A stretch of DNA of 64,000 nucleotides, taken from the NCBI RefSeq assembly GCF_013167455.1, contig NZ_CP038328.1; one strand, given 5' to 3'. Positions within the stretch are counted from its first letter, which is position 1. The number at the start of each line of letters is the position of its first letter. Below the pieces are notes generated by a model. That model was not told the origin of the DNA. It worked only from the letters and a program-made list of their open reading frames with translations, and did not search any database. Both the position numbers and the translations under genes were made by a program. Of this stretch, positions 1 to 64,000 are shown in pieces. This DNA is from Escherichia coli O157:H7. Its GTDB lineage: Bacteria > Pseudomonadota > Gammaproteobacteria > Enterobacterales > Enterobacteriaceae.

Positions 1-313
1 GTGTCGAACTTATCGATTCAATGTTAGTAATAAGACTTACAAGTTGAGCCACAACTTTTGAGTAGTCTGCATCTGTATATTTGGTGTTCGTGCGGCACGC
101 ATAAATTTGTGGGAGGTGTTGCCGCGCTAAATCATATTGTTCAGGGTTGTATCCTTCTCCAGAGAATGTGGAATTAATGGGTTGTTGTTCTTCCCGATTA
201 TCACAAGGCCACATCGGTGTGTCTGGTGTTTTAACATTGTCGGTATCTGTTGTGCGGTTATAAATATCGCCGTGATATGTATTTATCATACCTGGGGTAA
301 AGTCAATTGACAT
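1..313 (-). CDS. Hypothetical protein, N-terminal fragment running off the window edge (possibly yhiS-like)
   Basis: Minus-strand ATG at 311-313 opens a frame with no stop before position 1 ([16 protein letters not shown]...). It is absent from the ORF track, which appears to list only complete ORFs. Position downstream of arsC matches where yhiS sits in K-12 from memory. Confidence 0.4.
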
Positions 314-790
314 AACATTCCTTATTCATTATCTGTTTTATGCTAAGATTTTTAAATTGGATAATTAAAGCAGGAATGGATTTTCTTCTACGCACAATAA
401 ATATCATGCGTCATATCTTCCTGATATAATTACCTTTGACTTCCCTTTTATCTCCACCCGGTAATATTCGTGTATAAAAAAGGGCATTGATAGTATCGTA
501 AAGGAAAACGTTAACAACTATCAAAAAGCGCTCATTTTAAAAAGTTATGATGTTCTCCGATAGTGTGTGAAATGATATTTTTGTGATGTTTTAGATGTGT
601 AATAATAAAATGGGTTAAGGTATCTTATAATTATTGAATAATTTGTTGTGTAAAGCACTGATAAATCATAATCCAGTACGTTTTTAAACTGCTGCACTGT
701 ATCGCTGATCACTAAGCAGCTCACTGATACATCATGCTGGACGCGATAATTGGAATCTCACGCAGGGAGTAATGTGTAAATAGCAAAATC

Positions 791-890
791 GCCTGATGCG
801 CTACGCCTGTCAGGCCTACAAATAACATACAATTTATTGAATTTTCATGACTTTGTAGATCGGATAAGACGCGTTAGCGTCGCATCCGAC
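791..890. repeat. Pair of REP-like palindromic units in inverted orientation (BIME-like) downstream of arsC
   Basis: gcctgatgcgctacgcctgtcaggcctac at 791-819 and gtagatcggataagacgcgttagcgtcgcatccgac at 855-890 resemble the E. coli REP consensus. Confidence 0.6.
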
Positions 891-939
891 ATAAATAAAG
901 CGCACTTTTCTAACAACCTGTGGGGGGGATATAGCCGCT

Positions 940-1365
940 TTATTTCAGGCGCTTACCCGCTTCATCAACCACTTTCTCGCCATCTTCCTTGGTGAATGCG
1001 CCTTTTTGCGCATCTGGCAGAATTTCCAGCACCACTTCTGAAGGGCGGCACAGGCGAGTTCCCAGCGTCGTCACCACAATCGGGCGATTAATCAGAATCG
1101 GGTGCTGAAGCATAAAGTCGATTAACCGATCGTCAGTAAATTTATCTTCCGCAAGGCCCAGCTCCTCATACGGTTCGACGTTTTTACGCAGCAGCGCGCG
1201 TACGGAAATCCCCATATCGGCAATGAGTTTGACCAGTTCATCGCGCGTTGGCGGAGTTTCCAGATAATGGATAATGGTCGGTTCTGTGCCGCTGTTGCGG
1301 ATCATCTCCAGCGTATTACGCGACGTGCCGCAGGCCGGGTTGTGATAAATGGTAATGTTGCTCAT
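940..1365 (-). CDS. arsC: Arsenate reductase, glutaredoxin-dependent
   Basis: 141 aa ORF; N-terminal MSNITIYHNPACGTSRNTLEMIR with the catalytic Cys; same length as K-12 ArsC. Confidence 0.95.
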   Translation of the reverse strand: MSNITIYHNPACGTSRNTLEMIRNSGTEPTIIHYLETPPTRDELVKLIADMGISVRALLRKNVEPYEELGLAEDKFTDDRLIDFMLQHPILINRPIVVTTLGTRLCRPSEVVLEILPDAQKGAFTKEDGEKVVDEAGKRLK

Positions 1366-1377
1366 ATCAGTATCTCA

Positions 1378-2667
1378 TTACAAAGTGAAAGAGAGACGTA
1401 GCGCCAGCGCAGCCAGCGTCACAAACAGCACAGGCAGGGTCATGATAATCCCTGTACGGAAGTAATATCCCCAGCTGATAGTCATATTCTTCTGCGAAAG
1501 TACGTGCAGCCAGAGCAGCGTTGCCAGGCTACCAATCGGGGTGATTTTCGGCCCCAAATCGCAGCCAATCACGTTGGCATAAACCATCGCTTCTTTGATA
1601 ACGCCAGATGCCGTGCTGCCATCAATGGACAACGCGCCAACCAGTACCGTCGGCATATTGTTCATAATAGAAGAGAGGAAGGCGGTGAGGAATCCGGTGC
1701 CGAGCGTCGCGGCCCACAGGCCGTTATCCGCCAGCACGTTGAGTACGCCAGAAAGATATTCCGTTAATCCGGCATTGCGCAGGCCATAAACCACCAGATA
1801 CATGCCGAGCGAGAAGATGACAATCTGCCAGGGCGCACCGCGCAGCACTTTACCCGTATTAATCGCATGACCGCGTTTAGCGACGACAAATAATATCAAC
1901 GCGCCCACTGCCGCAATGGCGCTGACCGGAATGCCGAGCGGTTCCAGGACGAAAAATCCCACCAGCAGAAGCAGTAAAACAACCCAGCCAGTTTTGAACG
2001 TAGCAGGATCTTTAATCGCTTCTGCGGGAGATTTCAGCAGCGCCATGTCGTAGTTCTGCGGAATATCTTTGCGGAAATAGAGATGCAACATCACCAGCGT
2101 GGCAACAATCGCGGCGATATCCACCGGCACCATCACCGAGGCATATTCGCGAAAGCCGAGGCCAAAGAAATCTGCGGAAACGATATTCACCAGGTTGGAG
2201 ACAATAAGCGGCAGGCTGGCGGTATCGGCAATGAATCCGGCCGCCATCACAAACGCCAGCGTAGTGCCTTTACTGAACCCTAAAGCCAGCAGCATGGCGA
2301 TGACAATCGGTGTCAAAATAAGCGCCGCGCCATCATTGGCAAACAGGGCGGCAACGGCAGCACCGAGCAGGACAATCCAGGTAAACAGCAAGCGACCGCG
2401 TCCATTGCCCCAGCGTGAAACGTGCAGTGCCGCCCATTCAAAAAAGCCGGACTCATCCAGCAGCAGGCTGATGATAATAACGGCAATAAACGCAGCCGTC
2501 GCGTTCCAGACGATATTCCACACCACCGGAATATCGCCCGGATGTACTACGCCCGTAACTAACGCCAGTACTGCGCCGAGCGTTGCACTCCAGCCGATGC
2601 CTAAACCTTTCGGCTGCCAGATAACCAATACAATGGTCAGGACAAAGATAGCGCCTGCCAGTAACAT
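1378..2667 (-). CDS. arsB: Arsenite/antimonite efflux permease
   Basis: 429 aa polytopic membrane protein directly upstream of arsC; ArsB family. Confidence 0.95.
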
Positions 2668-2720
2668 AATGCCTCCCGGAAAAACACATGTGCAAATCCA
2701 TATGTGTTTAGATAAATTTT

Positions 2721-3074
2721 TTAACTACAAGTGTTCTTACTGTCTACGGAACAATTTTGTCTGGCCAGGTTGCGGACAATCACCTGAACCTTTTCCTGTT
2801 CGCATCGCCAGGCCTGCTCAATAATTTTCGCGGCCCATGATGGAATATGCGGTGATAAGCGGTAATGAACCCACTTACCCTGCTTGCGATCCAGCAACAA
2901 ACCGCTTTCACGAAGAAGCGCCAGATGGCGGGAGATCTTGGGCTGCGACTGGTCGAGAGCAGTGCAGAGATCACAGACGCATAACTCTCCCAGCTCGCTG
3001 AGCAGTAAAACGATGCCCAGACGGGTTTCATCGGCAAGAATTTTGAACAGTTGGATGGGTAACAGAAATGACAT
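2721..3074 (-). CDS. arsR: Arsenical-resistance operon repressor, ArsR/SmtB family
   Basis: 117 aa; metal-binding ELCVCDLC motif inside a winged HTH; first gene of arsRBC. Confidence 0.95.
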
Positions 3075-3225
3075 ATTGCGCTCCTGATTGTTGCAGGTAG
3101 TGTCTCTCTTCGAAGCGGATAAGTCAAAAACATATATGGTTTAACGAATGTGTATGTGCAGAGGAAGGTAATAGGTGTGAATTAAGCGTTGGCTATTCAT
3201 TTGAAAGGAGGTCTGAATCAGGACG

Positions 3226-3312
3226 TAAAAAAACCGACTTTGCGTCGGTTTTTTACTTTCCAGCCCAGAGTTGGTGGCTCTGGCTGGAGTGAGAATGCCC
3301 ACATCTAACGGT
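3226..3312 (-). ncRNA. agrA/agrB-like antisense sRNA, copy nearer arsR (boundaries approximate)
   Basis: About 110 bp unit repeated at 3219-3330 and 3457-3570. Minus-strand promoter TTGCAA-17 nt-TAGTAT at about 3320-3350. Ends in hairpin aaaaaaaccgac-tttgc-gtcggttttttt at 3226-3254, which gives a U-run on the minus-strand transcript. Sequence ggctggagtgagaatgcc is near-identical to a segment of the dinQ leader. Confidence 0.6.
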
Positions 3313-3463
3313 TCAATACTATTAGCCAGTGGCTAACATTGCAAGCGTTAGCGATTTCTTCAGCTGGAGAAGGGACAGTTTGCTATACATGTTGGTGAAA
3401 GAGGATTTATATACTTTCATCGGGTCGCTGCCGTACCAGGCTTTGTCCGAATCCGGATGTAAA

Positions 3464-3543
3464 AAAACCGACTTCGCGTCGGTTTTTTTACTCTTCAGCC
3501 CTGAGTTGGTGGCTCTGGCTGGAGTGAGAATGCCATCATCTAA
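3464..3543 (-). ncRNA. agrA/agrB-like antisense sRNA, copy nearer dinQ (boundaries approximate)
   Basis: Second copy of the same unit. Minus-strand TTGCAA-17 nt-TAGTAT promoter at about 3551-3579. Terminator hairpin with A/T runs at 3464-3497. Confidence 0.6.
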
Positions 3544-3608
3544 CGCATCAATACTAATACCATACTGAAACTATTGCAAGGACATGCTGGTTTTATAACC
3601 TGAATATA

Positions 3609-3624
3609 CTGTATGATTATCCAG
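3609..3624 (+). promoter_or_regulatory. LexA (SOS) box overlapping a -10-like TATACT, upstream of dinQ
   Basis: ctgtatgattatccag fits CTGT-N8-ACAG with one mismatch; TATACT at 3604-3609. Confidence 0.7.
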
Positions 3625-3817
3625 TTAGCTCTGAGGCATTTTCACTCTGGCAATGCGCATAAACGCTTTCAAAGTCCTGTTCAGTGGTACGGGTGGTGCC
3701 GTTAACTGATGCTCTGGCCGGAGTGAGAATACCATTATCTAACAATAGGGCATGCGCCGTGACAGGCGATGGATGAGTAAGCGGATGCATTCTCACTCCA
3801 TCGTATGGAGAACACGG

Positions 3818-3901
3818 GTGATTGATAAAGCAATCATCGTTCTTGGGGCGTTAATTGCGCTGCTGGAACTGATCCGCTTTCTGCTTCAGCTTCTGAACTG
3901 A
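3818..3901 (+). CDS. dinQ: Type I toxin DinQ, 27-aa hydrophobic inner-membrane peptide
   Basis: GTG start with GGAG Shine-Dalgarno 7 nt upstream; translation VIDKAIIVLGALIALLELIRFLLQLLN, stop TGA at 3899-3901. Below the 60-aa cutoff of the ORF track. Matches the DinQ peptide as I recall it. Confidence 0.75.
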   Translation: MIDKAIIVLGALIALLELIRFLLQLLN

Positions 3902-3917
3902 TAGCGGAAACGTAATT

Positions 3918-3949
3918 AAGGGCAAAGAGCACACCACTCTTTGCCCTTT
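3918..3949 (-). terminator. Hairpin immediately downstream of gor (possible gor terminator)
   Basis: Perfect 12-bp stem aagggcaaagag / ctctttgccctt with a 7-nt loop, 6 bp past the gor stop. No strong U-run on the minus strand. Confidence 0.5.
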
Positions 3950-3954
3950 AACAT

Positions 3955-5307
3955 TTAACGCATGGTCACGAACTCTTCTGCCGCCGTTGGGTGAATGGCG
4001 ACGGTATTATCGAAGTCTTTTTTGGTTGCGCCCATCTTCAGTGCCACCGCGAAGCCCTGCAACATTTCGTCCATACCAAAACCAATGCCGTGAATACCGA
4101 CAATCTTCTCTTCTGGCCCAACGCACACCAGCTTCATGCGGCACGGCTGGCGGTGAGTGGTGACGGCGGTATACATCGCGGTGAAAGAGGATTTATACAC
4201 TTTCACCTGATCGTCGCCGTACTGCTCGCGCGCCTGCGGTTCCGTTAAACCAACAGTACCAATCGGCGGATGGCTGAAGACCACGGTCGGAATGTTGCTG
4301 TAATCCAGATGCTCATCCGGCTTGTTATTAAACAGGCGTTCAGAGAGACGGCGACCCGCTGCAACTGCCACCGGTGTCAGTTCTACTGCACCCGTGTTAT
4401 CGCCCACCGCGTAAATACCTTCAACGTTGGTGTTTTGATATTTATCGACGACGATATAGCCTTTTTCGTTGGTTTTAACGCCAGCGGCTTCGAGGTTGAT
4501 GTTGTCATTGGCAGGCTCGCGGCCAATCGCCCAAATCAGGCAATCCACCGTTTCACTGCGACCATCTTCCAGCTCCAGCGTCAGGCTACCATCGGCATTT
4601 TTCACTACCGCTTTCGGGATGGCGTTGGTGTGCAACTGCGGGCCTTCGGCGTTCATCACTTCGACCAGCGTTTCAGAGATCATCGGGTCGAAGCTGCGCA
4701 GCGGCGCATGTTTACGCACAAACAGATGCGTTTTCGCGCCGAGGCCGTTAATCACGCCAGCCAGCTCAACGGCGATGTAACCCGCGCCAACAACCGCCAC
4801 ACGCTCTGGCAAAGCAGGAAGGGCAAAGAAACCATCAGAATCAATACCGTATTCCACGCCCGGAATATCCGGGTGGCTCGGACGACCGCCGGTGGCGATC
4901 AGAATATGATCGGCTGTGATGGTTTCACCGTTAACTTCCAGCGTTTTGGCATCAACGAAGCGGGCAAAGCCTTTGATTACATCAACGTTATTTTTACCGA
5001 GCACGTTTTCATAGGAAGTATGAATACGGTCGATATAGGCGGTACGGCTGGCGATCAACGTTTCCCAGTTGAATTTATTGATAGTGGTATCAAAACCATA
5101 ATCCGGGCCGTACATATGGATCGCTTCACGGATTTGCGCCGCGTGCCACATCACTTTCTTCGGTACGCAGCCGACGTTCACGCAGGTGCCGCCCAGCTCT
5201 TTGGCTTCAATCAGCGCGCATTTCTGACCGTACATAGCCGCGCGGTTGATGGAGGCGATACCGCCGCTGCCGCCGCCGATGGCGATGTAATCATAGTGTT
5301 TAGTCAT
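3955..5307 (-). CDS. gor: Glutathione reductase (NADPH)
   Basis: 450 aa; FAD motif GGGSGG, redox-active [10 protein letters not shown] disulfide; pyridine-nucleotide disulfide oxidoreductase family. Confidence 0.95.
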
Positions 5308-5378
5308 GACAGAGTGTCCTTATCGTTGATTACCGCGATTGTAGCGCGAGACGTAATAGGTGCCAGCAATGGCTGCAA

Positions 5379-6221
5379 TTACTCTGGCACGATCCAGCTT
5401 ACGGTGGCGTGCCCGGTGCCAGCTGGAACCAGTTTGCTGTGCAGCCACGGCAGCACGTTATTCATCTGCTGTTCCAGTTTCCACGGCGGGTTAATCACAA
5501 TCATGCCGGAAGCGGTCATGCCACGGCGATCGCTGTCTGGCAGTACCGCCAGTTCAATTTGCAGAATTTTGCGAATGCCGGTCGCTTCCAGGTCGTGGAT
5601 CATGCGCTTAATTTGCTGGCGCAGCACCACCGGATACCACAATGCGTAAGTGCCAGTGGCGAAACGTTTGTAACCTTCTGCTATCCCGCTGACTACCGCC
5701 TGATAGTCGGTTTTCATTTCATACGGCGGATCGATAAGGATTAAACCACGGCGAGAAACCGGCGGCAGTTTGGCCTTAAGCTGCTGGAAACCGTCGGATT
5801 TTTCGACGCGCGCACGGCTGTCTTTCTGAAATTCAGAACGCAGCAACGGGTAATCGCTCGGGTGCAGTTCGGTCAGTTGCAGGCTGTCCTGTTCACGCAG
5901 TAACTGACGGGCAATCAACGGTGAACCGGGGTAGTAACGCAACTGACCGCTACGGTTGAAGTGTTTTACCACATTGATGTACGGCTCCAGCTCCGCAGGC
6001 AAATCGTCCTGCTGCCAGATACGGGCGATACCTTCGAGATATTCGCCGGTACGCTCGGCATGTTCGCTGCCTAACTGATAACGCCCGGCCCCTGCGTGGG
6101 TGTCGAGATAGAGAAACGGTTTATCTTTCTCTTTCAGCGACTCGATGATCAGGCTCTGAACGGTATGTTTAAGGACGTCGGCGTGGTTGCCAGCGTGAAA
6201 GCTGTGGCGATAACTGAGCAT
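5379..6221 (-). CDS. rlmJ: 23S rRNA m6A2030 methyltransferase
   Basis: ORF-track frame 5379..6272; start placed at the internal Met giving 280 aa (MLSYRHSFHAGNHADVLKH...), matching RlmJ/YhiR. Confidence 0.85.
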   Translation of the reverse strand: MLSYRHSFHAGNHADVLKHTVQSLIIESLKEKDKPFLYLDTHAGAGRYQLGSEHAERTGEYLEGIARIWQQDDLPAELEPYINVVKHFNRSGQLRYYPGSPLIARQLLREQDSLQLTELHPSDYPLLRSEFQKDSRARVEKSDGFQQLKAKLPPVSRRGLILIDPPYEMKTDYQAVVSGIAEGYKRFATGTYALWYPVVLRQQIKRMIHDLEATGIRKILQIELAVLPDSDRRGMTASGMIVINPPWKLEQQMNNVLPWLHSKLVPAGTGHATVSWIVPE

Positions 6222-6423
6222 GGGTAAAGGTGTTCCGGTAAGTAAAAATCGGCCCGTATTCGGGGCGCACAAAAGCCTATCAGGACAGTATACCGAAAAG
6301 AGGCCGCCGCCGCGAAAGCGTAACGTTTCTCATTGAAATTCACTACACTTAACCCCATGCTACAAACATTATGTAAAGCGCCTGTTGAGCGCTTCCTTAA
6401 CCTCTTTAACCAGGACTGCGCTA

Positions 6424-8466
6424 ATGACGAATCCGTTACTGACTCCCTTTGAATTGCCTCCGTTTTCTAAAATTCTCCCGGAACATGTCGTTCCAGCCGT
6501 GACTAAGGCATTGAATGACTGCCGCGAAAATGTGGAGCGCGTAGTAGCGCAAGGAGCACCGTACACCTGGGAAAATCTCTGCCAGCCGTTGGCGGAAGTG
6601 GACGATGTGTTGGGGCGTATTTTCTCCCCGGTCAGCCACCTGAACTCGGTGAAAAATAGCCCGGAATTGCGCGAAGCGTACGAACAAACTCTGCCGCTGC
6701 TGTCGGAATACAGCACCTGGGTAGGGCAACATGAAGGGCTGTATAAAGCGTACCGCGACCTGCGCGATGGCGATCATTACGCCACGCTGAACACGGCTCA
6801 GAAAAAAGCGGTTGATAACGCACTGCGCGATTTTGAACTCTCAGGCATCGGTCTGCCGAAAGAGAAACAACAGCGTTACGGCGAAATTGCCACTCGTCTT
6901 TCTGAACTGGGCAACCAGTACAGCAACAACGTCCTTGATGCGACGATGGGCTGGACTAAACTCGTTACCGACGAAGCGGAACTGGCGGGGATGCCAGAAA
7001 GCGCGCTGGCTGCGGCAAAAGCCCAGGCCGAAGCGAAAGAGCTGGAAGGCTACCTGTTGACGCTGGATATCCCAAGCTACTTGCCGGTAATGACCTACTG
7101 CGACAACCAGGTCTTGCGTGAAGAGATGTATCGTGCTTACAGCACCCGCGCTTCAGATCAAGGTCCAAACGCCGGTAAATGGGATAACAGTAAGGTGATG
7201 GAAGAGATCCTCGCGCTGCGTCACGAACTGGCGCAACTGCTGGGCTTTGAAAACTACGCGTTTAAATCACTGGCTACCAAAATGGCGGAAAACCCGCAGC
7301 AGGTGCTTGATTTCTTAACCGATCTGGCAAAACGCGCGCGTCCGCAGGGCGAAAAAGAGCTGGCGCAACTGCGTGCCTTCGCCAAAGCCGAATTTGGCGT
7401 GGATGAGTTGCAACCGTGGGATATCGCATACTACAGCGAAAAACAAAAACAGCACCTCTACAGCATCAGCGACGAACAACTGCGTCCGTACTTCCCGGAA
7501 AACAAAGCGGTTAACGGCTTGTTTGAAGTGGTAAAACGTATTTACGGCATCACCGCTAAAGAGCGTAAAGATGTTGATGTCTGGCACCCGGATGTACGTT
7601 TCTTCGAACTGTATGACGAGAACAACGAACTGCGCGGCAGTTTCTACCTCGACCTGTATGCCCGTGAAAACAAGCGCGGCGGGGCGTGGATGGATGACTG
7701 CGTAGGCCAGATGCGTAAAGCCGATGGTTCGCTGCAAAAACCGGTCGCGTATCTGACCTGTAACTTCAACCGCCCGGTGAATGGTAAACCGGCGCTGTTC
7801 ACTCACGACGAAGTGATCACTCTGTTCCACGAGTTCGGTCACGGCCTGCACCATATGCTGACCCGCATCGAAACCGCCGGTGTTTCCGGTATCAGCGGTG
7901 TGCCGTGGGATGCGGTCGAACTGCCGAGTCAGTTTATGGAAAACTGGTGCTGGGAGCCGGAGGCGCTGGCGTTTATCTCTGGTCACTACGAAACCGGCGA
8001 ACCGCTGCCGAAAGAGTTGCTGGATAAAATGCTGGCGGCGAAGAACTACCAGGCGGCGCTGTTTATTCTGCGCCAGCTGGAGTTCGGCCTGTTCGATTTC
8101 CGCCTCCATGCCGAGTTCCGCCCGGATCAGGGAGCGAAAATCCTCGAAACTCTGGCAGAAATCAAGAAACTGGTTGCCGTAGTACCGTCTCCATCCTGGG
8201 GCCGTTTCCCGCACGCTTTCAGCCATATTTTCGCCGGTGGTTATGCCGCAGGTTACTACAGCTACCTGTGGGCTGACGTACTGGCGGCAGATGCTTTCTC
8301 GCGCTTTGAGGAAGAGGGCATTTTCAACCGTGAAACCGGGCAGTCGTTCCTCGACAACATTCTGAGCCGTGGCGGTTCAGAAGAGCCGATGGATCTGTTC
8401 AAACGCTTCCGTGGTCGTGAACCGCAGCTGGATGCGATGCTGGAGCATTACGGCATTAAGGGCTGA
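6424..8466 (+). CDS. prlC: Oligopeptidase A (M3 zinc metallopeptidase)
   Basis: ORF frame 6385..8466; start at in-frame ATG 6424 ([16 protein letters not shown]...); HEFGH zinc motif present. Confidence 0.95.
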
Positions 8467-8473
8467 TCATTCA

Positions 8474-9226
8474 GTGAAAATCTGCTTAATTGATGAAACA
8501 GGCACCGGAGACGGTGCCTTATCTGTTCTGGCGGCCCGCTGGGGGCTGGAGCACGATGAAGACAACCTGATGGCGCTGGTGTTAACGCCGGAACATCTGG
8601 AATTGCGCAAGCGTGATGAGCCAAAACTTGGCGGCATCTTTGTTGATTTTGTTGGCGGAGCGATGGCGCACCGACGCAAATTCGGCGGTGGTCGCGGTGA
8701 GGCGGTGGCGAAAGCGGTGGGCATTAAAGGCGATTATTTGCCGGATGTGGTGGACGCTACCGCAGGGCTGGGGCGCGATGCCTTTGTGCTGGCTTCGGTC
8801 GGCTGCCGCGTGCGGATGCTGGAGCGTAATCCAGTCGTTGCCGCGCTACTCGACGACGGCCTGGCGCGTGGATATGCGGATGCGGAAATCGGCGGCTGGT
8901 TGCAGGAGCGTTTGCAGTTAATTCACGCCTCCAGCCTGACGGCGCTGACCGATATTACCCCGCGTCCGCAGGTGGTCTATCTCGACCCGATGTTCCCGCA
9001 TAAGCAGAAAAGCGCGCTGGTGAAAAAAGAGATGCGCGTCTTTCAGTCGCTGGTGGGACCGGATCTTGATGCCGATGGATTACTGGAGCCTGCACGCTTG
9101 CTGGCGACCAAACGCGTGGTGGTAAAGCGCCCGGACTACGCGCCACCGCTAGCGAATGTCGCCACGCCAAACGCGGTTGTGACTAAAGGGCATCGCTTTG
9201 ATATCTATGCAGGTACGCCAGTGTAA
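8474..9226 (+). CDS. rsmJ: 16S rRNA m2G1516 methyltransferase
   Basis: Frame of ORF 8369..9226, but the first 105 nt overlap the prlC 3' end. In-frame GTG at 8474 gives 250 aa ([14 protein letters not shown]...), matching RsmJ/YhiQ. Confidence 0.85.
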
Positions 9227-9230
9227 AAGT

Positions 9231-9263
9231 AAAGCAGGGTAGCGATAACGCTACCCTGCTTTC
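9231..9263. terminator. Bidirectional rho-independent terminator between convergent rsmJ and dtpB
   Basis: aaagcagggtagcg-ataa-cgctaccctgcttt: perfect 14-bp stem with flanking A and T runs. Confidence 0.8.
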
Positions 9264-9274
9264 TGCAAGAATAA

Positions 9275-10744
9275 TTAATGGCTTTCCGGCGTCGCAATCA
9301 TGCGTTTCAGCCACGGCACCATCAACAGCATCACTACTGCAACGCCCAGCGTGACCAGACCAATCTTACCAAACACGTTGGTATAGACAGGCAACGTCTC
9401 AAGCGGATCGGTAATGTTGTCTGGTACTGCGGTAAATGTTGCCACATAGCCGCCCAGCAAGAACGCGGCAGCCTGTGTCAGGAACCACATCCCGAGAATA
9501 AAGCCCATCAAATGCTGCGGCACCAGAGCAGCAATCATCGCCAGGCCAAGGGCGCTAATAAACAGTTCACCTAAGCTCTGGAATAAGTACACCAGCACGA
9601 TAAACCATGGCGATGTCAGCCCTTGTGCATCCGCAAACCACATTCCCGCAGCTGCCGCCGTCAAAAAGCCCAGTGAGCACATAAACATGCCGAGAGTAAA
9701 TTTCATCGGCATCGAGAGGTCTTTGCCTTTGTTACCCAGATGCGTGTAAATGCCTGCCAGTATTGGGCTGGCGAGTACCACCCAGAACGGGTTAAGCGCC
9801 TGGAAGCTGACCGGGTTGATGGAAAAACCGAGAATTTCATGATGCACGTTGTTGATGGCAAAGAAGTTCAGCGATGTTGGCATCTGGGCGTAGAGAATGT
9901 AAAACACCACCGCTTCGAGCATCAGGACAAAGGCGACAAACATTTTATTGCGCCCGGTTTTATCCAGCTTGAATGCCTGACGAAAGAAGATGATGGTGAC
10001 GACGATGGAGAGAACAATCAGCACCAGATTGGCGACTTCTACGTTGTGCATCAGCCAGGCGCAGACGAAGATCATCACCACGCTGCCAAGTAATACGTAC
10101 AACAGTTTGCTGAAGCTCATTGGCCGGAAGTCGGGCTCAGAACCAATGTCTTTCACCATTCCACGACAGGCGATGTAAACCAGTAATGCGATAATTAACC
10201 CCGCACCGCACAGGTTGTAGGTGACTGAATAGCCGAATTTATCAGCGATCACAGGGGCCAGCGATAACGCTATCAACGAGCCGATATTGATCGACATATA
10301 GAACAGGGTGAATGTGCCATCAAGGCGCGGATCTTTCGGCGGATAGCACTTCGAAAGCAAGCTGGCTGGGTTAGCTTTAAACAGGCCGTTACCGACAGCG
10401 ATAGTCCCCAGGGCGATGAAAATCAGGTCAGGCTTAAGTAGCGACATGCCGGTCATGAAGTAGCCAATCGCCAGCACAAGTGCTCCAAGAACGATGGTGC
10501 GTTTGGTCCCCAGCAGGTGGTCGCCGACATAGCCGCCAATGGAAATGAGGCCATAGACCAGTGCAGCAAAAGCACCAAAAGTGACAAAAGCCTGCTCTTG
10601 CGAGAATCCAAGCTGTTTAACGAAGAAAACCGCCAGTACGCCCTGCACGCCGTAGTAGCCGAATCGCTCCCATAACTCGACAAAAAAGATCATGAAAAAT
10701 GGGCGAGGTTGCTGCAGCATCCCCATGGGTGTTGTTGTATTCAT
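9275..10744 (-). CDS. dtpB: Proton-dependent di/tripeptide permease (POT/PTR2 family)
   Basis: 489 aa, about 14 TM segments, MFS/POT signature; same length as DtpB/YhiP. Confidence 0.9.
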
Positions 10745-10952
10745 ATTTATTAACCTTCCAATACCATCCTGAAAAGTATGAACGCGTAAGGGATAACGCG
10801 CGAAAAAGTTTACATCTGTCAGAGATTCTTAATATTGATGCGGTGAATAGATTAATACACTATTGCAACAGAAAATAACCAGCTGATCACACTAATGATG
10901 GAAAATATGATGGTGTTAAATATTGTATTGGCTGGGGATTTTGATTGCGAAC

Positions 10953-10992
10953 GCAGACCGTAGGCCAGATAAGGCGTTTACGCTGATCAGGT
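10953..10992. repeat. REP-like element
   Basis: gcagaccgtaggccagataaggcgtttacgctgatcagg resembles the REP consensus. Confidence 0.5.
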
Positions 10993-11012
10993 AACAAGGC
11001 GCGACAAAAAGC

Positions 11013-11038
11013 AAAACGCCCGCATATGCGGGCGTTCA
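11013..11038 (-). terminator. uspA rho-independent terminator
   Basis: Perfect palindrome aacgcccgcatatgcgggcgtt followed on the minus strand by ttttgcttttt, 23 bp past the uspA stop. Confidence 0.85.
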
Positions 11039-11060
11039 GGAACACGTCGTGGAGGGAAGA

Positions 11061-11495
11061 TTATTCTTCTTCGTCGCGCAGCGGAACAATCAGCATATCA
11101 ACGTGAACGGTGTTGATCAGCTGACGTGCGGAAGACATCAGTTTGCTCCAGAAGTCCTGGTGGTGACCACAAACCACTAGATCCATATCGTATTTCTTGA
11201 TTGCATCGACCAGAACCTGGCCCAGGTCGCCGCTGCCGCTCAGGGTTTCAGTGATTGGGTAGCCTGCATTAGTGGAAAGCTCGGTCAGCGCATGATGTGT
11301 CTCTTCAGAGATGCGTTTCTGCATATCACCAAGATTCACATCAATAAGCCCGGTATATAGGTCAGAGTAGTTTACATCTACGTGGATCAGAGAAACTTTC
11401 GCATTGTATGGGCGAGCCATAGAGACTGCTTTCTCTACCAGAACTTTGCTTTCCGGGGAGAGATCGACCGCGATGAGAATGTGTTTATAAGCCAT
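11061..11495 (-). CDS. uspA: Universal stress protein A
   Basis: 144 aa, [24 protein letters not shown]...; Usp domain. Confidence 0.95.
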
Positions 11496-21907: not shown

Positions 21908-24639
21908 CGCATCTGGAACTGGTTCCCGTCCCGCCTGTCGCGCAACTGGCGGGCGTGAGCCAGCATTATGGAAAAACCGTTGCGCTGAACAATATCACAC
22001 TCGATATTCCGGCCCGCTGTATGGTCGGGCTGATTGGTCCGGATGGCGTCGGGAAGTCGAGTTTATTGTCATTGATTTCCGGTGCTCGTGTCATTGAGCA
22101 GGGCAATGTGATCGTGCTGGGCGGCGATATGCGCGACCCGAAGCATCGCCGCGACGTCTGCCCGCGCATCGCCTGGATGCCGCAGGGGCTGGGCAAAAAC
22201 CTCTACCACACCTTGTCGGTGTATGAAAACGTCGATTTTTTCGCTCGCCTGTTCGGTCACGACAAAGCGGAGCGGGAAGTGCGAATCAATGAGCTGCTGA
22301 CCAGCACCGGGTTAGCACCGTTTCGCGATCGTCCGGCAGGGAAACTCTCCGGCGGGATGAAGCAAAAACTGGGGCTGTGCTGTGCGTTAATCCACGACCC
22401 GGAACTGTTGATTCTTGATGAGCCTACGACGGGGGTTGACCCGCTCTCCCGCGCCCAGTTCTGGGATCTGATCGACAGTATTCGCCAGCGGCAGAGCAAT
22501 ATGAGCGTTCTGGTCGCCACGGCCTATATGGAAGAGGCGGAACGCTTCGACTGGTTGGTGGCGATGAATGCCGGAGAAGTGTTGGCAACTGGCAGCGCCG
22601 AAGAGCTGCGGCAGCAAACGCAAAGCGCCACGCTGGAAGAAGCATTTATAAATCTGTTACCGCAAGCGCAACGCCAGGCGCATCAGGCGGTAGTGATCCC
22701 ACCATATCAACCTGAAAACGCAGAGATTGCCATCGAAGCGCGCGATCTGACCATGCGTTTTGGTTCCTTCGTTGCCGTTGATCACGTCAATTTCCGCATT
22801 CCACGCGGGGAGATTTTTGGTTTTCTTGGTTCGAACGGCTGCGGTAAATCCACCACCATGAAAATGCTTACCGGATTGCTGCCCGCCAGCGAAGGTGAGG
22901 CGTGGCTGTTCGGGCAACCGGTTGATCCAAAAGATATCGATACTCGCCGTCGGGTGGGCTATATGTCGCAGGCGTTTTCGCTCTATAACGAGCTCACCGT
23001 GCGGCAAAACCTTGAGTTACATGCCCGTTTGTTTCACATCCCGGAAGCGGAAATTCCCGCAAGAGTGGCTGAAATGAGCGAGCGTTTTAAGCTCAACGAC
23101 GTTGAAGATGTTCTGCCGGAGTCATTGCCGCTCGGCATTCGCCAGCGGCTTTCGCTGGCGGTGGCGGTGATTCATCGCCCGGAAATGTTAATCCTCGATG
23201 AACCTACTTCTGGCGTCGATCCGGTGGCGAGGGATATGTTCTGGCAGTTGATGGTCGATCTCTCGCGCCAGGACAAAGTGACTATCTTCATCTCCACCCA
23301 CTTTATGAACGAAGCGGAACGCTGCGACCGTATCTCTCTGATGCACGCCGGAAAAGTGCTCGCCAGCGGTACACCGCAGGAACTGGTTGAGAAACGCGGA
23401 GCCGCCAGTCTGGAAGAGGCATTTATCGCCTATTTGCAGGAAGCGGCAGGACAGAGCAACGAAGCCGAAGCGCCTCCCGTGATACACGACACCACACACG
23501 CGCCGCGCCAGGGATTTAGCCTGCGCCGTCTGTTTAGCTACAGCCGCCGCGAAGCGCTGGAACTGCGACGCGATCCGGTACGTTCGACGCTGGCGCTGAT
23601 GGGAACAGTGATCCTGATGCTGATAATGGGTTACGGCATCAGTATGGATGTGGAAAACCTGCGCTTTGCGGTGCTTGACCGCGACCAGACCGTCAGTAGC
23701 CAGGCGTGGACGCTCAATCTCTCCGGTTCCCGTTACTTTATCGAACAGCCGCTGCTTACCAGTTATGACGAGCTTGATCGTCGGATGCGTGCGGGCGATA
23801 TCACGGTGGCAATTGAGATCCCGCCCAATTTCGGGCGCGATATCGCGCGTGGTACGCCTGTGGAACTCGGTGTCTGGATCGACGGTGCGATGCCGAGCCG
23901 CGCCGAAACTGTAAAAGGTTACGTGCAGGCCATGCACCAGAGCTGGCTACAGGATGTGGCGAGCCGACAATCCACACCCTCCAGCCAAAGCGGGCTGATG
24001 AATATTGAGACGCGTTATCGCTATAACCCGGACGTAAAAAGCCTGCCAGCGATTGTTCCGGCGGTGATCCCGCTTCTGCTGATGATGATCCCGTCAATGC
24101 TAAGCGCCCTTAGCGTGGTGCGGGAAAAAGAGCTAGGGTCGATTATCAACCTTTACGTGACCCCCACCACCCGTAGCGAATTTTTGCTTGGCAAACAGCT
24201 GCCGTACATCGCGCTGGGGATGCTGAACTTTTTCCTGCTCTGCGGCCTGTCGGTGTTTGTGTTTGGCGTACCGCATAAAGGCAGTTTCCTGACGCTCACC
24301 CTGGCGGCGCTGCTGTATATCATCATCGCCACCGGAATGGGGCTGCTGATCTCCACCTTTATGAAAAGCCAGATTGCCGCCATTTTCGGTACGGCGATTA
24401 TCACGTTGATCCCGGCGACACAGTTTTCCGGGATGATCGATCCGGTAGCTTCGCTGGAAGGGCCGGGACGTTGGATCGGCGAGGTTTACCCGACCAGTCA
24501 TTTTCTGACTATCGCCCGCGGGACGTTCTCGAAAGCGCTGGATCTGACTGATTTGTGGCAACTTTTTATCCCGTTGCTGATAGCCATACCGCTGGTGATG
24601 GGCTTAAGCATCCTGCTGCTGAAAAAACAGGAGGGATGA
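21904..24639 (+). CDS. rbbA: Ribosome-associated ATPase RbbA: tandem ABC ATPase domains fused to an ABC-2 permease domain
   Basis: 911 aa; two Walker A motifs ([18 protein letters not shown]), two LSGG signature motifs, C-terminal 6-TM permease. Confidence 0.9.
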
Positions 24640-25763
24640 TGCGCCATTTACGCAATATTTTTAATCTGGGTATCAAAGAGTTGCGCAGTCTACTCGGTGA
24701 TAAAGCGATGCTGACATTGATTGTCTTCTCGTTTACGGTGTCGGTGTATTCGTCAGCGACCGTCACGCCAGGATCGTTGAACCTGGCACCGATCGCCATT
24801 GCCGATATGGATCAATCGCAGTTATCGAACCGGATCGTTAACAGCTTCTATCGCCCGTGGTTTTTGCCACCGGAGATGATCACCGCCGATGAGATGGATG
24901 CCGGACTGGACGCCGGGCGTTATACCTTTGCGATAAATATTCCGCCTAATTTTCAGCGTGATGTCCTCGCCGGACGCCAGCCAGATATTCAGGTGAACGT
25001 CGATGCCACGCGCATGAGCCAGGCATTTACCGGCAATGGGTATATCCAGAATATTATCAACGGTGAAGTGAACAGCTTTGTCGCGCGCTACCGTGATAAC
25101 AGCGAACCGTTGGTATCGCTGGAAACCCGGATGCGCTTTAACCCGAACCTTGATCCCGCGTGGTTTGGCGGGGTGATGGCGATCATCAACAACATTACCA
25201 TGCTGGCGATTGTATTGACCGGATCGGCGCTGATCCGCGAGCGTGAACACGGCACGGTGGAACACTTACTGGTGATGCCGATAACGCCGTTTGAGATCAT
25301 GATGGCGAAGATCTGGTCGATGGGGTTGGTGGTGCTGGTGGTATCGGGATTATCACTGGTGCTGATGGTAAAAGGCGTGTTGGGCGTACCGATTGAAGGC
25401 TCGATCCCGCTGTTTATGCTGGGCGTGGCGCTTAGTCTGTTTGCCACCACGTCAATCGGCATTTTTATGGGGACAATAGCGCGTTCAATGCCGCAACTGG
25501 GGCTGCTGGTGATTCTGGTGCTGCTGCCGCTGCAAATGCTTTCCGGTGGTTCCACGCCGCGCGAAAGTATGCCGCAGATGGTGCAGGACATTATGCTGAT
25601 CATGCCGACGACACACTTTGTTAGCCTCGCGCAGGCCATTCTCTACCGTGGTGCCGGATTCGAAATCGTCTGGCCGCAGTTCCTGACGCTGATGGCAATT
25701 GGCGGCGCGTTTTTCACCATTGCGCTGCTGCGATTCAGGAAGACGATTGGGACAATGGCGTAA
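24636..25763 (+). CDS. yhhJ: ABC-2 family transporter permease
   Basis: ORF frame 24555..25763; start at ATG 24636 overlapping the rbbA stop (ATGA), giving 375 aa; polytopic membrane protein. Confidence 0.85.
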
Positions 25764-25775
25764 GGAAGGGAAACT

Positions 25776-25825
25776 TGACTTCATACTGTGATGTCATACT
25801 ATTGATGTCATAAAGTGAAGTCATA
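25776..25825 (+). promoter_or_regulatory. Putative promoter/operator of the hicAB-like operon: four spaced 10-bp repeats
   Basis: TGACTTCATA (25776), TGATGTCATA (25789), TGATGTCATA (25803), TGAAGTCATA (25816), spaced 13-14 bp. Outer copies are mutually palindromic in their core (TGACTTCA / TGAAGTCA). SD aaggac follows at 25824-25829. Confidence 0.5.
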
Positions 25826-25835
25826 AGGACATGCC

Positions 25836-26111
25836 ATGAGAACCAAGGTACAGGCTTTACGGAAGAAACAAAAAAATACATTGGATCAAATATTTAAAAC
25901 TCCTGTTCCTCAAGGGATCAAGTGGTCTGATATAGAGTCACTGGTTAAAGCATTAGGCGGAGAAATTAAGGAAGGAAGAGGTTCGCGTTGTAAGCTCATA
26001 CTAAATATGAGCGTTGCGTGTTTCCATCGGCCTCATCCGTCGCCAGATACCGATAAAGGCGCTGTAGAAAGCGTGCGTGACTGGTTACTAAGTATAGGGG
26101 TAAAACCATGA
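25836..26111 (+). CDS. HicA-like type II toxin (predicted mRNA interferase)
   Basis: 91 aa; C-terminal GRGSRCKLILNMSVACFHRPHPSPDTDKGAVESVRDWL resembles the HicA/YcfA KGSHH...HP core; 4-nt overlap with the downstream gene. Confidence 0.6.
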   Translation: MRTKVQALRKKQKNTLDQIFKTPVPQGIKWSDIESLVKALGGEIKEGRGSRCKLILNMSVACFHRPHPSPDTDKGAVESVRDWLLSIGVKP

Positions 26112-26467
26112 TCAAACTGAAGACGCCAAACTCTATGGAGATTGCCGGGCAACCTGCTGTTATCACTTACGTGCCAGAACTGAATGCATTTCGTGGCAAA
26201 TTCCTGGGCTTGTCAGGTTATTGTGATTTTGTCTCTGACAGCATTCAGGGGCTGCAAAAAGAAGGGGAACTTTCCCTGCGAGAGTATCTTGAGGATTGTA
26301 AAGCTGCGGGTATTGAGCCGTATGCGCGTACAGAAAAGATTAAGACCTTTACGTTACGCTATCCAGAATCGCTGAGTGAACGCCTTAATAATGCGGCTGC
26401 GCAGCAACAAGTCTCTGTTAATACCTATATTATTGAAACACTGAATGAGCGTTTGAATCATTTATAA
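26108..26467 (+). CDS. HicB-like antitoxin with C-terminal ribbon-helix-helix-like DNA-binding segment
   Basis: 119 aa; N-terminal HicB-like region (PAVITYVPELNAFRGKFLGLSGYCDF); C-terminal ESLSERLNNAAAQQQVSVNTYIIETLNERL typical of RHH/CopG. Confidence 0.6.
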   Translation: MIKLKTPNSMEIAGQPAVITYVPELNAFRGKFLGLSGYCDFVSDSIQGLQKEGELSLREYLEDCKAAGIEPYARTEKIKTFTLRYPESLSERLNNAAAQQQVSVNTYIIETLNERLNHL

Positions 26468-26469
26468 CT

Positions 26470-26506
26470 TATAGCGGCCCAACAATTTCTGTTGCGCCGC
26501 TATATT
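26470..26506 (+). terminator. Rho-independent terminator after hicB-like gene
   Basis: tatagcggc-ccaacaatttctgtt-gcgccgctata followed by tttttgtgg. Confidence 0.7.
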
Positions 26507-26516
26507 TTTGTGGCTC

Positions 26517-27377
26517 TTAAGATGCCTTTCTAACCAACCGATGCCCCTCATTCATCATCAGGATTTTGCTATACACATCTTCCTCGACGGCGTTTTTTGC
26601 TGATGCCATGACTCGTGCCAGATTCGCCTCGTTGTGATTATTCACATACGCTTTGCCGACGGCGGTGATAAACGCTTTGCGCAGATCGCTGGCGATATTT
26701 ACTTTAGCGACGCGATAATTAACAAAGCTGCGTAATATCTCCGGGGCGATACCGGAGCCGCCGTGAATAACCAACGGCACCGGACAGACTTCGGCAATGC
26801 GCTTCAGCAGGGGGATATCGATACGCGGTATATCGTCCAGGCCATGAACGTTGCCAATAGAAACTGCCAGCATGTCGCAACCGGTACGCTCGACAAAGGT
26901 CTTCACCTTTTCCGGTTCCGTTTTGCAATCGGCTTCGCTGACGTGATCATCTTCTTTGCCGAGAATCGCCCCCAGCTCCGCTTCAACCGGTACGCCATAG
27001 GATTTACAGAAATCGACAGCTTCCTGGGTGAAAGCGATATTCTCTTCAAAAGAGAATGCGGCACCGTCAATCATGACCGAGGTAAAGCCCGCGCGCACCG
27101 CCTGTTTAACATCCTCCTGGGTTTTCCCGTGATCCAGATGAAGACTGACCGGAACATCCATTTTATCGGCGTGACGTTTCACGATTTCATAAATGTAATC
27201 GTATCCCGAGAGTTGTGCATTGGTTGGCGCAATCTGAATGAAGTTGGGTAATCCCGAACGCTCAATAGCGTTTAAAATTGAAATTGTCGTCTCCAGATTG
27301 GTGGTATTAAATGCGCCCGCTAATACCCGTTTTTCCTGAATGCGGTCGAGCAGTATCCGTCCATTAACTAATGGCAT
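26517..27377 (-). CDS. Class II ketose-bisphosphate aldolase (GatY/KbaY/FbaA family)
   Basis: 286 aa; metal-ligand motifs LHLDHG and VIHGGSG typical of class II aldolases. Confidence 0.8.
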   Translation of the reverse strand: MPLVNGRILLDRIQEKRVLAGAFNTTNLETTISILNAIERSGLPNFIQIAPTNAQLSGYDYIYEIVKRHADKMDVPVSLHLDHGKTQEDVKQAVRAGFTSVMIDGAAFSFEENIAFTQEAVDFCKSYGVPVEAELGAILGKEDDHVSEADCKTEPEKVKTFVERTGCDMLAVSIGNVHGLDDIPRIDIPLLKRIAEVCPVPLVIHGGSGIAPEILRSFVNYRVAKVNIASDLRKAFITAVGKAYVNNHNEANLARVMASAKNAVEEDVYSKILMMNEGHRLVRKAS

Positions 27378-27408
27378 ATTGAAAACCTCATCTTTTAATA
27401 TCAGTTAA

Positions 27409-27678
27409 TTATTCAGCTTCACCGAAGCGGTCGCGAAATAAGTCGGTGAGAGTCTGTATGGCCTCGTTTTCATCATCACCGTCGCAGCGTATTTCCACCG
27501 TTTTTCCGCCTTTTATTCCGGCGCGCATAATATTCATCATGCTGGTGGCATTAATATCATTACCCTCATAGTGCAGCGTCACTTTACAGCTATATTTTTT
27601 GGCGGCTTTCGCCAGACAGGCCGCCGGACGTGCATGCAGGCCAGTACTGTTTCTGACCTCCACGGTTTTATTCAACAT
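27409..27678 (-). CDS. HPr-like PTS phosphocarrier protein
   Basis: 89 aa; active-site context GLHARPA near the N-terminus. Confidence 0.8.
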   Translation of the reverse strand: MLNKTVEVRNSTGLHARPAACLAKAAKKYSCKVTLHYEGNDINATSMMNIMRAGIKGGKTVEIRCDGDDENEAIQTLTDLFRDRFGEAE

Positions 27679-29176
27679 AGTGTTCCTCTCGATGATGTAA
27701 TGGCATCACGCCTTCTTGTTGTAATTTCAACTGATACCAGCTTTTCCATTTGTGCTGATAACGCTGTAATTGATGGTATCTCGCCCGATTCGGTAACAAA
27801 CGTTGGGCTATAGCGACTGGCGGCGGTGGAATATCCGGTGCGGCGGTTAATAATGCTCCGACAGAAACCGCCTCGTTAAATGCAATTGCTTCAACCGGAC
27901 GCTGTAAAATATCCGCCTTTAATTGCAGCCAAAGAGGATTATGGGTTGCCGGACCGATCACTTTTAACGCGCTGGTGCCAGGCACGTTAAAACAGGCGAA
28001 GCAGTTGGCAAATTCCATGGTTAATCCCAGTGATACGCTGGCAATTAACATGTCGATACTTAACGTATCGCCAAGCCCATAAAATAATCCACGGGTATGG
28101 CGATTTTTATAGGGCGAACCCGAACCGCGAAGATGTGGAATAAAGACGGGAATGTCATCGAGCAACCAATTCCCCGCCAGATAATCAGCATGTCCGCGAG
28201 TAAGTGATGCGGCGATCTCCTCATCGGTTAGCCGGAACGTGTTGCGCAGCCACTCCAGCGCGAAACCGCCCACGGGCAGCGACGCAAACAGGGTGAACTG
28301 GTTGGCAAGTGAGTAACAGCCGTTTGCCAGCTTGTCACGTTTGGCCTGTTCATCCAGCGTCGGTTGTGTATCCAGTTGCAGAATGCCTTCCGTGGTCCCC
28401 GTCGAGTTAAGGATATCGCCTGGCATCATCTGCAACGCTCGCGCACCCACCATATGGTCATGTCCGGCCAGCGTCACGCTGACCGGTTGCGAGAACCCAA
28501 GCGTCTTGCAAAGTGACTCGCTGACCCATCCGGCGTGCTCGCCTGGCTGCACCAATGGCGCAAATGCCGTACAGGGAACGTGTAACAACGCCGCCGCTTT
28601 CGCTGACCATTCGCCTTTGCGCACGTCCAGACACAGCGTGCGGCTGGCTAAGGTGATATCCGTGTGCTGTTCGCCAGTCAGCCGCCAGAGCAGCACTTCC
28701 GGCGCATGTAGCCAGCGCAGGCCGCGGCGATTACGCAGCGGGTAATGTTCCAGCAACCAGCGCATTTTGAAGGCAGAGTAATTGCTGTGTAGTGGTAGAC
28801 CGCAGATGTCATAAAGTGCCGCACTGTCTGCCTCGCTAAGCGTTGCCAGATACTCTTCACCGCGACGGTCATACCATGCCAGCATTGGCGTCAGGATCTC
28901 GCCATGCTCGTCAAGGAACACGCCTGATTCGCCAAAACTGGCAATGCTGATCCGTCTGACTGGCAGCGGCGAAGCGGCGTTCAGTTGCGCTATCGCCTGG
29001 CGGACCTCCTGCCAGAGGGCGTCGATATCGAAATCGACATCGCCCTGTGGGGAGATCTGCTTTGCCGTCACGAATTTATGCGCGCCCAACGTCGTTGCGT
29101 CCAGGCAGGAAAAGCAGGTGACTTTGCAATTGGTGGTGCCAATATCGATAACGATAGCTGCGCTGTTATCAGGCAT
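27668..29176 (-). CDS. FGGY-family carbohydrate kinase
   Basis: 502 aa; N-terminal AIVIDIGTTNCKV actin-like ATPase phosphate-1 motif; overall FGGY architecture. Confidence 0.7.
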   Translation of the reverse strand: MPDNSAAIVIDIGTTNCKVTCFSCLDATTLGAHKFVTAKQISPQGDVDFDIDALWQEVRQAIAQLNAASPLPVRRISIASFGESGVFLDEHGEILTPMLAWYDRRGEEYLATLSEADSAALYDICGLPLHSNYSAFKMRWLLEHYPLRNRRGLRWLHAPEVLLWRLTGEQHTDITLASRTLCLDVRKGEWSAKAAALLHVPCTAFAPLVQPGEHAGWVSESLCKTLGFSQPVSVTLAGHDHMVGARALQMMPGDILNSTGTTEGILQLDTQPTLDEQAKRDKLANGCYSLANQFTLFASLPVGGFALEWLRNTFRLTDEEIAASLTRGHADYLAGNWLLDDIPVFIPHLRGSGSPYKNRHTRGLFYGLGDTLSIDMLIASVSLGLTMEFANCFACFNVPGTSALKVIGPATHNPLWLQLKADILQRPVEAIAFNEAVSVGALLTAAPDIPPPPVAIAQRLLPNRARYHQLQRYQHKWKSWYQLKLQQEGVMPLHHREEHYVE

Positions 29177-30527
29177 AAACCGTGCTCCGCGTCATTCGGA
29201 AAATGCCATACAGTACCAGGGCGATAACCGGCACCAGACCAATGGCGATGAGATTGCCGTTGAAGATTTCCAGCAGCCAGAAGCGGAACGGGTTACCGCC
29301 ATCAAGAAAACTGGAAACCTGGCCGCTGGAGCCTTCGGCAAATTTGAAGTTAACGTCTTTCGCCATTCCGGTAATAAACGGCGCGATTTTGGTAGCAATC
29401 CATAGGTCGGCAATAATCACCGGGATCGCCGCCAGAACGGTGCGGAAAATATTGCCACGGCTGGCTAAAGCAATCATCGACGCCATTACCGCCAGGTTGG
29501 CAAGGTCGCCAAGCGGCAGGACTTCATTACCCGGAAGGACAAACGCGATAAAGACCGAGATTGGCGTTAGCAGCAGGGCGGTGGAGATAATCGCCGGATT
29601 ACCTACGGCAACGGCGATATCCAGGCCGATATAGAGATCGTCACGGTCAGGGTATTTGGCATTGAGATACTTTTTAATAGCTTCAGACAGCGGTAATAAA
29701 CCTTCCATCAGGATGCGTACCATGCGTGGCAGGATGAACATCACACCGCCAATGCTGATGCCAAGCAGCAATACTTTTTTGAAATCGTATCCGGCAATTA
29801 CGCCGAGCAGAATGCCCAGAATAGTGCCAACCATCATCGGTTCGCCGAAGATGCCAAACTTTTTCTGTACGGTTTCCGGGTCGATATGAATACGATTGAG
29901 GCCAGGGATATGGTCGATGATTTTGTCGACCAGCAGACCGACCGGGAAGAACACCACCGAAGAGAGCGTCGGCAATGAGATCCCTTCCAGTCCAAAGTAT
30001 TTTTGTACCAGTGGCGCAGACCAGTCGGCGAGTTTAAGTACTACCACCGCAGCAATCGCCGCCGCCAGCAAACCAAAGAACAGGCTGCCGGTGCTGTAAT
30101 AAACCAACGTACCAGCAAGGGCAAAATGCCAGTAGTTCCACATATCTACGTCAACGGTACGGGTTTTATTTAACGCCAGCATCGCCACGTTAATCAGAAT
30201 GGTCAGGGGAATAACAAACGGGGCAATTGGCGAACCCCATGTAATAGCGGAAAGCGGCGGCCAGCCTAAATCTACCACCGGTAAATTAATTCCGGTGCGT
30301 TCAACCATCGCCTGGGCCGCTGGCCCGACATTGCTGGTCAGAATATCGAAAATGGCATAAATACCGACAAAACCAATGCCGACTGTTAATGACGAACGTA
30401 AGGCTTTAGCGGGTTTTACTTTAAAACAGAGAGCAAGAATAAATAACACCAACGGCAACATTACCGTCGGGCCAAATCCCAATATATATTGCACAATATT
30501 ATAGAGGGTATGCGCGATATCGTTCAT
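29169..30527 (-). CDS. PTS EIIC permease, galactitol (GatC/SgcC) family
   Basis: ORF frame 29169..30557; start placed at internal Met 30527 (MNDIAHTLYNIVQYILGFGP...) preceded by AAGAGG; polytopic membrane protein. Confidence 0.8.
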   Translation of the reverse strand: MNDIAHTLYNIVQYILGFGPTVMLPLVLFILALCFKVKPAKALRSSLTVGIGFVGIYAIFDILTSNVGPAAQAMVERTGINLPVVDLGWPPLSAITWGSPIAPFVIPLTILINVAMLALNKTRTVDVDMWNYWHFALAGTLVYYSTGSLFFGLLAAAIAAVVVLKLADWSAPLVQKYFGLEGISLPTLSSVVFFPVGLLVDKIIDHIPGLNRIHIDPETVQKKFGIFGEPMMVGTILGILLGVIAGYDFKKVLLLGISIGGVMFILPRMVRILMEGLLPLSEAIKKYLNAKYPDRDDLYIGLDIAVAVGNPAIISTALLLTPISVFIAFVLPGNEVLPLGDLANLAVMASMIALASRGNIFRTVLAAIPVIIADLWIATKIAPFITGMAKDVNFKFAEGSSGQVSSFLDGGNPFRFWLLEIFNGNLIAIGLVPVIALVLYGIFRMTRSTVYA

Positions 30528-30603
30528 AATAAACCTCTTTTTCAGGCGAGAGCGCACCTCGCGTTAGCGCCTGATGGAGTGGGTTGAAATTAATTATTAT
30601 TAA

Positions 30604-30885
30604 TTACTTTTTAAGGATAGAAACAATTTGCGCCAGTACTTTTTCTTCGCCAATACCGGTAATAATCGGCAAGCCGTTCACCACCGGGACGTCGAGTTCA
30701 TAAGGCACTTTAGTTGTTGAAACTACCAGTGCTACGCCGTCAGTATTTCCAGGTAAAGAGGCAACGTTGGTTTGGGAATAATTGACGTTAAGACCTTGCT
30801 CTTTGCAATATTCCATGACTTTTTCTGTTACCGCCGTGGATGTGGCAATACCCGTGGCGCAGACAAATAAAATGGTTTGACTCAT
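30604..30885 (-). CDS. PTS EIIB component, galactitol-type
   Basis: 93 aa; MSQTILFVCATGIATST with the phospho-acceptor Cys. Confidence 0.8.
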   Translation of the reverse strand: MSQTILFVCATGIATSTAVTEKVMEYCKEQGLNVNYSQTNVASLPGNTDGVALVVSTTKVPYELDVPVVNGLPIITGIGEEKVLAQIVSILKK

Positions 30886-31355
30886 ATTTCACCTCGTTCT
30901 TTCATTTTGTTTAAGATTACTGTGTGTATTTCTGTTGTTTCCATCGCAAGCAGGGCTTGCATAAAGGGCGTATCCTGAATCATTTCCATAATCCAGCCCA
31001 GGGCATTTAATTGTTTATTGCTTTCGCTTAAGGCGAGCAAAAAAATCACCCTGACAGGTACGGGGTCAGGATCGCCGCCCATATCGGCAAACTCTACCGG
31101 TTCCGGCAGGATGCCGACGGCAATTGCATTGTGCCTGACATGTTTATGGTCCGTGTGCGGAATAGCGACGCACGGTGGTTCGGTAGGCAGCCCCGTTGGG
31201 TACGTCGCCTCACGTTTCAGTACGTGATCGGCAAAATCAGGGACGACCAGCTCGGCGGCAACCAACGGTTGCGCTAACTGGCGGATGATCTGTTCAACGC
31301 TTAACCCTGCCGGAAGTCGTTGAATATAATTTTCCTGAAAATGTATGCCTTGCAT
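30882..31355 (-). CDS. PTS EIIA component (fructose/mannitol-type EIIA-2 fold)
   Basis: 157 aa; conserved His-containing CVAIPHTDHKHV region; 4-nt overlap with EIIB. Confidence 0.75.
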   Translation of the reverse strand: MQGIHFQENYIQRLPAGLSVEQIIRQLAQPLVAAELVVPDFADHVLKREATYPTGLPTEPPCVAIPHTDHKHVRHNAIAVGILPEPVEFADMGGDPDPVPVRVIFLLALSESNKQLNALGWIMEMIQDTPFMQALLAMETTEIHTVILNKMKERGEI

Positions 31356-31379
31356 TTTATTCCTCTTAAAAAAGTGTAC

Positions 31380-32135
31380 TTAACTCACTTCCCGCCGTTG
31401 CAGTACGGTGCCAAGATAATATTTATTTCCTTTTAACCAGACGTTGCCAAACTCAATGGGTAATCCTCGGGAGAAAAAGACTAACTGCTCCAGATGCAAA
31501 ACGGGTGCGTCTTCACTGATATCTAAAAAATGACCACGTTCATTACCAATTAATCGCGCGGCATAGCGACTTTCCGAGTAACGAATTTTTCTTTGCGACA
31601 AACTTTCTATTGTTGGAAATAAATTGTGTTGATTAAAATCGATTTCAGCAATACCGGGGCATAGCTCAATATTGATACGGTTCTCTATCAGCATCGCTTT
31701 TTCATCACCAATTGAGCGTAAGCGTTCAAGGTAAAGAATATCCTGACCGGGCGTTATTCTTAATTTCTCTGCCACATAACGATTAGCCGATTCAATCCGT
31801 GACGTAATAACTTCAGTGGTAAAATGTATTTTCTGGCTTTCCAGCGATTCCGCGAATGACAATAATCCTTCACCTAACGGATATGCCACGTTCTCTTTTT
31901 TGACAAATGTTCCCTTACCCTGGACCTGTATTAACACGCCTTCTTTTACCAGTTGGGCGACCGCTTTTTTAACGGTTCCCCGACTCACGTCCAGCATATC
32001 CATAATCTGGTATTCCGAAGGAATGCGATCGTCTTCCACCAGATCTCCGGTATAAATACTTTCTCTTATCCACTCCACCACTTGTTGATAGAGCGGTATT
32101 TGTGACGACTTACTTAATGATTTCATGGCGCGCAC
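31380..32135 (-). CDS. GntR-family transcriptional regulator (HTH plus UTRA effector domain)
   Basis: 251 aa; N-terminal winged HTH (IPSEYQIMDMLDVSRGTVKKAV), C-terminal UTRA-like domain; first gene of the PTS operon. Confidence 0.8.
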   Translation of the reverse strand: MRAMKSLSKSSQIPLYQQVVEWIRESIYTGDLVEDDRIPSEYQIMDMLDVSRGTVKKAVAQLVKEGVLIQVQGKGTFVKKENVAYPLGEGLLSFAESLESQKIHFTTEVITSRIESANRYVAEKLRITPGQDILYLERLRSIGDEKAMLIENRINIELCPGIAEIDFNQHNLFPTIESLSQRKIRYSESRYAARLIGNERGHFLDISEDAPVLHLEQLVFFSRGLPIEFGNVWLKGNKYYLGTVLQRREVS

Positions 32136-32324
32136 CTGAACATTTACAGTTGTCTATGGACAATCATGGACAACTTCAAGCGTATAGTAGGTGAACGGGA
32201 GAAAAAGAGGATCGAAGCGTCTCACATTTTGAGGGACCAAATCGTGATCAAAAAAATGTGACGTGAGTCGATATTTGTCAGAAGTTTACTGCGCCGTAAG
32301 GAAATAACGGCGCGTTGGTAGGTG

Positions 32325-35128
<2,804 letters not shown>

Positions 35129-35132
<4 letters not shown>

Positions 35133-36073
35133 GCGTGCGCTCCTTCATGACGACGAATGCGTGGGTCCAGTGCGGCGTTGAGCAAATCGACAATCAAATT
35201 ACAGACCACAAAAACCACCACCATCATCAGCGTAAAGCACTGGATCACCGGATAGTCACGGTTAAAAATCGCCGACACCGCATAGCGCCCGACGCCGGGC
35301 CAGGTAAAGATGTTTTCGATAATCATCGTCCCGCCAATCAGTTCGCCAATGTGCATCCCCACGGCGGTGATCATCGGCAGCGAGGCATTGCGCAGAATAT
35401 GACGACGCTCGGTCTGTTTGTCATTCAGGCCGCGTAGCCGCGCCCAGGTGACGTGACGCTGACCGGCGACGTCCAGCATACTGGCGCGCAGCAGCCGTGC
35501 GTTAATCGCCAGCGACATAAAGGCAATGGAAACCGCAGGCAAAATGATGTGCTGCCAGCCGCCGTAGCCCATCGCGGGTAGCCATTGCAGATACACCGAA
35601 AACGCCATCACCAGTAAAAATGCCAGCCAGAAGTTGGGCATCGACACGCCGAGAAACGCGATGAAACGTACGGCGAAATCCGGCAGACGGTCACGATGGC
35701 GCGCCGCCCAGATACCGAGCGGTACGGAAGTGAGCAGAATTAATACCAGCGCCGCACCCGCCAGTTCCAGCGTGGCGGGCAGGAAGTTCAGCATATCGTC
35801 CAGCACCGGGCGCTGCGTGGCAAATGAGATGCCGAAATCAAGATGCAGCGCCTTCCACAACCAGGTGCCGTACTGCACATACAGCGGCTGATCCAGTCCC
35901 AGCATGGTGCGGGTAGAGGCCAGCATCTCCGGCGTCGGCGGCAGGTTAGACAGACGCAAATAATCGAGCGCCGGGTCGCCGGTACCGAGGCGCAGCATCA
36001 GAAAAATGATCACCGAGGCGGCGAGCACCATCGGGATCAGCAGCAGAAAGCGGCGTAATACGTAACGCAACAT
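35129..36073 (-). CDS. nikB: Nickel ABC transporter permease
   Basis: 314 aa; BPD-transporter inner-membrane component. Confidence 0.9.
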
Positions 36074-37647
36074 TAAGGTTTCACCGGTTTAATCTGTTCG
36101 AACGGAATTTCGGTGGCGATCGGCGCGTAGGGGATGTTACCCAGCTCCGGTTTTGATACCACCATCATTGAGATGTAACTGATAGGCAGATAAACCGCCT
36201 CGTCATGCAGACGGGTCAGAATGTCGCGATACAGTGCCTGACGTTGTGCTTCGTCATGGGTCGCCAGCACTTCGCCGATCTCTTTATCAATCAGCGGCTT
36301 GTCGGCTAATCCTTGCTGTGCCTGGAAGTCAGCGTGCGACGGTACGCGCATTGAACTCAGGAAGGCGTGTGGATCGTATGGCGCGCCCCAGGTGCGGTGG
36401 AAAATCATGCCAAAACGACCGTCGCGCTGACGCGCATAGATACTGCTCTCTTCTTCGCCAATCAGCGAGACATCTGCGCCAATCTGGCGCATATCAGCCT
36501 GAATGATTTCCGCCATCGATTTGCTTAACGCATCGGTGCCGATGAACGAAAGTTCAATGTGCAGCGGCTGACCATTTTTCTCGCGGATGTCTTTGCCCGC
36601 AGGCAGCGTCCAACCGGCTTTTTCCAGCAACGCTTTCGCTTTCTGCGGATCGTACTGGCGCGGTTTCAGGCCGAGGTTGGCGTAGGGCACAGAAGGGGCA
36701 AACAGGGTGTCGGCGACCTGCTGGGTGCCATACAACGCGTTATCAATCAGCGATTTTTTGTTTACCGCGTAATTAAGAGCTTCACGTACTGCCAGCTCAT
36801 TGGTGGGGGCTTTGGCGGTATTAAGCGCCAGCATCACGGTTTCGATCGGCTGTGACAGTTGGGTATGGTAAGCCGGGTTCTGGCTAAAGCGGGCGAAGGT
36901 ATCGAGCGGTAATAACCCTTCGTTTCCGTACAGCAGGTCGATATCGCCAGTTTCAAACGCCACCGCGCGGGTAGTCGGGTCTGGGATGACGTTAAAAGTG
37001 ATCTTCTTAATTGCCGGCTTTTCGCCCCAGTAGTTTTCGTTACGGACGAAGACATCGTACTGATTCAGTTTCGATTCCTGCAAAACCCACGGTCCGGTGC
37101 CAATCGGCGCTTTAATCCCGTTCATGGTTTCATGGTTTTTAAACTGCGAGGGGGCGATAAAGCGGAAAGGGCGCGGCAGGGCCAGTTCTTGCAGGAAAGG
37201 ATAGTAGGCGCTTTTCAGGGTGATTTGCAGCTCTGTTTTACTGAGTGCTTTAACATCAACAATCTGGTTTGCCAGCTCCAGCCAGGCGTGACGTTGACGG
37301 TTATCGAGCACTGCGCGGAAGTTTTCTGCCGCCGCCTCTGCATCAAACGGTTCGCCGTTAGAGAATTTCACGTCATCACGCAGGGTGAAGGTCCAGATTT
37401 TACCATCTTCTGAATGAGTCCAGCTTTTTGCCAGCCACGGGATCACCGAACCGTCTGCCTGATATTTCACCAATGGTTCATAAACCATGCTCTGGGCGAA
37501 CATCTGGTTAGGCGTGTAAAGGTGCGGGTTTAGTGGCCCGACATTCACCGGCCAGGCGGTGGTGATTTCATCTGGTGCAGCGGCATGGACGATAAAAGAC
37601 GCACAAGCCAGCAGCGCAAATAGAGTGCGGCGGAGTGTGGAGAGCAT
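36073..37647 (-). CDS. nikA: Periplasmic nickel-binding protein
   Basis: 524 aa; signal peptide followed by a family-5 solute-binding protein. Confidence 0.9.
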
Positions 37648-37757
37648 GGTAACCCCAATGGATTAAAATAGATGGCGGAAATAAGTATGACGATTTTAAG
37701 TATTCGTCATACTGATTACCTGTTCTGGATCAATAGATGGGCAGTCGGGTGGGCGGA

Positions 37758-38345
37758 TCAGTTAACTGAATCGATCCATTGCACACTGTCGGCGGTGAGC
37801 GTAAAGGGAGTAGGGGTGCAGATCGCCAGGCTTAAATTTTCTAGCTGACAATGGCTGACTGACAGCGAGGAGTGATAGGTGCTGTCTACGCTGACGATTT
37901 GCCAGGCGCTGCCACCACGCTGTTTAACGATGGCTTCTTTGCGCGTCCAGATGCGCCAGAACATTTCCAGTTGCTGATCAGGATGCACGGCGTCCATCTC
38001 AGCATGTTCCCCGAGGCTGAACACGGCGTTCGCCAGCCAGCGCCAGTTGGCGCGCGGGCGAATCACTTCGATATCGCAGCCGACTTCGCCTTCATCACTC
38101 AACAGCAGGGCGATATCGTCACCGCTATGGCTTAAGTTGAACCATAGCGGCGTTTCCGGCGCAAATGCAGGTTTGCCTTGTTCGCCATAGATGATCTCCG
38201 GTAGCGGGGAAAGCGTGTGCGAAAGCAATGCACGCCCCGCCAGCCAGCGTTCGCGTCGTGGACCTTGCGGTGCTTGCTCGCGTAAACCCGGTGGCAGTGG
38301 AGCTGCGCTTAAGGTCGAAACTTTCCCCAGAACTATCCGATACAT
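37758..38345 (-). CDS. acpT: 4'-phosphopantetheinyl transferase (holo-ACP synthase type)
   Basis: ORF frame 37758..38465; start placed at internal Met 38345 (MYRIVLGKVSTLSA...), giving 195 aa; Sfp-type motifs GKPAF and WTRKEAIVK. Confidence 0.85.
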   Translation of the reverse strand: MYRIVLGKVSTLSAAPLPPGLREQAPQGPRRERWLAGRALLSHTLSPLPEIIYGEQGKPAFAPETPLWFNLSHSGDDIALLLSDEGEVGCDIEVIRPRANWRWLANAVFSLGEHAEMDAVHPDQQLEMFWRIWTRKEAIVKQRGGSAWQIVSVDSTYHSSLSVSHCQLENLSLAICTPTPFTLTADSVQWIDSVN

Positions 38346-38346
38346 A

Positions 38347-39576
38347 TCAGGGCCAACGTTTAATGATGATGGATGTATTAATGCCGCCAAAGGCAAAGTT
38401 GTTACTCTGCAAAAACTCACAATCAACCTTGCGGGCTTCATGCATGATGTAATCCAGCGCGCCACAATTCGGGTCTGGTTTATTCAGGTTTAGCGTAGGC
38501 GCAAACCAACCTTCGCGCATCATTTGCAGACTCATCCAGGCTTCGAGCGCGCCACAGGCACCAAGCGTATGACCAAAATAACTTTTCAGCGAGGAGAGCG
38601 GCACATTATCACCGTAAATGGTTGCTGTCGCCAGACTTTCTGCCATATCACCGCGATCGGTCGCCGTACCATGCGCTGAAATATAGCCGATATCTTGTGC
38701 GCTTAACCCGGCGATTTTCAGCGATTGCTCCATACAATACTGCATGGTTTCGCGCTGCGGCTGGGTAATATGTGCCGCGTCGCAGTTAGTCGCAAAGCCG
38801 ACGATTTCACCGTAAATGGTCGCGCCGCGCGCTTTGGCGTGCTCCAGTTCTTCGAGAATGAGCGTACCTGCGCCTTCACCAATCACCAGCCCGTCGCGGT
38901 TTTCATCGAACGGTGAAGGTGTGGTTTTCGGCGCATCATTGTGCTGGCTGGTGGCGAAAAGCGTATCAAATACCGCTGCTTCTGAAGGACATAACTCTTC
39001 GGCACCACCAGCAACCATCACCGTTTGATAACCGTGGCGAATGGCTTCCCACGCATAACCGATTGCCTGGCTGCCGGAAGTACAGGCGCTGGAGGTTGGG
39101 ATCACCCGCCCGCGCAGGCCGAAAAAGAGGCCAGTATTAACGGCGGTGGTGTGCGGCATCATCTGCACATAGGTGGTGCCAGTGATGTTATTGGTGTGCT
39201 TTTCCGTCAGCATGGTGGCGAACTCGCTTACCGGGCCGGTACTGCCGGTCGATGAACCGTACGCAATGCCCGTTTCGCCGCTGGTTAATATCGGATCGCC
39301 AATCAACCCTGCCTGCTCTAACGCCAGCTCGCTGGCACGGGTCGACATTTGCGACACGCGGCCCATCGCACGGATACGCTTGCGGGTGTAGTGCTCCGGT
39401 AGCGTGAAATCATCAACAGGCGCGCCAAGCAGGGTGTGCAGCCCATCGTAGACCTGCCACTCCGGCATTTTGCGCACCGCATTTTCATATGCCAGTAAGC
39501 GTGCAGAAACGTCCTGCCAGTTTTCACCAAAGGCAGTCACGCCGCCCATTCCTGTAATCACTACGCGACGTGTCAT
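38347..39576 (-). CDS. Beta-ketoacyl-ACP synthase, FabB/FabF-like (APE cluster)
   Basis: 409 aa; active-site SSACTSG and His-containing AHGTATD and GHTLGACG motifs. Confidence 0.85.
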   Translation of the reverse strand: MTRRVVITGMGGVTAFGENWQDVSARLLAYENAVRKMPEWQVYDGLHTLLGAPVDDFTLPEHYTRKRIRAMGRVSQMSTRASELALEQAGLIGDPILTSGETGIAYGSSTGSTGPVSEFATMLTEKHTNNITGTTYVQMMPHTTAVNTGLFFGLRGRVIPTSSACTSGSQAIGYAWEAIRHGYQTVMVAGGAEELCPSEAAVFDTLFATSQHNDAPKTTPSPFDENRDGLVIGEGAGTLILEELEHAKARGATIYGEIVGFATNCDAAHITQPQRETMQYCMEQSLKIAGLSAQDIGYISAHGTATDRGDMAESLATATIYGDNVPLSSLKSYFGHTLGACGALEAWMSLQMMREGWFAPTLNLNKPDPNCGALDYIMHEARKVDCEFLQSNNFAFGGINTSIIIKRWP

Positions 39577-40304
39577 AACATCCCTCCGTTGATGGAAATA
39601 ACCTGGCGGGTGACGTAACCCGCAATATCAGACATTAAATAGCTGGCAAGCCCGGCAACTTCTTCCGCCTGGCCCATGCGTTTCATGGGGATCATCGACA
39701 TTGCCTCTTTCAGGGCGCTCTCTTCCATTTCGATCATCCCGGTATCAATAAGCCCCGGCGCGATGCAGTTGACGGTGATTTTGCGCTTCGCGAGTTCGAT
39801 AGCCAGCGCTTTTGTTGCGCCGATAATTCCGGCTTTGGCAGCGCTGTAATTCACCTGGCCGCGATTGCCCATTACGCCGGAAACCGAGGATAGCGTGATG
39901 ATGCGCCCACCCTGGCGTGCGCCGATCATCGGCATAATGCACGGCTGAATGACGTTGTAGAAACTGTCGAGGTTGGTGTGGATCACCGCATCCCAGTCGT
40001 CATCGCTTAAAGCCGGAAAAGCGGCATCGCGGGCGATCCCGGCGTTACTGACCACGCCGTACCAGGCACCGTGTTGCGCGATTTCGTGCTCCAGCACTTC
40101 CCGACACTGTTCGCGGTTTGCGACGTCGAAACTGAGCAAACGCCCGTTACCCCCATTGGCGACAATGGCATTCAGCGTTTCCTGAGCGCCTGTGGCGTCA
40201 CGGTGATAGTGAACGCCAATGTTAAAGCCGTCTGCCGCCAGTTGGCAGGCGATGGCGCGACCAATGCCTTTGCTGGCACCAGTAACCAGAACTGAACGAC
40301 TCAT
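39573..40304 (-). CDS. 3-oxoacyl-ACP reductase, SDR family (APE cluster)
   Basis: 243 aa; NAD(P) motif TGASKGIGRA, catalytic YSAAK. Confidence 0.85.
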   Translation of the reverse strand: MSRSVLVTGASKGIGRAIACQLAADGFNIGVHYHRDATGAQETLNAIVANGGNGRLLSFDVANREQCREVLEHEIAQHGAWYGVVSNAGIARDAAFPALSDDDWDAVIHTNLDSFYNVIQPCIMPMIGARQGGRIITLSSVSGVMGNRGQVNYSAAKAGIIGATKALAIELAKRKITVNCIAPGLIDTGMIEMEESALKEAMSMIPMKRMGQAEEVAGLASYLMSDIAGYVTRQVISINGGML

Positions 40305-40768
40305 CAGGACGCTCCTTGTTGAAACAGGGTGGTAAGTTCTTCCGCGGTCGGCTGGAAGGTGTTAATGCGGCCCGTCGCCTCGCCGTCGTTGATGCTGCAC
40401 TCAAAACTGCCGAAGCGATCGTCTTGCATCAGCAGTTTGACGGTAATGGTCAGTGTCTGGCCTGCGGGCAGAATGCCAGTGGTGCAAAGCAATTCACGCG
40501 CGCCCAGTATCATCCCTAACTCAATACTGTTTTTGCCCTGCTGGTGGCGATGCCAGCCAGACCAGACGCCGACGGTTTGCGCCATCAGTTCAAGGGTAAA
40601 CCAGCCGGGGAGATTGCCGTCCGGGTCGAGAAACGGTGCCAGTACGCCACTGGGCGAAACCGTCACGCGGCACACCGCGCTGTCATCGCTGACGCTCACC
40701 ACGTCTTCCAGCAGTAACATGGGCGCGTCGTGGGGCAGATAAGCGCCGGGGGATAAATAGTGGCTCAC
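40304..40768 (-). CDS. Hot-dog fold 3-hydroxyacyl-ACP dehydratase (APE cluster)
   Basis: 154 aa; FabA/FabZ-like hot-dog fold. Confidence 0.7.
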   Translation of the reverse strand: MSHYLSPGAYLPHDAPMLLLEDVVSVSDDSAVCRVTVSPSGVLAPFLDPDGNLPGWFTLELMAQTVGVWSGWHRHQQGKNSIELGMILGARELLCTTGILPAGQTLTITVKLLMQDDRFGSFECSINDGEATGRINTFQPTAEELTTLFQQGAS

Positions 40769-41943
40769 GAAACCCTCCCGAGCAGAATGCTGGCGTTATT
40801 GCCGCCAAAGGCGAAGGAATTGGACAGGATCACCGGACGTGCCAGCGGCTGCGGTTTTTCGATAATGCCACACGGTGGCAGCGTGGGATCGCGCGGCGAC
40901 AGGCTGAAGTCCTGAGCGGGCAGCGGTAAATCACGCTGTAAAATCAACATACTAATTGCCGCCTCGGTAATGCCCGCTGTGCCCAGCGTGTGTCCGGTCA
41001 AATGTTTGGTGGAGCTGCACGGTACGCGTTCGCCAAACAGGGCGTTAACCACCATTGATTCAATCTGATCGTTGAGTTGTGTGGCGGTGCCGTGCAGGTT
41101 GATATAGCCGACGTCATCTGGCGTAAGCTGCGCATCGGTCAGCGCCTGATTAATAGCGCGGATCGCTCCTTCGCCCTGCGGATGCGGGGCTGAAATATGG
41201 TAAGCGTCGCTCGATTCACCAACGCCCAGCAACGCGATGGGCTGCGGTTCCCGGGTCAGCAGCATTAGCCCCGCCCCTTCACCAATGGTGATACCTGCGC
41301 GGTCACGACCAAACGGCTGACATAAGGTTGGCGACAGCGATTCGAGGCTGTGAAAACCGTTAATCGGCATCCGGCTCAGGGTGTCTGCGCCACCCACAAT
41401 GGCGGCATCGACCAGCCCCGCTTCGATAAGCCTGCGCCCGCTGATTATCGCTCTGGCGCTGGAAGAGCAGGCGGTTGAAAGGGTATAGGCCGGGCCGTCG
41501 AGCGCCAGCCAGTGGCTGAGAAAACGCGACGGATCGCCGAGTTCCTGTTGCGCGTAGTGCCATGTGGTGCTCGGCTGCCCGTGGGTGCGCAGGTTAACGT
41601 GCGTGTCGCCTTCATGCAGGCCGGAGGTGCTGGTACCAAGCACAATCGCAATGCGCTCGCGGCCATATTTCGCAATGGCGTCATCAACCTGCGGCTGGAT
41701 CTGCGCCAGCGCCGCCAGCAGGATCTGATTGTTGCGCGAGCGGTGCGCAGCGAATTTTTCCGGGATAAGCGGAAGCTCGCCATCCACGCCAGCCAGGACC
41801 GCCTGCGGATGCCCCTGCAACCAGCCTGCGCGCGGGCGCATGCCGGGAGCAACACCGCGAGTCAGGTTGGTTGCGATTTCGTCAAGGTTATTTCCCAGGG
41901 CGTTGATCATGCCGACGGCGGAAATATAAATCATATCAGTCAC
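40765..41943 (-). CDS. Beta-ketoacyl-ACP synthase (APE cluster)
   Basis: 392 aa; thiolase fold with TACSSS active-site Cys region and HGTAT / GHTLGTAG His motifs. Confidence 0.8.
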   Translation of the reverse strand: MTDMIYISAVGMINALGNNLDEIATNLTRGVAPGMRPRAGWLQGHPQAVLAGVDGELPLIPEKFAAHRSRNNQILLAALAQIQPQVDDAIAKYGRERIAIVLGTSTSGLHEGDTHVNLRTHGQPSTTWHYAQQELGDPSRFLSHWLALDGPAYTLSTACSSSARAIISGRRLIEAGLVDAAIVGGADTLSRMPINGFHSLESLSPTLCQPFGRDRAGITIGEGAGLMLLTREPQPIALLGVGESSDAYHISAPHPQGEGAIRAINQALTDAQLTPDDVGYINLHGTATQLNDQIESMVVNALFGERVPCSSTKHLTGHTLGTAGITEAAISMLILQRDLPLPAQDFSLSPRDPTLPPCGIIEKPQPLARPVILSNSFAFGGNNASILLGRVS

Positions 41944-42520
41944 CTAAGTATTGAATGGTGATGTGGTATTTAAAGACATGCTGCTCAATGCTGATTGGCA
42001 CGCGTTTGCCCTTGCGATTCAGATAGGTGATTTCCGTGACCAGTTTGCCGCTGGCGTTACGCAGCTCGCGTTTGTCACCGTTGTCGCGAAGTGTCCATCC
42101 TGCGGGAAGTTGCGGTTGCCAGGCGCTAATCGGCCAGTGGCTGAGCATCACGTCAGCCAGTACCTGACTTGCGGGCGGTAACTGTGGGACGACGATGGAT
42201 TGCTCGGCGCGTAGCCCTTGCGCATCGTAGGTCACCAGAAACAGGCGAATGCCGACCGACGACAGCCCGGCAAGGGTGATTTTCTGATCGTCGGCGTTAA
42301 GCATCACTAACAGCGACTGGGTTTTGCCGTTGAAGCTGCCGGTCAACAGTTGCTGCGAATTGACTGCGGGTGAAATCCCTGGTGCCGGCAGCGTGATGCG
42401 CGTGCCAGGTTGCAGCCACGCCTGCGGGCGGCCTTCCTGTTCTGGTTGCGAGTGGCTACAGCCGGTGAGGATAAGCGTAGCGGTCAGGGCGAACGCTCGC
42501 CAGAATGTGGATTTGATCAT
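41936..42520 (-). CDS. Lipoprotein, DUF3261-like (APE cluster)
   Basis: 194 aa; signal peptide with lipobox LTGC. Confidence 0.65.
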   Translation of the reverse strand: MIKSTFWRAFALTATLILTGCSHSQPEQEGRPQAWLQPGTRITLPAPGISPAVNSQQLLTGSFNGKTQSLLVMLNADDQKITLAGLSSVGIRLFLVTYDAQGLRAEQSIVVPQLPPASQVLADVMLSHWPISAWQPQLPAGWTLRDNGDKRELRNASGKLVTEITYLNRKGKRVPISIEQHVFKYHITIQYLGD

Positions 42521-44835
42521 TTTTTTGTTCTCTTTTTATCGGGCATAGCCAGCGGCGAAAGCAGGAAGGCGGTGAAAATACCGCTCACCAGCACAATGCC
42601 AAAACTGCTGATGGCCTGGGTGGCGCTGAATACCAGCATACCCAGCGTCAGCAAGGTGGTGAGCATTGCCAGCGCGATCGCCAGTAGCGAAGTTAACGGT
42701 GTACCGCGCGGATTACTGAAAAACAGCGTGTAGTTGATACCGATGCCAAGCACCAGCACCAGCGCCAGCAGCGAAAAGAGATTCACCGCCTGCCCGCTCA
42801 TCGCCAGCACCGCCAGACCACAGCCCAGCGAAAGCACCGAAGGCACCAGGCTGATAAGCCCTTTGCGCCAGCCGAGACGGGCCACTGCGCCGCAGGCAAT
42901 CACTGCCAGCGCCACCAGCAACAAGCCGGTTAAGACGTAGCGGTAAAGTGCGAACAATTCATCAAAGGTGCTTTTGCGATCAACCCAGGCAATGCCGCAA
43001 GGGTAATATGTGGCGATTTCCTGCATCAACGCGCTACTTTTAACCCCTTCAACCGGCACCAGTACGCCGCTTTCGCCGTTTTCCAGCGTCAGCCACAGCA
43101 GACGCCAGCCTTCACTGGCGGGGCTTGCCAGCCATTCATCAACGTTCACTGGCATGGCGTTGAGATCCGGGTTCACTGCCGTCAGCCCGGCATTTTGCAG
43201 CGCTTTTGTTACTGTCGGGGCCGCCGTTTTCAGCAGTTGTAAATCTTCCTCCTGCCGCGCAAGGGAGTTCAGCGGAATGGTGCGGTAGTTGCTGATAAGC
43301 CCCTCTTTTTTCGCATACTCAAGTGAGGCGGTATATTTCTCCAGTCGCCGCAATGTTTGCTGTGGCGAATCGCCGTAAACCACAAACCATTTTTGATCGA
43401 CGCTCTGCCCGGTCAGGGCGGTAATGGCTTTTTCCTGCGCCAGAATATGCTGCGGTAGCGCCTGTAACTGCGAGATATCGTCATCGACGCGTAGCATTGA
43501 CATCCCCGCCAGCGAAAACAGCGCCAGCGCGACGGGCAGACCCAGCGACAGTTTTTTATTACGCCGCCACGCTGCCAGCCAGCGTAGCATCAGCGCCATC
43601 GCCGGAACCGGACGCACCGGCAGGCCACGGCACAGCCACGGATGCCAGAACAGGACGGTCAGACAGGAGGCGCTCAACCCGACGGCGGCAAAAATCGCCA
43701 TCTGGCGAATGCCGGGGAAGGGGGCGAGCATCATAATCAGATACGCCGCCACGGTGGTGAGCAGCGCCAGTAGCAAGGCATTGCGTACTTTCGCCAGGCT
43801 TTGCCACGGCGAAACGTCGTTGCCGTGAACCATCCGCTCGGTGAGATAATAGAGCGTGTAGTCAGCGGAAATGCCGATAACGCTCATGCTCATCACCAGC
43901 GTCATCAGGTGTAATTCACCGAAAATCAATAAAGTGGCGACCGTTCCCGCCAGCGCGCCGATGCCGATGGAAATCACGCAAAGCAGCAACGGGCGTAAAG
44001 AGCGGAACACCGCCACAATCAGCAATATCACCCCCAGCAGCGTAGCCACGCCCAGGGTGGAGATATCCTGCTTCGCCTGTTGGCTGGCGTAATCGCTGTA
44101 AAACACCGTGCCGCGCGAGAGCAACTGTGCCTGCGGGTAACGCGTTTTCAGATCCTTTTCCAGCGTATTCAGGGTCGTGATCAGCTGGTGGGTTTGCTGC
44201 ATATCAAACGACGATCCCGCCAGTTCGCCGTGCAGCAGATACCAGTAGTTGCCCTGGGGATCCTGCGTCACCAGCCAACCGTCCATCAGCCGCAAACGCT
44301 GGCCGTTTTTCGCCATTGCCAGCTGCGAGCCGCGCATTAACATCAGCGGATCGTTTTGCAGCTCCTTGCCGCTTACGCCGGAGAATGCGGAATAAAGCTG
44401 GGAGAGGATCCACTGTGCCTGCGCTTCGCCGCCGTTTTGCAGGCGGGCGCGGGTGTTGGGGTCAATCAGGCCGTTGCGATGCTGCCAGAAAAACGCTCCC
44501 CACGCCTGCTGGCTGGCGGCATCCATTGGCCCTTTAACGTCGCCGAGCGCAGCGGATTTTTGCAGCAGCGTCAGCCACTCCTGAGCGACCAAAGGATTAG
44601 CCTCTTTACCGGGGCTGACCAGCCACACCAGTTGGCGGTCAAGACGCTGCATAAAGCCGTCATTCAGCGCCGGAGGAATATCGCCCATCGTCTGTTTGGG
44701 TAACATAGCCAGCACGCTACTGTTCAGCCGTGATTGCGGCAGCAGGATCAGCAACGCCACCGCCATGACCAGGCAGACTAGCCCCCATAACAGCGCGGGG
44801 CGTTTACTGGGCGGCAAAACGTTGGCGTTCGTCAT
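42517..44835 (-). CDS. MMPL/RND-superfamily membrane exporter (APE cluster)
   Basis: 772 aa; two TM bundles separated by large periplasmic domains. Confidence 0.75.
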   Translation of the reverse strand: MTNANVLPPSKRPALLWGLVCLVMAVALLILLPQSRLNSSVLAMLPKQTMGDIPPALNDGFMQRLDRQLVWLVSPGKEANPLVAQEWLTLLQKSAALGDVKGPMDAASQQAWGAFFWQHRNGLIDPNTRARLQNGGEAQAQWILSQLYSAFSGVSGKELQNDPLMLMRGSQLAMAKNGQRLRLMDGWLVTQDPQGNYWYLLHGELAGSSFDMQQTHQLITTLNTLEKDLKTRYPQAQLLSRGTVFYSDYASQQAKQDISTLGVATLLGVILLIVAVFRSLRPLLLCVISIGIGALAGTVATLLIFGELHLMTLVMSMSVIGISADYTLYYLTERMVHGNDVSPWQSLAKVRNALLLALLTTVAAYLIMMLAPFPGIRQMAIFAAVGLSASCLTVLFWHPWLCRGLPVRPVPAMALMLRWLAAWRRNKKLSLGLPVALALFSLAGMSMLRVDDDISQLQALPQHILAQEKAITALTGQSVDQKWFVVYGDSPQQTLRRLEKYTASLEYAKKEGLISNYRTIPLNSLARQEEDLQLLKTAAPTVTKALQNAGLTAVNPDLNAMPVNVDEWLASPASEGWRLLWLTLENGESGVLVPVEGVKSSALMQEIATYYPCGIAWVDRKSTFDELFALYRYVLTGLLLVALAVIACGAVARLGWRKGLISLVPSVLSLGCGLAVLAMSGQAVNLFSLLALVLVLGIGINYTLFFSNPRGTPLTSLLAIALAMLTTLLTLGMLVFSATQAISSFGIVLVSGIFTAFLLSPLAMPDKKRTKK

Positions 44836-45409
44836 CGGTCAGTTGCGCTGGCGTCAGTTGATGTTGGGTAAGAGCAATATCGGTGCGATCGCCCTGTTTA
44901 TCATTAAGTTGAATGCTCTCCAGATAGGTTTTCCCGGCGAGATCGATGGTGTTGAAAATTTTATCCAGCGGCGTGGTGGTCGGCGTCAGGCGCAGCGTCC
45001 AGCGGCCTTCGCCTTTGTCAGCAAATTCGACGCGGAAGTTTTGTTCCAGCACTTTGCGATCGGCCTGGAACAACGCGCGCAGCAGGTGGTTAAACTGGAA
45101 CATCTGCGGGTTGTTTTCTGCCGTGATGATTTGCGGCGGCTGACCGTTGATCACCTGCACCATGCGTTTATCGTCCAGTAATAGTTGCATGGGGAACGGT
45201 GAGGTTTGATCCCACAACAGCCCCTGGTCGCGGGCGATCAACATCTGGCCCTGAGATCGCAGCGGCTGCGGCAGATCTTTAATCGTCCGGGTTTGATCGA
45301 AATGGGCGCGGATCACCGGTTGTTCGGTAAAGCGTTGCTGAAGATCGTCCAGGGTCAGGGCGCTCACAAACGGGCTAATCAGCAGCGCCAGCAGCGGTAA
45401 AAATTTCAT
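44804..45409 (-). CDS. LolA-like periplasmic lipoprotein-carrier protein (APE cluster)
   Basis: 201 aa; signal peptide MKFLPLLALLISPFVSA; LolA-like. Confidence 0.7.
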   Translation of the reverse strand: MKFLPLLALLISPFVSALTLDDLQQRFTEQPVIRAHFDQTRTIKDLPQPLRSQGQMLIARDQGLLWDQTSPFPMQLLLDDKRMVQVINGQPPQIITAENNPQMFQFNHLLRALFQADRKVLEQNFRVEFADKGEGRWTLRLTPTTTPLDKIFNTIDLAGKTYLESIQLNDKQGDRTDIALTQHQLTPAQLTDDERQRFAAQ

Positions 45410-45828
45410 GGTTTGACTCCCATGCGTTCAAACAGAATATCGGGGCTGACAAAGCACAGTTCGCGACTTTGCTCGTCGACCGCGACCTGAATGGTGTATC
45501 CGGTGGTGGCGCGTTTGCCCGTTTCGGCATCGAAAATCTGATAGCCAATCCGCAGACGGTTTTCGAACTCTTCGATATGCGCACGCACGCGGATGCGTTG
45601 CTCAAAGGTGAGGGCGTGGCGATATTTCACCCGCGCATCGACCACTGGCCACAAATAACCGGACTCTTTCATTTGCCGATAGCCGTAATTGAACTGGTTG
45701 AGCAGCGCCTCGCGAGCCACTTCAAAGTAGCGAAAATAGTTACCGTGCCAGGCCACGCCCATCATATCGACGTCGTGAAAGGGAATGGTCAGCTCGACTT
45801 CTGCGGTAAATCGGGGATCGTTCAGCAC
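45406..45828 (-). CDS. Hot-dog (4HBT/YbgC-like) acyl thioesterase (APE cluster)
   Basis: 140 aa; FHDVDMMGVAWHGNYFRYFE thioesterase motif region. Confidence 0.75.
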   Translation of the reverse strand: MLNDPRFTAEVELTIPFHDVDMMGVAWHGNYFRYFEVAREALLNQFNYGYRQMKESGYLWPVVDARVKYRHALTFEQRIRVRAHIEEFENRLRIGYQIFDAETGKRATTGYTIQVAVDEQSRELCFVSPDILFERMGVKP

Positions 45829-45831
45829 CCT

Positions 45832-47508
45832 TTACTCCTTGTCCTGAATTTCCGGCAGTTGCCAGAAATCGAAAAAATTAAACCAGTCGAGAGGCGACTG
45901 GAGCGCGTAATGTTCCAGACGCGCGGCGTAATGATCGATAGCGTTTTGCAGCGCCTGTTGGCGTTCGCCGCGCGGCAGCTGCAGTGGGTCGGCAAAGCTT
46001 TCGCAGTGAATATGCAGCTTGCCGTGCTGGCGCAGGGCGAAAATCAGATTCACCGGGCAGCGCAAAATAGAGGCGAGAATAAACGGCCCCTGTGGGAAAG
46101 GCGCAGGCTGGCCCATAAACGAACTCCAGCAGACGCGCCAGTCGCCGCCGCGTTGCGGGTTGACGGCGATGCGGTCACCGACAATCGCCACCCATTCGCC
46201 GTTATCCAGCTTCTCTTTCAGCAGGATGGCGGTTTCTGGGCCGATATCTGTTACCGGCATCAGGTTAATGCCTGCCTGAGGAGCCATCTCCTGCATTATC
46301 TGTTTAAAGCGTTGGGCGTTTTCGCTAAACACCAGCGCGTTAATGGTTTTGTAGCCCTGAATTTTTGCCAGCGCCCGGCACACTTCCACATCGCCAAGAT
46401 GCGAGGCCAGCAGCAATTTGCCGCGCGGATCGCGGACGTCAAGCGCTGCTTCTGCGCCTGGCGCAAACAGCACATCACGCCCTGGTTGTAGCTCGCCGCG
46501 CCAGCTGGCGATTTTGTCGAGCATGGCATTACCGAAACGTAGAAAGTGCTGATAGCTGTTGAGTTTTGCCGCCTGTGGTTGATGCTGTCGTACACGGGCG
46601 AGCCAGTCTTGCGACGCTTTGCGCGCACGAGAAGCAGTGAGCCAGTAGACGCCCACCACCGGGTAAAGCAGCGCGCTAAACGCCGTTCTTCCCAGCAGAC
46701 GCCAGACCAGCAGCATCAGGCGCATTCCCCATAATCCTTTCACTTCACTCTGCCGCGCCCAGTGGCAGGAAGAGCGGCGCATCAGCAGTGAAGGAATACG
46801 CGGCAACATGCCGAAAAACAGACGCGTGTGCATGAGCGAGATGCGGACGTTATCTTTCAGGGCATCAAAATGCGAAAGCCCGTCCAGTGGATAGGTGACG
46901 CGGGTCGGCACGAAATAGCTGGTATTTCCCTGCCAGTAGAGGCGCACCATCACTTCGGTGTCGAAATCCATCCGCTTGCCGATGGTGGCGTGTTTTGCCA
47001 GTTGCAGCGTTGGCGCAACCGGATAAACGCGAAAACCGCACATGCTGTCTTTCAGTTGCAGGGAGAGCGTTTCGATCCATACCCAGACGTGGGTGACCCA
47101 GCGCCCGTAAAGCCGTGAGCGGGGGATGGAGTCATCGTAAATTGGCTGGCCGGAGATCAGTGCCGCAGGTTGTTGTTCAGCGAGAGCCAGCAGTTTAGGG
47201 ATATCTTCAATCGCGTGCTGACCGTCAGCATCCACCTGCACCGCATGGCTGAACCCTGCGTCTGCCGCTGCCTGTAAGCCACGCATCACCGCCGCGCCTT
47301 TGCCTGCGTTTTCTGCCAGGCGAATTAAGGTCACGCCAGGCTGTTCGGCAAGCAGACTGTCCAGTTGCTGTTGTGTGGTGGCATCGCTGCCGTCATCCAC
47401 CACAATACAGGGCAGATTAAATGGCTTAAGACGCGCCAGCACGCCCGGCATCATCGCGCCGTGGTTGTAGCAGGGTATCAACACGCAGGGAGAAAAGTTT
47501 ACCGACAT
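45832..47508 (-). CDS. Family-2 glycosyltransferase fused to a C-terminal acyltransferase-like domain (APE cluster)
   Basis: 558 aa; N-terminal GT-A fold motifs (VVDDGSD, VDADGQH); C-terminal half resembles lipid-A-type late acyltransferases. Confidence 0.65.
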   Translation of the reverse strand: MSVNFSPCVLIPCYNHGAMMPGVLARLKPFNLPCIVVDDGSDATTQQQLDSLLAEQPGVTLIRLAENAGKGAAVMRGLQAAADAGFSHAVQVDADGQHAIEDIPKLLALAEQQPAALISGQPIYDDSIPRSRLYGRWVTHVWVWIETLSLQLKDSMCGFRVYPVAPTLQLAKHATIGKRMDFDTEVMVRLYWQGNTSYFVPTRVTYPLDGLSHFDALKDNVRISLMHTRLFFGMLPRIPSLLMRRSSCHWARQSEVKGLWGMRLMLLVWRLLGRTAFSALLYPVVGVYWLTASRARKASQDWLARVRQHQPQAAKLNSYQHFLRFGNAMLDKIASWRGELQPGRDVLFAPGAEAALDVRDPRGKLLLASHLGDVEVCRALAKIQGYKTINALVFSENAQRFKQIMQEMAPQAGINLMPVTDIGPETAILLKEKLDNGEWVAIVGDRIAVNPQRGGDWRVCWSSFMGQPAPFPQGPFILASILRCPVNLIFALRQHGKLHIHCESFADPLQLPRGERQQALQNAIDHYAARLEHYALQSPLDWFNFFDFWQLPEIQDKE

Positions 47509-47852
47509 AGGCGGATCTTCCCGCTACTGGCGGTGTGGCGGGCGTCACCGTCGTGACGCTGATAGCTAAAGCTCAGAATCTGGCGTTCTTCCTGCCAGTT
47601 AAGCGCGAGCGTGACGCGGTTTTCCGGCAGCAACGGAGACTGGAATTTTATGTTCTGAATGGAGTGAAAACGCCAGCCAGGCGCGAGCAGATTGAGCGCG
47701 TAGCTCATCGCCCAGTCGATTTGCGCAACTCCTGGGAGTAATGGTTGCACGGCAAAATGACCGCGAAACCAGAACAGATCCGCCCTGAGATGCAGAACAA
47801 TTTCAAGGTGATTCGTTTGTGCCTGATGGCGCTCGATTTCATGGGGCTTCAT
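47499..47852 (-). CDS. Hot-dog dehydratase, FabA-like (APE cluster)
   Basis: ORF frame 47499..47882; internal Met at 47852 preferred (14-nt overlap with the upstream gene), 47882 possible. Confidence 0.6.
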   Translation of the reverse strand: MKPHEIERHQAQTNHLEIVLHLRADLFWFRGHFAVQPLLPGVAQIDWAMSYALNLLAPGWRFHSIQNIKFQSPLLPENRVTLALNWQEERQILSFSYQRHDGDARHTASSGKIRLCR

Positions 47853-49200
47853 GAAATAACTCCTGTAATTGCGCATAGACACGCTTGTTCATACTGTTTA
47901 CTGGCATTTCATCAATAACGCGCCAGTAACGCGGAATAGCAACTGGCTCCAGCGTCGGGCGCAGTAAACGCCGCCAGGTCATTTCCTGGCTATGCCCGCC
48001 GCCGTTCTGCCATTGCAGATGAGCTTCGTCATCCAGCACCAGCAAAACGCCTATGCTCTGACGCCCGCCGCGCGTAACGGGAACTGCCGCCGCCTCGCGA
48101 ATGCCGTCCAGCGCCAGTAGACGTTGTTCTACTTCCTGGAGTGAAATACGTTTTTCTTCAATCTTAACGATGCGCCCACGACGCCCCATCAGATGGAACT
48201 GACCATCTTCGCTAAACTGTAAGATATCGTCGAGTAACATGCCGTTATCTTCCGCTATCAGCGGTGAAAAGAGGCGAAAGGCATCGCCTTCGGCCTGGAA
48301 CTGCATACCTGGGAGGGGTAGCCAGCGGCGTTGCTCTTGTTCGCGGTAGCGCCAGGCGATGACGCCAGTTTCCGTGCTGCCGTAGATTTCATCAGGCCAG
48401 ACGCGCAGCCAGCTCGCGGTATGTTGTACATCCTGCCACGGCAGCTCACCGCCAGCAGAGAGAAGCACCTGAACGGGTGGCGGAGAAAGCTGGGTATCCA
48501 GGCGCTTCAAAAATGCCGGGCTGCTGATGAAGATATAGCGATGCTGATGACTCAACGCGGCAAACTGTTCGACATACCAGAGCATGGCGGCGTGCAGCGG
48601 TAATCCCAACGCCATGGGCAGGAAAACGCGAAAAGTCAGGCCGTACAAATGCTGCGGCAATACGGAACCGACGACACGACAACCCGCCAGACGTGCGCCT
48701 AATCGTTCAGCCAGCAGTTCTGCTTCACGATCCAGCAAATGAACAGGTTTAATCGCCCGTTTCGGCTGTCCCGTGGAACCGGAGGTAAACAGCTCGATAA
48801 AAGCCTCTGGCGCTATAGCGGCAAAGGTGAAGGATTGTGTCGCGATTTGTGGAGAACTTGCTACCAACAGCAATGAACCTTGCCAGTTAAGTTCGCTGTC
48901 GCTAAGCACACCATCAAAAAGTTCACGTTGCTCGTTAAGCTGGATAACACGGTTATGCCCCGGAAGCACCGGCGTTTTTCCGGCGTGTAGCGTGGCGAGC
49001 AGGGCAACGATAAACAGATAGCTGTTCTCAAAGCACAGCGCCCAGCGTTCACCCGGCTGTTGCTGCAAGCGGCAGATAAGTTGCGCGACATCGTGACGCA
49101 AATCGCCCAGCGTCCAGGTACTTTCGTTCAGCCACGCAATGGGTGTGTCATCAGGGCGTGGCGCAGTCAGCCAGCGTGCAAGCGGTAAGGTCTGCTTCAT
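47839..49200 (-). CDS. AMP-dependent synthetase/ligase (acyl/aryl-carrier-protein ligase) (APE cluster)
   Basis: ORF frame 47839..49239; Met at 49200 gives an ATGA overlap with the upstream gene; adenylate-forming motifs TSGSTGQPK and YGSTETG. Confidence 0.8.
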   Translation of the reverse strand: MKQTLPLARWLTAPRPDDTPIAWLNESTWTLGDLRHDVAQLICRLQQQPGERWALCFENSYLFIVALLATLHAGKTPVLPGHNRVIQLNEQRELFDGVLSDSELNWQGSLLLVASSPQIATQSFTFAAIAPEAFIELFTSGSTGQPKRAIKPVHLLDREAELLAERLGARLAGCRVVGSVLPQHLYGLTFRVFLPMALGLPLHAAMLWYVEQFAALSHQHRYIFISSPAFLKRLDTQLSPPPVQVLLSAGGELPWQDVQHTASWLRVWPDEIYGSTETGVIAWRYREQEQRRWLPLPGMQFQAEGDAFRLFSPLIAEDNGMLLDDILQFSEDGQFHLMGRRGRIVKIEEKRISLQEVEQRLLALDGIREAAAVPVTRGGRQSIGVLLVLDDEAHLQWQNGGGHSQEMTWRRLLRPTLEPVAIPRYWRVIDEMPVNSMNKRVYAQLQELFHEAP

Positions 49201-49778
49201 GCGCGATCTCTTTTCATCACCTGACGGCGCAGCAGCCATTCACCAGCCATTAACGTCCCCATCAACAAATAAGCAATCATGCCGTTCCAGGCGGTCCATA
49301 ACGACATATCGGCATAAAGCGCGGTAAAGAGGGCAATTCCACCGTTAATGATGAAAAAGCCGCACCAGATTTGCGTGACGTGGCGGGTATAGCGCACGCC
49401 CTTTTCCGGGAGGTCTGGCTCCTGCAACCGCGCCAGCCGCTCAACTATCGGCATTGCCGACCACAGCGAACCGCCAAAAACCGCCAGCATGACCGCGTTA
49501 ACCACTACCGGGTAAAACAGCAGTAGCTGGTGCGTTTTCAACATAAAGCTGGCGACACATAATGCGATGCCCACGACAGCGACGAGTTGCGTGACGGCTT
49601 GTAAAGGCCCCGCCTGGCGACGGGTCTGGCGCAGACGCAACAAAAGCAGCAACGCCATTAGCGGTAACAGCCAGTGCAGGCCGTTATGCGCTAAGCCAAA
49701 CCAAATCACAAACGGCCAGGCGAGCAGCAATAATCCAGTCAGCAGCTTAATCATCGGTAGCGAGCGAATGCCCGACAT
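49197..49778 (-). CDS. Integral membrane protein of unknown function (APE cluster)
   Basis: 193 aa; about 5 predicted TM helices. Confidence 0.6.
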   Translation of the reverse strand: MSGIRSLPMIKLLTGLLLLAWPFVIWFGLAHNGLHWLLPLMALLLLLRLRQTRRQAGPLQAVTQLVAVVGIALCVASFMLKTHQLLLFYPVVVNAVMLAVFGGSLWSAMPIVERLARLQEPDLPEKGVRYTRHVTQIWCGFFIINGGIALFTALYADMSLWTAWNGMIAYLLMGTLMAGEWLLRRQVMKRDRA

Positions 49779-49782
49779 CAGA

Positions 49783-50034
49783 TCAGGCTTCTTGTAGCAG
49801 GCGTTCTACAGCCTCGACGACATCCTGGACTGTACGCACTGCTTTAAACTCTTCCGGCTTGATTTTCTTACCGGTTTTCTTTTGCAGGTGCACAATCATG
49901 TCAACGGCGTCGATGCTGTCCAGTTCCAGATCTTCGTACAGGCGCGTTTCAGGTTTGATGTCCTGCGGATCGATTTCAAACAGCTTAACCAGCAGGGCTG
50001 AGACTTCCTGATAGACGGTTTGTTGTTCTGTCAT
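49783..50034 (-). CDS. Acyl carrier protein (APE cluster)
   Basis: 83 aa; phosphopantetheine-attachment motif LELDSIDAVDM. Confidence 0.85.
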   Translation of the reverse strand: MTEQQTVYQEVSALLVKLFEIDPQDIKPETRLYEDLELDSIDAVDMIVHLQKKTGKKIKPEEFKAVRTVQDVVEAVERLLQEA

Positions 50035-50045
50035 GATGGCTTTCC

Positions 50046-50303
50046 TCAGGCACGTTGCGCAGCAATGAAAGAGGCCAGAGTGGCGACGGAGAAAAAGTGC
50101 TGACGCATCTCTTCGCTTTCCGCAGAGAGCACGATGCCGTACTCATTTTTTACTGCCAGTCCCAGTTCCAGGGCATCGATAGAGTCCAGCCCTAAACCGT
50201 CGCCAAACAGCGGCGCGTCGGTATCGATATCATCAGGCGTCAACTCGTCCAGATTGAGGGTGCTGATGATGAGGTTTTTAATTTCCAGATAAAGCGCTTG
50301 CAT
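50046..50303 (-). CDS. Acyl carrier protein (APE cluster)
   Basis: 85 aa; motif LGLDSIDALEL. Confidence 0.85.
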   Translation of the reverse strand: MQALYLEIKNLIISTLNLDELTPDDIDTDAPLFGDGLGLDSIDALELGLAVKNEYGIVLSAESEEMRQHFFSVATLASFIAAQRA

Positions 50304-51099
50304 TATTTATTCCTGAGAGAGGTAAACAACCTTGTTGTAATTGAAGCAAAAGATGCCGGTTTAACTGCCTTGCTGCCAGCGCCGGTTCTTGTGAAGTTGC
50401 ATCGTAAAATTTATTGATTTCAACCCGACCATGGACTGCAACCGTAAAAAACGGCCGGTCAGGTGGAACGTCATACCATTTACTTTGTTTATCCAGCAGA
50501 TGCTCGCTACAGCCGATTGTCACGATGCGTAAATCGCTGGCGCAGCGCACGGCAATATTCGCCGCCCCGCGCTGCAGCGTCATTTTTTCACCGGGCTTCG
50601 TTCGTGTGCCTTCGGGGAAAATCAGGATAGTGTCACCCTGTGCCAGTCGCTGTTGGCAGCGGGGTAACAGAGTTTCAGCTTCGCTGTTGATTAAATAATC
50701 TGTCGCCCGCACGACGCCGCCAAGAAAAGGATTTTTTAACAGCGCGCTTTTCACCAGGCAGTCAGTTTCTGGCATGACTGACGCCAGCAGCACGTAATCG
50801 ATCAGCGTGGGATGATTGGCTACGACGAGGCAACCGCGTTCCTGATGTAAGATTTCAGCGCCATCAATACGATAATCCAGTACGCCAAGCCCTTTCGCGA
50901 CAGTTAAAAACAGGCGAAAACTGGCGGCAATGCTGCGACGCGCCAAACGACGGCGGCGGGAAGTATCCCACACCAAAACTAACAATATGTTAAACCACAC
51001 GACAGAAAGCAGCAGGCCGCCGAGACCAAACAGGGCAAAACATAACCCGGTCATGACCAGTCGCCAGGTCCACTCCAGACGTGACATCAGCTTACTCAT
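50278..51099 (-). CDS. Lysophospholipid (1-acyl-sn-glycerol-3-phosphate-type) acyltransferase (APE cluster)
   Basis: ORF frame 50278..51117; Met at 51099 gives an ATGA overlap with the upstream gene; acyltransferase motifs VVANHPTLIDY and FPEGTRT. Confidence 0.75.
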   Translation of the reverse strand: MSKLMSRLEWTWRLVMTGLCFALFGLGGLLLSVVWFNILLVLVWDTSRRRRLARRSIAASFRLFLTVAKGLGVLDYRIDGAEILHQERGCLVVANHPTLIDYVLLASVMPETDCLVKSALLKNPFLGGVVRATDYLINSEAETLLPRCQQRLAQGDTILIFPEGTRTKPGEKMTLQRGAANIAVRCASDLRIVTIGCSEHLLDKQSKWYDVPPDRPFFTVAVHGRVEINKFYDATSQEPALAARQLNRHLLLQLQQGCLPLSGINNASALSGN

Positions 51100-51842
51100 C
51101 TGTGGCTCCAGCGCCATTGCACGCGCTCGCCAGGCAGTGAAAATGTGTCTACATTTTGTAAATAGTGCTGTAAAAACAACATGCTTTGCGGCAGTGTTGT
51201 TTCATTGCCCGCAATGGCTGACTGCGTTTCACATTGCCAGTCATCGCCAGCTTCAATCACCAGCGCGACGGCGTACGGCCAGGTCGGCATTTCTGATGGC
51301 AGTTGTGGGTGATAAAACTCGGGCAGGAAACCGTCAAAATCGACCATCAGCACGCGCTGGTATCCCGCTTGTAGCAGGCTAAGCACTTCACACAAACCTT
51401 GCTGGAAACTATCGCGACCAGCCGAAAGCGATGACGAAACGCTCGGCTGTTTGGCCGCAATGGTCAGGTTACCCACGGAAGAGTTGTGTACGGAGAGCGC
51501 GAAGTCCGTCGGAGAAAGCGCCTGTTCGGTTGCCAGTGCATGAACAATGCGGTAATTGCGCTCCAGTTCGCCATGACGACTGGTATACAAAACGGCGTCT
51601 GGTTGATGGCGGCGTAGCATTGCCAGACCGCATTCAACAGCCAGTTTGCTCCCGGAGCTGAGGCGGCGGGCGGTCATCATTGGCAGTTCACTTAATTTTG
51701 CCAACGGTGCTGTCGGGTCAATTGCCTGAGGCTGACGTGACCACTCCTGCCATTGCAGCGTTTCACTAAGTCCAGGCGCTCTTGCCTGCCAGTCGAGAAT
51801 GTTTAATGCAAATTTCATCAACGCGCGCCCGCGGTAAACCAA
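51096..51842 (-). CDS. Ketosynthase-like partner / chain-length-factor-like protein (APE cluster)
   Basis: 248 aa; thiolase-like N-terminal region without an obvious active-site Cys motif. Confidence 0.55.
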   Translation of the reverse strand: MVYRGRALMKFALNILDWQARAPGLSETLQWQEWSRQPQAIDPTAPLAKLSELPMMTARRLSSGSKLAVECGLAMLRRHQPDAVLYTSRHGELERNYRIVHALATEQALSPTDFALSVHNSSVGNLTIAAKQPSVSSSLSAGRDSFQQGLCEVLSLLQAGYQRVLMVDFDGFLPEFYHPQLPSEMPTWPYAVALVIEAGDDWQCETQSAIAGNETTLPQSMLFLQHYLQNVDTFSLPGERVQWRWSHR

Positions 51843-51858
51843 AATTATTAAGTGACGA

Positions 51859-52926
51859 TTATTTCTTTTGGCATATCAAAAGTGTATGCCCAACGCCTAA
51901 ATTATCGTGGCGCTCTGCTACCTGGAATCCTGCTTTATTCAGATAGTCGTAAAATTTCTCTGCACTATAGAAACGGCTGTTACCGTTTGCCATGCAGGTA
52001 AAATAAAGTGAGGACGCGTTCAGGCTAAACGATGCTGCTTCAAACCGCTGCGCATCCCAGAACAACTCCATGATGCAAACTTTTGCGCCAGGCTTCATTA
52101 CGCTGGCAATTTTGCTGAGTATGCTAATTATTTGTTCGGGTGAAAAACAGTCTAAAAATTGGCTCATCCACCAGATATCAGCCTCGCCCGGTAATGGGGC
52201 ATCGCTTAGCATATCCACCGCATGGAAATCTATGCGATCAGAAAAACCTGCATTCGCGATATTTTCTTTCGCTAGTACGATTTGTTGTGGCAGATCTAAT
52301 AACGTAACGGCGATGTTTTCATTGTATTTGCAGCAACGCAAAGCCCACTTACCCGTATTGCCGCCTACATCGTACAATGTTGTGGGGTTGTTGGCGAATA
52401 CATAAGGCAGTGCGGCGTTAAATGCGCCATCTGAATAGTAATGATCAAACGCAAACCAGCTTTCACGAGCGGCGTCTGGTAATTGCGAAAGTGCCGGATA
52501 TATCGTCGACCAGTCGCCAAATACTTTTAACCCGGAAGGTTTTCCTTCATTGAGTGAATCGGCGAGGAAGAAGAGCCCCTGGTAACAGACATCCTGGGTG
52601 AAATCCATATTCACGCGAGTCATAGTGTCATGCAGGAGGTAATGACCGATTTTCGCCAGGTAATAAATTCCCTCTTTACAGGTAATAATTCGCCCGCTTA
52701 AGCCCATATCTAACAGAACGCTGGTAGCATATTCGTTGATATGGCTATGTTCGGTGATATCAGCCAGCGTTGCGCCATGTTTGCCTTGCCGATCCAGATA
52801 TGAAAGTACACCCGCATTACGTAGGCAGAGTGCTGTTTGAAAAAGCATAGGGGCAAAGGCAATGCGTTGAGCTTCGGTAATCGCATCCAGTGCGCTAAGA
52901 GAATCCTGTTCGTACATGTTGGGCAC
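51859..52926 (-). CDS. SAM-dependent O-methyltransferase (APE cluster)
   Basis: 355 aa; class I SAM-binding motif DVGGNTGKWA; N-terminal dimerisation-like region. Confidence 0.75.
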   Translation of the reverse strand: MPNMYEQDSLSALDAITEAQRIAFAPMLFQTALCLRNAGVLSYLDRQGKHGATLADITEHSHINEYATSVLLDMGLSGRIITCKEGIYYLAKIGHYLLHDTMTRVNMDFTQDVCYQGLFFLADSLNEGKPSGLKVFGDWSTIYPALSQLPDAARESWFAFDHYYSDGAFNAALPYVFANNPTTLYDVGGNTGKWALRCCKYNENIAVTLLDLPQQIVLAKENIANAGFSDRIDFHAVDMLSDAPLPGEADIWWMSQFLDCFSPEQIISILSKIASVMKPGAKVCIMELFWDAQRFEAASFSLNASSLYFTCMANGNSRFYSAEKFYDYLNKAGFQVAERHDNLGVGHTLLICQKK

Positions 52927-52985
52927 AACCTGTTAAGAGGGAATTAAATTATTATCGGACCGCAACGGCCCGACTTTAGGAAGAA

Positions 52986-53363
52986 TTATAAATCTGCGCC
53001 CGCTGACAAATTCAGTTGAATATCTTTGTCGAGATTGCGGACCCAGCGATTGTAGTTTTTATGAATTTGTCCGCCTGACGCTTGTAGGTTCTGGCTATTT
53101 TCATAATTGATATCGTAGCTGGATGCCGTGTAGTTAATGCGTATTTCCGCTGAATGATCGCGTGACTGTTGACGTGCTTTAATTATGCCTTGTCCGGCTT
53201 CGGACATAATCCATTTGCGTTCAACGCCAGCTTTCAGAATCGCTTTTTTCACTTGTTCCTGGGTATGACCAGCGCTGACGGTTGAGTGAACCTGATCAAT
53301 TGGCGCAGTACGCGCGCAACCTGCTAAAGCACCCACAACAGCAATAGCCGCAAACCATTTCAT
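52986..53363 (-). CDS. Small lipoprotein of unknown function at the edge of the APE island
   Basis: ORF frame 52986..53375; start likely Met 53363 (MKWFAAIAVVGALAGC...), lipobox LAGC. Confidence 0.55.
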   Translation of the reverse strand: MKWFAAIAVVGALAGCARTAPIDQVHSTVSAGHTQEQVKKAILKAGVERKWIMSEAGQGIIKARQQSRDHSAEIRINYTASSYDINYENSQNLQASGGQIHKNYNRWVRNLDKDIQLNLSAGADL

Positions 53364-53708
53364 GTAATGTCTCATTAGAACCCCATTAAAGTATTGTTTT
53401 TACGAGTAAAGCAAGTTTTAACTGTAATTGCTGGCATCACTATTCTTTATTTAGAGAAAAAATTACTTGTGAGATAAGTCAGTAAGTGCACATCAGAGTA
53501 AAAATCTCTGAAATGACTAAATTACTGCCAGCAGGGACCAACTATAAGTGAGTGAGAAAAATGAGGCAATAAAAATAACACAATGTTATCAGTGCATTCT
53601 TTGAGAAGGATTTAATCGCTATTCGGCGTTTATATATATTTGACTTAAGGAATGGTTTTTTTAAATTAATTTTCTGAATAATGTTTCATCATTTCCTCAA
53701 ATCAAATG

Positions 53709-53741
53709 GCCACTGTTAGATAAACGGTGGCCATTGCCTGC
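53709..53741 (-). terminator. Hairpin just downstream of yhhT
   Basis: aaatggccactgttagataaacggtggccattgcc: stem tggccac / gtggcca. Confidence 0.5.
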
Positions 53742-53754
53742 TCAGGAGGTGCTA

Positions 53755-54804
53755 TTAACCCGGTAACCGACTTTTCGGTCTGCCCGGCCCCAGTAAAATC
53801 GCCAGTTTGCTGCCGCCTTTCGTCGTTTCCATCCAGATTTTACACACGCTGGTTAATGGCACCGAAAGTAGCATCCCTACCGGGCCGAGCAGCCATCCCC
53901 AAATTAACAATGAAAGAAATACCACCATGGTGGACATCCCCAGGCGATGGCCCATCATCCGTGGTTCTAAAATATTGCCGATGACCATATGGACCACTAA
54001 AAACAATGCGCCGACCAGAATACATTCGTAAACACCATTAAACAGCAGCACCTGAATCATTGGCGGTACGGCGGAAATTACCGCGCCGATATTGGGCACG
54101 TAGTTAAGCAAAAACGCCAGTACTGCCCACATCAGCGCAAACTGTACCCCCATCAGCTCCAGCCCCAGCCAGACGATGACACCCGTCCATAAACTGAGTA
54201 GCGTCTTTAACGCCAGATAATGCGAAACGCCTTTAAGTGCGCGGTGTAATCCCGCGATGTGAATCTGTGGGTTATTCAGCGCAAAACGCATTTTGTAAGG
54301 GACGTGGCGCACTTCAAACAGCATAAAAACTACGGTCATCACCAGCAAAAGCACGCTCGCCATTGCCCCGGAAAGCCCGGTCATTAGCGCTGTGGTGAAG
54401 GTAACCACTTTTTCCGAGTCCATCCGCTGCAGCATTCGCTCCGGCGACATATGCAAATTAAGAAAAGGCAACATCTCCTGCAATTTAAAAAGTTTGCGCG
54501 TCAGCTCCTTATTAAACTTCGGCAGCATAGAGATAAATTCGTTAAACGATGCCGCCAGTACGCCGACCAGCGCGGTTAGTGCGATCAGCATCACCACCAC
54601 TACAATCGTAATGGCAACGGGGCGTTGTACTCCCCGACGAATAAACCAGGTGACGAGCGGGTTGAGGACGATGGCAAAAAACAGCGCCAGTAACAGCTGC
54701 ACAATGATATCTGCCGCTGCGTGAATGCCCGCGAGGATCACTACCAGCGAGGCCAGCTTGAGCAGAATGTGCATGCCCGTTTTATCGGGTTGAGGGGTTT
54801 CCAT
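53755..54804 (-). CDS. yhhT: AI-2E (PerM/YdiK) family transporter
   Basis: ORF frame 53755..54885; start at internal ATG 54804 (METPQPDKTGMHILLK...), giving 349 aa. Confidence 0.85.
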   Translation of the reverse strand: METPQPDKTGMHILLKLASLVVILAGIHAAADIIVQLLLALFFAIVLNPLVTWFIRRGVQRPVAITIVVVVMLIALTALVGVLAASFNEFISMLPKFNKELTRKLFKLQEMLPFLNLHMSPERMLQRMDSEKVVTFTTALMTGLSGAMASVLLLVMTVVFMLFEVRHVPYKMRFALNNPQIHIAGLHRALKGVSHYLALKTLLSLWTGVIVWLGLELMGVQFALMWAVLAFLLNYVPNIGAVISAVPPMIQVLLFNGVYECILVGALFLVVHMVIGNILEPRMMGHRLGMSTMVVFLSLLIWGWLLGPVGMLLSVPLTSVCKIWMETTKGGSKLAILLGPGRPKSRLPG

Positions 54805-54935
54805 TGGGGCTTCCTTGTGACTTTTTGTATTAAGTGTAGCGGGAGTCACGACGGCAATATTCTGATTCTTACTGCTGATTTTCACGTCAGCACGTGGTAA
54901 AAATGAAACACTGTTGTAAAAATGTGGTGATCCTC

Positions 54936-64000: not shown

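What the first reader, a model, noticed from the sequence alone, without database searches (positions are those of the whole stretch)
3180..3950. dinQ type I toxin with LexA box and two repeated antisense sRNA genes in the arsR-gor spacer
An about 110-bp unit occurs twice in tandem (3219-3330 and 3457-3570), each with its own minus-strand promoter and strong intrinsic terminator. A third, partial copy of the core (ctctggccggagtgagaatacc, 3706-3727) lies in the same orientation inside the leader of a 27-codon hydrophobic ORF (3818-3901) that sits behind a LexA box (3609-3624). The arrangement matches the published dinQ-agrA/agrB locus, where the sRNAs act in trans as antisense to the dinQ leader. 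The peptide is invisible to the 60-aa ORF track.
Basis: partly seen in the sequence, partly recalled or inferred. Interest (0 to 1): 0.55.

Follow-up and report, generated by a model that had tools for sequence, protein, structure and literature searches.

The report
Known dinQ toxin with AgrA/AgrB antisense RNAs
This is the already well-studied E. coli dinQ–agrA/agrB toxin–antitoxin locus, here in its O157:H7 form. The only new point is that in this strain the antisense RNA copy considered inactive in K-12 (AgrA) matches the toxin mRNA better than AgrB does.

Summary
Window 3075-3954 is the arsR-gor spacer of E. coli O157:H7, 100% identical to many O157 genomes. RefSeq annotates dinQ at 3818-3901. 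Rfam RF02891 (AgrB) hits 3225-3308(-) and 3459-3543(-) far above threshold. By synteny with K-12 these are agrB (next to arsR) and agrA (next to dinQ).

Every published element maps exactly: LexA box, +1 at 3624, +44 at 3667, leader elements 1-4, the nt 88-119 antisense target at 3711-3742, SD and GTG. The locus is therefore already known.

- The repeat unit is about 137 bp, not about 110 bp.
- The two units are separated by about 100 bp that contain a gor fragment, so they are not strictly tandem.
- The third core lies at 3712-3733, not 3706-3727.

One observation I did not find in the papers searched: a 9-nt block inside the pairing region is hypervariable across E. coli and co-varies between the dinQ leader and one sRNA copy.
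- In K-12 that copy is AgrB (31/32 pairs).
- In O157 and roughly a third or more of genomes it is AgrA.
- O157 has the weakest best match of the haplotypes sampled (29 WC + 1 GU).

About 15% of genomes carry a repeat-mediated deletion that removes all three promoters.

The parts
3225..3308 (-). agrB sRNA gene (copy next to arsR). TSS at 3308; the 5' 32 nt (3308->3277) are antisense to the dinQ leader. Terminator hairpin about 3228-3254 plus U-tail.
   Evidence: Rfam RF02891, 107.2 bits, full length 1-84. Synteny with the K-12 agrB annotation. Fold -34.7 kcal/mol with terminator hairpin.
3316..3344 (-). agrB promoter: -35 TTGCAA (3339-3344), 17-nt spacer, -10 TAGTAT (3316-3321), 7 nt to the TSS.
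   Evidence: Read from the sequence. The paper reports consensus-like -10/-35 elements and identical TSS sequences for agrA and agrB by primer extension.
3384..3436 (-). Relic of gor coding sequence inside the agrB-agrA spacer, in the same orientation as gor.
   Evidence: Local alignment to gor 4170-4222: 43/53 identical, score 61 against shuffles of 18.7 +/- 2.3. Reads [17 protein letters not shown] versus Gor [17 protein letters not shown].
3459..3543 (-). agrA sRNA gene (copy next to dinQ). TSS at 3543; the 5' 32 nt (3543->3512) are antisense to the dinQ leader. This is the better-matched copy in this allele.
   Evidence: Rfam RF02891, 92.2 bits. Synteny with K-12 agrA. 29 WC + 1 GU + 2 mismatches, duplex -51.4 kcal/mol.
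3551..3579 (-). agrA promoter: -35 TTGCAA (3574-3579), 17-nt spacer, -10 TAGTAT (3551-3556). The -10 carries an O157-private base at 3553; the other strains read TAGCAT.
   Evidence: Sequence. Private-substitution list from 15 haplotypes.
3607..3626 (+). LexA operator TACTGTATGATTATCCAGTT (CTG-N10-CAG core 3609-3624). It overlaps the likely dinQ -10 (TATGAT, 3612-3617; inferred) and the TSS.
   Evidence: The 20-mer is identical to K-12. The published heterology index for that operator is 4.83.
3624..3951 (+). dinQ primary (+1) transcript, about 328 nt. The processing site that yields the translatable +44 form is at 3667.
   Evidence: Mapping of the published numbering: U16-C28, G88-A119, U167-U178 and A182-G187 all fall on the right bases. 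The published transcript is about 330 nt.
3639..3651 (+). Leader element 1 (U16-C28). It pairs with element 2 in the inert +1 transcript.
   Evidence: The MFE fold of the O157 +1 RNA pairs 13/13 of element 1 with element 2.
3711..3742 (+). Antisense target (G88-A119), the third copy of the repeat core. It contains element 2 (3717-3729) and the hypervariable 9-nt block (3729-3737, ATACCATTA in O157).
   Evidence: The block is variable at 8/9 positions, against 14% for the whole 5'UTR.
3790..3810 (+). Element 3 (3790-3801) and element 4 (3805-3810, containing SD GGAG at 3807-3810). Together they form the SD-sequestering hairpin. Element 3 alternatively pairs with element 2.
   Evidence: Inverted repeat 3787-3800 against the cores (I3/I4). 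Element duplex energies.
3818..3901 (+). dinQ CDS: GTG start, 27 aa, MIDKAIIVLGALIALLELIRFLLQLLN, plus stop.
   Evidence: RefSeq annotation WP_001295215.1. NCBIfam NF041472, 54 bits. The paper shows the 27-aa peptide V is the toxic product.
3918..3948 (.). Hairpin shared by convergent dinQ and gor, acting as a bidirectional terminator.
   Evidence: Inverted repeat I5. Terminator scan hit on the minus strand. Compensatory A3924:T3942 (O157) versus T:A (K-12).

Best explanation
The region is the chromosomal dinQ-agrAB type I toxin-antitoxin locus of E. coli, in its O157:H7 allele.

Mechanism (established experimentally in K-12; inferred here from exact conservation of every element):
1. LexA bound at 3607-3626 represses the dinQ promoter, and DNA damage derepresses it.
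2. The ~328-nt primary transcript (from 3624) is not translated. Element 1 (3639-3651) pairs with element 2 (3717-3729), and elements 3 and 4 (3790-3810) lock the Shine-Dalgarno sequence in a hairpin.
3. Removal of the first 43 nt (new 5' end at 3667) frees element 2 to pair with element 3. This opens the SD, and the 27-aa DinQ peptide (3818-3901) is made.
4. DinQ inserts in the inner membrane, depolarises it and lowers ATP.
5. A constitutive sRNA transcribed from the opposite strand pairs through its 5' 32 nt with leader nt 88-119 (3711-3742). This displaces element 2, lets the SD hairpin re-form and creates an RNase III substrate.

Allele-specific inference (not shown experimentally, about 0.55): in O157 the main antitoxin is the dinQ-proximal copy AgrA (3459-3543), not AgrB as in K-12. 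The pairing is weaker than in every other intact haplotype sampled.
For: Identity of the locus:
- 100% match to O157:H7 genomes with dinQ annotated at 3818-3901.
- K-12 annotates gor-dinQ-agrA-agrB-arsR in the same order, with about 91-96% identity depending on the measure.
- Rfam AgrB at 107 and 92 bits, and only these two hits in the 64 kb.
- NCBIfam toxin_DinQ at 54 bits.

Mechanism:
- The experiments are in PMC3567139 and PMC5066626.
- The published element coordinates map exactly.
- The 1:2 duplex is predicted 13/13 in the O157 +1 RNA.
- Element duplex energies are close to K-12: 1:2 -22.9 vs -21.2, 2:3 -18.9 vs -19.7, 3:4 -8.0 vs -8.1.

Allele inference:
- O157 AgrA gives 29 WC + 1 GU and -51.4 kcal/mol; AgrB gives 27 WC + 1 GU and -45.9. 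K-12 AgrB gives 31 WC and -58.2; K-12 AgrA gives -42.7.
- Cofold MFE with +44 dinQ: O157 AgrA -129.3 vs AgrB -117.2; K-12 AgrB -126.0 vs AgrA -110.5.
- In 19 intact haplotypes the target block always matches one copy much better. That copy is AgrB in 7 and AgrA in 12.
- In the plasmid homologue dqlB-agrB, a 4-nt mismatch abolishes protection and a compensatory change restores it.
Against: - There is no expression, SOS-induction, toxicity or pairing experiment for the O157 allele. All function is transferred from K-12.
- The best sRNA match in O157 (2 mismatches + 1 GU) lies between the functional K-12 AgrB and the non-functional K-12 AgrA. AgrA might therefore not repress fully.
- ViennaRNA does not recover the SHAPE-supported 2:3 and 3:4 helices even for K-12, so SD opening and closing could not be checked in silico.
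- The LexA motif is not statistically enriched on its own.
- Co-variation of the blocks could arise from gene conversion among the three repeats without selection.
Confidence: 0.93

Rival explanations
1. Same locus, with the K-12 division of labour unchanged: AgrB (3225-3308) is the antitoxin and AgrA is a degenerate, inert duplicate, as the 2013 paper proposed.
For: In K-12 only AgrB represses. The authors call agrA 'partly degenerated'. O157 AgrB has the higher Rfam score (107 vs 92 bits) and a more stable own fold.
Against: - O157 AgrB has 4 mismatches + 1 GU to the O157 target (-45.9 kcal/mol), close to the non-functional K-12 AgrA/dinQ pair (-42.7).
- Its variable block ATGCCCACA matches the target of other strains (E7, RIVM_C037166), not the O157 target.
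- A 4-nt mismatch is enough to abolish protection in the dqlB-agrB homologue.
Confidence: 0.15
2. Same locus, but in O157 neither sRNA is a tight antitoxin. Both bind partially and redundantly, and silencing relies mainly on LexA repression and the inert fold of the +1 transcript. dinQ would then be leakier than in K-12.
For: - O157 has the weakest best duplex (-51.4 kcal/mol) and the smallest gap between the two copies (5.5 kcal/mol) of all 19 intact haplotypes.
- The O157-private G->A at 3731 creates an A.C mismatch to both sRNAs and costs about 6.7 kcal/mol.
- In K-12, both agrA and agrB deletions raise full-length dinQ RNA.
Against: 29 WC + 1 GU in two 11-bp helices is still a strong duplex. 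The same G->A also weakens the activating 2:3 helix (-24.7 to -18.9 kcal/mol), which would offset leakiness. The allele is fixed in 307 genomes, although these are clonal.
Confidence: 0.25
3. The repeats and the small ORF are non-functional remnants in this strain, that is, a decaying locus.
For: About 15% of complete E. coli genomes do carry a dead, promoterless version produced by recombination between the repeats. The locus is therefore dispensable.
Against: In the window all three promoters, the LexA box, all four leader elements, the SD, the GTG and both terminators are intact. The DinQ protein is identical to K-12.
Confidence: 0.03

Closest known systems
E. coli K-12 dinQ-agrA-agrB locus (b4613, b4712, b4713; Weel-Sneve et al. 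2013, Kristiansen et al. 2016; Rfam RF02891)
   Same: Same chromosomal site (arsR-gor spacer), same gene order and orientation, and identical 27-aa DinQ. The LexA 20-mer is identical. Leader elements 1, 3 and 4 are identical, as are the sRNA TSSs and terminators.
   Different: - Six consecutive bases of the target differ (GAGTTC -> ATACCA, 3729-3734), and the matching block differs in both sRNAs.
- The best-matched sRNA is AgrA (29 WC + 1 GU) rather than AgrB (31 WC).
- The agrA -10 reads TAGTAT rather than TAGCAT.
- The terminator stem carries a compensatory pair change.
Plasmid dqlB-agrB (dinQ-like) type I TA systems, e.g. pOXA-48 (PMC12365149) and the dql family (PMC5066626)
   Same: A small hydrophobic toxin with a long structured 5'UTR, plus a divergently encoded trans-acting sRNA that pairs with about 35 nt of the leader. 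Base-pairing specificity was proven by compensatory mutations.
   Different: These are plasmid-borne addiction modules with a single sRNA. No LexA control was reported in the passages read. The window locus is chromosomal, has two sRNA copies and is SOS-regulated.
tisB-istR-1 (SOS-induced type I TA of E. coli)
   Same: The toxin gene is LexA-controlled, the primary transcript is inert and activated by 5' processing, the antitoxin sRNA is divergent and constitutive, and the toxin is a membrane-depolarising peptide. The dinQ authors note the similarity themselves; further detail is from general knowledge.
   Different: The sequences are unrelated. tisB-istR-1 has a single antitoxin sRNA that acts at a ribosome standby site rather than through the element 2/3/4 switch (general knowledge, not tested here).

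Membership tests
dinQ-agrAB type I toxin-antitoxin locus | [quoted passage not shown] | tested here: met
   arsR at 2721-3074(-) and gor at 3955-5307(-). RefSeq annotation of the identical O157 sequence. K-12 synteny.
dinQ-agrAB type I toxin-antitoxin locus | 27-aa hydrophobic DinQ peptide from a GTG start preceded by an SD | tested here: met
   GTG at 3818, GGAG at 3807-3810, 27 codons. NCBIfam NF041472 equivalog, 54 bits against a cut-off of 30. Same protein accession as most E. coli.
dinQ-agrAB type I toxin-antitoxin locus | LexA operator overlapping the dinQ promoter (SOS control) | tested here: met
   The 20-mer TACTGTATGATTATCCAGTT is identical to K-12, where HI = 4.83. LexA binding and induction are not testable here. 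The motif alone is not above chance.
dinQ-agrAB type I toxin-antitoxin locus | sRNA genes matching Rfam RF02891 (AgrB), each with its own promoter and rho-independent terminator | tested here: met
   107.2 and 92.2 bits against a gathering score of 40, both full length. TTGCAA-17-TAGTAT promoters read from the sequence. Terminator hairpins.
dinQ-agrAB type I toxin-antitoxin locus | 5' ~31 nt of an sRNA nearly fully complementary to dinQ leader nt 88-119 (30/31 for the functional AgrB in K-12) | tested here: inconclusive
   Complementarity is present but reduced: AgrA 29 WC + 1 GU of 32, AgrB 27 WC + 1 GU of 32. Whether this suffices for repression is unknown.
dinQ-agrAB type I toxin-antitoxin locus | Four leader elements allowing mutually exclusive 1:2, 2:3 and 3:4 pairings | tested here: met
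   The elements sit at the published positions. Duplex energies are similar to K-12. 1:2 is recovered in the MFE. 2:3 and 3:4 are not recovered by global folding, even for K-12.
dinQ-agrAB type I toxin-antitoxin locus | Toxicity of DinQ, membrane depolarisation, RNase III cleavage of the duplex, processing to +44 | not testable with these tools
   Known only from K-12 experiments.

The most novel reading that the evidence does not exclude
The dinQ-agr locus is not one fixed toxin/antitoxin pair plus a decayed duplicate. It appears to be a polymorphic recognition system.

- A 9-nt block in the pairing region exists in at least four classes across E. coli.
- In each intact genome sampled the dinQ leader matches one of the two sRNA copies. 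That copy is AgrB in K-12-like strains. It is AgrA in O157:H7, in the roughly one third of genomes carrying the closely related ATGCCATTA-class leader, and in the strains sampled with the TAGTCGTCA-class target.
- 'agrA is degenerate' would therefore be a K-12-specific statement.
- O157 would carry a mismatched, possibly leakier pair, together with an AgrB whose variable block matches the dinQ target of other strains rather than its own.
- The same three repeats drive frequent deletions that give one-sRNA alleles and completely promoterless alleles.
Probability: 0.5. Interest if true: 0.35.

Novelty: already known. Interest (0 to 1): 0.15.

Why it matters
As a finding it mainly confirms that the scan can recover a small, hard-to-annotate type I toxin-antitoxin locus from raw sequence. 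The agrA and agrB sRNA genes are not annotated in the O157 RefSeq record.

The allele survey adds a modest point for people working on type I TA systems and on SOS-linked persistence. Conclusions drawn from K-12 about which sRNA is the antitoxin may not transfer to O157:H7 or to many other lineages. About 15% of genomes annotated with 'dinQ' probably cannot express it.

Tried and rejected
1. Generic promoter/terminator scan. It found neither the sRNA promoters nor their terminators. This is explained by its thresholds and is not evidence against them.
2. Global MFE and partition-function folding and cofolding of +44 dinQ with AgrA/AgrB, to test SD opening and closing. The SHAPE-supported 2:3 and 3:4 helices are not recovered even for the K-12 positive control, so the approach was abandoned. 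Only the duplex and cofold energies were used.
3. One genome-contig scan with GGAGTGAGA-N9-ATCTAA, to find the locus in other species. It returned 72 loci, essentially all chance hits in unrelated phyla and none from Escherichia. The Kluyvera hit is not a dinQ locus. The pattern was too unspecific, the scan was wasted, and the ancestral state outside E. coli remains unexamined.
4. Search for homology between the rest of the agrB-agrA spacer and the dinQ body or the gor 3' end, to explain the gor relic by a simple duplication. The result was not significant (score 28 against shuffles of 21 +/- 3.6).
5. Junction-specific BLAST to count promoterless alleles exactly. It was confounded because 80% of the query also matches ordinary agr units, so only an approximate 15-18% could be derived.
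6. Literature search for earlier descriptions of O157 or allelic variation at this locus. None was found. T1TAdb only notes that it picks the more stable of two predicted asRNAs.
7. The second, weak LexA operator reported for K-12 (HI 13.82) could not be placed from the text available.
Full report
**What is in the sequence**

Window 3075-3954 lies between arsR (2721-3074, minus strand) and gor (3955-5307, minus strand). The repeat finder reports two long direct repeats, 3211-3254/3445-3488 and 3249-3324/3484-3559, at 89-91% identity and 234-235 bp apart. It also reports a 33-nt core present three times in the same orientation, at 3277-3309, 3512-3544 and 3711-3743. A degenerate version of the core finds exactly these three sites in the 64 kb and none in 100 shuffles.

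Local alignment shows that the repeated unit runs from the terminator through the -35 hexamer, about 137 bp (3211-3347 vs 3445-3582). The two units are separated by about 100 bp of unique DNA, so they are not strictly tandem. The third core string is at 3712-3733, not 3706-3727.

**Identity**

- The 881-bp region is 100% identical to many E. coli O157:H7 chromosomes and matches 5,422 of 5,426 complete E. coli genomes, always on the chromosome.
- In the identical O157 record, RefSeq annotates 'damage-inducible type I toxin DinQ' at the position of 3818-3901, but no sRNA genes.
- K-12 MG1655 annotates gor, dinQ, agrA, agrB and arsR in the same order.
- Rfam RF02891 (AgrB) matches 3225-3308(-) at 107.2 bits and 3459-3543(-) at 92.2 bits against a gathering score of 40. 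These are the only Rfam hits in the whole window.
- By synteny, the copy next to arsR is agrB and the copy next to dinQ is agrA.
- The peptide MIDKAIIVLGALIALLELIRFLLQLLN hits NCBIfam NF041472 toxin_DinQ (equivalog) at 54 bits against a cut-off of 30.

**Mapping of the published anatomy**

Using the numbering of Kristiansen et al. 2016, the antisense region G88-A119 is window 3711-3742, which puts +1 at 3624. All other landmarks then fall on the right bases:

| Published element | Window position |
|---|---|
| Element 1 (U16-C28) | 3639-3651 |
| +44 processing site | 3667 |
| Element 2 (G94-G106) | 3717-3729 |
| Element 3 (U167-U178) | 3790-3801 |
| Element 4 (A182-G187) | 3805-3810 |
| SD GGAG | 3807-3810 |
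| GTG start | 3818 |

The LexA 20-mer TACTGTATGATTATCCAGTT (3607-3626) is identical to K-12, where its heterology index is 4.83. The bare CTGT-N9-CAG motif is not enriched in the window (6 found, 5.45 expected), so the call rests on this identity.

Both sRNA genes have TTGCAA-17 nt-TAGTAT promoters 7 nt upstream of the TSS, read. Both have long terminator hairpins. The generic scanner missed them because they score 8/12 and because the T-run is inside the stem. The hairpin at 3918-3948 serves convergent dinQ and gor. It shows a compensatory A:T to T:A change between O157 and K-12.

**Mechanism**

The mechanism was shown in K-12 and is inferred here.

1. LexA represses dinQ.
2. The ~330-nt primary transcript is translationally inert.
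3. A processed +44 form is translated into the toxic 27-aa inner-membrane peptide, which depolarises the membrane and lowers ATP.
4. In the +1 RNA, elements 1:2 and 3:4 pair, and the SD is sequestered.
5. In +44, element 2 pairs with element 3 and the SD opens.
6. AgrB binding to nt 88-119 closes the SD hairpin again and triggers RNase III cleavage.

In the O157 RNA the 1:2 duplex is predicted completely (13/13). The isolated element duplex energies are close to those of K-12:

| Duplex | O157 (kcal/mol) | K-12 (kcal/mol) |
|---|---|---|
| 1:2 | -22.9 | -21.2 |
| 2:3 | -18.9 | -19.7 |
| 3:4 | -8.0 | -8.1 |

Global folding did not recover the 2:3 and 3:4 helices even for the K-12 control, so I could not test SD accessibility in silico.

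**Where the O157 allele differs**

The alignment to K-12 shows six consecutive substitutions in the target (GAGTTC to ATACCA, 3729-3734), with matching-block changes in both sRNAs.

| Strain | sRNA | Pairing with dinQ target (of 32) | Duplex energy (kcal/mol) | Cofold MFE with +44 dinQ (kcal/mol) |
|---|---|---|---|---|
| K-12 | AgrB | 31 WC | -58.2 | -126.0 |
| K-12 | AgrA | 25 WC + 4 GU | -42.7 | -110.5 |
| O157 | AgrA | 29 WC + 1 GU | -51.4 | -129.3 |
| O157 | AgrB | 27 WC + 1 GU | -45.9 | -117.2 |

Pairing and duplex values are; cofold values are. The K-12 figures agree with the published 30/31 and 25/31. The ranking is reversed in O157.

In K-12 the 25/31 AgrA neither closes the SD nor blocks translation. 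In the plasmid homologue dqlB-agrB a 4-nt mismatch abolishes protection and a compensatory change restores it. I therefore infer, with about 0.55 probability, that AgrA is the main antitoxin in O157.

**Population survey**

I fetched 19 further E. coli loci spread over the similarity ranking, in addition to the O157 reference record L001 and K-12. I then typed the cores.

The 9-nt block (3729-3737 in the leader) is variable at 8/9 positions among 15 two-copy haplotypes. This compares with 14% for the whole 5'UTR and 5% for the CDS. The block falls into four classes.

| Target block | Strains | Better-matched copy | Its duplex energy (kcal/mol) | Other copy (kcal/mol) |
|---|---|---|---|---|
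| GAGTTCTTA | K-12, HS, FDAARGOS_1371, ETEC1732 | AgrB (distal) | -58 to -66 | AgrA -41 to -52 |
| ATGCCCACA-like | E7, RIVM_C037166, AST85 | AgrB (distal) | -58 to -66 | AgrA -41 to -52 |
| ATGCCATTA | seven strains | AgrA (proximal) | -53.6 to -58.1 | AgrB -41 to -46 |
| TAGTCGTCA | four strains | AgrA (proximal) | -53.6 to -58.1 | AgrB -41 to -46 |

O157 (ATACCATTA) derives from the ATGCCATTA class. It carries a private G to A at 3731 that mismatches both sRNAs and costs about 6.7 kcal/mol. It has the weakest best duplex and the smallest gap between copies of all the haplotypes. Its AgrB block equals the target of E7-type strains, not its own.

With a 71-nt leader query, genomes fall into these bands:
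- 307 genomes carry the exact O157 allele.
- 1,921 differ by 1-3 bases. The listed hits in this band are almost all one base from the O157 leader; I take them to be the ATGCCATTA class.
- 2,093 fall in the 80-90% band that includes K-12.

[quoted passage not shown] I found no paper describing this. T1TAdb only says that it picks the more stable of two predicted asRNAs. Gene conversion among the repeats could generate matched blocks without selection, so the functional reading remains an inference.

**Structural polymorphism**

The three direct repeats also drive deletions.
- Some strains (O111 RM9322, ABW_A19, A13) have a single hybrid agr gene.
- Others (HH45, Z247) have the agr terminator fused at the core directly to the dinQ leader. 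This removes both agr promoters, the dinQ promoter, the LexA box and about the first 95 nt of the leader.

835 of 5,422 genomes cover less than 80% of the query. In addition, 9 of 60 evenly spaced rows have the 414-bp form. About 15% of complete genomes therefore probably carry this silent version, although it is still annotated as dinQ. One strain has an IS481-family insertion between agr and dinQ.

**Verdict**

The locus is an already known system, so interest is low. The allele-specific reversal of the better-matched sRNA, and the class structure of the recognition block, form a modest, testable addition.

Noticed in passing
window 3384-3436 (compare gor 4170-4222): A 53-nt relic of gor coding sequence sits between the agrB promoter and the agrA terminator, in gor orientation. 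It is 43/53 identical and reads [17 protein letters not shown] against Gor [17 protein letters not shown]. The alignment score is 61 against shuffles of 18.7 +/- 2.3. Its origin is unexplained, and flanking homology was not significant.
   Followed up: partly
window 3729-3737, 3295-3303, 3530-3538; loci L002-L021: A hypervariable 9-nt block inside the antisense core falls into four classes across E. coli. It co-varies between the dinQ leader and either AgrB or AgrA, depending on the strain.
   Followed up: yes
L008-L012 (O111 RM9322, ABW_A19, A13, HH45, Z247), aligned to window 3211-3743: Deletions mediated by the three repeats produce one-agr hybrid alleles and fully promoterless alleles in which an agr terminator is fused to the dinQ leader. 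The promoterless form is in roughly 15% of complete genomes and is still annotated as dinQ. Z247 DinQ carries L15Q.
   Followed up: partly
window 3918-3948: The terminator hairpin shared by convergent dinQ and gor has a compensatory base-pair change: A3924:T3942 in O157 versus T:A in K-12 and most other strains.
   Followed up: yes
window 3442, 3553, 3680, 3731, 3768: These five substitutions are private to O157 among 15 two-copy haplotypes. 3553 changes the agrA -10 from TAGCAT to TAGTAT. 3731 creates an A.C mismatch to both sRNAs and also weakens the element 2:3 helix (-24.7 to -18.9 kcal/mol).
   Followed up: partly
window 3617-3796 (-) and equivalents in L003, L005, L006, L015, L021: In some genomes PGAP annotates 'hypothetical protein' ORFs antisense to the dinQ leader or across the agr genes. 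These are probably spurious calls over non-coding RNA genes. In the O157 record (and the non-K-12 records fetched) agrA and agrB are not annotated.
   Followed up: no
L009-L012: In several strains arsC, not arsR, abuts the agr side of the locus, so arsR-arsB are missing there. This co-occurs with the reduced-copy agr alleles.
   Followed up: no
(plasmid records of E. coli genomes): A query spanning the agr core matched 46 places on E. coli plasmids. This is consistent with the known plasmid dinQ-like (dql/agrB) family. It was not examined further.
   Followed up: no
window 3574-3579: The agrA -35 hexamer TTGCAA is a palindrome. It lies only about 30 bp upstream of the LexA box and dinQ -10, so the agrA and dinQ promoters are back-to-back within about 70 bp (3551-3617).
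   Followed up: no

What the first reader, a model, noticed from the sequence alone, without database searches (positions are those of the whole stretch)
25764..32324. Strain-variable insertion between yhhJ and nikR
About 6.5 kb separates yhhJ from nikR and is filled by a toxin-antitoxin pair and a PTS operon. From memory, K-12 carries rhsB plus H-repeat remnants at this junction, so this is an alternative cargo at a known variable hot spot. No integrase, transposase or direct repeats mark the borders.
Basis: partly seen in the sequence, partly recalled or inferred. Interest (0 to 1): 0.4.

Follow-up and report, generated by a model that had tools for sequence, protein, structure and literature searches.

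The report
Old sugar operon at variable junction
The 6.5 kb between yhhJ and nikR in this E. coli O157:H7 window is a real strain-variable stretch, but its sugar-uptake operon is the old resident of the site and K-12's rhsB element is the newcomer, so this is ordinary, already annotated genome variation.

Summary
Window 25764-32324 is exactly the gap between the stop codons of the convergent genes yhhJ and nikR. It holds a hicA-hicB pair (+ strand) and a 7-gene minus-strand operon: GntR/UTRA regulator, EIIA, EIIB, Gat-family EIIC, FGGY kinase, HPr-like protein and class II aldolase. There is no integrase, transposase, tRNA, rhs remnant or flanking repeat.

K-12 has rhsB-yhhH-yrhC-yhhI here instead. 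In 5426 complete E. coli genomes four layouts cover 96.6%:
- hicAB+PTS: 580
- PTS only: 1056
- hicAB only: 1491
- nikR-rhsB: 2114

The word "insertion" has the direction wrong. The same nikR-PTS-yhhJ order occurs in E. albertii, E. whittamii, two other Escherichia species and Citrobacter amalonaticus. The operon's synonymous divergence matches that of its flanks. K-12 keeps a truncated copy of the PTS-only spacer. So the operon is ancestral and rhsB replaced it, as Jackson et al. 2009 implied.

hicAB and the operon segregate independently. The operon is intact, under purifying selection, and four of its genes are induced in bovine gut contents (EDL933 Z4875-77, Z4879). Its substrate is unknown. 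My best inference is a ketose taken up by the PTS, phosphorylated a second time and split by the aldolase.

Ordinary and known; low interest.

The parts
24639..25763 (+). yhhJ (ABC-2 permease), the conserved left flank. Homology between all layouts ends at its stop codon.
   Evidence: RefSeq annotation of the identical O157:H7 record; breakpoints from blastn.
25764..25835 (+). hicA upstream spacer. It holds a sigma-70-like promoter (TTGACT 25775-25780, 16 nt, TACTAT) and three 9-mers: GATGTCATA at 25790 and 25804, and GAAGTCATA at 25817. These are a candidate HicB operator.
   Evidence: The spacer is shared with hicAB-only genomes. In strain BS-04 it is cut after 59 nt by an ISAs1 copy. The operator role is inferred.
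25836..26111 (+). hicA, a HicA-family toxin (91 aa) of a subfamily that has GSR where canonical HicA has GSH.
   Evidence: Pfam PF07927 E 6.8e-9; subfamily alignment A1.
26108..26467 (+). hicB, a HicB-family antitoxin (119 aa). It overlaps hicA by 4 nt and has a ribbon-helix-helix-like C-terminus.
   Evidence: Pfam PF05534 E 2.1e-15; weak match to the Arc repressor.
26470..26504 (.). Hairpin with 15-nt arms (93% complementary) and a 5-nt loop, lying between the convergent hicB and aldolase genes. Probably a two-way terminator. The hicAB-only layout loses homology inside its first arm, at 26478.
   Evidence: Inverted repeat I10; breakpoint.
26517..27377 (-). Class II (zinc) ketose-bisphosphate aldolase, 286 aa. 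The HLDH, GNVHG and IHGGSG motifs are present.
   Evidence: PF01116 E 3e-81; NCBIfam NF005943 557 bits against a cutoff of 364. The closest solved relative is AgaY tagatose-bisphosphate aldolase 1gvf, E 2e-48. Motifs. The ancestral ...RKAS C-terminus is shown.
27409..27678 (-). HPr-like phosphocarrier protein (89 aa) with His15 and Ser46 present.
   Evidence: PF00381 E 3e-29; motifs. This is EDL933 Z4879, induced in bovine digestive contents (PMC6199705).
27668..29176 (-). FGGY-family sugar kinase (502 aa) of unknown specificity, with a GHDH motif at residue 238.
   Evidence: PF00370 and PF02782. It falls below every NCBIfam equivalog cutoff; the best are XylB, GlpK and FucK. PDB relatives are no closer than E 9e-24.
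29169..30527 (-). PTS EIIC of the galactitol (Gat) family, 452 aa.
   Evidence: PF03611 E 1e-91. TIGR00827 scores 476 bits, below its cutoff of 542. Start codon as in RefSeq. This is EDL933 Z4877.
30604..30885 (-). PTS EIIB (93 aa) with Cys9 in FVCATG.
   Evidence: PF02302; motif. This is EDL933 Z4876.
30882..31355 (-). PTS EIIA (157 aa) with an AIPH histidine motif.
   Evidence: PF00359 E 4e-34; motif. This is EDL933 Z4875.
31380..32126 (-). GntR/HutC-type regulator (winged helix-turn-helix plus UTRA effector domain), 248 aa. It is the first gene of the operon.
   Evidence: PF00392 and PF07702; RefSeq start codon. Its assignment to EDL933 Z4874 is inferred from the neighbouring tag numbers.
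32127..32324 (-). Operon control region plus the nikR terminator. It holds a palindrome AGTTGTC-N14-GACAACT at 32148-32175 (candidate GntR operator), a 20-nt inverted repeat at 32211-32230/32253-32272, and the nikR hairpin at 32291-32313.
   Evidence: The region is conserved in E. coli B2, E. whittamii and, in large part, C. amalonaticus. The functions are inferred.
32325..32726 (-). nikR, the conserved right flank. Homology with the K-12, hicAB-only and ISAs1 layouts resumes at 32327.

Best explanation
The yhhJ-nikR intergenic space is a recombination-exchanged, multi-allelic junction in E. coli.

The O157:H7 allele holds two independent modules.

(1) An ancient, vertically inherited 7-gene catabolic cassette. 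This part is shown. The cassette is intact, under purifying selection and transcribed in gut contents.

Its inferred workings are as follows:
- A GntR/HutC repressor controls the operon from the palindrome upstream of its own gene.
- Phosphate passes from enzyme I to the cassette's own HPr, then to EIIA, EIIB and the Gat-family EIIC.
- The EIIC imports and phosphorylates an unidentified ketose-like sugar.
- The FGGY kinase adds a second phosphate.
- The class II aldolase splits the ketose bisphosphate into triose phosphates.

(2) A hicAB-type toxin-antitoxin pair lying between the operon and yhhJ.

The operon was at this site before Escherichia diversified. Later it was replaced by an rhsB/H-repeat element (K-12 type) or lost, leaving only hicAB. 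The layouts then spread by homologous recombination in the conserved flanks. This is why the borders show no mobile-element marks and all breakpoints fall at the two stop codons or inside spacer hairpins or REP elements.
For: Gene content and motifs.

Census in 5426 complete genomes:
- hicAB+PTS: 580
- PTS only: 1056
- hicAB only: 1491
- nikR-rhsB: 2114
- All matches are chromosomal and single-copy. None lie on true plasmids.

Synteny: the order nikR-GntR-IIA-IIB-IIC-kinase-HPr-aldolase-yhhJ is found in E. whittamii, Escherichia sp. MOD1-EC7003, Escherichia sp. E1V33 (with hicAB), C. amalonaticus and E. albertii.

Synonymous divergence (dS) of operon genes against flanks:
- O157 vs B2: 0.09-0.17 against 0.11-0.24
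- O157 vs E. whittamii: 0.15-0.26 against 0.19-0.27
- O157 vs C. amalonaticus: about 1 or saturated for both
- dN/dS is about 0.01-0.25.

Other sequence evidence:
- The nikR-side spacer is conserved as far as Citrobacter.
- K-12 keeps the PTS-only spacer up to the middle of its REP element.
- The O157-type aldolase C-terminus (...RKAS) matches those of distant genera. The PTS-only type is clipped by 3 codons.

Literature:
- Jackson et al. 2009 state that the rhs locus between nikR and yhhJ 'evolved uniquely in the K12/HS/ATCC8739 lineage' (PMC2935791).
- Z4875, Z4876, Z4877 and Z4879 are up-regulated in bovine rumen, small-intestine and rectum contents relative to M9-glucose (PMC6199705).

The cassette travels as the same seven genes, with unrelated neighbours, in Rahnella, Cedecea, Pantoea, Enterobacter and others. 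The pathway is therefore self-contained.
Against: - The substrate and the order of the enzymatic steps are not shown. No dehydrogenase or isomerase is present. The kinase is only distantly related to characterised FGGY kinases. An alternative order would fit the genes equally well: the aldolase cleaves a ketose-1-phosphate and the kinase then phosphorylates the released triose.
- The outgroup distribution is patchy. No close homologue turned up in E. fergusonii, Salmonella or other Citrobacter species. This scan finds only close relatives, so absence is weak evidence. An old transfer of the whole nik-PTS-yhhJ block between the Escherichia and C. amalonaticus lineages cannot be excluded.
- Both the hicAB+PTS and PTS-only forms occur in more than one Escherichia species, so the order of those two events is unresolved.
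- Census percentages reflect the sampling bias of the database (many O157:H7 and ExPEC genomes).
- HicA toxicity is untested. The canonical catalytic histidine is replaced by arginine.
Confidence: 0.8

Rival explanations
1. The 6.5 kb is a horizontally acquired island, inserted as one block (TA pair plus PTS operon) into the O157:H7 lineage at a hot spot where K-12 carries rhsB.
For: The segment is absent from K-12 and from about 70% of complete genomes. Its GC content is uneven, 0.42-0.54 per gene against 0.54-0.56 for the flanks. The cassette occurs in unrelated contexts in other genera.
Against: The same synteny is found in five other species including E. albertii and C. amalonaticus. The operon's dS equals that of the flanks at all depths. 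The junction spacers are conserved. The two modules segregate separately. K-12 carries a scar of the PTS-only spacer. There is no integrase, tRNA or border repeat.
Confidence: 0.07
2. The same cassette was inserted repeatedly and independently into this hot spot in different Escherichia lineages by site-preferring recombination, rather than inherited from one ancestor.
For: The junction has at least four layouts plus about 185 genomes that fit none of them. The cassette is clearly mobile on long time scales across Enterobacterales.
Against: The nikR-side junction, including the nikR terminator and the operon control region, is co-linear and conserved from E. coli to C. amalonaticus. Divergence tracks the flanks gene by gene. 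The operon is not found on any real plasmid.
Confidence: 0.08
3. The operon is a decaying relic with no current function in O157:H7.
For: The substrate is unknown. The regulator gene is split or uncalled in some E. albertii strains. The operon has been lost from most E. coli.
Against: All seven ORFs are full length and match their orthologues in length. dN/dS is far below 1. The phosphorylation and metal-binding motifs are intact. Four of the genes are induced in bovine digestive contents (PMC6199705).
Confidence: 0.05

Closest known systems
E. coli K-12 rhsB / H-repeat (yhhI, ISAs1-family) element between nikR and yhhJ (rhs locus 9 of Jackson et al. 2009)
   Same: It occupies exactly the same intergenic slot. 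Both breakpoints are at the nikR and yhhJ stop codons.
   Different: The content is unrelated (Rhs toxin system plus a transposase). There is no sequence similarity to the O157 segment. It is the derived state and keeps about 87 nt of the PTS-only spacer.
gatYZABCDR galactitol operon of E. coli
   Same: Gat-family EIIA, EIIB and EIIC plus a class II aldolase of the tagatose/fructose-bisphosphate family.
   Different: All three EII proteins score below the GatA, GatB and GatC cutoffs. There is no GatD dehydrogenase and no GatZ. It has an FGGY kinase, its own HPr and a GntR/HutC regulator. That the gat operon uses the DeoR-type regulator GatR is from established knowledge. Galactitol is therefore unlikely to be the substrate.
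fruBKA fructose PTS pathway (established knowledge)
   Same: The same logic: a dedicated HPr-like carrier, PTS uptake giving a ketose monophosphate, a second phosphorylation, then aldolase cleavage.
   Different: The protein families differ: Fru-family EII, PfkB-type 1-phosphofructokinase, and the housekeeping aldolase. This is an analogy of mechanism, not membership.
E. coli K-12 HicA/HicB (b4532/b1438)
   Same: The same Pfam toxin family (PF07927), the toxin-first gene order and the close coupling of the two genes.
   Different: There is no pairwise BLAST similarity for either protein. This HicA has an 84-aa core with an N-terminal extension and GSR in place of GSH. This HicB is 119 aa with a PF05534/ribbon-helix-helix C-terminus. 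That K-12 HicB (138 aa) has a different, helix-turn-helix-type architecture is from memory.
O157-specific segments ('O-islands') of the EDL933/K-12 comparison (Perna et al. 2001; from memory, island number not verified)
   Same: Genes Z4874-Z4880 plus the TA pair are present in EDL933 and absent from K-12. They are annotated in all RefSeq records.
   Different: Unlike prophage-type or integrase-type O-islands, this one is ancestral DNA that K-12 lost.

Membership tests
Type II toxin-antitoxin system, HicAB | Toxin with a HicA domain (PF07927) | tested here: met
   E 6.8e-9, 36.1 bits against the gathering score of 27.
Type II toxin-antitoxin system, HicAB | An adjacent, co-oriented HicB antitoxin downstream of the toxin, with a DNA-binding domain | tested here: met
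   PF05534 E 2.1e-15. The genes overlap by 4 nt. There is a weak Arc-like ribbon-helix-helix match.
Type II toxin-antitoxin system, HicAB | The catalytic histidine of the G-S-H motif | tested here: not met
   G49-S50-R51. The arginine is at least 90% conserved across 43 diverse subfamily members. Its equivalence to GSH rests on the Pfam match register (residues 30-80 to profile positions 1-52) and is an inference.
Type II toxin-antitoxin system, HicAB | Toxicity (mRNA cleavage) neutralised by the antitoxin | not testable with these tools
   Needs expression and rescue experiments.
PTS galactitol (Gat) family transporter, TC 4.A.5 | An EIIC-GAT permease with separate EIIB (Cys) and EIIA (His) proteins | tested here: met
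   PF03611 E 1e-91, PF02302 and PF00359. Cys9 and the AIPH motif are present.
Galactitol-specific operon (gatABC equivalogs plus GatD) | Scores above the GatA, GatB and GatC equivalog cutoffs, and a galactitol-1-phosphate dehydrogenase | tested here: not met
   476 against 542, 58 against 95, and 57 against 139 bits. There is no dehydrogenase ORF in the operon or in any of 13 orthologous cassettes.
Class II ketose-bisphosphate aldolase | The PF01116 fold with zinc-binding histidines | tested here: met
   E 3e-81; NF005943 scores 557 against 364. The HLDH, GNVHG and IHGGSG motifs are present. Substrate specificity was not tested.
Integrative genomic island / mobile element | An integrase or transposase, a tRNA or att target, and flanking direct repeats | tested here: not met
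   None found.
Integrative genomic island / mobile element | Younger than its flanks and absent from the outgroups at this site | tested here: not met
   dS equals that of the flanks. The site is syntenic in E. albertii, E. whittamii and C. amalonaticus.
Rhs element remnant | Similarity to the rhs core, tip or H-repeat sequence at the borders | tested here: not met
   The O157 spacers show no similarity to the K-12 or BS-04 rhs flanks.
GntR/HutC-subfamily repressor | An N-terminal GntR winged helix-turn-helix plus a C-terminal UTRA domain | tested here: met
   PF00392 E 6e-16 and PF07702 E 3e-27. Operator binding was not tested.

The most novel reading that the evidence does not exclude
The seven-gene cassette (Z4874-Z4880) encodes a route for a gut-available ketose, or related sugar, that is not yet on the list of known E. 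coli carbon sources. It would use a combination I found described nowhere in the searched library: a Gat-family PTS, a private HPr, a FucK/RhaB-like FGGY kinase and a GatZ-independent class II aldolase. Its retention in groups such as O157:H7 and B2-type ExPEC strains, and its loss from K-12-like strains, would contribute to niche differences. Separately, the GSR-type HicA subfamily may use a catalytic arrangement different from canonical HicA.
Probability: 0.3. Interest if true: 0.45.

Novelty: already known. Interest (0 to 1): 0.2.

Why it matters
It matters only modestly. It is a clean example showing that "present in the pathogen, absent from K-12" does not mean "acquired by the pathogen". 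Here the laboratory strain lost an ancestral sugar operon to an Rhs element. The practical open point is the unknown substrate of a conserved operon that is induced in the gut and carried by about 30% of complete E. coli genomes, including O157:H7 and the species type strain ATCC 11775. Identifying it would add one nutrient to models of gut colonisation.

Tried and rejected
- I looked for rhs remnants or att-like repeats in the two border spacers and found none.
- I looked for tRNA genes and Rfam RNAs and found none.
- I searched plasmids for the operon. The only full-length matches are two 4.9-Mb chromosomes filed as plasmids.
- I tested whether the cassette's HPr might activate the FGGY kinase, as HPr does for Enterococcus GlpK. 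The position of GlpK His232 aligns with a lysine, so I rejected the idea.
- I looked by eye for a CRP site in 32127-32324 and saw no convincing TGTGA-N6-TCACA match. No scan was run.
- I asked whether the high IIC, IIB, aldolase and GntR identity (84-93%) to Rahnella or Cedecea means recent transfer. I rejected this, because dS is saturated for all genes.
- Literature searches on Z-numbers, 'O-island', and FGGY/PTS terms gave no functional study of the operon and no verified O-island number.
- The hicAB-only spacer next to nikR resembles the rhs leader in strain BS-04 only weakly. This is inconclusive on whether hicAB-only genomes once carried an rhs element.
- A profile comparison of the HicA subfamily with K-12 HicA was uninformative.

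Full report
**1. What is in the sequence**

The window matches E. coli O157:H7 chromosomes at 100% identity over 25764-32324. yhhJ (+ strand) stops at 25763 and nikR (- strand) stops at 32325. The finding's coordinates are therefore exactly the space between two convergent stop codons, 6561 bp.

On the + strand lie:
- hicA, 25836-26111 (PF07927, E 6.8e-9)
- hicB, 26108-26467 (PF05534, E 2e-15)

A hairpin with 15-nt arms at 26470-26504 separates these from a minus-strand operon. The operon runs, from first gene to last:
- GntR/UTRA regulator, 31380-32126
- EIIA, 30882-31355
- EIIB, 30604-30885
- Gat-family EIIC, 29169-30527
- FGGY kinase, 27668-29176
- HPr-like protein, 27409-27678
- class II aldolase, 26517-27377

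The phosphorylation and metal-binding motifs are intact: HPr His15, EIIB Cys9, EIIA AIPH, and aldolase HLDH, GNVHG and IHGGSG. There is no integrase or transposase ORF, no tRNA and no Rfam match. Repeats near the borders are only chance-level.

**2. How variable the junction is**

I searched 5426 complete E. coli genomes with queries that span each type of junction:

| Layout | Genomes |
|---|---|
| hicAB + PTS (O157 type) | 580 |
| PTS only, REP-containing spacer next to yhhJ | 1056 |
| hicAB only (809 bp between the two genes) | 1491 |
| nikR-rhsB | 2114 |

Of the 2114 nikR-rhsB genomes, 1828 also have the K-12 yhhI-yhhJ junction. Together the four layouts account for 5241 genomes (96.6%). 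All matches are chromosomal and single-copy. These percentages describe a biased database, not the species.

The two modules segregate independently. Among genomes with hicAB, the operon is present in 580 of 2071. Among genomes without hicAB (5426 minus 2071), it is present in 1056 of 3355. The TA pair is therefore not visibly "holding" the operon in place.

**3. The borders**

In every comparison, homology stops at the yhhJ stop codon or inside the spacer just after it, and resumes at 32327, the nikR stop codon.
- The hicAB-only layout loses homology at 26478, inside the first arm of the terminator hairpin.
- The PTS-only layout rejoins at 26531, which is 14 nt inside the 3' end of the aldolase gene.
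- Strain BS-04 keeps 59 nt of the hicA upstream spacer and then runs into an ISAs1 copy and an rhs element.
- The O157 spacers show no similarity to the rhs flanks.

**4. The direction of change**

One scan of one genome per prokaryotic species, using the kinase as query, found 18 loci. The order nikD-nikE-nikR-GntR-IIA-IIB-IIC-kinase-HPr-aldolase-yhhJ-rbbA occurs in:
- E. whittamii
- a MAG labelled Citrobacter sp. with E. coli-level identity
- Citrobacter amalonaticus, at 75-96% amino-acid identity, like its flanks
- E. albertii

Escherichia sp. MOD1-EC7003 shows the same order from nikD through the aldolase, with no yhhJ hit recorded in the locus. Escherichia sp. E1V33 has the O157 layout with hicAB, in a locus that starts at the kinase 3' end.

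Synonymous divergence of the operon genes equals that of the flanking core genes at each depth:

| Comparison | Operon genes | Flanking genes |
|---|---|---|
| O157 vs B2 | 0.09-0.17 | 0.11-0.24 |
| O157 vs E. whittamii | 0.15-0.26 | 0.19-0.27 |
| O157 vs C. amalonaticus | about 1 or saturated | about 1 or more |

The spacer between the regulator gene and nikR is co-linear and largely conserved out to C. amalonaticus. It includes the nikR terminator hairpin, a palindrome at 32148-32175 and an inverted repeat at 32211-32272.

K-12 retains the first ~87 nt of the PTS-only spacer and diverges in the middle of its REP element, where the H-repeat side begins. The K-12 layout therefore descends from a PTS-only layout in which the Rhs/H-repeat element replaced the operon.

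This agrees with Jackson et al. 2009. They list nikR/yhhJ as rhs locus 9 and state that it "evolved uniquely in the K12/HS/ATCC8739 lineage" (PMC2935791).

One further detail concerns the aldolase C-terminus. The O157-type ending (...GHRLVRKAS, 286 aa) matches those in C. amalonaticus, Rahnella, Cedecea and others. The PTS-only type ends ...GHRLGK (283 aa). So the O157-type 3' end is the older form, and the REP-bearing spacer clipped three codons. Both forms occur in more than one Escherichia species, so their relative order is unresolved.

**5. What the operon does**

Shown:
- All seven genes are intact, with dN/dS about 0.01-0.25.
- EDL933 Z4875, Z4876, Z4877 (EIIA, EIIB, EIIC) and Z4879 (HPr) are up-regulated in bovine rumen, small-intestine and rectum contents relative to M9-glucose (PMC6199705).
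- Z4874 is listed as RpoS-dependent (PMC2907692). I take it to be the regulator gene because its tag number is adjacent.
- In more distant genera (Rahnella, Cedecea, Pantoea, Enterobacter, Trabulsiella and others) the same seven genes travel together among unrelated neighbours, with no extra enzyme. The pathway is therefore self-contained.

Inferred: the sugar is taken up by the PTS, phosphorylated a second time by the kinase, and the ketose bisphosphate is cleaved by the aldolase into triose phosphates. This is the logic of the fructose and tagatose routes.
- The three EII proteins score below the GatA, GatB and GatC cutoffs and there is no GatD, so galactitol is unlikely.
- The aldolase's closest solved relative is AgaY tagatose-bisphosphate aldolase.
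- The kinase is remote from all characterised FGGY kinases.
- The kinase carries a GHDH motif. From memory this resembles the GHDT of fuculokinase and rhamnulokinase, which phosphorylate C1 of ketoses.
- An alternative order of steps cannot be excluded: aldolase acting on a ketose-1-phosphate, followed by a triose kinase.
- One source labels the regulator as belonging to an "unknown carbohydrate utilization cluster". I found no functional study.

**6. The toxin-antitoxin pair**

Membership of the HicA and HicB Pfam families is met. However, the proteins show no BLAST similarity to K-12 HicA or HicB and no sequence relative has a solved structure.

An exhaustive search found 1105 representatives of this subfamily at E-value up to 0.001. 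In an alignment of 43 of them, G49-S50-R51 and H64-x-P66-H67 are at least 90% conserved. The histidine of the canonical GSH motif is thus an arginine throughout the subfamily. The register is inferred from the Pfam match. Whether this protein is toxic, and how, is untested.

**7. Verdict**

This is a multi-allelic junction, but the PTS operon is the ancestral occupant and not an insertion, and the TA pair is a separate module.

The borders lack mobile-element marks. The likely reason, which is an inference, is that the layouts are exchanged by homologous recombination in the conserved flanks.

The segment is annotated in every RefSeq record. It is known as O157-specific relative to K-12, and its site is a published rhs locus. 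Novelty: already known. Interest: low (0.2). The only real open question is the substrate of the operon.

Noticed in passing
window 25836-26111 (hicA): This HicA belongs to a large subfamily (1105 representatives at E-value up to 0.001) with an 84-aa core. In it the canonical GSH catalytic motif reads GSR, and an H-R-P-H-P motif is conserved. It has no BLAST similarity to K-12 HicA, and no sequence relative has a solved structure.
   Followed up: partly
L025 4853-5821 and L027 5051-5798 (E. albertii): In two E. albertii assemblies the GntR regulator gene of the operon is either not called or is split in two, while the six structural genes are intact. Expression there may be constitutive.
   Followed up: no
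L010-L022 compared with window 26517-32126: Conservation across genera is uneven. EIIC, EIIB, aldolase and the regulator are mostly 84-93% identical (the aldolase drops to 72% in Enterobacter cancerogenus and Pantoea). EIIA, kinase and HPr are only 44-71% identical. Synonymous sites are saturated for all genes. Gene order also differs: kinase-HPr-aldolase in Escherichia and C. amalonaticus; kinase-aldolase-HPr in Rahnella, Cedecea and others; regulator-aldolase-EIIA... in Enterobacter cancerogenus and Pantoea.
   Followed up: partly
window 32127-32324: Two elements sit upstream of the regulator gene: a palindrome AGTTGTC-N14-GACAACT (32148-32175) and a 20-nt inverted repeat (32211-32230 / 32253-32272). 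Both are conserved in E. whittamii and largely in C. amalonaticus. They are likely operator or promoter elements, untested.
   Followed up: partly
L002 (NZ_CP026085.1, labelled 'DH5alpha'): This 4.83-Mb record has the hicAB-only junction, not the K-12 rhsB layout. At this locus it does not look like a K-12 derivative.
   Followed up: no
PLSDB records NZ_CP134663.1 and NZ_CP141089.1: The two 'plasmid' records that match the operon are 4.9-Mb sequences, that is, chromosomes filed as plasmids.
   Followed up: no
window 32325-34299 (nikR, nikE, nikD): Between O157 and a B2 strain, the nik genes have higher synonymous divergence (0.17-0.24) than yhhJ and the operon (0.09-0.17). The 3' end of nikR falls to about 91.5% identity among E. 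coli genomes (query L002:12500-13000). This may reflect recombination imports next to the junction.
   Followed up: no
L004 12018-13166 (strain BS-04): An ISAs1 copy sits 59 nt after the yhhJ stop, 13 nt before where hicA would start. It replaces hicAB and adjoins an rhs element about 82% identical to K-12 rhsB. This is a fifth, rare layout.
   Followed up: partly
window 25804-25817 and 28805-28818: The 14-mer GATGTCATAAAGTG from the hicA upstream repeats recurs exactly inside the kinase gene. This is probably chance.
   Followed up: no
window 20000-20750: There is a stretch of low GC (0.38-0.44) upstream of the yhiI-rbbA-yhhJ genes. I did not examine it.
   Followed up: no

Follow-up and report, generated by a model that had tools for sequence, protein, structure and literature searches.

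A probable HicA/HicB toxin-antitoxin cassette of Escherichia coli O157:H7 with putative operator repeats and an arginine aligned with the catalytic histidine of HicA

The gene pair and its surroundings

Two overlapping genes, preceded by a promoter-like sequence carrying four short repeats and followed by a hairpin (Table 1), are located in a 64 kb stretch of DNA from Escherichia coli O157:H7. This whole stretch is referred to here as the window. The products are already named in RefSeq, as a HicA family toxin and a HicB family antitoxin, and the two open reading frames share the four nucleotides ATGA. An earlier note, made from the DNA sequence alone, had described a 91-aa and a 119-aa frame overlapping by four nucleotides and called them HicA/HicB-like. 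Coordinates and overlap were confirmed, and Pfam, PHROGs, the predicted folds and the RefSeq names all agree with the proposed identity.

Table 1. Features of the cassette, with positions in the window
Feature	Position	Strand	Remarks
Sigma-70-like promoter, TTGACT-16 nt-TACTAT	25775-25802	+	consensus scan, 9/12 matches
Operator site 1 (putative), TGACTTCATA	25776-25785	+	overlaps -35-like TTGACT (25775-25780)
Operator site 2 (putative), TGATGTCATA	25789-25798	+	within promoter spacer, into -10-like TACTAT (25797-25802)
Operator site 3 (putative), TGATGTCATA	25803-25812	+	directly after -10-like hexamer, over expected start ~25809
Operator site 4 (putative), TGAAGTCATA	25816-25825	+	adjoins Shine-Dalgarno AGGA 25826-25829
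hicA-like toxin gene	25836-26111	+	91 aa, ATG start, RefSeq WP_001259386.1
hicB antitoxin gene	26108-26467	+	119 aa, ATG start, RefSeq WP_000593555.1
Hairpin (26470-26504) and U-run (26506-26510), likely terminator	26470-26510		RNA fold -21 kcal/mol, z = -4.4

The HicA and HicB profile searches proposed in the note were run, and both proteins matched. The shorter protein matched the Pfam family HicA_toxin (PF07927, COG1724) over residues 30-80 (E 1.1e-8, 35.4 bits) and the PHROGs family phrog_8887, annotated as "toxin" (E 7.9e-26). The longer protein matched Pfam HicB (PF05534) over residues 60-112 (E 3.5e-15), and phrog_9151, "HicB-like antitoxin", over residues 8-118 (E 6e-13). A profile-profile comparison (hhalign) of the toxin family with solved HicAs gave a probability of 93% and an E-value of 3e-7. 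Searching the PDB directly with the toxin sequence gave no match, to a solved HicA or otherwise, and the family profile retrieved only one weak HicA match there (9svk, E 0.4), which was used for alignment only. An NCBIfam scan of both proteins found no matching model, and the absence of direct matches for the toxin counts against the HicA reading.

We consider it highly probable that the locus is a real but ordinary HicA/HicB toxin-antitoxin cassette of two translationally coupled genes, belonging to class 4 of Gerdes 2024. Near-identical proteins are found among the class 4 entries in Table S1 of that study. One of these, the HicB PIA10431.1, is near-identical to the antitoxin described here and its genes likewise overlap by 4 nt, and the HicA UIV62394.1, from an E. 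coli plasmid, has 92 aa and the same GSR and HxPHP motifs. Class 4 is the catalogue entry for this clade, and the cassette is thus already known, from its RefSeq names and from a published HicA catalogue. That catalogue is purely bioinformatic and describes no operator; it does not discuss catalytic residues, and the words "histidine" and "catalytic" are absent from it.

The hairpin and U-run downstream of hicB are likely a terminator, as none of 200 shuffled sequences folded as well. Located between hicB and a convergent aldolase gene (26517-27377, minus strand), the hairpin may serve both genes. It was missed by a simple terminator scanner because its stem is interrupted; two sites that the scanner did flag lie inside coding sequence and were disregarded.

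Predicted structures of the toxin and the antitoxin

The AlphaFold (AF2) model of the toxin (pLDDT 94.6) has helices at residues 30-39 and 74-86 and strands at 43-46, 51-56 and 59-64. This is the dsRBD-like alpha1-beta1-beta2-beta3-alpha2 fold of HicA, preceded by two extra helices. The latter are predicted with high confidence within residues 2-19, and the extension could be aligned in 134 of 149 representative homologues. Together with the start of the Pfam domain at residue 30, this agrees with the N-terminal extension reported in the earlier note. In a Foldseek search with the model, the target-normalised TM-scores were 0.73 for E. coli K-12 HicA (6hpb_A, the top score among HicA structures, with rmsd 2.4 over 58 columns), 0.66 for 6g26_F and 0.62 for 1whz, all with E > 0.1. 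Solved HicAs ranked behind unrelated small proteins in the list.

In the model of the antitoxin (pLDDT 83), a beta-rich N-terminal domain with strands at residues 9-12, 15-22, 27-32 and 41-43 and a helix at 46-67 is followed by a C-terminal tail with a ribbon segment and helices at 87-99 and 104-118. For a HicB of this type, the N-terminal domain would be expected to bind HicA and to have a partial RNase H-like fold. The best PDB matches of this model were Burkholderia pseudomallei HicB (probability 1.00), the HicBs of E. coli and Yersinia pestis (target-normalised TM-score 0.58 over 64 columns) and TTHA0281, with E-values of only 0.009-0.3. Weak Foldseek E-values, for both models, are as expected for proteins so small.

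According to profile matches and the model, the C-terminal domain of HicB is a ribbon-helix-helix. The tail gave weak matches to the Pfam Arc/CopG ribbon-helix-helix families, phrog_582, an "Arc-like repressor", matched HicB with an E-value of 1.3e-6, and the HicB family profile matched Arc (E 0.015) and AmrZ (E 0.025). The tail also superimposes on the Arc repressor (1par_A) with a target-normalised TM-score of 0.70 in Foldseek. These matches and the model helices point the same way as the ribbon-helix-helix-like tail that the note had described. Residues 5-47 of Arc align with the tail, with T80, T82 and R84 of HicB at the positions of Q9, N11 and R13, the base-contacting residues of Arc. 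Enterobacterial orthologues show little or no variation in the ribbon, K79-Y85. In an alphaproteobacterial homologue, both the ribbon and the repeat are different.

Promoter and repeats upstream of hicA

Four copies of TGAWGTCATA at intervals of 13-14 bp had been noted upstream of the toxin gene. The spacing holds (13, 14 and 13 bp from start to start) and so do three of the copies, at 25789, 25803 and 25816, which are exact. The leftmost copy, TGACTTCATA at 25776, has two mismatches and fits only the looser TGAnnTCATA. Its core, TGACTTCA, is the reverse complement of TGAAGTCA, and TGAnnTCATA is therefore the better consensus. On the plus strand of the window this consensus is found four times in all, every one at 25776-25825. 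The shorter TGAnnTCA is found 15 times in the window. Clustering of the repeats exceeds chance: up to four copies of TGAnnTCA fall within a 50-bp span, against at most two in 300 first-order Markov simulations of the window.

We found TGAnnTCA at about -60, -33 and -20 relative to the hicA start also before the orthologous cassettes of six other Enterobacterales lineages (Serratia, Xenorhabdus, Dickeya, Leminorella and the contigs L007 and L008), each in a different genomic context. Dickeya and L007 resemble E. coli in having a TTGACTTCAT site at about -60, which is paired in Leminorella and L008. Sites 3 (~-33) and 4 (~-20) constitute the conserved proximal pair. Site 2 is specific to E. coli and is part of a 14-bp unit that is absent from a three-repeat allele. 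Judged from these sequences, the general layout is a pair of boxes at -33/-20 plus one or two at -60/-73, with four even copies only in E. coli. Promoter-like hexamers could also be read from the orthologues at the equivalent place, as TTGACT or TTGATC followed after 17 nt by GATAAT, TATTAT or CATAAT.

The operator reading of the repeats is supported by this comparison of orthologous cassettes with unrelated flanks, and HicB is the candidate regulator. Ribbon-helix-helix operators typically consist of short pseudo-palindromic boxes in arrays, for example the met-boxes of MetJ. The box spacing is 11 bp for Arc and 8 bp for MetJ, versus 13-14 bp here, and the HicB described here would differ from both in fusing the ribbon-helix-helix to a toxin-neutralising domain. 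A spacing of 13-14 bp does not correspond to whole helical turns, which we count against our main explanation of the locus as an autoregulated toxin-antitoxin cassette.

It is conceivable, but highly improbable, that the repeats serve another regulator, or arose through slippage within a short tandem array, and do not form a HicB operator. The E. coli alleles have either four or three units and differ by exactly one 14-bp unit, so the array is prone to unequal exchange. Slippage at one locus does not agree, however, with an 8-bp core whose distances to the hicA start are constant over six other lineages, despite differences both in the sequence between the sites and in the flanks. The core travels with the cassette and not with the host locus, and it co-occurs with the invariant HicB ribbon. 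As for other regulators, a CRP or CRP-S site like that of K-12 hicAB P1 was considered for TGTGATGTCATACTAT and rejected due to its poor second half-site (TGTGA-N6-ACTAT, compared to the consensus TGTGA-N6-TCACA). A scan of 25400-26800 against Rfam, with E-values up to 1, matched no family.

If the repeats are taken as a HicB operator, a mechanism may be proposed by analogy with the characterised HicAB systems of E. coli K-12, Y. pestis (HicA3B3), B. pseudomallei and Streptococcus pneumoniae. HicB would dimerise via its ribbon-helix-helix tail and occupy the TGAnnTCA pseudo-palindromes, which extend from the -35 hexamer through the spacer and -10 hexamer to the transcription start and leader, and it would thereby repress its own operon. 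Neutralisation would fall to the N-terminal domain of HicB, which would shield the RNA-binding face of the 91-aa protein, whereas free toxin would act on RNA and cause growth arrest.

Relation to characterised HicAB systems

In the HicAB of B. pseudomallei (6G26, 4C26) and HicA3-HicB3 of Y. pestis (4P78), the toxin gene precedes the antitoxin gene, the toxin is a small alpha-beta-beta-beta-alpha protein, HicB neutralises it through its N-terminal domain and ends in a ribbon-helix-helix, and operator sites flank or overlap the promoter; the present cassette has the same gene order and is predicted to share the other features. Both systems are among the top PDB matches for our HicB model and recognisable for the HicA model, and B. 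pseudomallei HicA aligns with the toxin family profile. Their toxins have only 59-66 aa and the motif G-S-H (H24 and H28, respectively), compared to 91 aa, two extra N-terminal helices and G-S-R here, and HicB has 119 aa here versus about 135 in the B. pseudomallei/Y. pestis type. Furthermore, the genes overlap by 4 nt, whereas those of Y. pestis are separated by a 174-bp gap, and the putative operator consists of four 8-bp pseudo-palindromes instead of two 15-bp inverted repeats (PMC11594946).

The HicAB of E. coli K-12 (b4532/b1438, 6HPB) shares its superfamily and gene order with the present cassette but is a separate locus, with a helix-turn-helix in HicB, and with two promoters and a CRP-S site in the operon. 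O157:H7 carries both this K-12-type hicAB and the cassette described here. Transcriptome papers on hicA/hicB in O157 refer to b4532/b1438 and were rejected as data for the present cassette. Readers working on O157 should thus take published hicAB expression data as concerning the K-12-type locus only.

Arginine in place of the catalytic histidine

The toxin has G49-S50-R51 where canonical HicA has G-S-H. R51 is the first residue of beta2 and aligns with the catalytic histidine (Ec H23, Bps H24, Yp H28), which stands at the start of beta2 also in Stp (H36) and Ng (H24). This histidine is required in the HicAs that have been studied (PMC11594946, PMC12297915). The toxin therefore lacks a defining catalytic feature of HicA, which counts against the main explanation, and "HicA-like" is the proper wording for the toxin until activity is demonstrated.

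The substitution is a property of a large clade, which comprises at least 979 clusters at 50% identity (E up to 1e-10), with 149 representatives aligned. Arg51 is invariant across 32 homologues, and 143 of the 149 representatives have arginine at this position. G49, which corresponds to Gly22 of Bps and Ng two residues before the catalytic position, is invariant in the alignment of 32 homologues and kept in 146/149 representatives. S50 is also strongly conserved, as are H64 (145/149) and H67 (144/149). A few members of the clade have A, S or M at position 51 while retaining H64 and H67, and no clear compensatory pattern between positions 51 and 64 was seen among these few exceptions.

His64 lies at the end of beta3 and, from the strand pairing predicted by the model, would be the cross-strand neighbour of residue 51. 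His67 aligns with His40 of B. pseudomallei, and in a study of gonococcal HicA, His40 was described as near the catalytic His24 in space. The position of His64 and the alignment of His67 with His40 suggest a rebuilding of the active site rather than its loss. We tentatively propose, as a reading with nearly as much for it as against it, that the toxin represents a large HicA clade with a rebuilt active site, in which Arg51 has taken the place of the histidine, catalysis, if any, proceeds via His64/His67, and the two-helix extension is conserved.

A different view of the same residues is that R51, by replacing an essential histidine, marks a domesticated or degenerate pair. The HicA-like protein would then no longer cleave RNA and would serve only as a co-regulator or as a partner that binds RNA, with the pair working as an autoregulated transcription factor. 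The few members with A, S or M at position 51 would fit such a loss. Conservation of H64, H67, G49 and S50 across at least 979 clusters is, however, unexpected for a dead enzyme.

A literature search found nothing relevant on a HicA with arginine at the catalytic histidine, nor on hicAB near yhhJ, and no experiment on any member of the toxin's clade. Several published HicAs were considered as clade members and rejected. The hicA of Erwinia amylovora, which was non-toxic when tested, belongs to a different 59/136-aa pair, and the HicAs of Pseudomonas aeruginosa, Neisseria gonorrhoeae and Sinorhizobium meliloti all have the canonical G-S-H.

Distribution, context and alleles

Of 5426 complete E. 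coli genomes, 2073 (about 38%) carry the cassette, whose position coincides exactly with the yhhJ|nikR variable junction. K-12 lacks the locus, and sequence homology between the two strains stops exactly at the yhhJ stop codon, at 25763, in agreement with the earlier placement of the module at the edge of a variable segment. The neighbours of the cassette differ in each genus. At all seven other loci that were examined, hicA is followed by an overlapping PF05534 hicB. Plasmids as well as phages of Ralstonia and Burkholderia carry homologues of the clade; those with 50% identity occur in Ralstonia phage Dina, in related phages and on many plasmids. The distribution is thus patchy and mobile-like. 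Only five Escherichia records in PLSDB matched, two of them mislabelled chromosomes, and the hicAB of IncI2/IncX4 plasmids is therefore taken as another clade.

About 800 E. coli genomes have a stop at codon 2 of hicA and have lost one repeat unit, while hicB is identical. The toxin is therefore dispensable, which counts against the main explanation. Retention of an identical hicB next to a broken hicA speaks for the degenerate, purely regulatory pair, as does the O157 context, which contains no defence island or mobile element. Loss of the toxin with the antitoxin kept is, on the other hand, the usual route of decay for an active toxin-antitoxin system, an overlapping hicB is always coupled to the gene, and plasmids and phages are a classic habitat of active systems. 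Weighed together with the residue conservation, we consider a degenerate pair improbable.

The main role of the cassette could also be phage defence by abortive infection, rather than addiction or stabilisation, with the repeats serving only as an autoregulatory switch. A role as defence toxins has been proposed for HicA domains (PMC10865869), and both the phage and plasmid homologues and the patchy occurrence within E. coli are in line with this. The neighbours in O157 are, however, an ABC exporter, a PTS sugar island and the nik operon, with no defence genes, and neither protein matched the defence-system models of PADLOC at E-values up to 1. A main role in phage defence appears rather unlikely. 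It concerns the role and not the molecular identity of the pair, and is compatible with the main explanation, a HicA/HicB toxin-antitoxin cassette.

Implications

The locus itself is of little weight, being one more predicted chromosomal toxin-antitoxin cassette. It does provide a concrete operator model, with TGAnnTCA boxes proposed at -60, -33 and -20 across the Enterobacterales, that is directly testable. Furthermore, the natural polymorphism between an intact four-repeat form and a three-repeat form with a hicA nonsense codon offers ready isogenic material for addressing the toxin question in vivo. A whole HicA clade without the histidine that the field regards as the catalytic hallmark allows a simple mutagenesis test of the HicA mechanism. 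If the active site has indeed been rebuilt, the clade might differ from the HicAs studied so far in cleavage chemistry or in RNA target.

Gene layout and identity of the module

The region 25700-26520 matches E. coli O157:H7 chromosomes, e.g. EDL933, with 100% identity. As the earlier note had stated, it holds a 91-aa and a 119-aa gene overlapping by 4 nt, and the ORF table places this overlap at an ATGA. The upstream neighbour is yhhJ, the last gene of yhiI-rbbA-yhhJ. The mechanical yhhJ ORF (24555-25763, GTG start, 402 aa) overlaps rbbA by 85 nt, and RefSeq uses a later start, at the rbbA stop, giving 374 aa; the difference is trivial, and the long 402-aa ORF should not be equated with the gene. 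Downstream, a class II aldolase gene begins a PTS / sugar-kinase (FGGY) / GntR island, followed by nikR. The hairpin 3' of hicB has an interrupted 14-bp stem (-21 kcal/mol, z = -4.4 by RNA fold) and was not detected by a simple terminator scanner. It is likely a terminator, and may serve the convergent aldolase gene too.

Features of the hicAB locus (positions in the window)
Feature	Position	Strand	Remark
yhhJ stop codon	25761-25763		upstream neighbour of hicAB
-35-like TTGACT	25775-25780		consensus scan
-10-like TACTAT	25797-25802		consensus scan; 16 nt after TTGACT
Shine-Dalgarno AGGA	25826-25829		6 nt 5' of hicA ATG
hicA-like ORF	25836-26111	+	91 aa, ORF table
hicA codon 51	25986-25988		Arg
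hicA codon 64	26025-26027		His
hicA codon 67	26034-26036		His
hicB-like ORF	26108-26467	+	119 aa, ORF table
Hairpin and U-run	26470-26510		hairpin 26470-26504; between hicB and aldolase gene
Class II aldolase gene	26517-27377	-	convergent with hicB

The pair had been read from the sequence as HicA and HicB, and profile searches agree. For the 91-aa protein the hits are Pfam HicA_toxin (residues 30-80, E 1.1e-8) and PHROG 8887 'toxin' (E 7.9e-26); for the 119-aa protein they are Pfam HicB PF05534 (E 3.5e-15) and PHROG 9151 'HicB-like antitoxin' (6e-13). The ribbon-helix-helix (RHH)-like tail proposed for HicB was likewise recovered, with weak Pfam matches to Arc and CopG and a match to an 'Arc-like repressor' (1.3e-6). 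Furthermore, a profile of 32 HicA homologues matched solved HicAs with a probability of 93% (E 3e-7).

An AlphaFold2 model of HicA built from this 32-homologue alignment (pLDDT 94.6) has N-terminal helices at 2-6 and 10-19, a helix at 30-39, strands at 43-46, 51-56 and 59-64, and a helix at 74-86; in the model, residues 30-86 form the HicA alpha-beta-beta-beta-alpha fold. Foldseek matched it to the HicAs of E. coli, B. pseudomallei and T. thermophilus (target-normalised TM 0.62-0.73), all with E > 0.1 and with unrelated small proteins ranking higher, such weak E-values being expected for a domain of 60 residues. The HicB model (pLDDT 83) shows four strands, a long helix (46-67), a ribbon segment and helices at 87-99 and 104-118. 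Its best PDB matches are the HicBs of B. pseudomallei, E. coli and Y. pestis, and its tail matches the Arc repressor.

RefSeq names the proteins 'type II toxin-antitoxin system HicA family toxin' (WP_001259386.1) and 'HicB family antitoxin' (WP_000593555.1), and the supplementary table of Gerdes 2024 lists near-identical proteins under class 4 (hicAB with an RHH HicB). This supports the first reading, and means that the module was already known as a prediction. The locus is probably a class 4 hicAB cassette, as previously annotated and catalogued, and would be autoregulated. Legacy misannotations also exist: several database records, among them ones from Pectobacterium, Leminorella and a few E. 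coli, name homologues of the 91-aa protein 'hexulose-6-phosphate synthase', and one HicB homologue is named 'DNA repair protein'.

A conserved putative operator

Four copies of TGAWGTCATA at 13-14 bp intervals had been reported ahead of hicA. Their number and spacing stand, but only the copies at 25789, 25803 and 25816 are exact; the one at 25776 reads TGACTTCATA, with the core TGACTTCA, and fits the looser TGAnnTCATA. TGACTTCA and TGAAGTCA are reverse complements of each other, so the repeat is in fact a pseudo-palindrome, TGA-nn-TCA, with TA after it. The window's 64 kb contain four + strand copies of TGAnnTCATA, all in this array (spacings 13, 14 and 13 bp), and 15 copies of TGAnnTCA altogether. 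The array has four TGAnnTCA in a 50-bp span, against a maximum of two in 300 Markov simulations.

The repeats overlap the predicted promoter elements. Site 1 (25776) includes the -35 hexamer, site 2 (25789) occupies the spacer and extends into the -10 hexamer, site 3 (25803) lies over the expected transcription start and site 4 (25816) adjoins the ribosome-binding site. Characterised HicBs bind palindromic operators in their own promoters (PMC11594946; PMC10865869), and by analogy the HicB described here would bind the TGAnnTCA sites at its own promoter.

We fetched seven homologue loci encoding proteins 55-81% identical (Serratia, Xenorhabdus, Dickeya, Leminorella, another Enterobacteriaceae contig, a metagenomic contig and an alphaproteobacterial contig). 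All seven have hicA followed by an overlapping PF05534-hicB, with different flanking genes at each. The six enterobacterial loci carry TGAnnTCA at fixed distances from the start codon: all have a proximal pair at about -33/-20, 13 bp apart and often inverted (TGACTTCA...TGAAGTCA). Five also have a site near -60, which is usually TTGACTTCAT and therefore doubles as a -35 box. Four of these five have an extra site another 13 bp away from the gene, near -73 (-70 in Leminorella); the Xenorhabdus locus has no exact distal TGAnnTCA. With one TGAnnTCA expected per 4 kb, this recurrence at fixed positions is far beyond chance. Site 2, within the promoter spacer, is peculiar to E. coli; there, the yhhJ stop codon takes up the space that a -73 site would need.

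The HicB ribbon K79-T80-F81-T82-L83-R84-Y85, which aligns with that of Arc, shows little or no variation among these enterobacterial HicBs. The alphaproteobacterial homologue (1139-1193 and 1452-1778 of its contig), adjacent to a resolvase gene, has KMLVRAT as its ribbon and, upstream, another repeat, TAGCGC...GCGCTATCGT, in two copies 36 bp apart. This single case fits co-variation of ribbon and operator, as judged from sequence.

An arginine in place of the catalytic histidine

All studied HicAs need the His of a G-S-H motif where beta2 begins (PMC11594946; PMC12297915): H23 in E. coli, H24 in B. pseudomallei, H28 in Y. pestis, H36 in S. pneumoniae and H24 in N. gonorrhoeae. The aligned residue here is Arg51 (G49-S50-R51), the first residue of predicted beta2, which is invariant in the 32 homologues. 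An exhaustive profile search gave, at E up to 1e-10, at least 979 clusters. Of its 149 best aligned stretches (148 proteins, pairwise identity <=50%), 138 have the GSR motif and 143 have Arg at position 51, and His64 and His67 are kept in 145 and 144, respectively. By these alignments Arg51 is a property of the clade and not a private mutation.

His67 aligns with B. pseudomallei His40; in N. gonorrhoeae HicA, His40 is spatially near the catalytic site yet dispensable (PMC12297915). His64 has no counterpart in canonical HicAs, which have Thr or Val there. A turn of only two residues separates the predicted strands 51-56 and 59-64, and from this strand register in the model (DSSP string) residues 51 and 64 would be cross-strand neighbours. 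Where clade members have A, S or M at 51, as a few do, both histidines are retained. Our reading is that the catalytic imidazole has shifted to the neighbouring strand and that the clade is active; a less likely alternative is that the clade proteins, having Arg in place of the His that studied HicAs need, are non-catalytic RNA binders. We put the odds that the toxin is an active RNase whose active site has been rebuilt at about even. A literature search found no experiment on any clade member, and the Gerdes 2024 catalogue, in which class 4 HicAs fall into two clusters, does not discuss catalytic residues.

Distribution and a second allele

The module is present in 2073 of 5426 complete E. 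coli genomes, chromosomal in all and at 95-100% identity. It had been placed at the edge of a variable segment, and homology between O157 and K-12 indeed ends exactly at the yhhJ stop (25763/25764 in the window; 8530-8745 of the K-12 locus). The yhhJ-nikR interval holds rhsB-yhhH-yrhC-yhhI in K-12, hicAB only in NCTC11129, and hicAB plus the PTS / aldolase / FGGY-kinase / GntR island in O157; this junction is a replacement hot spot. On the other Enterobacteriaceae contig hicAB lies beside nikR as well. Phages of Ralstonia and Burkholderia carry homologues of about 50% identity, as do plasmids of Piscirickettsia, rhizobia, Legionella, Vibrio and others. A defence role for the module is possible but unsupported here, as PADLOC gave no model match for it and defence genes are absent from the O157 neighbourhood.

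The O157-type upstream region was found in about 1285 genomes. A second allele occurs in about 809 complete genomes, including NCTC11129 (3990-4050 of its locus), with 763 of them at >=99% identity over a 91-nt diagnostic query. It lacks exactly one 14-bp repeat unit (window 25789-25802) and reads ATG-TAA, i.e. a stop at hicA codon 2 (window 25839-25841). The alleles differ at 24 nt, all within the first 160 nt of hicA (14 synonymous, six conservative and one nonsense codon differences), and hicB is identical over 360/360 nt. These differences suggest that the second allele is a recombination mosaic in which the toxin was recently knocked out. A functional toxin-antitoxin system would be expected to decay in this way, losing the toxin and keeping the antitoxin. 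The stop in about 809 genomes indicates that the toxin is dispensable.

Induction of 'hicA/hicB' has been reported for O157:H7 in bovine faeces and rumen content (PMC5854682, PMC8524897); those reports refer to the K-12-type locus b4532/b1438 (Z2281) and not to the second hicAB locus described here. The module noticed in the earlier note is real and was correctly interpreted, its molecular activity being predicted. Its value lies not in its mere existence but in the clade with Arg for His, the conserved layout of the putative operator and the naturally occurring knockout allele.

Follow-up and report, generated by a model that had tools for sequence, protein, structure and literature searches.

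The window, a 64,000-nucleotide stretch of Escherichia coli O157:H7 DNA, carries a real, intact and expressed seven-gene sugar uptake operon, through which a rare keto-sugar is most likely imported, phosphorylated twice, the second time by an unusual type of kinase, and split to glycolytic intermediates. In the best model, to which a probability of about 0.55 was assigned, phosphoryl groups would pass from EI through the operon's own HPr to EIIA and EIIB, and the Gat-type EIIC would import the ketose with phosphorylation of its terminal (omega) hydroxyl. The FGGY kinase would then use ATP to phosphorylate C1, beside the carbonyl, and the resulting ketose 1,omega-bisphosphate would be cleaved by the Zn-dependent class II aldolase to dihydroxyacetone phosphate (DHAP) and an aldose phosphate. 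The latter would be glyceraldehyde 3-phosphate from a hexulose or erythrose 4-phosphate from a heptulose, and therefore no further dedicated enzyme would be required.

The seven-gene operon of E. coli O157:H7

All seven open reading frames were found, co-directional on the minus strand between 26517 and 32135 (Table 1), and every family assignment of the sequence-only reading held. They agree with the RefSeq annotation of an O157:H7 chromosome whose sequence is the same here (100% identity across 6001 bp), with a later ATG there as the start of the regulator and EIIC genes. The tight packing claimed earlier was borne out by measurement, with three overlaps (IIA/IIB, 4 nt; IIC/FGGY, 8 nt; FGGY/HPr, 11 nt) and gaps of 24 nt (GntR-IIA), 76 nt (IIB-IIC) and 31 nt (HPr-aldolase). 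As the window is from E. coli O157:H7, the genes are Z4874-Z4880, with orthologues in Salmonella (STM3785-3779) and strain CFT073 (c4276-80), and the operon is already in the literature as a PTS of unknown specificity; we agree with the earlier view that the substrate cannot be named from sequence.

Table 1. Coordinates of the operon genes and of predicted flanking elements in the window.
Feature	Position	Strand	Remarks
Stem-loop, two-way terminator candidate	26470..26504		common to convergent aldolase and hicB genes
Class II (Zn) ketose-phosphate aldolase, PRK07998/NF005943 family (Z4880)	26517..27377	-	NF005943 profile
Operon-specific HPr paralogue (Z4879)	27409..27678	-	His15, Arg17, Ser46; 11-nt overlap with kinase gene
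FGGY-family kinase 'K1' (Z4878)	27668..29176	-	start overlaps EIIC stop by 8 nt
PTS EIIC, Gat family (Z4877)	29169..30527	-	TIGR00827; ORF reaches 30557
PTS EIIB, Gat/lactose-type (Z4876)	30604..30885	-	closest to GatB
PTS EIIA, PTS_EIIA_2 type (Z4875)	30882..31355	-	closest to GatA
GntR/HutC-family regulator, UTRA effector domain (Z4874)	31380..32126	-	ORF reaches GTG at 32135
Putative GntR/HutC operator AGTTGTCCATGATTGTCCATAGACAACT	32148..32175	-	holds near-palindrome TTGTCCA.TAGACAA
Predicted -10 hexamer TACTAT (TAnnAT conserved)	32184..32189	-	position and sequence kept in orthologous upstream regions
CRP-like half-conserved site TGTGA-N6-TCGAT	32211..32226	-	predicted; read from sequence

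None of the phosphorelay or catalytic residues has been lost. The active-site His of EIIA is in register with that of GatA, the active-site Cys of EIIB is kept, and the aldolase (557 bits against NF005943, cut-off 364) retains its Zn-binding His, Asp and Glu. Z4879 scored 103 bits against TIGR01003 (cut-off 47.9), and the Salmonella orthologue of the regulator carries Pfam domains PF00392 and PF07702. The FGGY kinase fell under every curated cut-off; its AF2 model (pLDDT 88.5) has the generic FGGY fold, with a TM score of 0.82 to GlpK.

Comparison with galactitol and D-tagatose systems

Database names (GatA, GatB, GatC and GatY were the top named matches) and one transcriptome paper would make the operon a second galactitol or D-tagatose system. 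PMC6199705 and PMC2831201 give it the name of a galactitol transporter, and its architecture is the same as that of the PTS-dependent D-tagatose route. This reading is, however, largely refuted. The Gat-specific models all scored under their cut-offs (57 vs 139, 58 vs 95, and 476 vs 542 for EIIC against TIGR00827, E = 8e-143), and the operon lacks GatD, GatZ and a PfkB kinase. Like the gatYZABCD(R) system of E. coli, it combines Gat-family EIIA, EIIB and EIIC, with predicted PTS phosphorylation of a terminal hydroxyl, and a PF01116 class II aldolase, which in gat cleaves a ketose 1,6-bisphosphate. It differs in lacking both GatD and the GatZ chaperone subunit (no GatZ-like partner for Z4880 was found in the operon), in having a regulator of GntR/UTRA instead of DeoR type and its own HPr, and in a dedicated FGGY kinase for the proposed second phosphorylation, for which gat relies on the housekeeping PfkA.

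Published phenotypes of strains with an intact operon point the same way. In Phenotype MicroArrays the type strain of E. coli tested negative on dulcitol, and Nissle 1917 deleted for its ABC tag cluster neither consumes D-tagatose nor grows on it (PMC9720028). No growth attributable to the operon was found on the panel ketoses and polyols reported for these two strains (PM1/PM2 and deletion data), and such phenotypes argue against galactitol, D-tagatose, D-psicose, pentitols, xylitol and erythritol as substrates.

A proposed second phosphorylation by an FGGY kinase

The sequence-only reading had proposed a second phosphorylation to a bisphosphate followed by aldol cleavage, a logic supported by both the gat-like dehydrogenase variants and the PTS-less version with a XylB-like kinase described below. 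Its statement that PfkB-type kinases usually play this role in tagatose and galactitol pathways is correct, the normal enzymes being PfkB/PfkA kinases; TagK belongs to the PfkB type and resembles 1-phosphofructokinase. TagK and PfkA fill the role in the pathways described in PMC9720028, where the PTS D-tagatose route (tagKTH + gatYZ of Klebsiella and Salmonella, with a related cluster in Bacillus licheniformis) shares the sequence of ketose PTS, ATP-dependent kinase, bisphosphate and class II aldolase. TagK acts on tagatose 1-phosphate, whereas the FGGY kinase of the O157 operon probably adds the C1 phosphate.

The motifs of Z4878 are DIGTTN, GHDH, NSTGTTEG and VIGPA..NPLWLQ. When seven FGGY kinases of E. 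coli with established regiochemistry were compared, a His before the catalytic Asp, as in its G-H-D-H, occurred only in the ketose 1-kinases FucK and RhaB and not in XylB, AraB, LyxK, LsrK or GlpK, a marker based on two against five reference enzymes. Z4878 is proposed to be a ketose-omega-phosphate 1-kinase. A point against this is that, to our knowledge, no FGGY kinase with a sugar phosphate as substrate is known. In the FucK/FucA and RhaB/RhaD pathways, a kinase with this His-Asp motif likewise precedes a DHAP-releasing metal-dependent aldolase; those pathways differ in handling free 6-deoxy-ketoses taken up by permeases without a PTS, and in using FucA/RhaD-fold rather than PF01116 aldolases.

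Since the motif is common to kinases of free ketoses, Z4878 could instead be an ordinary 1-kinase acting on the free ketose, with the aldolase cleaving a ketose 1-monophosphate and the PTS serving as a parallel or regulatory entry, or importing without net phosphorylation of that hydroxyl. The ydj cluster gives this a parallel, as it too dedicates a PF01116 aldolase to an unusual phosphorylated ketose; its substrate, unlike that of the preferred model, is a monophosphorylated octuluronate, and uptake is by MFS transporters instead of a PTS. YdjH is a PfkB-type kinase. YdjI (PDB 6ofu; 36% identical to Z4880) takes a monophosphate according to its annotation. The distal phosphate is bound in GatY/KbaY by the 'DPR' arginine. 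Z4880 has a basic residue there, as do most members (Arg, or Lys in Firmicute cassettes), which favors the best model, but it is not universal: copies from Lacticaseibacillus and Mitsuokella have Asn, Gly or Glu at this position. The monophosphate route is nevertheless rather unlikely, given the full and strongly conserved EIIA/EIIB/EIIC phosphorelay with its His and Cys intact, the EIIC-kinase translational coupling seen in nearly all cassettes, and the occurrence of a XylB-like kinase exactly where the PTS is absent.

This last pattern came from 80 metagenome loci, among which 58 with a Gat EIIC carry the Z4878-type kinase alone, whereas all 11 PTS-less loci pair the aldolase and Z4878-type kinase with a XylB-like one (motifs GDNAA / GQxH / SLGTSG); the 11 amount to about one independent observation, as all lie in one high-GC clade. 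In this actinobacterial version, an RbtT/DalT-type MFS transporter and a dehydrogenase stand in place of the PTS. Because most of these loci carry a third FGGY gene, often together with two MFS transporters, their two kinases could serve separate branches, which is compatible with the monophosphate route.

The operon-specific HPr paralogue

An HPr gene is present as claimed, although its description as uncommon holds only in relative terms because E. coli has other dedicated HPr-like modules (FPr, NPr). In the fruBKA system, too, one sugar-specific PTS has an HPr-like carrier of its own, supplied by the FPr domain of FruB, and a subsequent kinase yields a 1,6-bisphosphate; that system differs in the fusion of FPr to an EIIA domain, in its PfkB kinase (FruK) and Fru-family EIIBC, and in the lack of a dedicated aldolase gene. 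The cassettes examined from Firmicutes, Negativicutes and Gilliamella have no HPr gene, which is an addition confined to Enterobacterales, outside the conserved core. We read it as a probable adaptor joining a cassette shared with Firmicutes to the enterobacterial EI.

A role mainly in regulating the FGGY kinase, by binding or His-phosphorylation, rather than as phosphocarrier to EIIA has precedents in the HPr-LsrK pair of E. coli and the HPr-GlpK pair of Firmicutes. The 11-nt overlap of the two genes in the E. coli-type order and the fast evolution of EIIA, kinase and HPr, alone in the set, would suit it. It appears improbable, however, as the HPr gene follows the aldolase and not the kinase gene in most genera, Firmicute cassettes function without it, conservation extends to His15 and Arg17, as in carriers, but not to Ser46, and the kinase has no conserved His in the loop phosphorylated in Firmicute GlpK.

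Distribution, variants and selection

The operon lies on an island at the variable nikR-yhhJ site. Of 5426 complete E. coli genomes, 1635 (~30%) carry it, and it also occurs in Salmonella. The seven-gene set recurs, far beyond chance, in three gene orders and at least ten genera (Escherichia, Citrobacter, Enterobacter, Pantoea, Izhakiella, Cedecea, Phytobacter, Rahnella, Trabulsiella and Salmonella). Its core of regulator, aldolase, EIIABC and FGGY kinase spans Enterobacterales, Bacilli, Negativicutes and Orbales, and is found with the IIC/FGGY overlap in Enterococcus, Listeria, Clostridium, Lacticaseibacillus, Pectinatus and Mitsuokella; EIIC shares 72-78% identity with its orthologues from Firmicutes and Negativicutes. 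An extra Zn-dehydrogenase marks the variants of Pantoea, Gibbsiella, Rahnella, Erwinia and Gilliamella, and that of Pantoea has a second, GatD-like one (238 bits to galactitol-1-P 5-dehydrogenase). Their aldolases are 82-87% identical to that of E. coli (59% in Gilliamella), and they represent a polyol version of the same route, reproducing the GatD step of gat.

Purifying selection acts on each of the seven genes (dN/dS 0.02-0.13; 0.03 for the regulator). In O157:H7, transcripts of Z4875-77 and Z4879 were about 4- to 14-fold higher in bovine gut contents than in M9-glucose, an induction that may be mere catabolite derepression. The patchy occurrence, the H-NS silencing reported for the island in Salmonella and the lack of operon-attributable growth on panel ketoses and polyols might suggest a cryptic, decaying island without current function, but the strong selection on every gene, the intact genes of O157:H7, Nissle and the type strain, the raised gut transcripts and conservation of the cassette across phyla make this most improbable. 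More probably, the operon was acquired horizontally and forms a complete catabolic module of its own for a ketose outside standard phenotyping panels.

Predicted promoter, operator and terminator

The CRP-like site has its centre 41.5 bp before the predicted transcription start, a class II position, and its TGTGA and distance to the -10 are kept in 11 enterobacterial orthologous upstream regions; a promoter scan did not flag it. The putative operator is almost invariant in Enterobacterales, and the TTGTACAT/ATGTACA repeat motif also precedes Firmicute and variant cassettes. Its location between the -10 and the start codon is consistent with autorepression, in which the GntR/UTRA protein would act on TTGTCCATAGACAA-type operators, placed directly after a CRP-dependent promoter, to repress the operon that encodes it. 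The conservation of this predicted architecture, common to Firmicute cassettes, was counted in favor of the best model. At the other end, the candidate terminator folds at -22.9 and -21.2 kcal/mol on the two strands (z about -5.6 on both), with a T-run on the + (hicB) side only.

Organization of the operon and family assignments

RefSeq names the seven genes of the operon (Z4874-Z4880 in EDL933) as a GntR-family regulator, PTS IIA, IIB and 'galactitol' IIC components, an FGGY-family kinase, an HPr-family protein and a class II aldolase, with starts at 32126 for the regulator and 30527 for EIIC. The co-directional, tightly packed arrangement described in the sequence-only reading was confirmed by open reading frame calls, by their match to the RefSeq genes and by overlaps of 4 nt (IIA/IIB), 8 nt (IIC/kinase) and 11 nt (kinase/HPr), the remaining gaps measuring 24, 76 and 31 nt. 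The window is from E. coli O157:H7, and a 6-kb query from it was 100% identical in strain PV15-279.

Features of the operon region and its flanks
Feature	Position	Strand	Basis or remark
yhhJ-nikR intergenic site	~25764-32324		integration hot spot
hicAB toxin-antitoxin genes	25836-26467	+	HicA 91 aa, HicB 119 aa; flanked by yhhJ and the operon; convergent with the aldolase gene
Strong stem-loop	26470-26504		separates the aldolase gene from convergent hicB
Seven operon open reading frames	26517-32135	-	open reading frame calls, coinciding with RefSeq genes
Putative operator AGTTGTCCATGATTGTCCATAGACAACT	32148-32175		conservation; between -10 and start codon
Candidate -10, TAnnAT (TACTAT)	32184-32189		conservation
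Candidate CRP site, TGTGA-N6-TCGAT	32211-32226		conservation; centred at -41.5 (class II CRP position)
15-kb lipid/polyketide-like cluster	~38347-53363	-	between acpT and yhhT in O157:H7

All seven family assignments were upheld by NCBIfam profiles. No substrate-specific NCBIfam model reached its cut-off for any operon protein; the models passed included the generic HPr model TIGR01003 and an unnamed aldolase equivalog, NF005943/PRK07998. EIIC matched TIGR00827 (EIIC-GAT) over 406 of 407 profile positions (E = 8e-143) and, with a separate EIIA (PTS_EIIA_2) and EIIB (PTS_IIB), belongs to the generic PTS Gat family (TC 4.A.5), the orthologues carrying PF03611, PF00359 and PF02302. In alignments, the phosphorylatable His of EIIA and Cys of EIIB coincided with those of GatA and GatB and were invariant in all cassettes. 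The regulator gave full-length matches to HutC-, PhnF- and TreR-type models, and its orthologues combine PF00392 with PF07702, that is, the GntR winged helix and C-terminal UTRA domain of the GntR/HutC type. Its best NCBIfam match, LSA1692, is a Lactobacillus sakei gene near a cellobiose-annotated EIIC and was set aside as irrelevant.

Published labels and candidate substrates

The observation holds up but is not the earliest record of the island: its existence has already been published, whereas its function, as far as the searches reached, has not. A transcriptome study termed Z4875-77 a 'galactitol transporter' and found Z4875, Z4876, Z4877 and Z4879 induced in bovine small-intestine, rectum and rumen contents, with log2 fold changes of 2.1-3.8 relative to M9-glucose (PMC6199705), and c4276-c4280 of CFT073 were listed as 'PTS system, galactitol specific' (PMC2831201). 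The Salmonella orthologue, STM3785-STM3779, has the order regulator-IIA-IIB-IIC-kinase-aldolase-HPr; there the island was described as AT-rich, repressed by H-NS, gained by the ancestor of subspecies I and encoding 'a complete PTS with unknown specificity' (PMC3604774), and it was still placed under 'unknown sugars' in 2024 (PMC11000858). Literature searches by locus tags, protein accessions and keywords returned these three kinds of label and no characterization. Among complete sugar-uptake systems of the major enteric pathogens, few still lack an assigned substrate, and this operon is one of them; its carriers are EHEC O157:H7, ExPEC/B2 strains, Nissle 1917 (a probiotic) and subspecies I of Salmonella enterica. 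Bovine gut contents induce it, and its gain in Salmonella coincides with the origin of the subspecies of warm-blooded hosts.

Galactitol was rejected as the substrate on three grounds. The GatA, GatB and GatC models were all missed (57, 58 and 476 bits against cut-offs of 139, 95 and 542); GatD and GatZ, linked in the gat pathway, are both missing from the operon; and the type strain DSM 30083T (ATCC 11775), which carries all seven genes intact, was dulcitol-negative in PM-01 (PMC4334874). D-Tagatose was likewise rejected. The PTS-dependent D-tagatose pathway employs a PfkB-type tagatose-1-phosphate kinase, whereas the operon kinase is of the FGGY family, and deletion of the ABC-type tag cluster of Nissle 1917 abolished both growth on and consumption of D-tagatose (PMC9720028), despite the presence in that strain of an intact operon (96.6-99.3% identical protein by protein). 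D-Psicose supports growth of Nissle but not of K-12 (PMC7924626); it was rejected as a simple answer because DSM 30083T, with its intact operon, is D-psicose-negative. In the same Phenotype MicroArrays the type strain was also negative for adonitol, D- and L-arabitol, xylitol, erythritol, sedoheptulosan, palatinose and turanose (PMC4334874). With the proviso that the operon may have been silent, the PM1/PM2 results argue against the 'galactitol' label and against every named ketose and polyol other than those explained by other loci, and so point to a sugar absent from those plates.

Conservation of the cassette and its variants

The seven genes co-occur in at least 10 enterobacterial genera, in three gene orders. 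The core of the cassette is regulator-aldolase-IIA-IIB-IIC-kinase, usually with the IIC/kinase overlap kept, and it was found lacking HPr in Enterococcus, Listeria immobilis, Clostridium, Lacticaseibacillus paracasei, Pectinatus and Mitsuokella, the Centipeda kinase being counted by cluster membership alone. Between E. coli and the Firmicute cassettes, identity was 72-78% for EIIC, 50-70% for the aldolase, 39-48% for EIIA and 36-39% for the kinase, and this ranking (EIIC, then aldolase, then EIIA and kinase) was the same within every clade.

A replaced or mosaic origin of the kinase gene was considered, as its G+C content is higher and its cross-genus identity much lower. This origin was rejected: the GC3 of the kinase gene resembles that of EIIC, the trees have concordant shapes and dS has reached saturation in every gene. 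The low kinase identity thus reflects rate heterogeneity and not gene replacement. In every clade compared, EIIA, the kinase and HPr evolve at several times the rate of EIIB, EIIC, the regulator and the aldolase (27409-31355; comparison loci L005-L028); between E. coli and Listeria, for example, EIIC is 78% and the kinase 37% identical. The fast-evolving trio comprises the proteins that would be expected to contact each other or HPr.

Three kinds of variant depart from this core. In Pantoea rwandensis, Gibbsiella, Rahnella/Erwinia and Gilliamella, IIA-IIB-IIC-kinase is followed by a Zn-dehydrogenase, and Pantoea-type loci (L025, L105, L107 and L123) hold a second dehydrogenase, which in P. rwandensis best matches galactitol-1-phosphate 5-dehydrogenase (238 bits). 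The neighboring aldolase is 82-87% identical to the E. coli enzyme (59% in Gilliamella). A SurE-type nucleotidase gene lies next to the aldolase or kinase gene in P. rwandensis, Gibbsiella and related metagenome contigs (L025, 12687-13475), and a histidine phosphatase gene is in such a position in the Gilliamella variant (L041, 11005-11643).

The second kind, seen in one high-GC (71%) genome and ten related metagenome contigs, has no PTS. Here RbtT/DalT-type MFS transporters and a Zn-dehydrogenase accompany a same-family aldolase (340 bits to NF005943), a kinase of the type studied here and an adjoining XylB-like kinase (305 bits to TIGR01312). Most of these loci have a third FGGY gene after the XylB-like one (L106, L110, L117, L120 and L125), its product being 21-25% identical to the studied kinase, with the GHDH motif present. 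The third kind is that of L. paracasei (L044, 11867-20333), where the Gat-type cassette is directly followed by a second one that encodes an aldolase (454 bits to NF005943), a PRD/Mga regulator, a mannose-type EIIABCD, a Zn-dehydrogenase, a XylB-like kinase (357 bits) and a DUF4428 protein; it is another set of PTS, FGGY kinase and class II aldolase, with the complementary kinase type.

Eighty metagenome loci were typed by context, those too short being left untyped. A Gat EIIC with only the kinase type studied here was present in 58 of the 80, and the L. paracasei double type in five. All 11 PTS-less loci contained the aldolase, this kinase and the XylB-like kinase, although these 11 form one clade and carry the weight of about one independent event. 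The complementarity of PTS and XylB-like kinase argues that the PTS would give one phosphate and the FGGY kinase the other, the two together supplying a bisphosphate to the aldolase.

The FGGY kinase

A cluster representative 97% identical to the kinase has the two-domain FGGY_N/FGGY_C architecture (PF00370 and PF02782), and the AF2 model (pLDDT 88.5) showed a generic FGGY fold, with a TM-score of about 0.82 to glycerol kinases. Searches of solved structures by sequence and by fold returned generic FGGY relatives of at most 23% identity and did not discriminate the substrate. Scores against the XylB, GlpK, FucK, RhaB, GntK and LsrK equivalog models were all below cut-off, the highest being that for XylB (146 bits, cut-off 380). 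The phosphate loop DIGTTN, GHDH with the catalytic Asp, and the GT phosphate-2 motif NSTGT were invariant in 10 diverse members, and the adenosine motif reads IGPA instead of GGG in most members and IGAA in the dehydrogenase variants. K39, H130, H239, H241 and H348 are His and Lys residues specific to this family.

The active site was compared with those of seven E. coli FGGY kinases of known regiochemistry. A His directly before the catalytic Asp occurs in this set only in the ketose 1-kinases FucK and RhaB and is lacking in XylB, AraB, LyxK, LsrK and GlpK. The operon kinase and all its relatives have this residue, in GHDH, together with a G-E-(S/A)-G loop that resembles the G-V-D loop of FucK and RhaB. 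The partner kinase of the PTS-less loci carries the XylB motifs GDNAA, GQxH and SLGTSG. These signatures suggest which phosphate would come from which enzyme, namely that at C1 from the FGGY kinase and the terminal one from the PTS. To our knowledge, C1 phosphorylation of an already phosphorylated ketose has not been described for the FGGY family.

The aldolase and the HPr paralogue

The aldolase scored 557 bits against NF005943 (PRK07998; cut-off 364), an equivalog with no assigned substrate, and 221 bits against TIGR00167 (cut-off 216); none of the GatY, KbaY and FBA (FbaA) equivalogs was passed (240, 183 and 238 bits against 383, 542 and 343). As a PF01116 member it conserves, in alignment, LHLDHG, GNVHG, IHGGSG and EAELG, which hold the three Zn-binding His residues, the Asp beside the first of them and the Glu of the EAELG loop. 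AgaY was its best sequence match among solved structures and was not informative on substrate. Where GatY and KbaY have the 'DPR' arginine, which is equivalent to Arg331 of E. coli FbaA and binds the distal phosphate, most members, though not all, carry a basic residue: Arg in Enterobacterales, in the Pantoea and Gibbsiella dehydrogenase-variant cassettes and in the actinobacterial copy, and Lys in Firmicute cassettes. Together with the two kinases of the PTS-less loci, this residue suggests that the enzyme may cleave a 1,omega-bisphosphate. The aldolase (26517-27377) has 286 aa in O157:H7; in the type strain and Nissle 1917 it has 283 aa and a different C-terminal end.

HPr passed TIGR01003 with 103 bits (cut-off 47.9), PF00381 was found, and GLHARPA, containing the active-site His15 and Arg17, was invariant in all orthologues; Ser46 is restricted to the type found in Escherichia, Citrobacter and Enterobacter cancerogenus. 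The enterobacterial PtsH equivalog NF008104 was missed by a wide margin (50.6 bits, cut-off 153), and PRK13780 and PRK13782 fitted better (78 and 68 bits against about 51 for the PtsH model). A homologue search reached close relatives only and was uninformative on the origin of this HPr, which occurs only where the cassette is housed in Enterobacterales. It is an enterobacterial addition to the cassette, because the core recurs without it in Firmicute and Negativicute cassettes, and the simplest reading is that it serves as an adaptor joining a cassette shared with Firmicutes to the host Enzyme I. HPr interacts with LsrK and GlpK, and by analogy the paralogue may, less probably, regulate the operon kinase through interaction. 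Database clusters hold many truncated (~57 aa) versions of this HPr.

Proposed pathway

The proposal that the FGGY kinase adds a second phosphate, yielding a bisphosphate for aldol cleavage, was supported by the complementarity of PTS and XylB-like kinase and by the active-site signatures, and the sequence-only reading was made sharper thereby. The Gat-type PTS would phosphorylate the terminal hydroxyl, in the manner of GatABC on galactitol and of XylB-type kinases; the FGGY kinase would add the C1 phosphate, and the aldolase would release DHAP and an aldose phosphate. As the E. coli-type cassette contains no oxidoreductase or isomerase, a ketose is the expected substrate, with the corresponding alditol expected for the dehydrogenase variants. 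With a hexulose the aldose phosphate would be GAP and with a heptulose erythrose 4-phosphate, and neither sugar would need a further enzyme. A pentulose, giving glycolaldehyde phosphate, is less likely and was kept as an option because variants have a pentitol-type MFS transporter and phosphatases.

Taken jointly, the kinase would found an FGGY subfamily acting on C1 of a phosphorylated ketose and, with the PRK07998-type aldolase, form a widespread three-step pathway in Enterobacterales, Bacilli, Negativicutes, Orbales and, with the MFS transporter, Actinobacteria. Its substrate would be a rare ketose absent from Biolog-type panels (e.g., D-sorbose, an L-ketohexose, sedoheptulose or mannoheptulose), or an alditol in the dehydrogenase variants. 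We regard this full reading as tentative and give it a probability of roughly 40%. The gat, tag and fru pathways are systems of the same kind, running from PTS through kinase to class II aldolase; what sets the operon apart from them is an FGGY kinase whose predicted substrate is a sugar phosphate, an aldolase family with no substrate assigned, a private HPr and a GntR/UTRA regulator.

If the pathway reading is true, O157:H7, B2 E. coli and Salmonella subspecies I would have a private gut- or plant-derived carbon source. Colonization models would gain a nutrient niche once the sugar is named, and the widespread 'galactitol' annotation could be corrected. Confirmation of the kinase substrate would give the FGGY family a new type of reaction, that of a sugar-phosphate 1-kinase, and the PRK07998 aldolase family a function. 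The comparative data narrow the candidates to a short list of rare ketoses, and the operator and regulator could be used for a biosensor. The system would be biochemically novel if the kinase prediction holds and is ecologically relevant for enteric pathogens, while being conceptually unsurprising.

Regulatory region, genomic location and distribution

At the start of the 189-bp region upstream of the regulator gene (32136-32324) lies the terminator hairpin of nikR (-13.1 kcal/mol). When eleven upstream regions from enterobacteria were aligned, three conserved blocks stood out, read as a candidate CRP site, a candidate -10 element and a putative operator. The operon promoter was not picked up by a consensus promoter scan and was seen through conservation alone, and Rfam returned no RNA element within 25500-33000. 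The AGTTGTCCATGATTGTCCATAGACAACT block contains the near-palindrome TTGTCCA.TAGACAA, and TTGTACAT-type repeats also lie upstream of the variant cassettes and those of Firmicutes, with regulators of 55-69% identity. We infer from these alignments that TTGTCCATAGACAA is the putative operator of the GntR/UTRA protein and that the operon is probably activated by CRP and autorepressed by this regulator.

Of 5426 complete E. coli genomes, 1635 contained the operon at a coverage of at least 80%, in all cases on the chromosome. The operon lies at the nikR-yhhJ intergenic site. Five or more allelic states of this site, an integration hot spot, exist in E. coli: empty, with nikR and yhhJ just 8 bp apart; hicAB only; hicAB plus the operon, as in the window; the operon only, as in Nissle 1917 and the type strain (and in Escherichia whittamii and Citrobacter amalonaticus); and rhsB-yhhH-ISEc1 in K-12. 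The hicAB genes and the operon are present or absent independently of each other. GC3 was 0.40-0.58 for the seven operon genes compared with 0.65 for the flanking nikR and yhhJ, and dN/dS within Escherichia was 0.02-0.13 for each of the seven. The operon is an acquired yet selectively maintained module.

Elsewhere in the window, the 15-kb lipid/polyketide-like cluster encodes ketoacyl synthases, a chain-length factor, acyl carrier proteins, an ApeP-family dehydratase and FabG2, along with an MMPL transporter, a LolA-like protein and a glycosyltransferase. It is similar to an aryl-polyene cluster, and its immediate neighbor is the gene for the phosphopantetheinyl transferase AcpT. In the other strains inspected, namely the type strain, Nissle 1917, isolate AF22 and the K-12-like AML002_par, acpT directly adjoins yhhT.

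Follow-up and report, generated by a model that had tools for sequence, protein, structure and literature searches.

Gene content and layout of the acpT-yhhT locus

The 64-kb window (the whole stretch of DNA analyzed) was 100% identical to the corresponding region of E. coli O157:H7 EDL933/Sakai. Eighteen minus-strand genes, apeA to apeR, occupy positions 38347 to 53363 between acpT and yhhT. All 18 ORFs are free of internal stops, and the predicted run of overlapping genes was confirmed: junction spacing ranges from -32 to +68 nt, with overlaps at 11 of 17 junctions. The span in the original prediction (37758 to 53363) captured the cluster but also took in acpT (37758 to 38345, minus strand), which encodes an Sfp-type phosphopantetheinyl transferase (NF007676, 2.5e-119, over cut-off). 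The apeR stop codon lies 1 nt ahead of the acpT ATG (junction CCCTGAtATG), a gap that makes acpT effectively gene 19; promoter-like and terminator-like sites were sought at this junction and none was found.

Comparison with K-12 bore out the expectation that the cluster is missing there. The K-12-absent DNA extends from 38366 to 53758 (15,393 bp) and, as predicted, is the largest accessory block in the window, the other K-12-absent block (25764 to 32326) being 6.6 kb. The identical genes of Sakai are ECs_4324 to ECs_4341, which carried labels such as "fabF," "fabG," "surfactin synthetase," and "acyltransferase" in the older annotation. A published antiSMASH 6.0 run on these genes returned the aryl-polyene call that had been anticipated, with BGC0000836 as the reference cluster; the same study named the segment S-loop #225 and found it in E. 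fergusonii at >95% identity over its full length (PMC9205054).

The 18 genes match those of the characterized APEEc cluster of CFT073 (apeA-apeR, c1204-c1186; MIBiG BGC0000836) in content, order, and orientation. Only ApeH (by 1 aa) and ApeA (by 4 aa) differ in length between the two clusters, and 14 of the 18 proteins are 92 to 100% identical. We therefore read the locus, at a probability of roughly 0.9, as an orthologous cluster for an aryl polyene (APE), a yellow membrane pigment-lipid, with its pathway drawn from orthologues. This cluster of O157:H7, adjacent to acpT, has already been described. The original view that it is not a novel system is correct, and the one unusual feature of the locus is that its starter-loading genes are a swapped-in variant.

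Gene products and the proposed pathway

Functions had been predicted for 17 of the 18 genes, and these assignments hold; the small lipoprotein gene apeA was left out. In the pathway that we propose, AcpT would generate the holo forms of two acyl carrier proteins, ApeE and ApeF. AcpT activation of ApeE/F homologues, and with it the predicted role of the tandem carriers as AcpT substrates, is attributed to De Lay and Cronan (2006) as cited in PMC8253772. ApeE (50046 to 50303, minus strand), the starter carrier that bears the aryl-polyene chain, matched NF006617 over cut-off and A. baumannii ApeE (PDB 9LS6) at 1.6e-25, and it carries a DSID serine motif and a glycine-rich GDGLG motif. ApeF (49783 to 50034, minus strand) matched NF003757 at 7.7e-43, over cut-off, contains the DSID motif, and is 95.2% identical to CFT073 ApeF.

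ApeH (47839 to 49200, minus strand) is an adenylating aryl-ACP synthetase whose orthologues in characterized systems load 4-hydroxybenzoate onto ApeE; the selectivity of the ApeH-ApeE pair has been described (PMC12624758). Its matches are to AMP-binding families, with 4-coumarate-CoA ligase at the top (1.6e-23), and the motifs TSGSTGQPK and YGSTE and a C-terminal Lys are present. ApeH is thus predicted to adenylate 4-hydroxybenzoate supplied by UbiC and to load it directly onto ApeE.

Extension with malonyl units would be carried out by the ApeO-ApeC ketosynthase/chain-length-factor pair together with ApeR. As expected, the ketosynthases are homologous to characterized aryl-polyene proteins. 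ApeO (40765 to 41934, minus strand) matched NF006618 (2.4e-167, over cut-off) and 6QSP_A (1.3e-174) and has the motifs ACSS, HGTAT, and GHTLG. The ketosynthase-like ApeC (51096 to 51818, minus strand) matched PF13723 (1.1e-66) and X. doucetiae ApeC (6QSP_B, E 6e-89). The homodimeric ketosynthase ApeR (38347 to 39576, minus strand) matched NF006587 (1.5e-234, over cut-off), PDB 4EWG (1e-164), and A. baumannii ApeR (7F27, 5e-158) and is 99.8% identical to CFT073 ApeR. The Cys/His/His catalytic motifs are intact in both ketosynthases, ApeO and ApeR; a search of ApeC for these motifs found them absent.

Reduction of the beta-keto groups is assigned to ApeQ (39573 to 40304, minus strand), a 3-ketoacyl-ACP reductase (FabG2) with a TIGR01831 match over cut-off (1.6e-143), a flexirubin FlxB match (2.7e-79), and the motifs TGASKGIG and YSAAK. 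Dehydration would fall to two hot-dog proteins with weak FabZ matches: ApeI (47499 to 47852, minus strand; 4e-05), a 3-hydroxyacyl-ACP dehydratase that is 71.8% identical to CFT073 ApeI, the RefSeq label of the CFT073-type copy being "ApeI family dehydratase"; and ApeP (40304 to 40768, minus strand; 8e-06), which is 98.7% identical to its counterpart. Carried out without enoyl reduction, these steps should give a conjugated hexaene. Its ring would be methylated by ApeB (51859 to 52917, minus strand), a SAM-dependent methyltransferase with a DVGGNTG motif, 94.3% identity to CFT073 ApeB, and a match to the FlxJ-family methyltransferase model (E 3.8e-142; 473 bits, under the cut-off of 560). "O-methyltransferase," as the original prediction had it, stands as a family label, but the aryl ring methylated by characterized orthologues bears C-methyl groups in the product.

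ApeD (50278 to 51099, minus strand) is a lysophospholipid acyltransferase of the glycerol-3-phosphate type (TIGR00530 domain, 1.7e-15; 96.7% identity to CFT073 ApeD) with an HX4D motif (HPTLID) and PEGTR. It is predicted to transfer a second conjugated acyl chain, borne by ApeF, to a lysophospholipid. The two-domain ApeJ (45832 to 47508, minus strand) would then add GalNAc-phosphate through its N-terminal GT2 glycosyltransferase domain (PF00535, 1.8e-19) and esterify the aryl polyene to that sugar through its C-terminal domain. The top NCBIfam match of ApeJ was the polyprenyl-phospho-GalNAc synthase PpgS, under cut-off. The C-terminal half had no direct Pfam match; PF03279 was found in this domain in 62 of 73 homologues, and an AF2 model of it (pLDDT 89.7) matched PatA and LpxM in Foldseek (E ~1e-11, probability 1.0), with a His-x4-Glu motif kept. 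Judged from these matches, the C-terminal domain is a PatA/LpxM-type acyltransferase. ApeK (45406 to 45828, minus strand), a YbgC/FadM-type hot-dog thioesterase (TIGR00051, 1.3e-16) that is 100% identical to CFT073 ApeK, may act as an auxiliary thioesterase.

The pigment-lipid would reach the outer membrane via ApeM, ApeG, ApeL, ApeN, and possibly ApeA; the roles of ApeA, ApeG, ApeL, and ApeN are literature proposals. ApeM (42517 to 44835, minus strand), the "MMPL family transporter" of RefSeq, is an MMPL/RND-superfamily exporter with HAE3, HpnN, and MMPL matches and twelve hydrophobic segments. ApeL (44804 to 45409, minus strand) is a LolA-like periplasmic carrier with an N-terminal hydrophobic signal; its matches to TIGR00547 LolA (1.6e-16) and flexirubin LolA2 (8.7e-15) are both under cut-off. 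ApeN (41936 to 42520, minus strand) is a DUF3261 (LolB-like) lipoprotein by its RefSeq annotation only; NCBIfam and PHROGs searches gave no match, and the lipobox LTGC was the sole feature seen directly. ApeG (49197 to 49778, minus strand) is a small polytopic membrane protein of the COG4648 family with five hydrophobic segments and 80.8% identity to CFT073 ApeG; it had no match in a Pfam search, and RefSeq labels the CFT073-type copy "COG4648 family protein." The RefSeq CDS apeA (52986 to 53363, minus strand) encodes a small lipoprotein with a signal peptide and the lipobox LAGC. It is the peripheral and most variable gene of the cluster (62.8% protein identity to CFT073 ApeA), and searches of Pfam, NCBIfam, and PHROGs placed it in no family. 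In the outer membrane, the pigment-lipid would quench reactive oxygen species and promote biofilm formation, as suggested by the genetics and the oxidative-stress and biofilm phenotypes of the CFT073 cluster (PMC8253772).

Locus history, expression, and a divergent patch

In K-12, the final 18 nt of apeR remain ahead of acpT, and this remnant is a deletion scar. The scar is contiguous in 4,856 of 5,426 complete E. coli genomes; the cluster lies at acpT-yhhT in ~570 genomes and a CFT073-type copy lies elsewhere in 254. We propose that acpT-yhhT is the ancestral Escherichia site of the cluster, which would have been deleted there in K-12 and most E. coli.

With ~89% of complete E. coli genomes having deleted it, the O157:H7 cluster might be a cryptic or silenced relic, intact in sequence and contributing to no phenotype. 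The leader between yhhT and apeA (53364 to 53754, minus strand) is AT rich (33% GC) and carries a yhhT terminator-like hairpin; it has one sigma-70-like match (53569 to 53541), at consensus level only and no better than chance (3 found versus 2.6 expected). The homologous X. doucetiae cluster is, moreover, silent in the laboratory (10.1101/2020.12.19.423268). [quoted passage not shown] These observations make a relic unlikely.

Nucleotide identity between the O157 and CFT073 clusters is 97.2% over apeR-apeJ and 95.3% over apeF-apeB. Sliding identity in 60-nt steps delimited a divergent recombination patch at 47560 to 49380, with sharp bounds, in which most steps are 58 to 73% identical (71.9% over 47400 to 49780) while the flanks are at ~97%. 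The patch covers most of apeI, all of apeH, and the 3′ part of apeG; apeA differs separately. Since the divergent proteins are only 63 to 81% identical to those of CFT073 (ApeI, 72%; ApeH, 66%; ApeG, 81%; ApeA, 63%), starter choice and loading may differ, and a xenologous apeI-apeH-apeG segment could yield a chemically different aryl polyene through another aryl starter or carrier loading. ApeH of O157 is indeed closer to Citrobacter or Klebsiella ApeH (75 to 76%) than to that of CFT073 (66.2%). Yet among the 183 ApeH columns that are ≥95% conserved across 120 Enterobacterales homologues, O157 keeps 180 and CFT073 keeps 178 (~98%), and the differences are evenly spread along the protein. ApeH also diverges quickly in general (65 to 76% between genera, against 80 to 83% for the ApeJ C-terminal domain), its partner ApeE shows 96.5% identity across the O157 and CFT073 types, and all characterized proteobacterial APE systems use 4-hydroxybenzoate. 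We consider a different product very improbable.

The alternative that the locus encodes no pigment pathway but a system devoted to fatty-acid, lipid A, or capsule acylation, suggested by the FAS-like enzymes, LpxM/PatA-like acyltransferase, GT2 domain, Lol-like proteins, and older Sakai labels, is effectively refuted by orthology: the gene-for-gene orthologue yields aryl-polyene pigment heterologously and its deletions abolish pigment, a KS-CLF pair with an aryl-acid-type adenylating enzyme is foreign to lipid A and capsule pathways, and profile searches and annotation of the cluster turned up no gene for an enoyl reductase.

Comparison with known systems

The closest relative of the aryl-polyene cluster described here, that of CFT073, differs in location: it sits near pga/dgcT on an island bounded by an integrase, and no acpT adjoins it. 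The yhhT-acpT locus of CFT073 retains a deletion scar of the K-12 type. The X. doucetiae pathway belongs to another genus but has the same enzyme set, ApeO and ApeC matching its solved heterodimer, and it is the sole system with a full lipid structure (structure and gene roles in 10.1101/2020.12.19.423268). The roles proposed there for ApeD, ApeJ, and ApeE/F are transferable to O157; the published cluster is apeB-R, which places apeA outside it. The A. baumannii system (ApeO-ApeC, 7F28; ApeR, 7F27; ApeE, 9LS6) has homologous core enzymes and a homologous starter carrier, including the ApeE glycine-rich loop, but it is more distant (ApeO, 5e-82; ApeC, 7e-15), and its reported product is a longer polyene (PMC12624758). 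Flexirubin and xanthomonadin clusters of Bacteroidetes and Xanthomonas are also members of this broad APE superfamily. The flexirubin FlxJ, FlxB, and LolA2 models are matched by ApeB, ApeQ, and ApeL, all under curated cut-offs, and these clusters have other tailoring (halogenation, a dialkylresorcinol ester) and another organization (PMC8253772).

Mycobacterial PatA and the lipid A enzyme LpxM share their fold and His-x4-Glu motif with the ApeJ C-terminal domain at 15 to 20% sequence identity. Unlike these enzymes, ApeJ combines its acyltransferase domain with a GT2 domain in one protein, and its proposed acyl donor is the ApeE-bound aryl polyene rather than palmitoyl-CoA or acyl-ACP. PatA acylates the sugar 6-OH on a glycophospholipid, and ApeJ is proposed to act in a parallel way on the 6-OH of GalNAc.

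The aryl-polyene cluster between acpT and yhhT

Aryl-polyene (APE) lipids are widespread outer-membrane pigments of Gram-negative bacteria. Eighteen minus-strand genes, apeA to apeR (38347-53363), lie between acpT (37758-38345), which encodes an Sfp-type phosphopantetheinyl transferase, and yhhT (53755-54804). The original prediction of an 18-gene APE cluster at 37758-53363 described a real cluster, but its span took in acpT; the cluster proper is 38347-53363. None of the 18 genes contains an internal stop. Neighbouring genes overlap by up to 32 nt or lie up to 68 nt apart, and 11 of the 17 junctions are overlaps. Over the queried 16.3 kb, the sequence was 100% identical to EDL933, Sakai, and many further genomes of E. 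coli O157:H7. In Sakai, the ape genes are ECs_4324-ECs_4341.

Gene order and content matched, gene for gene, apeA-apeR of strain CFT073 (c1204-c1186), the experimentally characterized E. coli APE cluster (BGC0000836). Fourteen of the 18 proteins were 92-100% identical between the two loci, and protein lengths were equal except for ApeH (1 aa) and ApeA (4 aa). The CFT073 cluster produces pigment upon heterologous expression, and single-gene deletions in it have been phenotyped (PMC8253772). In Sakai, the segment between yhhT and acpT was named S-loop #225 in a pangenome study, where antiSMASH 6.0 assigned ECs_4324-4341 to APE cluster BGC0000836 and the segment matched E. fergusonii at >95% identity over its full length (PMC9205054). 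The papers searched gave no confirmation of the number OI-138 for it. An arylpolyene call had been predicted for antiSMASH, and this published run on the same segment returned it. The family assignment was likewise borne out by synteny with CFT073, by the 14 highly identical proteins, and by matches to solved APE enzymes. These results support identification of 38347-53363 as the already known E. coli-type APE cluster. As originally stated, it is not a novel system: the cluster, its family, its absence from K-12, and the AcpT link have all been published, and there is no new biology in them. What is added here is a remnant of apeR as a sequence-level sign of loss from K-12, the 1-nt gap between apeR and acpT, the measured divergence of two cluster types at a recombined apeI-apeH-apeG/apeA module, and evidence for the fold of the ApeJ acyltransferase.

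The individual gene labels of the original prediction were each supported by NCBIfam, Pfam, and motif checks, but the list named 17 functions and omitted the 18th gene, apeA, which encodes a small lipoprotein. ApeO and ApeC form a predicted KS-CLF heterodimer pair, matching the two chains of 6QSP, the crystal structure of Xenorhabdus doucetiae ApeO:ApeC. ApeO scored over the NF006618 cut-off and matched 6QSP_A at 1.3e-174; ApeC is ketosynthase-like (PF13723, 1e-66; 6QSP_B, 6e-89) and lacks the Cys/His/His motifs. ApeR was assigned as the homodimeric ketosynthase (NF006587, 778 bits versus a cut-off of 470), with matches to Acinetobacter baumannii ApeR (7F27, 5e-158) and to the homologue 4EWG (1e-164). 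The Cys/His/His motifs are intact in both ApeO and ApeR. The tandem dedicated acyl carrier proteins ApeE and ApeF both scored over NCBIfam cut-offs and each carries a DSID serine motif; ApeE matched A. baumannii ApeE (9LS6) at 1.6e-25. Reduction and dehydration are represented by the FabG2 ketoreductase ApeQ (TIGR01831, over the curated cut-off) and by the FabZ-like hot-dog proteins ApeI and ApeP, both with weak FabZ matches; identity to the CFT073 counterpart is 72% for ApeI and 98.7% for ApeP. No enoyl reductase-type gene was found among the 18.

ApeH, an adenylating enzyme predicted to load the aryl starter onto the ACP, belongs to the AMP-binding family (TSGSTGQPK and YGSTE motifs), and its best model was 4-coumarate-CoA ligase, under the cut-off. 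ApeB is a methyltransferase with a DVGGNTG motif and a match to the flexirubin FlxJ family (3.8e-142, under the curated cut-off); its earlier label, O-methyltransferase, holds as a fold-family name, but the characterized products bear ring C-methyl groups. Lipid attachment is represented by the lysophospholipid acyltransferase ApeD (HX4D and PEGTR motifs, TIGR00530 match) and ApeJ, a fusion of a GT2 and an acyltransferase domain. ApeK is a YbgC-type thioesterase. The putative exporter is ApeM, an MMPL/RND transporter with 12 hydrophobic segments and HAE3, HpnN, and MMPL matches, accompanied by LolA-like ApeL (LolA and LolA2 matches under cut-off) and the lipoprotein ApeN, for which the lipobox was seen directly, whereas DUF3261 is a label taken solely from RefSeq. 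Five hydrophobic segments mark ApeG as a membrane protein. ApeA, ApeG, and ApeN matched no family in a PHROGs scan.

Mean GC content is 55.3% in the cluster versus 51.0% in the remaining window, and it falls from ~60% in apeO through 46% in apeA and apeB to 33% in the 391-nt leader. The leader has a hairpin directly past yhhT and a single sigma-70-like match at chance level. Promoter and terminator scans were at chance level and give no basis for claims about regulation, and an Rfam scan found no structured RNA inside the cluster. Antisense open reading frames in the cluster matched no PHROGs or NCBIfam families; one of these, opposite apeJ and apeK (45469-46491, plus strand), has a TTG start and would encode 340 aa. 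The long antisense frames are probably spurious, artefacts of the GC-rich coding strand.

Loss from K-12 and the acpT junction

K-12 MG1655 lacks 38366-53758 (15,393 bp), the segment between yhhT and acpT, so the predicted absence from K-12 held. This segment also exceeds the only other K-12-absent block in the window (25764-32326), in agreement with its earlier description as the largest accessory block.

In K-12, precisely the final 18 nt of O157-type apeR (ATTAAACGTTGGCCCTGA) remain, directly before acpT (window 38346-38365; positions 4951-4969 of the K-12 locus compared). These nucleotides could in principle be flanking sequence that preceded the cluster. CFT073 apeR, however, ends in the same codons, though it lies at another site without a neighbouring acpT. 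Because the same codons close this distant apeR, the 18-nt remnant is apeR sequence and not pre-existing flank, and it provides direct evidence, at the level of sequence, for loss of the cluster from K-12 by deletion at acpT-yhhT. The scar left by that deletion agrees with the "orphaned AcpT" account. In K-12, yhhT is separated from the apeR remnant by a 38-nt filler; its local alignment scores were no better than those of shuffled sequences, and no origin in the cluster was detected.

In O157:H7, the apeR stop codon is separated from the acpT ATG by 1 nt (CCCTGAtATG), and no promoter-like or terminator-like site was found at this junction. The arrangement suggests that acpT is co-transcribed with the ape operon, effectively as gene 19, and acpT may be translationally coupled to apeR.

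Other differences and matches to K-12 were observed in the window. The smaller K-12-absent block (25764-32326, 6.6 kb) lies between nikR and yhhJ, where K-12 has rhsB-yhhH-yrhC-yhhI. It encodes a GntR regulator, galactitol-type PTS IIA, IIB, and IIC components, an FGGY kinase, an HPr-like protein, a class II aldolase, and a HicA/HicB toxin-antitoxin pair. Two AgrB-family small-RNA matches beside dinQ (3225-3308 and 3459-3543, minus strand; 107 and 92 bits) correspond to K-12 agrA and agrB. A DUF4049 paralogue by yhiJ (16980-18590; EDL933 4454953-4456563) is an intact coding sequence in the EDL933 annotation, while its K-12 counterpart, yhiL, is an annotated pseudogene.

Two cluster types in E. 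coli

Of 5426 complete E. coli genomes, 4856 (89%) have the K-12-type junction as one contiguous sequence and share the deletion scar. About 570 complete genomes carry the cluster at the acpT-yhhT locus (O157-type); identity to the window is ≥99% in 308 of them and 95-99% in 264. Another 254 genomes carry a CFT073-type copy, which aligned in two pieces over 91% of the query. In CFT073 itself, the cluster lies within an integrase-bounded island, and the yhhT-acpT scar is still present.

The CFT073 island (positions 7703-8905 and 39265-44805 of the CFT073 locus compared) has a tyrosine integrase at its start; the cluster in it has decayed sugar-metabolism genes and a frameshifted ShlB/hemagglutinin pair at its flanks. 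A partial, hemagglutinin-linked APE-like segment has been described in O157 outside the window (ECs_1282-1289; PMC9205054). In total, apeR was placed 832 times in 824 complete E. coli genomes, a handful of which have two copies.

The two cluster types share ~97% nucleotide identity outside two divergent stretches. The first has sharp bounds at ~47560-49380 and is 58-73% identical in most 60-nt steps; it takes in the whole of apeH and reaches into its neighbours, over most of apeI on one side and the 3′ part of apeG on the other. The second runs from ~52720 through apeA (52720-53363), with 53-87% identity per 60-nt step and 65.8% for apeA itself. The abrupt boundaries indicate that the putative starter-loading module (the apeI-apeH-apeG sequence of the first stretch), together with apeA, was replaced by recombination.

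O157 ApeH is 66% identical to CFT073 ApeH and is closer to Citrobacter or Klebsiella ApeH (75-76%) than to the CFT073 allele. Within the E. fergusonii/E. coli cluster, the O157 allele is at 95%, with the next best match at 76%; by these identities it is the Escherichia one. The nearest non-E. coli relative of CFT073-type ApeH is at 87%, and no donor was identified for either allele. Among 120 homologues, 183 ApeH columns are ≥95% conserved; O157 ApeH keeps 180 of these. Since both alleles keep ~98% of the conserved columns, they were judged to be functionally the same. A literature search found no report on the chemistry of the O157 APE product. We consider it very unlikely that the module swap alters starter-unit or carrier-protein specificity and makes the O157 APE lipid chemically distinct from that of CFT073. 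If it did, O157:H7 and ~570 other complete-genome E. coli would make a lipid unlike the sole characterized E. coli one.

ApeJ and the proposed pathway

The N-terminal domain of ApeJ is a GT2 domain (PF00535), whose best NCBIfam match, polyprenyl-phospho-GalNAc synthase, was under the cut-off. Direct Pfam and PDB sequence searches with residues 237-558 returned nothing. A first AlphaFold model, built on a 21-sequence alignment (≥82% identical), gave a C-terminal domain with pLDDT <50 and was discarded, and when the shallow ApeJ profile was compared with LpxL by hhalign, the alignment was confined to the HX4E motif and was not significant. A deeper profile reached an E value of 0.018, still weak. 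The acyltransferase assignment was settled by distant ApeJ homologues, 62 of 73 of which match PF03279 (lipid A acyltransferase family), and by a second model. This model of the C-terminal domain had a pLDDT of 89.7, and its structural matches, with E values of ~1e-11, were PatA of mycobacteria and LpxM of A. baumannii. The His-x4-Glu motif is conserved, with the His invariant in all 73 sequences. Together, these results support a predicted PatA/LpxM-type acyltransferase fold for the C-terminal half of ApeJ, and the GT2/acyltransferase label given to it in the original prediction stands. PatA acylates the sugar 6-OH on a glycophospholipid.

The scheme proposed for O157 is drawn throughout from orthologues. 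AcpT would convert ApeE and ApeF to their holo forms, as attributed for the EDL933 proteins to De Lay & Cronan, cited in PMC8253772. ApeH would then place 4-hydroxybenzoate on ApeE with no CoA intermediate (PMC8253772, PMC12624758). The conjugated polyene would be assembled by ApeO-ApeC, ApeR, ApeQ, and ApeI/ApeP, and the ring would be methylated by ApeB (PMC8253772). Oxidative-stress protection and biofilm promotion are reported for the pigment (PMC8253772). Because APE lipids protect Gram-negative bacteria from oxidative killing and promote biofilm, their presence in O157:H7 bears on its fitness both in the host and on produce.

The X. doucetiae pathway ends in a lipid in which the aryl polyene is esterified to the 6-position of GalNAc, and the GalNAc is joined via phosphate to a diacylglycerol with a second conjugated acyl chain; ApeF, ApeD, and ApeJ were assigned to the lipid steps and ApeM, ApeG, ApeL, and ApeN to export (10.1101/2020.12.19.423268). 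The below-cut-off GalNAc synthase match of the ApeJ GT2 domain and the predicted PatA-like domain fit this X. doucetiae lipid scheme.

Follow-up and report, generated by a model that had tools for sequence, protein, structure and literature searches.

The small lipoprotein gene heading the aryl polyene island of Escherichia coli O157:H7 is a divergent allele of apeA

The aryl polyene (APE) cluster of E. coli O157:H7 is O-island 138, with acpT on one flank and yhhT on the other. In the 64,000-nt stretch of contig NZ_CP038328.1 that was analysed here (the window), the gene nearest to yhhT had been described from sequence alone as an orphan: a 125-aa lipoprotein with no recognisable family, preceded by an AT-rich spacer of about 380 bp and reading into the APE cluster. 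The locus raises the question of whether this gene and its spacer are part of the island or of the backbone, and of what the protein may do. The upstream neighbour, yhhT (53755-54885, minus strand), encodes an AI-2E transporter. Downstream of the gene, the ORF list, Pfam matches and RefSeq annotation place the O-methyltransferase gene apeB, a chain-length-factor ketosynthase, an acyltransferase and two carrier proteins; the gene, a 68-nt gap and apeB lie on one strand.

The APE_Ec cluster of strain CFT073 comprises 18 genes (Table 1 of Johnston et al. 2021, PMC8253772). The first is apeA (c1204), listed as 'lipoprotein', followed by apeB (methyltransferase), apeC (ketosynthase/chain-length factor), apeD (acyltransferase), apeE and apeF (carrier proteins), apeG, apeH (acyl-ACP synthetase), apeI, apeJ (glycosyltransferase), apeK (thioesterase), apeL (LolA-like), apeM (RND transporter), apeN (DUF3261), apeO, apeP, apeQ and apeR (PMC8253772). 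This cluster was found in NC_004431.1, where its first gene encodes WP_000833175.1. The window protein aligns with WP_000833175.1 over 129 aa without gaps (64% identity, E = 3e-68), and the order of genes in the window, as annotated in RefSeq, is identical to the published apeA-apeR list. The remaining 17 APE genes, apeR to apeB, occupy 38347-52917 on the minus strand, as assigned from RefSeq annotation, Pfam matches and an order equal to that of CFT073 c1186-c1203. By alignment and position, the small lipoprotein gene is apeA, as a divergent allele of c1204. Like CFT073 ApeA, the O157:H7 protein heads an 18-gene cluster of the same order, is 129 aa long, carries a lipobox and retains the conserved motifs W55 and IHKNYNRWVRNLDKDIQ. 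The two differ in their site, which is acpT-yhhT in O157:H7 and a pathogenicity island adjoining cdiBAI in CFT073, and in the residue at +2, which is Ala in O157:H7 and Val in the CFT073 allele. The term orphan does not survive: the gene is named in the literature, its deletion phenotype has been published, and its relatives number more than 2,300 at the cluster level. Both gene and island were already known, and no new element was found.

Co-inheritance of gene and cluster was followed with three markers across 5,426 complete E. coli genomes: the junction formed by apeA, the spacer and the end of yhhT; the O157-type apeH cassette; and the acpT-apeR junction. The first marker was whole in 569 genomes, and the other matching genomes align with it only from window position 53759 on, inside yhhT. 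The apeH cassette was likewise present in 569 of the 5,426, and the acpT-apeR junction was whole in 569, with all others matching acpT only. The equality of these counts indicates that apeA and the entire AT-rich spacer are gained and lost with the cluster. The edge of the island falls at the first base past the yhhT stop codon. The distance between acpT and yhhT in K-12 is only 54 bp. The K-12 interval (3943-3996 of locus L002) contains about 34 nt of unrelated filler between the two genes, and the yhhT stop codon is TGA in K-12 and TAA in the O157:H7 window.

Other species were scanned with one genome per species, using as query a smaller alignment than the 54-sequence one described below; this gave 327 relatives, from which 80 distinct-species loci were kept. 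The homolog adjoins apeB or apeC in 80/80 of these loci, and in 78 it is followed on the same strand by apeC. The exceptions are one locus that stops after apeB and a Serratia locus (L088) in which apeA is divergent from the cluster. The upstream neighbour is yhhT in only 28 of the 80 loci; in Pantoea allii the backbone is another one (MFS, DUF386, DHDPS) and the head of the cluster is unchanged. At 26 of the 80 loci apeB is absent and apeA is kept directly before apeC, so that apeA is retained more consistently than this tailoring enzyme. The apeB-less loci include L031, L032, L034, L038, L044-L046, L048, L050-L052, L054, L062 and L063. One of them, L048, is titled Chryseobacterium sp. 18061; its yhhT is of enterobacterial type (83% aa identity), with apeA and the rest of the APE cluster after it. 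It is close to Citrobacter sp. 18056 (L052), which belongs to the same project, and the L048 assembly is probably mislabelled or mixed. In neither the 5,426 E. coli genomes nor the 80 other-species loci was apeA found at the yhhT site without APE genes. The presence/absence correlation that had been proposed as a check was thus carried out, and the gene was never observed without the cluster. These comparisons strongly support the assignment of apeA and the whole spacer to the APE cluster and not to the backbone; of the two possibilities left open by the original prediction, the island is upheld by the matching marker counts and the 80 loci, and the backbone is contradicted by island-free genomes that lack both gene and spacer.

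More distant single-domain homologs (32-42% identity), from Alphaproteobacteria and metagenomes, were also located within APE clusters, at their start, middle or end. Ferrovibrio (locus L092) has two tandem ApeA paralogs (10001-10390 and 10439-10828), mutually 28% identical, ahead of apeC, and in a Holosporales MAG the homolog is immediately 5' of apeC. The gene is accordingly found at the head of APE clusters throughout Enterobacterales and in remote Proteobacteria. On one metagenome contig the homolog separates the two divergent halves of an APE cluster, and on a second it closes a halogenase-containing APE cluster. Two further distant representatives were on contigs of ~1.4-1.5 kb, without neighbour genes informative on APE linkage.

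The family as a whole is large. An exhaustive HMMER search returned 2,325 representatives (clusters at 50% identity) at E <= 1e-3 and 666 at E <= 1e-10; a second protein-database profile search returned chiefly the same close enterobacterial matches. Members are mostly ~130 aa long, and some of ~260 aa contain two copies of the domain. Fused proteins of this two-domain kind (~260 aa) begin at position 10001 of loci L094, L096 and L097. Those of the Halarcobacter type have no APE genes within 10 kb, so the ApeA domain is not exclusive to APE clusters; the fused form of L097 is followed by acyltransferase, LolA and reductase genes. An alignment of 54 diverse members shows no variation at W55 and W111 and strong conservation of a C-terminal motif, I-H-x-N-Y-N-x-W-x-x-N-L-D-x-D-I-Q. 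Scanned against Pfam and NCBIfam, the protein and the 54 homologs returned signal-peptide noise only (Lpp/OprI, BPTD_2524 at E = 0.02, LptM), and a profile search of PDB sequences with the ApeA family gave nothing below E = 0.06. The absence of a recognisable family therefore holds for Pfam and NCBIfam models and fails for the protein itself, which belongs to a named family of 2,325 clusters.

The apeA coding sequence was assigned to 52986-53375 (minus strand) as an ORF with an ATG start and a 129-aa lipoprotein precursor as product, with 64% identity to CFT073 ApeA. The RefSeq version (52986-53363, 125 aa, 'lipoprotein' WP_001301470.1) starts at an internal ATG at 53363. Upstream regions were aligned for 14 loci of Escherichia, Citrobacter, Klebsiella and Superficieibacter. 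A Shine-Dalgarno-like GGGG (53381-53384, minus strand) lies 6 nt 5' of the ATG at 53375 and aligns with GGGAG in relatives. The first ATG, with its GGGAG or GGGG, is kept in 13 related loci, and in these codon 5 is ATT. Conservation of the upstream ATG and Shine-Dalgarno sequence, together with ATT at codon 5 of the relatives, favours the 129-aa start; the true start is thus probably the 129-aa ATG, and the RefSeq start is probably four codons short. The predicted length of 125 aa is accordingly that of the RefSeq call, the interval originally predicted for the gene being itself that of the 129-aa ORF, and the alignment speaks against the shorter form; its designation as a lipoprotein agrees with the lipobox signal.

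This signal was read from the sequence at 53316-53375 (minus strand) as a signal peptide ending in the lipobox L-A-G-C. The N-terminus is MRHYMKWFAAIAVVGALAG-C, with the Cys20 codon at 53316-53318 and Ala at +2, and contains a positive n-region, a hydrophobic h-region and a lipobox of the form [LVI][ASTVI][GAS]C at Cys20. Cys20 is nearly invariant (>= 90% conserved in the 54-sequence alignment). With Ala at +2, ApeA is predicted to have no inner-membrane retention signal. ApeN (DUF3261; 41936-42520) has a lipobox of its own (LTG-C, Cys21), and ApeL (44804-45409) has a Sec signal peptide; from these three signals the cluster encodes two lipoproteins and one periplasmic LolA-like protein.

The AF2 model of ApeA consists of a low-confidence N-terminal helix followed by a folded domain, which is predicted to be a small alpha+beta domain resembling KA1 and BamC. 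The predicted fold has the beta-alpha-beta4-alpha arrangement of the KA1/helix-grip fold, and no KA1 sequence profile was matched in the Pfam searches of ApeA and its 54 homologs or in the PDB profile search. Structural matches share only 5-16% sequence identity with ApeA. BamC, an E. coli outer-membrane lipoprotein with helix-grip domains, has 7-11% identity and no detectable sequence homology to ApeA; there are no BAM genes near apeA, and ApeA has a single domain of ~105 residues. The KA1 domains of the MARK, SAD, Chk1 and AMPK-alpha kinases are eukaryotic and cytoplasmic, with 5-14% identity, and the likeness is a fold analogy only. The KA1/helix-grip fold is a common one and no pointer to function; within that limit, the modelled matches indicate a small interaction or lipid-headgroup module and not an enzyme. 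In its mature form the domain is both hydrophilic (GRAVY -0.76) and basic (pI 9.35). Membership of the LolA/LolB-like chaperone family was considered and rejected, as there is no open beta-barrel-with-lid fold and no Pfam match to LolA, LolB or DUF3261; it is ApeN that is LolB-like, a lipoprotein of the same cluster proposed as the outer-membrane end of a lipid shuttle.

The AT-rich spacer between yhhT and apeA was delimited at 53376-53754 by composition, by comparison with island-free genomes and by the K-12 junction. It is island-specific and measures 379 bp at 33.2% GC, bearing out the predicted spacer of about 380 bp; the window has 52% GC and the island 55%, and equally AT-rich 379-nt windows make up 1.7% of the 64 kb. 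Two other low-GC stretches (<= 36% in 379-nt windows) occur in the window at 131-531 and 16471-19931, the second ~3.5 kb long. An Rfam search of the spacer and its flanks at E up to 1 gave no match. No ORF longer than 27 aa was found within the spacer, except one on the opposite strand that enters yhhT, and no notable repeats besides a hairpin proximal to yhhT. This hairpin (53705-53735, minus strand; inverted repeat I3) lies right 3' of the yhhT stop, has 13-nt arms and a 5-nt loop followed by U-rich UUUGAUUUG, and is probably the terminator of yhhT. The likely terminator (53705-53757 region) sits in island-specific DNA.

Conservation of the spacer ends ~45 nt upstream of the apeA start, even among genomes that share the yhhT neighbour. 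Within this otherwise unconserved DNA, a consensus scan and the alignment identified a sigma-70 promoter-like site (53541-53569, minus strand; TTGCCT, 17 nt, TATAGT), which aligns with TTGATA, 17 nt, TATACT in five loci of Citrobacter and Klebsiella indica. It is a candidate promoter for apeA and would give a leader of ~160 nt.

A GC-rich hairpin (52954-52974, minus strand; UCGGGCC-GUUGC-GGUCCGA, -15.4 kcal/mol by folding) was identified in the 68-nt gap between apeA and apeB. Its 9-bp stem is a GC-rich stem-loop of the kind that forms part of a Rho-independent terminator. For the 60 nt past the apeA stop, folding across 82 loci gives median values of -18 kcal/mol (MFE) and -2.9 (z), and 68% of the loci fall at z < -2. 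Among 25 sequences of E. coli/Citrobacter type, pairing is kept in 94.5% of cells and four of eight pairs are changed on both sides; the covariation score was reached by 0/500 shuffles. Other genera have different hairpins at this position, several of them canonical terminators, with clear U-tracts in Atlantibacter, Brenneria, Xenorhabdus and others. The O157 hairpin is followed by AUAAUAAUUUAAUU, a poor U-tract, and the site was not called by a consensus terminator scan; termination here, if any, would be partial because of that tract. The element could act as an attenuator or a partial terminator, or it could stabilise the mRNA. Since a conserved hairpin follows apeA, transcription may not simply continue from it into the cluster: its position as first gene is confirmed, and read-through is plausible though made uncertain by a hairpin before apeB that in several genera is terminator-like.

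Divergence between the O157 and CFT073 types is confined to two cassettes. The first consists of apeH and its edges (47470-49570; 58-75% DNA identity) and the second of the 5' end of apeB together with apeA (52570-53375; 56-81% DNA identity). The apeA genes are ~56-68% identical in DNA and the spacers upstream of them cannot be aligned, in contrast to the remaining cluster, which is 93-100% identical outside the apeH cassette. Among the E. coli genomes, the O157-type apeA is present in 569, and in 256 the only allele is one with 60-80% DNA identity to it. The pattern points to recombination-mediated cassette replacement as the probable source of the two divergent cassettes. As ApeH is the starter-unit acyl-ACP synthetase, its divergence might imply another aryl starter unit.

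What ApeA does was considered against published genetics. Deletion of the CFT073 allele leaves pigmentation near wild type and abolishes the late-eluting mature APE-lipid (Johnston et al. 2021, PMC8253772); early carboxylic acids accumulate, as they do in the apeB and apeK deletions (PMC8253772). Johnston et al. suggest that ApeA acts with ApeL and ApeN in outer-membrane localisation (PMC8253772), a hypothesis with which the original suggestion of envelope localisation of the pigment coincides. In Xenorhabdus doucetiae the end product is a glycerol-phosphate-GalNAc lipid bearing an APE and a conjugated fatty acid (10.1101/2020.12.19.423268). The preferred reading, to which we give a probability of about 0.6 as a whole, is that ApeA is an outer-membrane accessory of APE-lipid export which is expressed from its own promoter and uncoupled by a hairpin from apeB-R. 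The precursor would be processed by Lgt, LspA and Lnt and then sorted by the Lol system to the outer membrane, on its periplasmic face, a destination that we infer from the Ala at +2. The hydrophilic, mildly basic, 109-residue KA1/BamC-like domain would serve the envelope half of the pathway as a non-enzymatic accessory, working with ApeM (an inner-membrane transporter of the RND/MMPL kind), ApeL (periplasmic, LolA-like) and ApeN (the LolB-like lipoprotein). Together these proteins may receive, insert or stabilise the APE lipid in the outer membrane. ApeA probably acts as paired domains, as the tandem paralogs of Ferrovibrio and the fused two-domain forms suggest. Transcription would start from the candidate promoter in the AT-rich spacer, and the hairpin past the apeA stop may partly uncouple apeA expression from that of apeB-R.

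The deletion phenotype on which this reading draws could instead be a polar effect on apeB, ApeA being dispensable for the APE-lipid and having its real function elsewhere, for example in surface display, biofilm or host interaction. The HPLC profiles of the apeA and apeB deletions are described as comparable (PMC8253772), so such an effect is conceivable, and the deletion lies directly upstream of the conserved hairpin and the apeB translation start. In X. doucetiae, moreover, APE lipids were made with an arabinose promoter placed before apeB, which induced apeB-R and left apeA uninduced, and single deletions were made of apeB-R only (10.1101/2020.12.19.423268); either induced ApeA is not strictly needed, or basal expression is enough. 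Against polarity, the E. coli deletions were in-frame, scarred and chosen to avoid it (PMC8253772), and deletion of apeB in X. doucetiae gave desmethyl lipids and not immature acids (10.1101/2020.12.19.423268). The retention of apeA at the 26 loci where apeB is absent also speaks for a role tied to the cluster. We regard polarity as an unlikely account of the phenotype.

The main rival to an export accessory is a regulatory or sensory outer-membrane lipoprotein that, in the manner of RcsF or NlpE, couples envelope state or pigment load to the expression or activity of the pathway. It would suit such a sensor that apeA appears to form a transcription unit of its own with a long AT-rich leader, that its small domain is non-enzymatic and of protein-interaction type, and that apeA is absent from the list of RpoS-responsive OI-138 genes, as would a mutant whose metabolite profile is altered and whose chromophore remains (PMC8253772). 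No regulator or signalling partner is encoded beside apeA, however; the family searches found no homology to known sensor lipoproteins, and such tight linkage to structural genes would be more usual for a stoichiometric component. A sensory role was accordingly judged distinctly improbable.

Johnston et al. also raised the alternative that the aryl polyene is attached to ApeA, as its lipid anchor or as a decoration of it. The occurrence of a lipoprotein gene and Lol-like genes in one cluster would fit this, but the X. doucetiae product is a glycerol-phosphate-GalNAc lipid and no protein conjugate, made with apeA uninduced (10.1101/2020.12.19.423268), and the apeA deletion mutant is still pigmented (PMC8253772); the idea was rejected as very improbable. 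That apeA is a backbone gene or unrelated passenger merely lying beside the APE cluster is scarcely credible: its own promoter-like site, the hairpin past its stop and the survival of pigmentation in the deletion mutant (PMC8253772) might suggest it, but island-free E. coli have neither gene nor spacer, the three markers agree at 569 genomes each, the homolog is beside APE genes in 80/80 species on several backbones, and distant homologs occur inside rearranged APE clusters.

The outer-membrane accessory reading can be extended to the family as a whole, at present as a tentative and rather doubtful proposal. ApeA would then represent a family of at least 2,300 clusters (50% identity) that has no profile, is KA1/BamC-like and acts in pairs, and would be a docking or insertion factor in the outer membrane for APE lipids delivered by ApeM, ApeL and ApeN. 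Its own promoter and the terminator-like hairpin would set its dosage independently of the enzymes, and the two E. coli alleles would have arisen by cassette exchange or by selection on a surface-proximal protein.

The analysis settles that apeA and its AT-rich leader are a property of the cluster and shows that the protein family is large and profile-less; a fold class was assigned from the model. Newly added are the probable 129-aa start, the conserved promoter-like site and the covarying hairpin between apeA and apeB. The intercistronic hairpin and the likely misannotated start matter for the design of apeA deletions and expression constructs. Among the biosynthetic gene clusters of Gram-negative bacteria, APE clusters are reportedly the most widespread family, and they aid oxidative-stress resistance and biofilm formation in pathogens.
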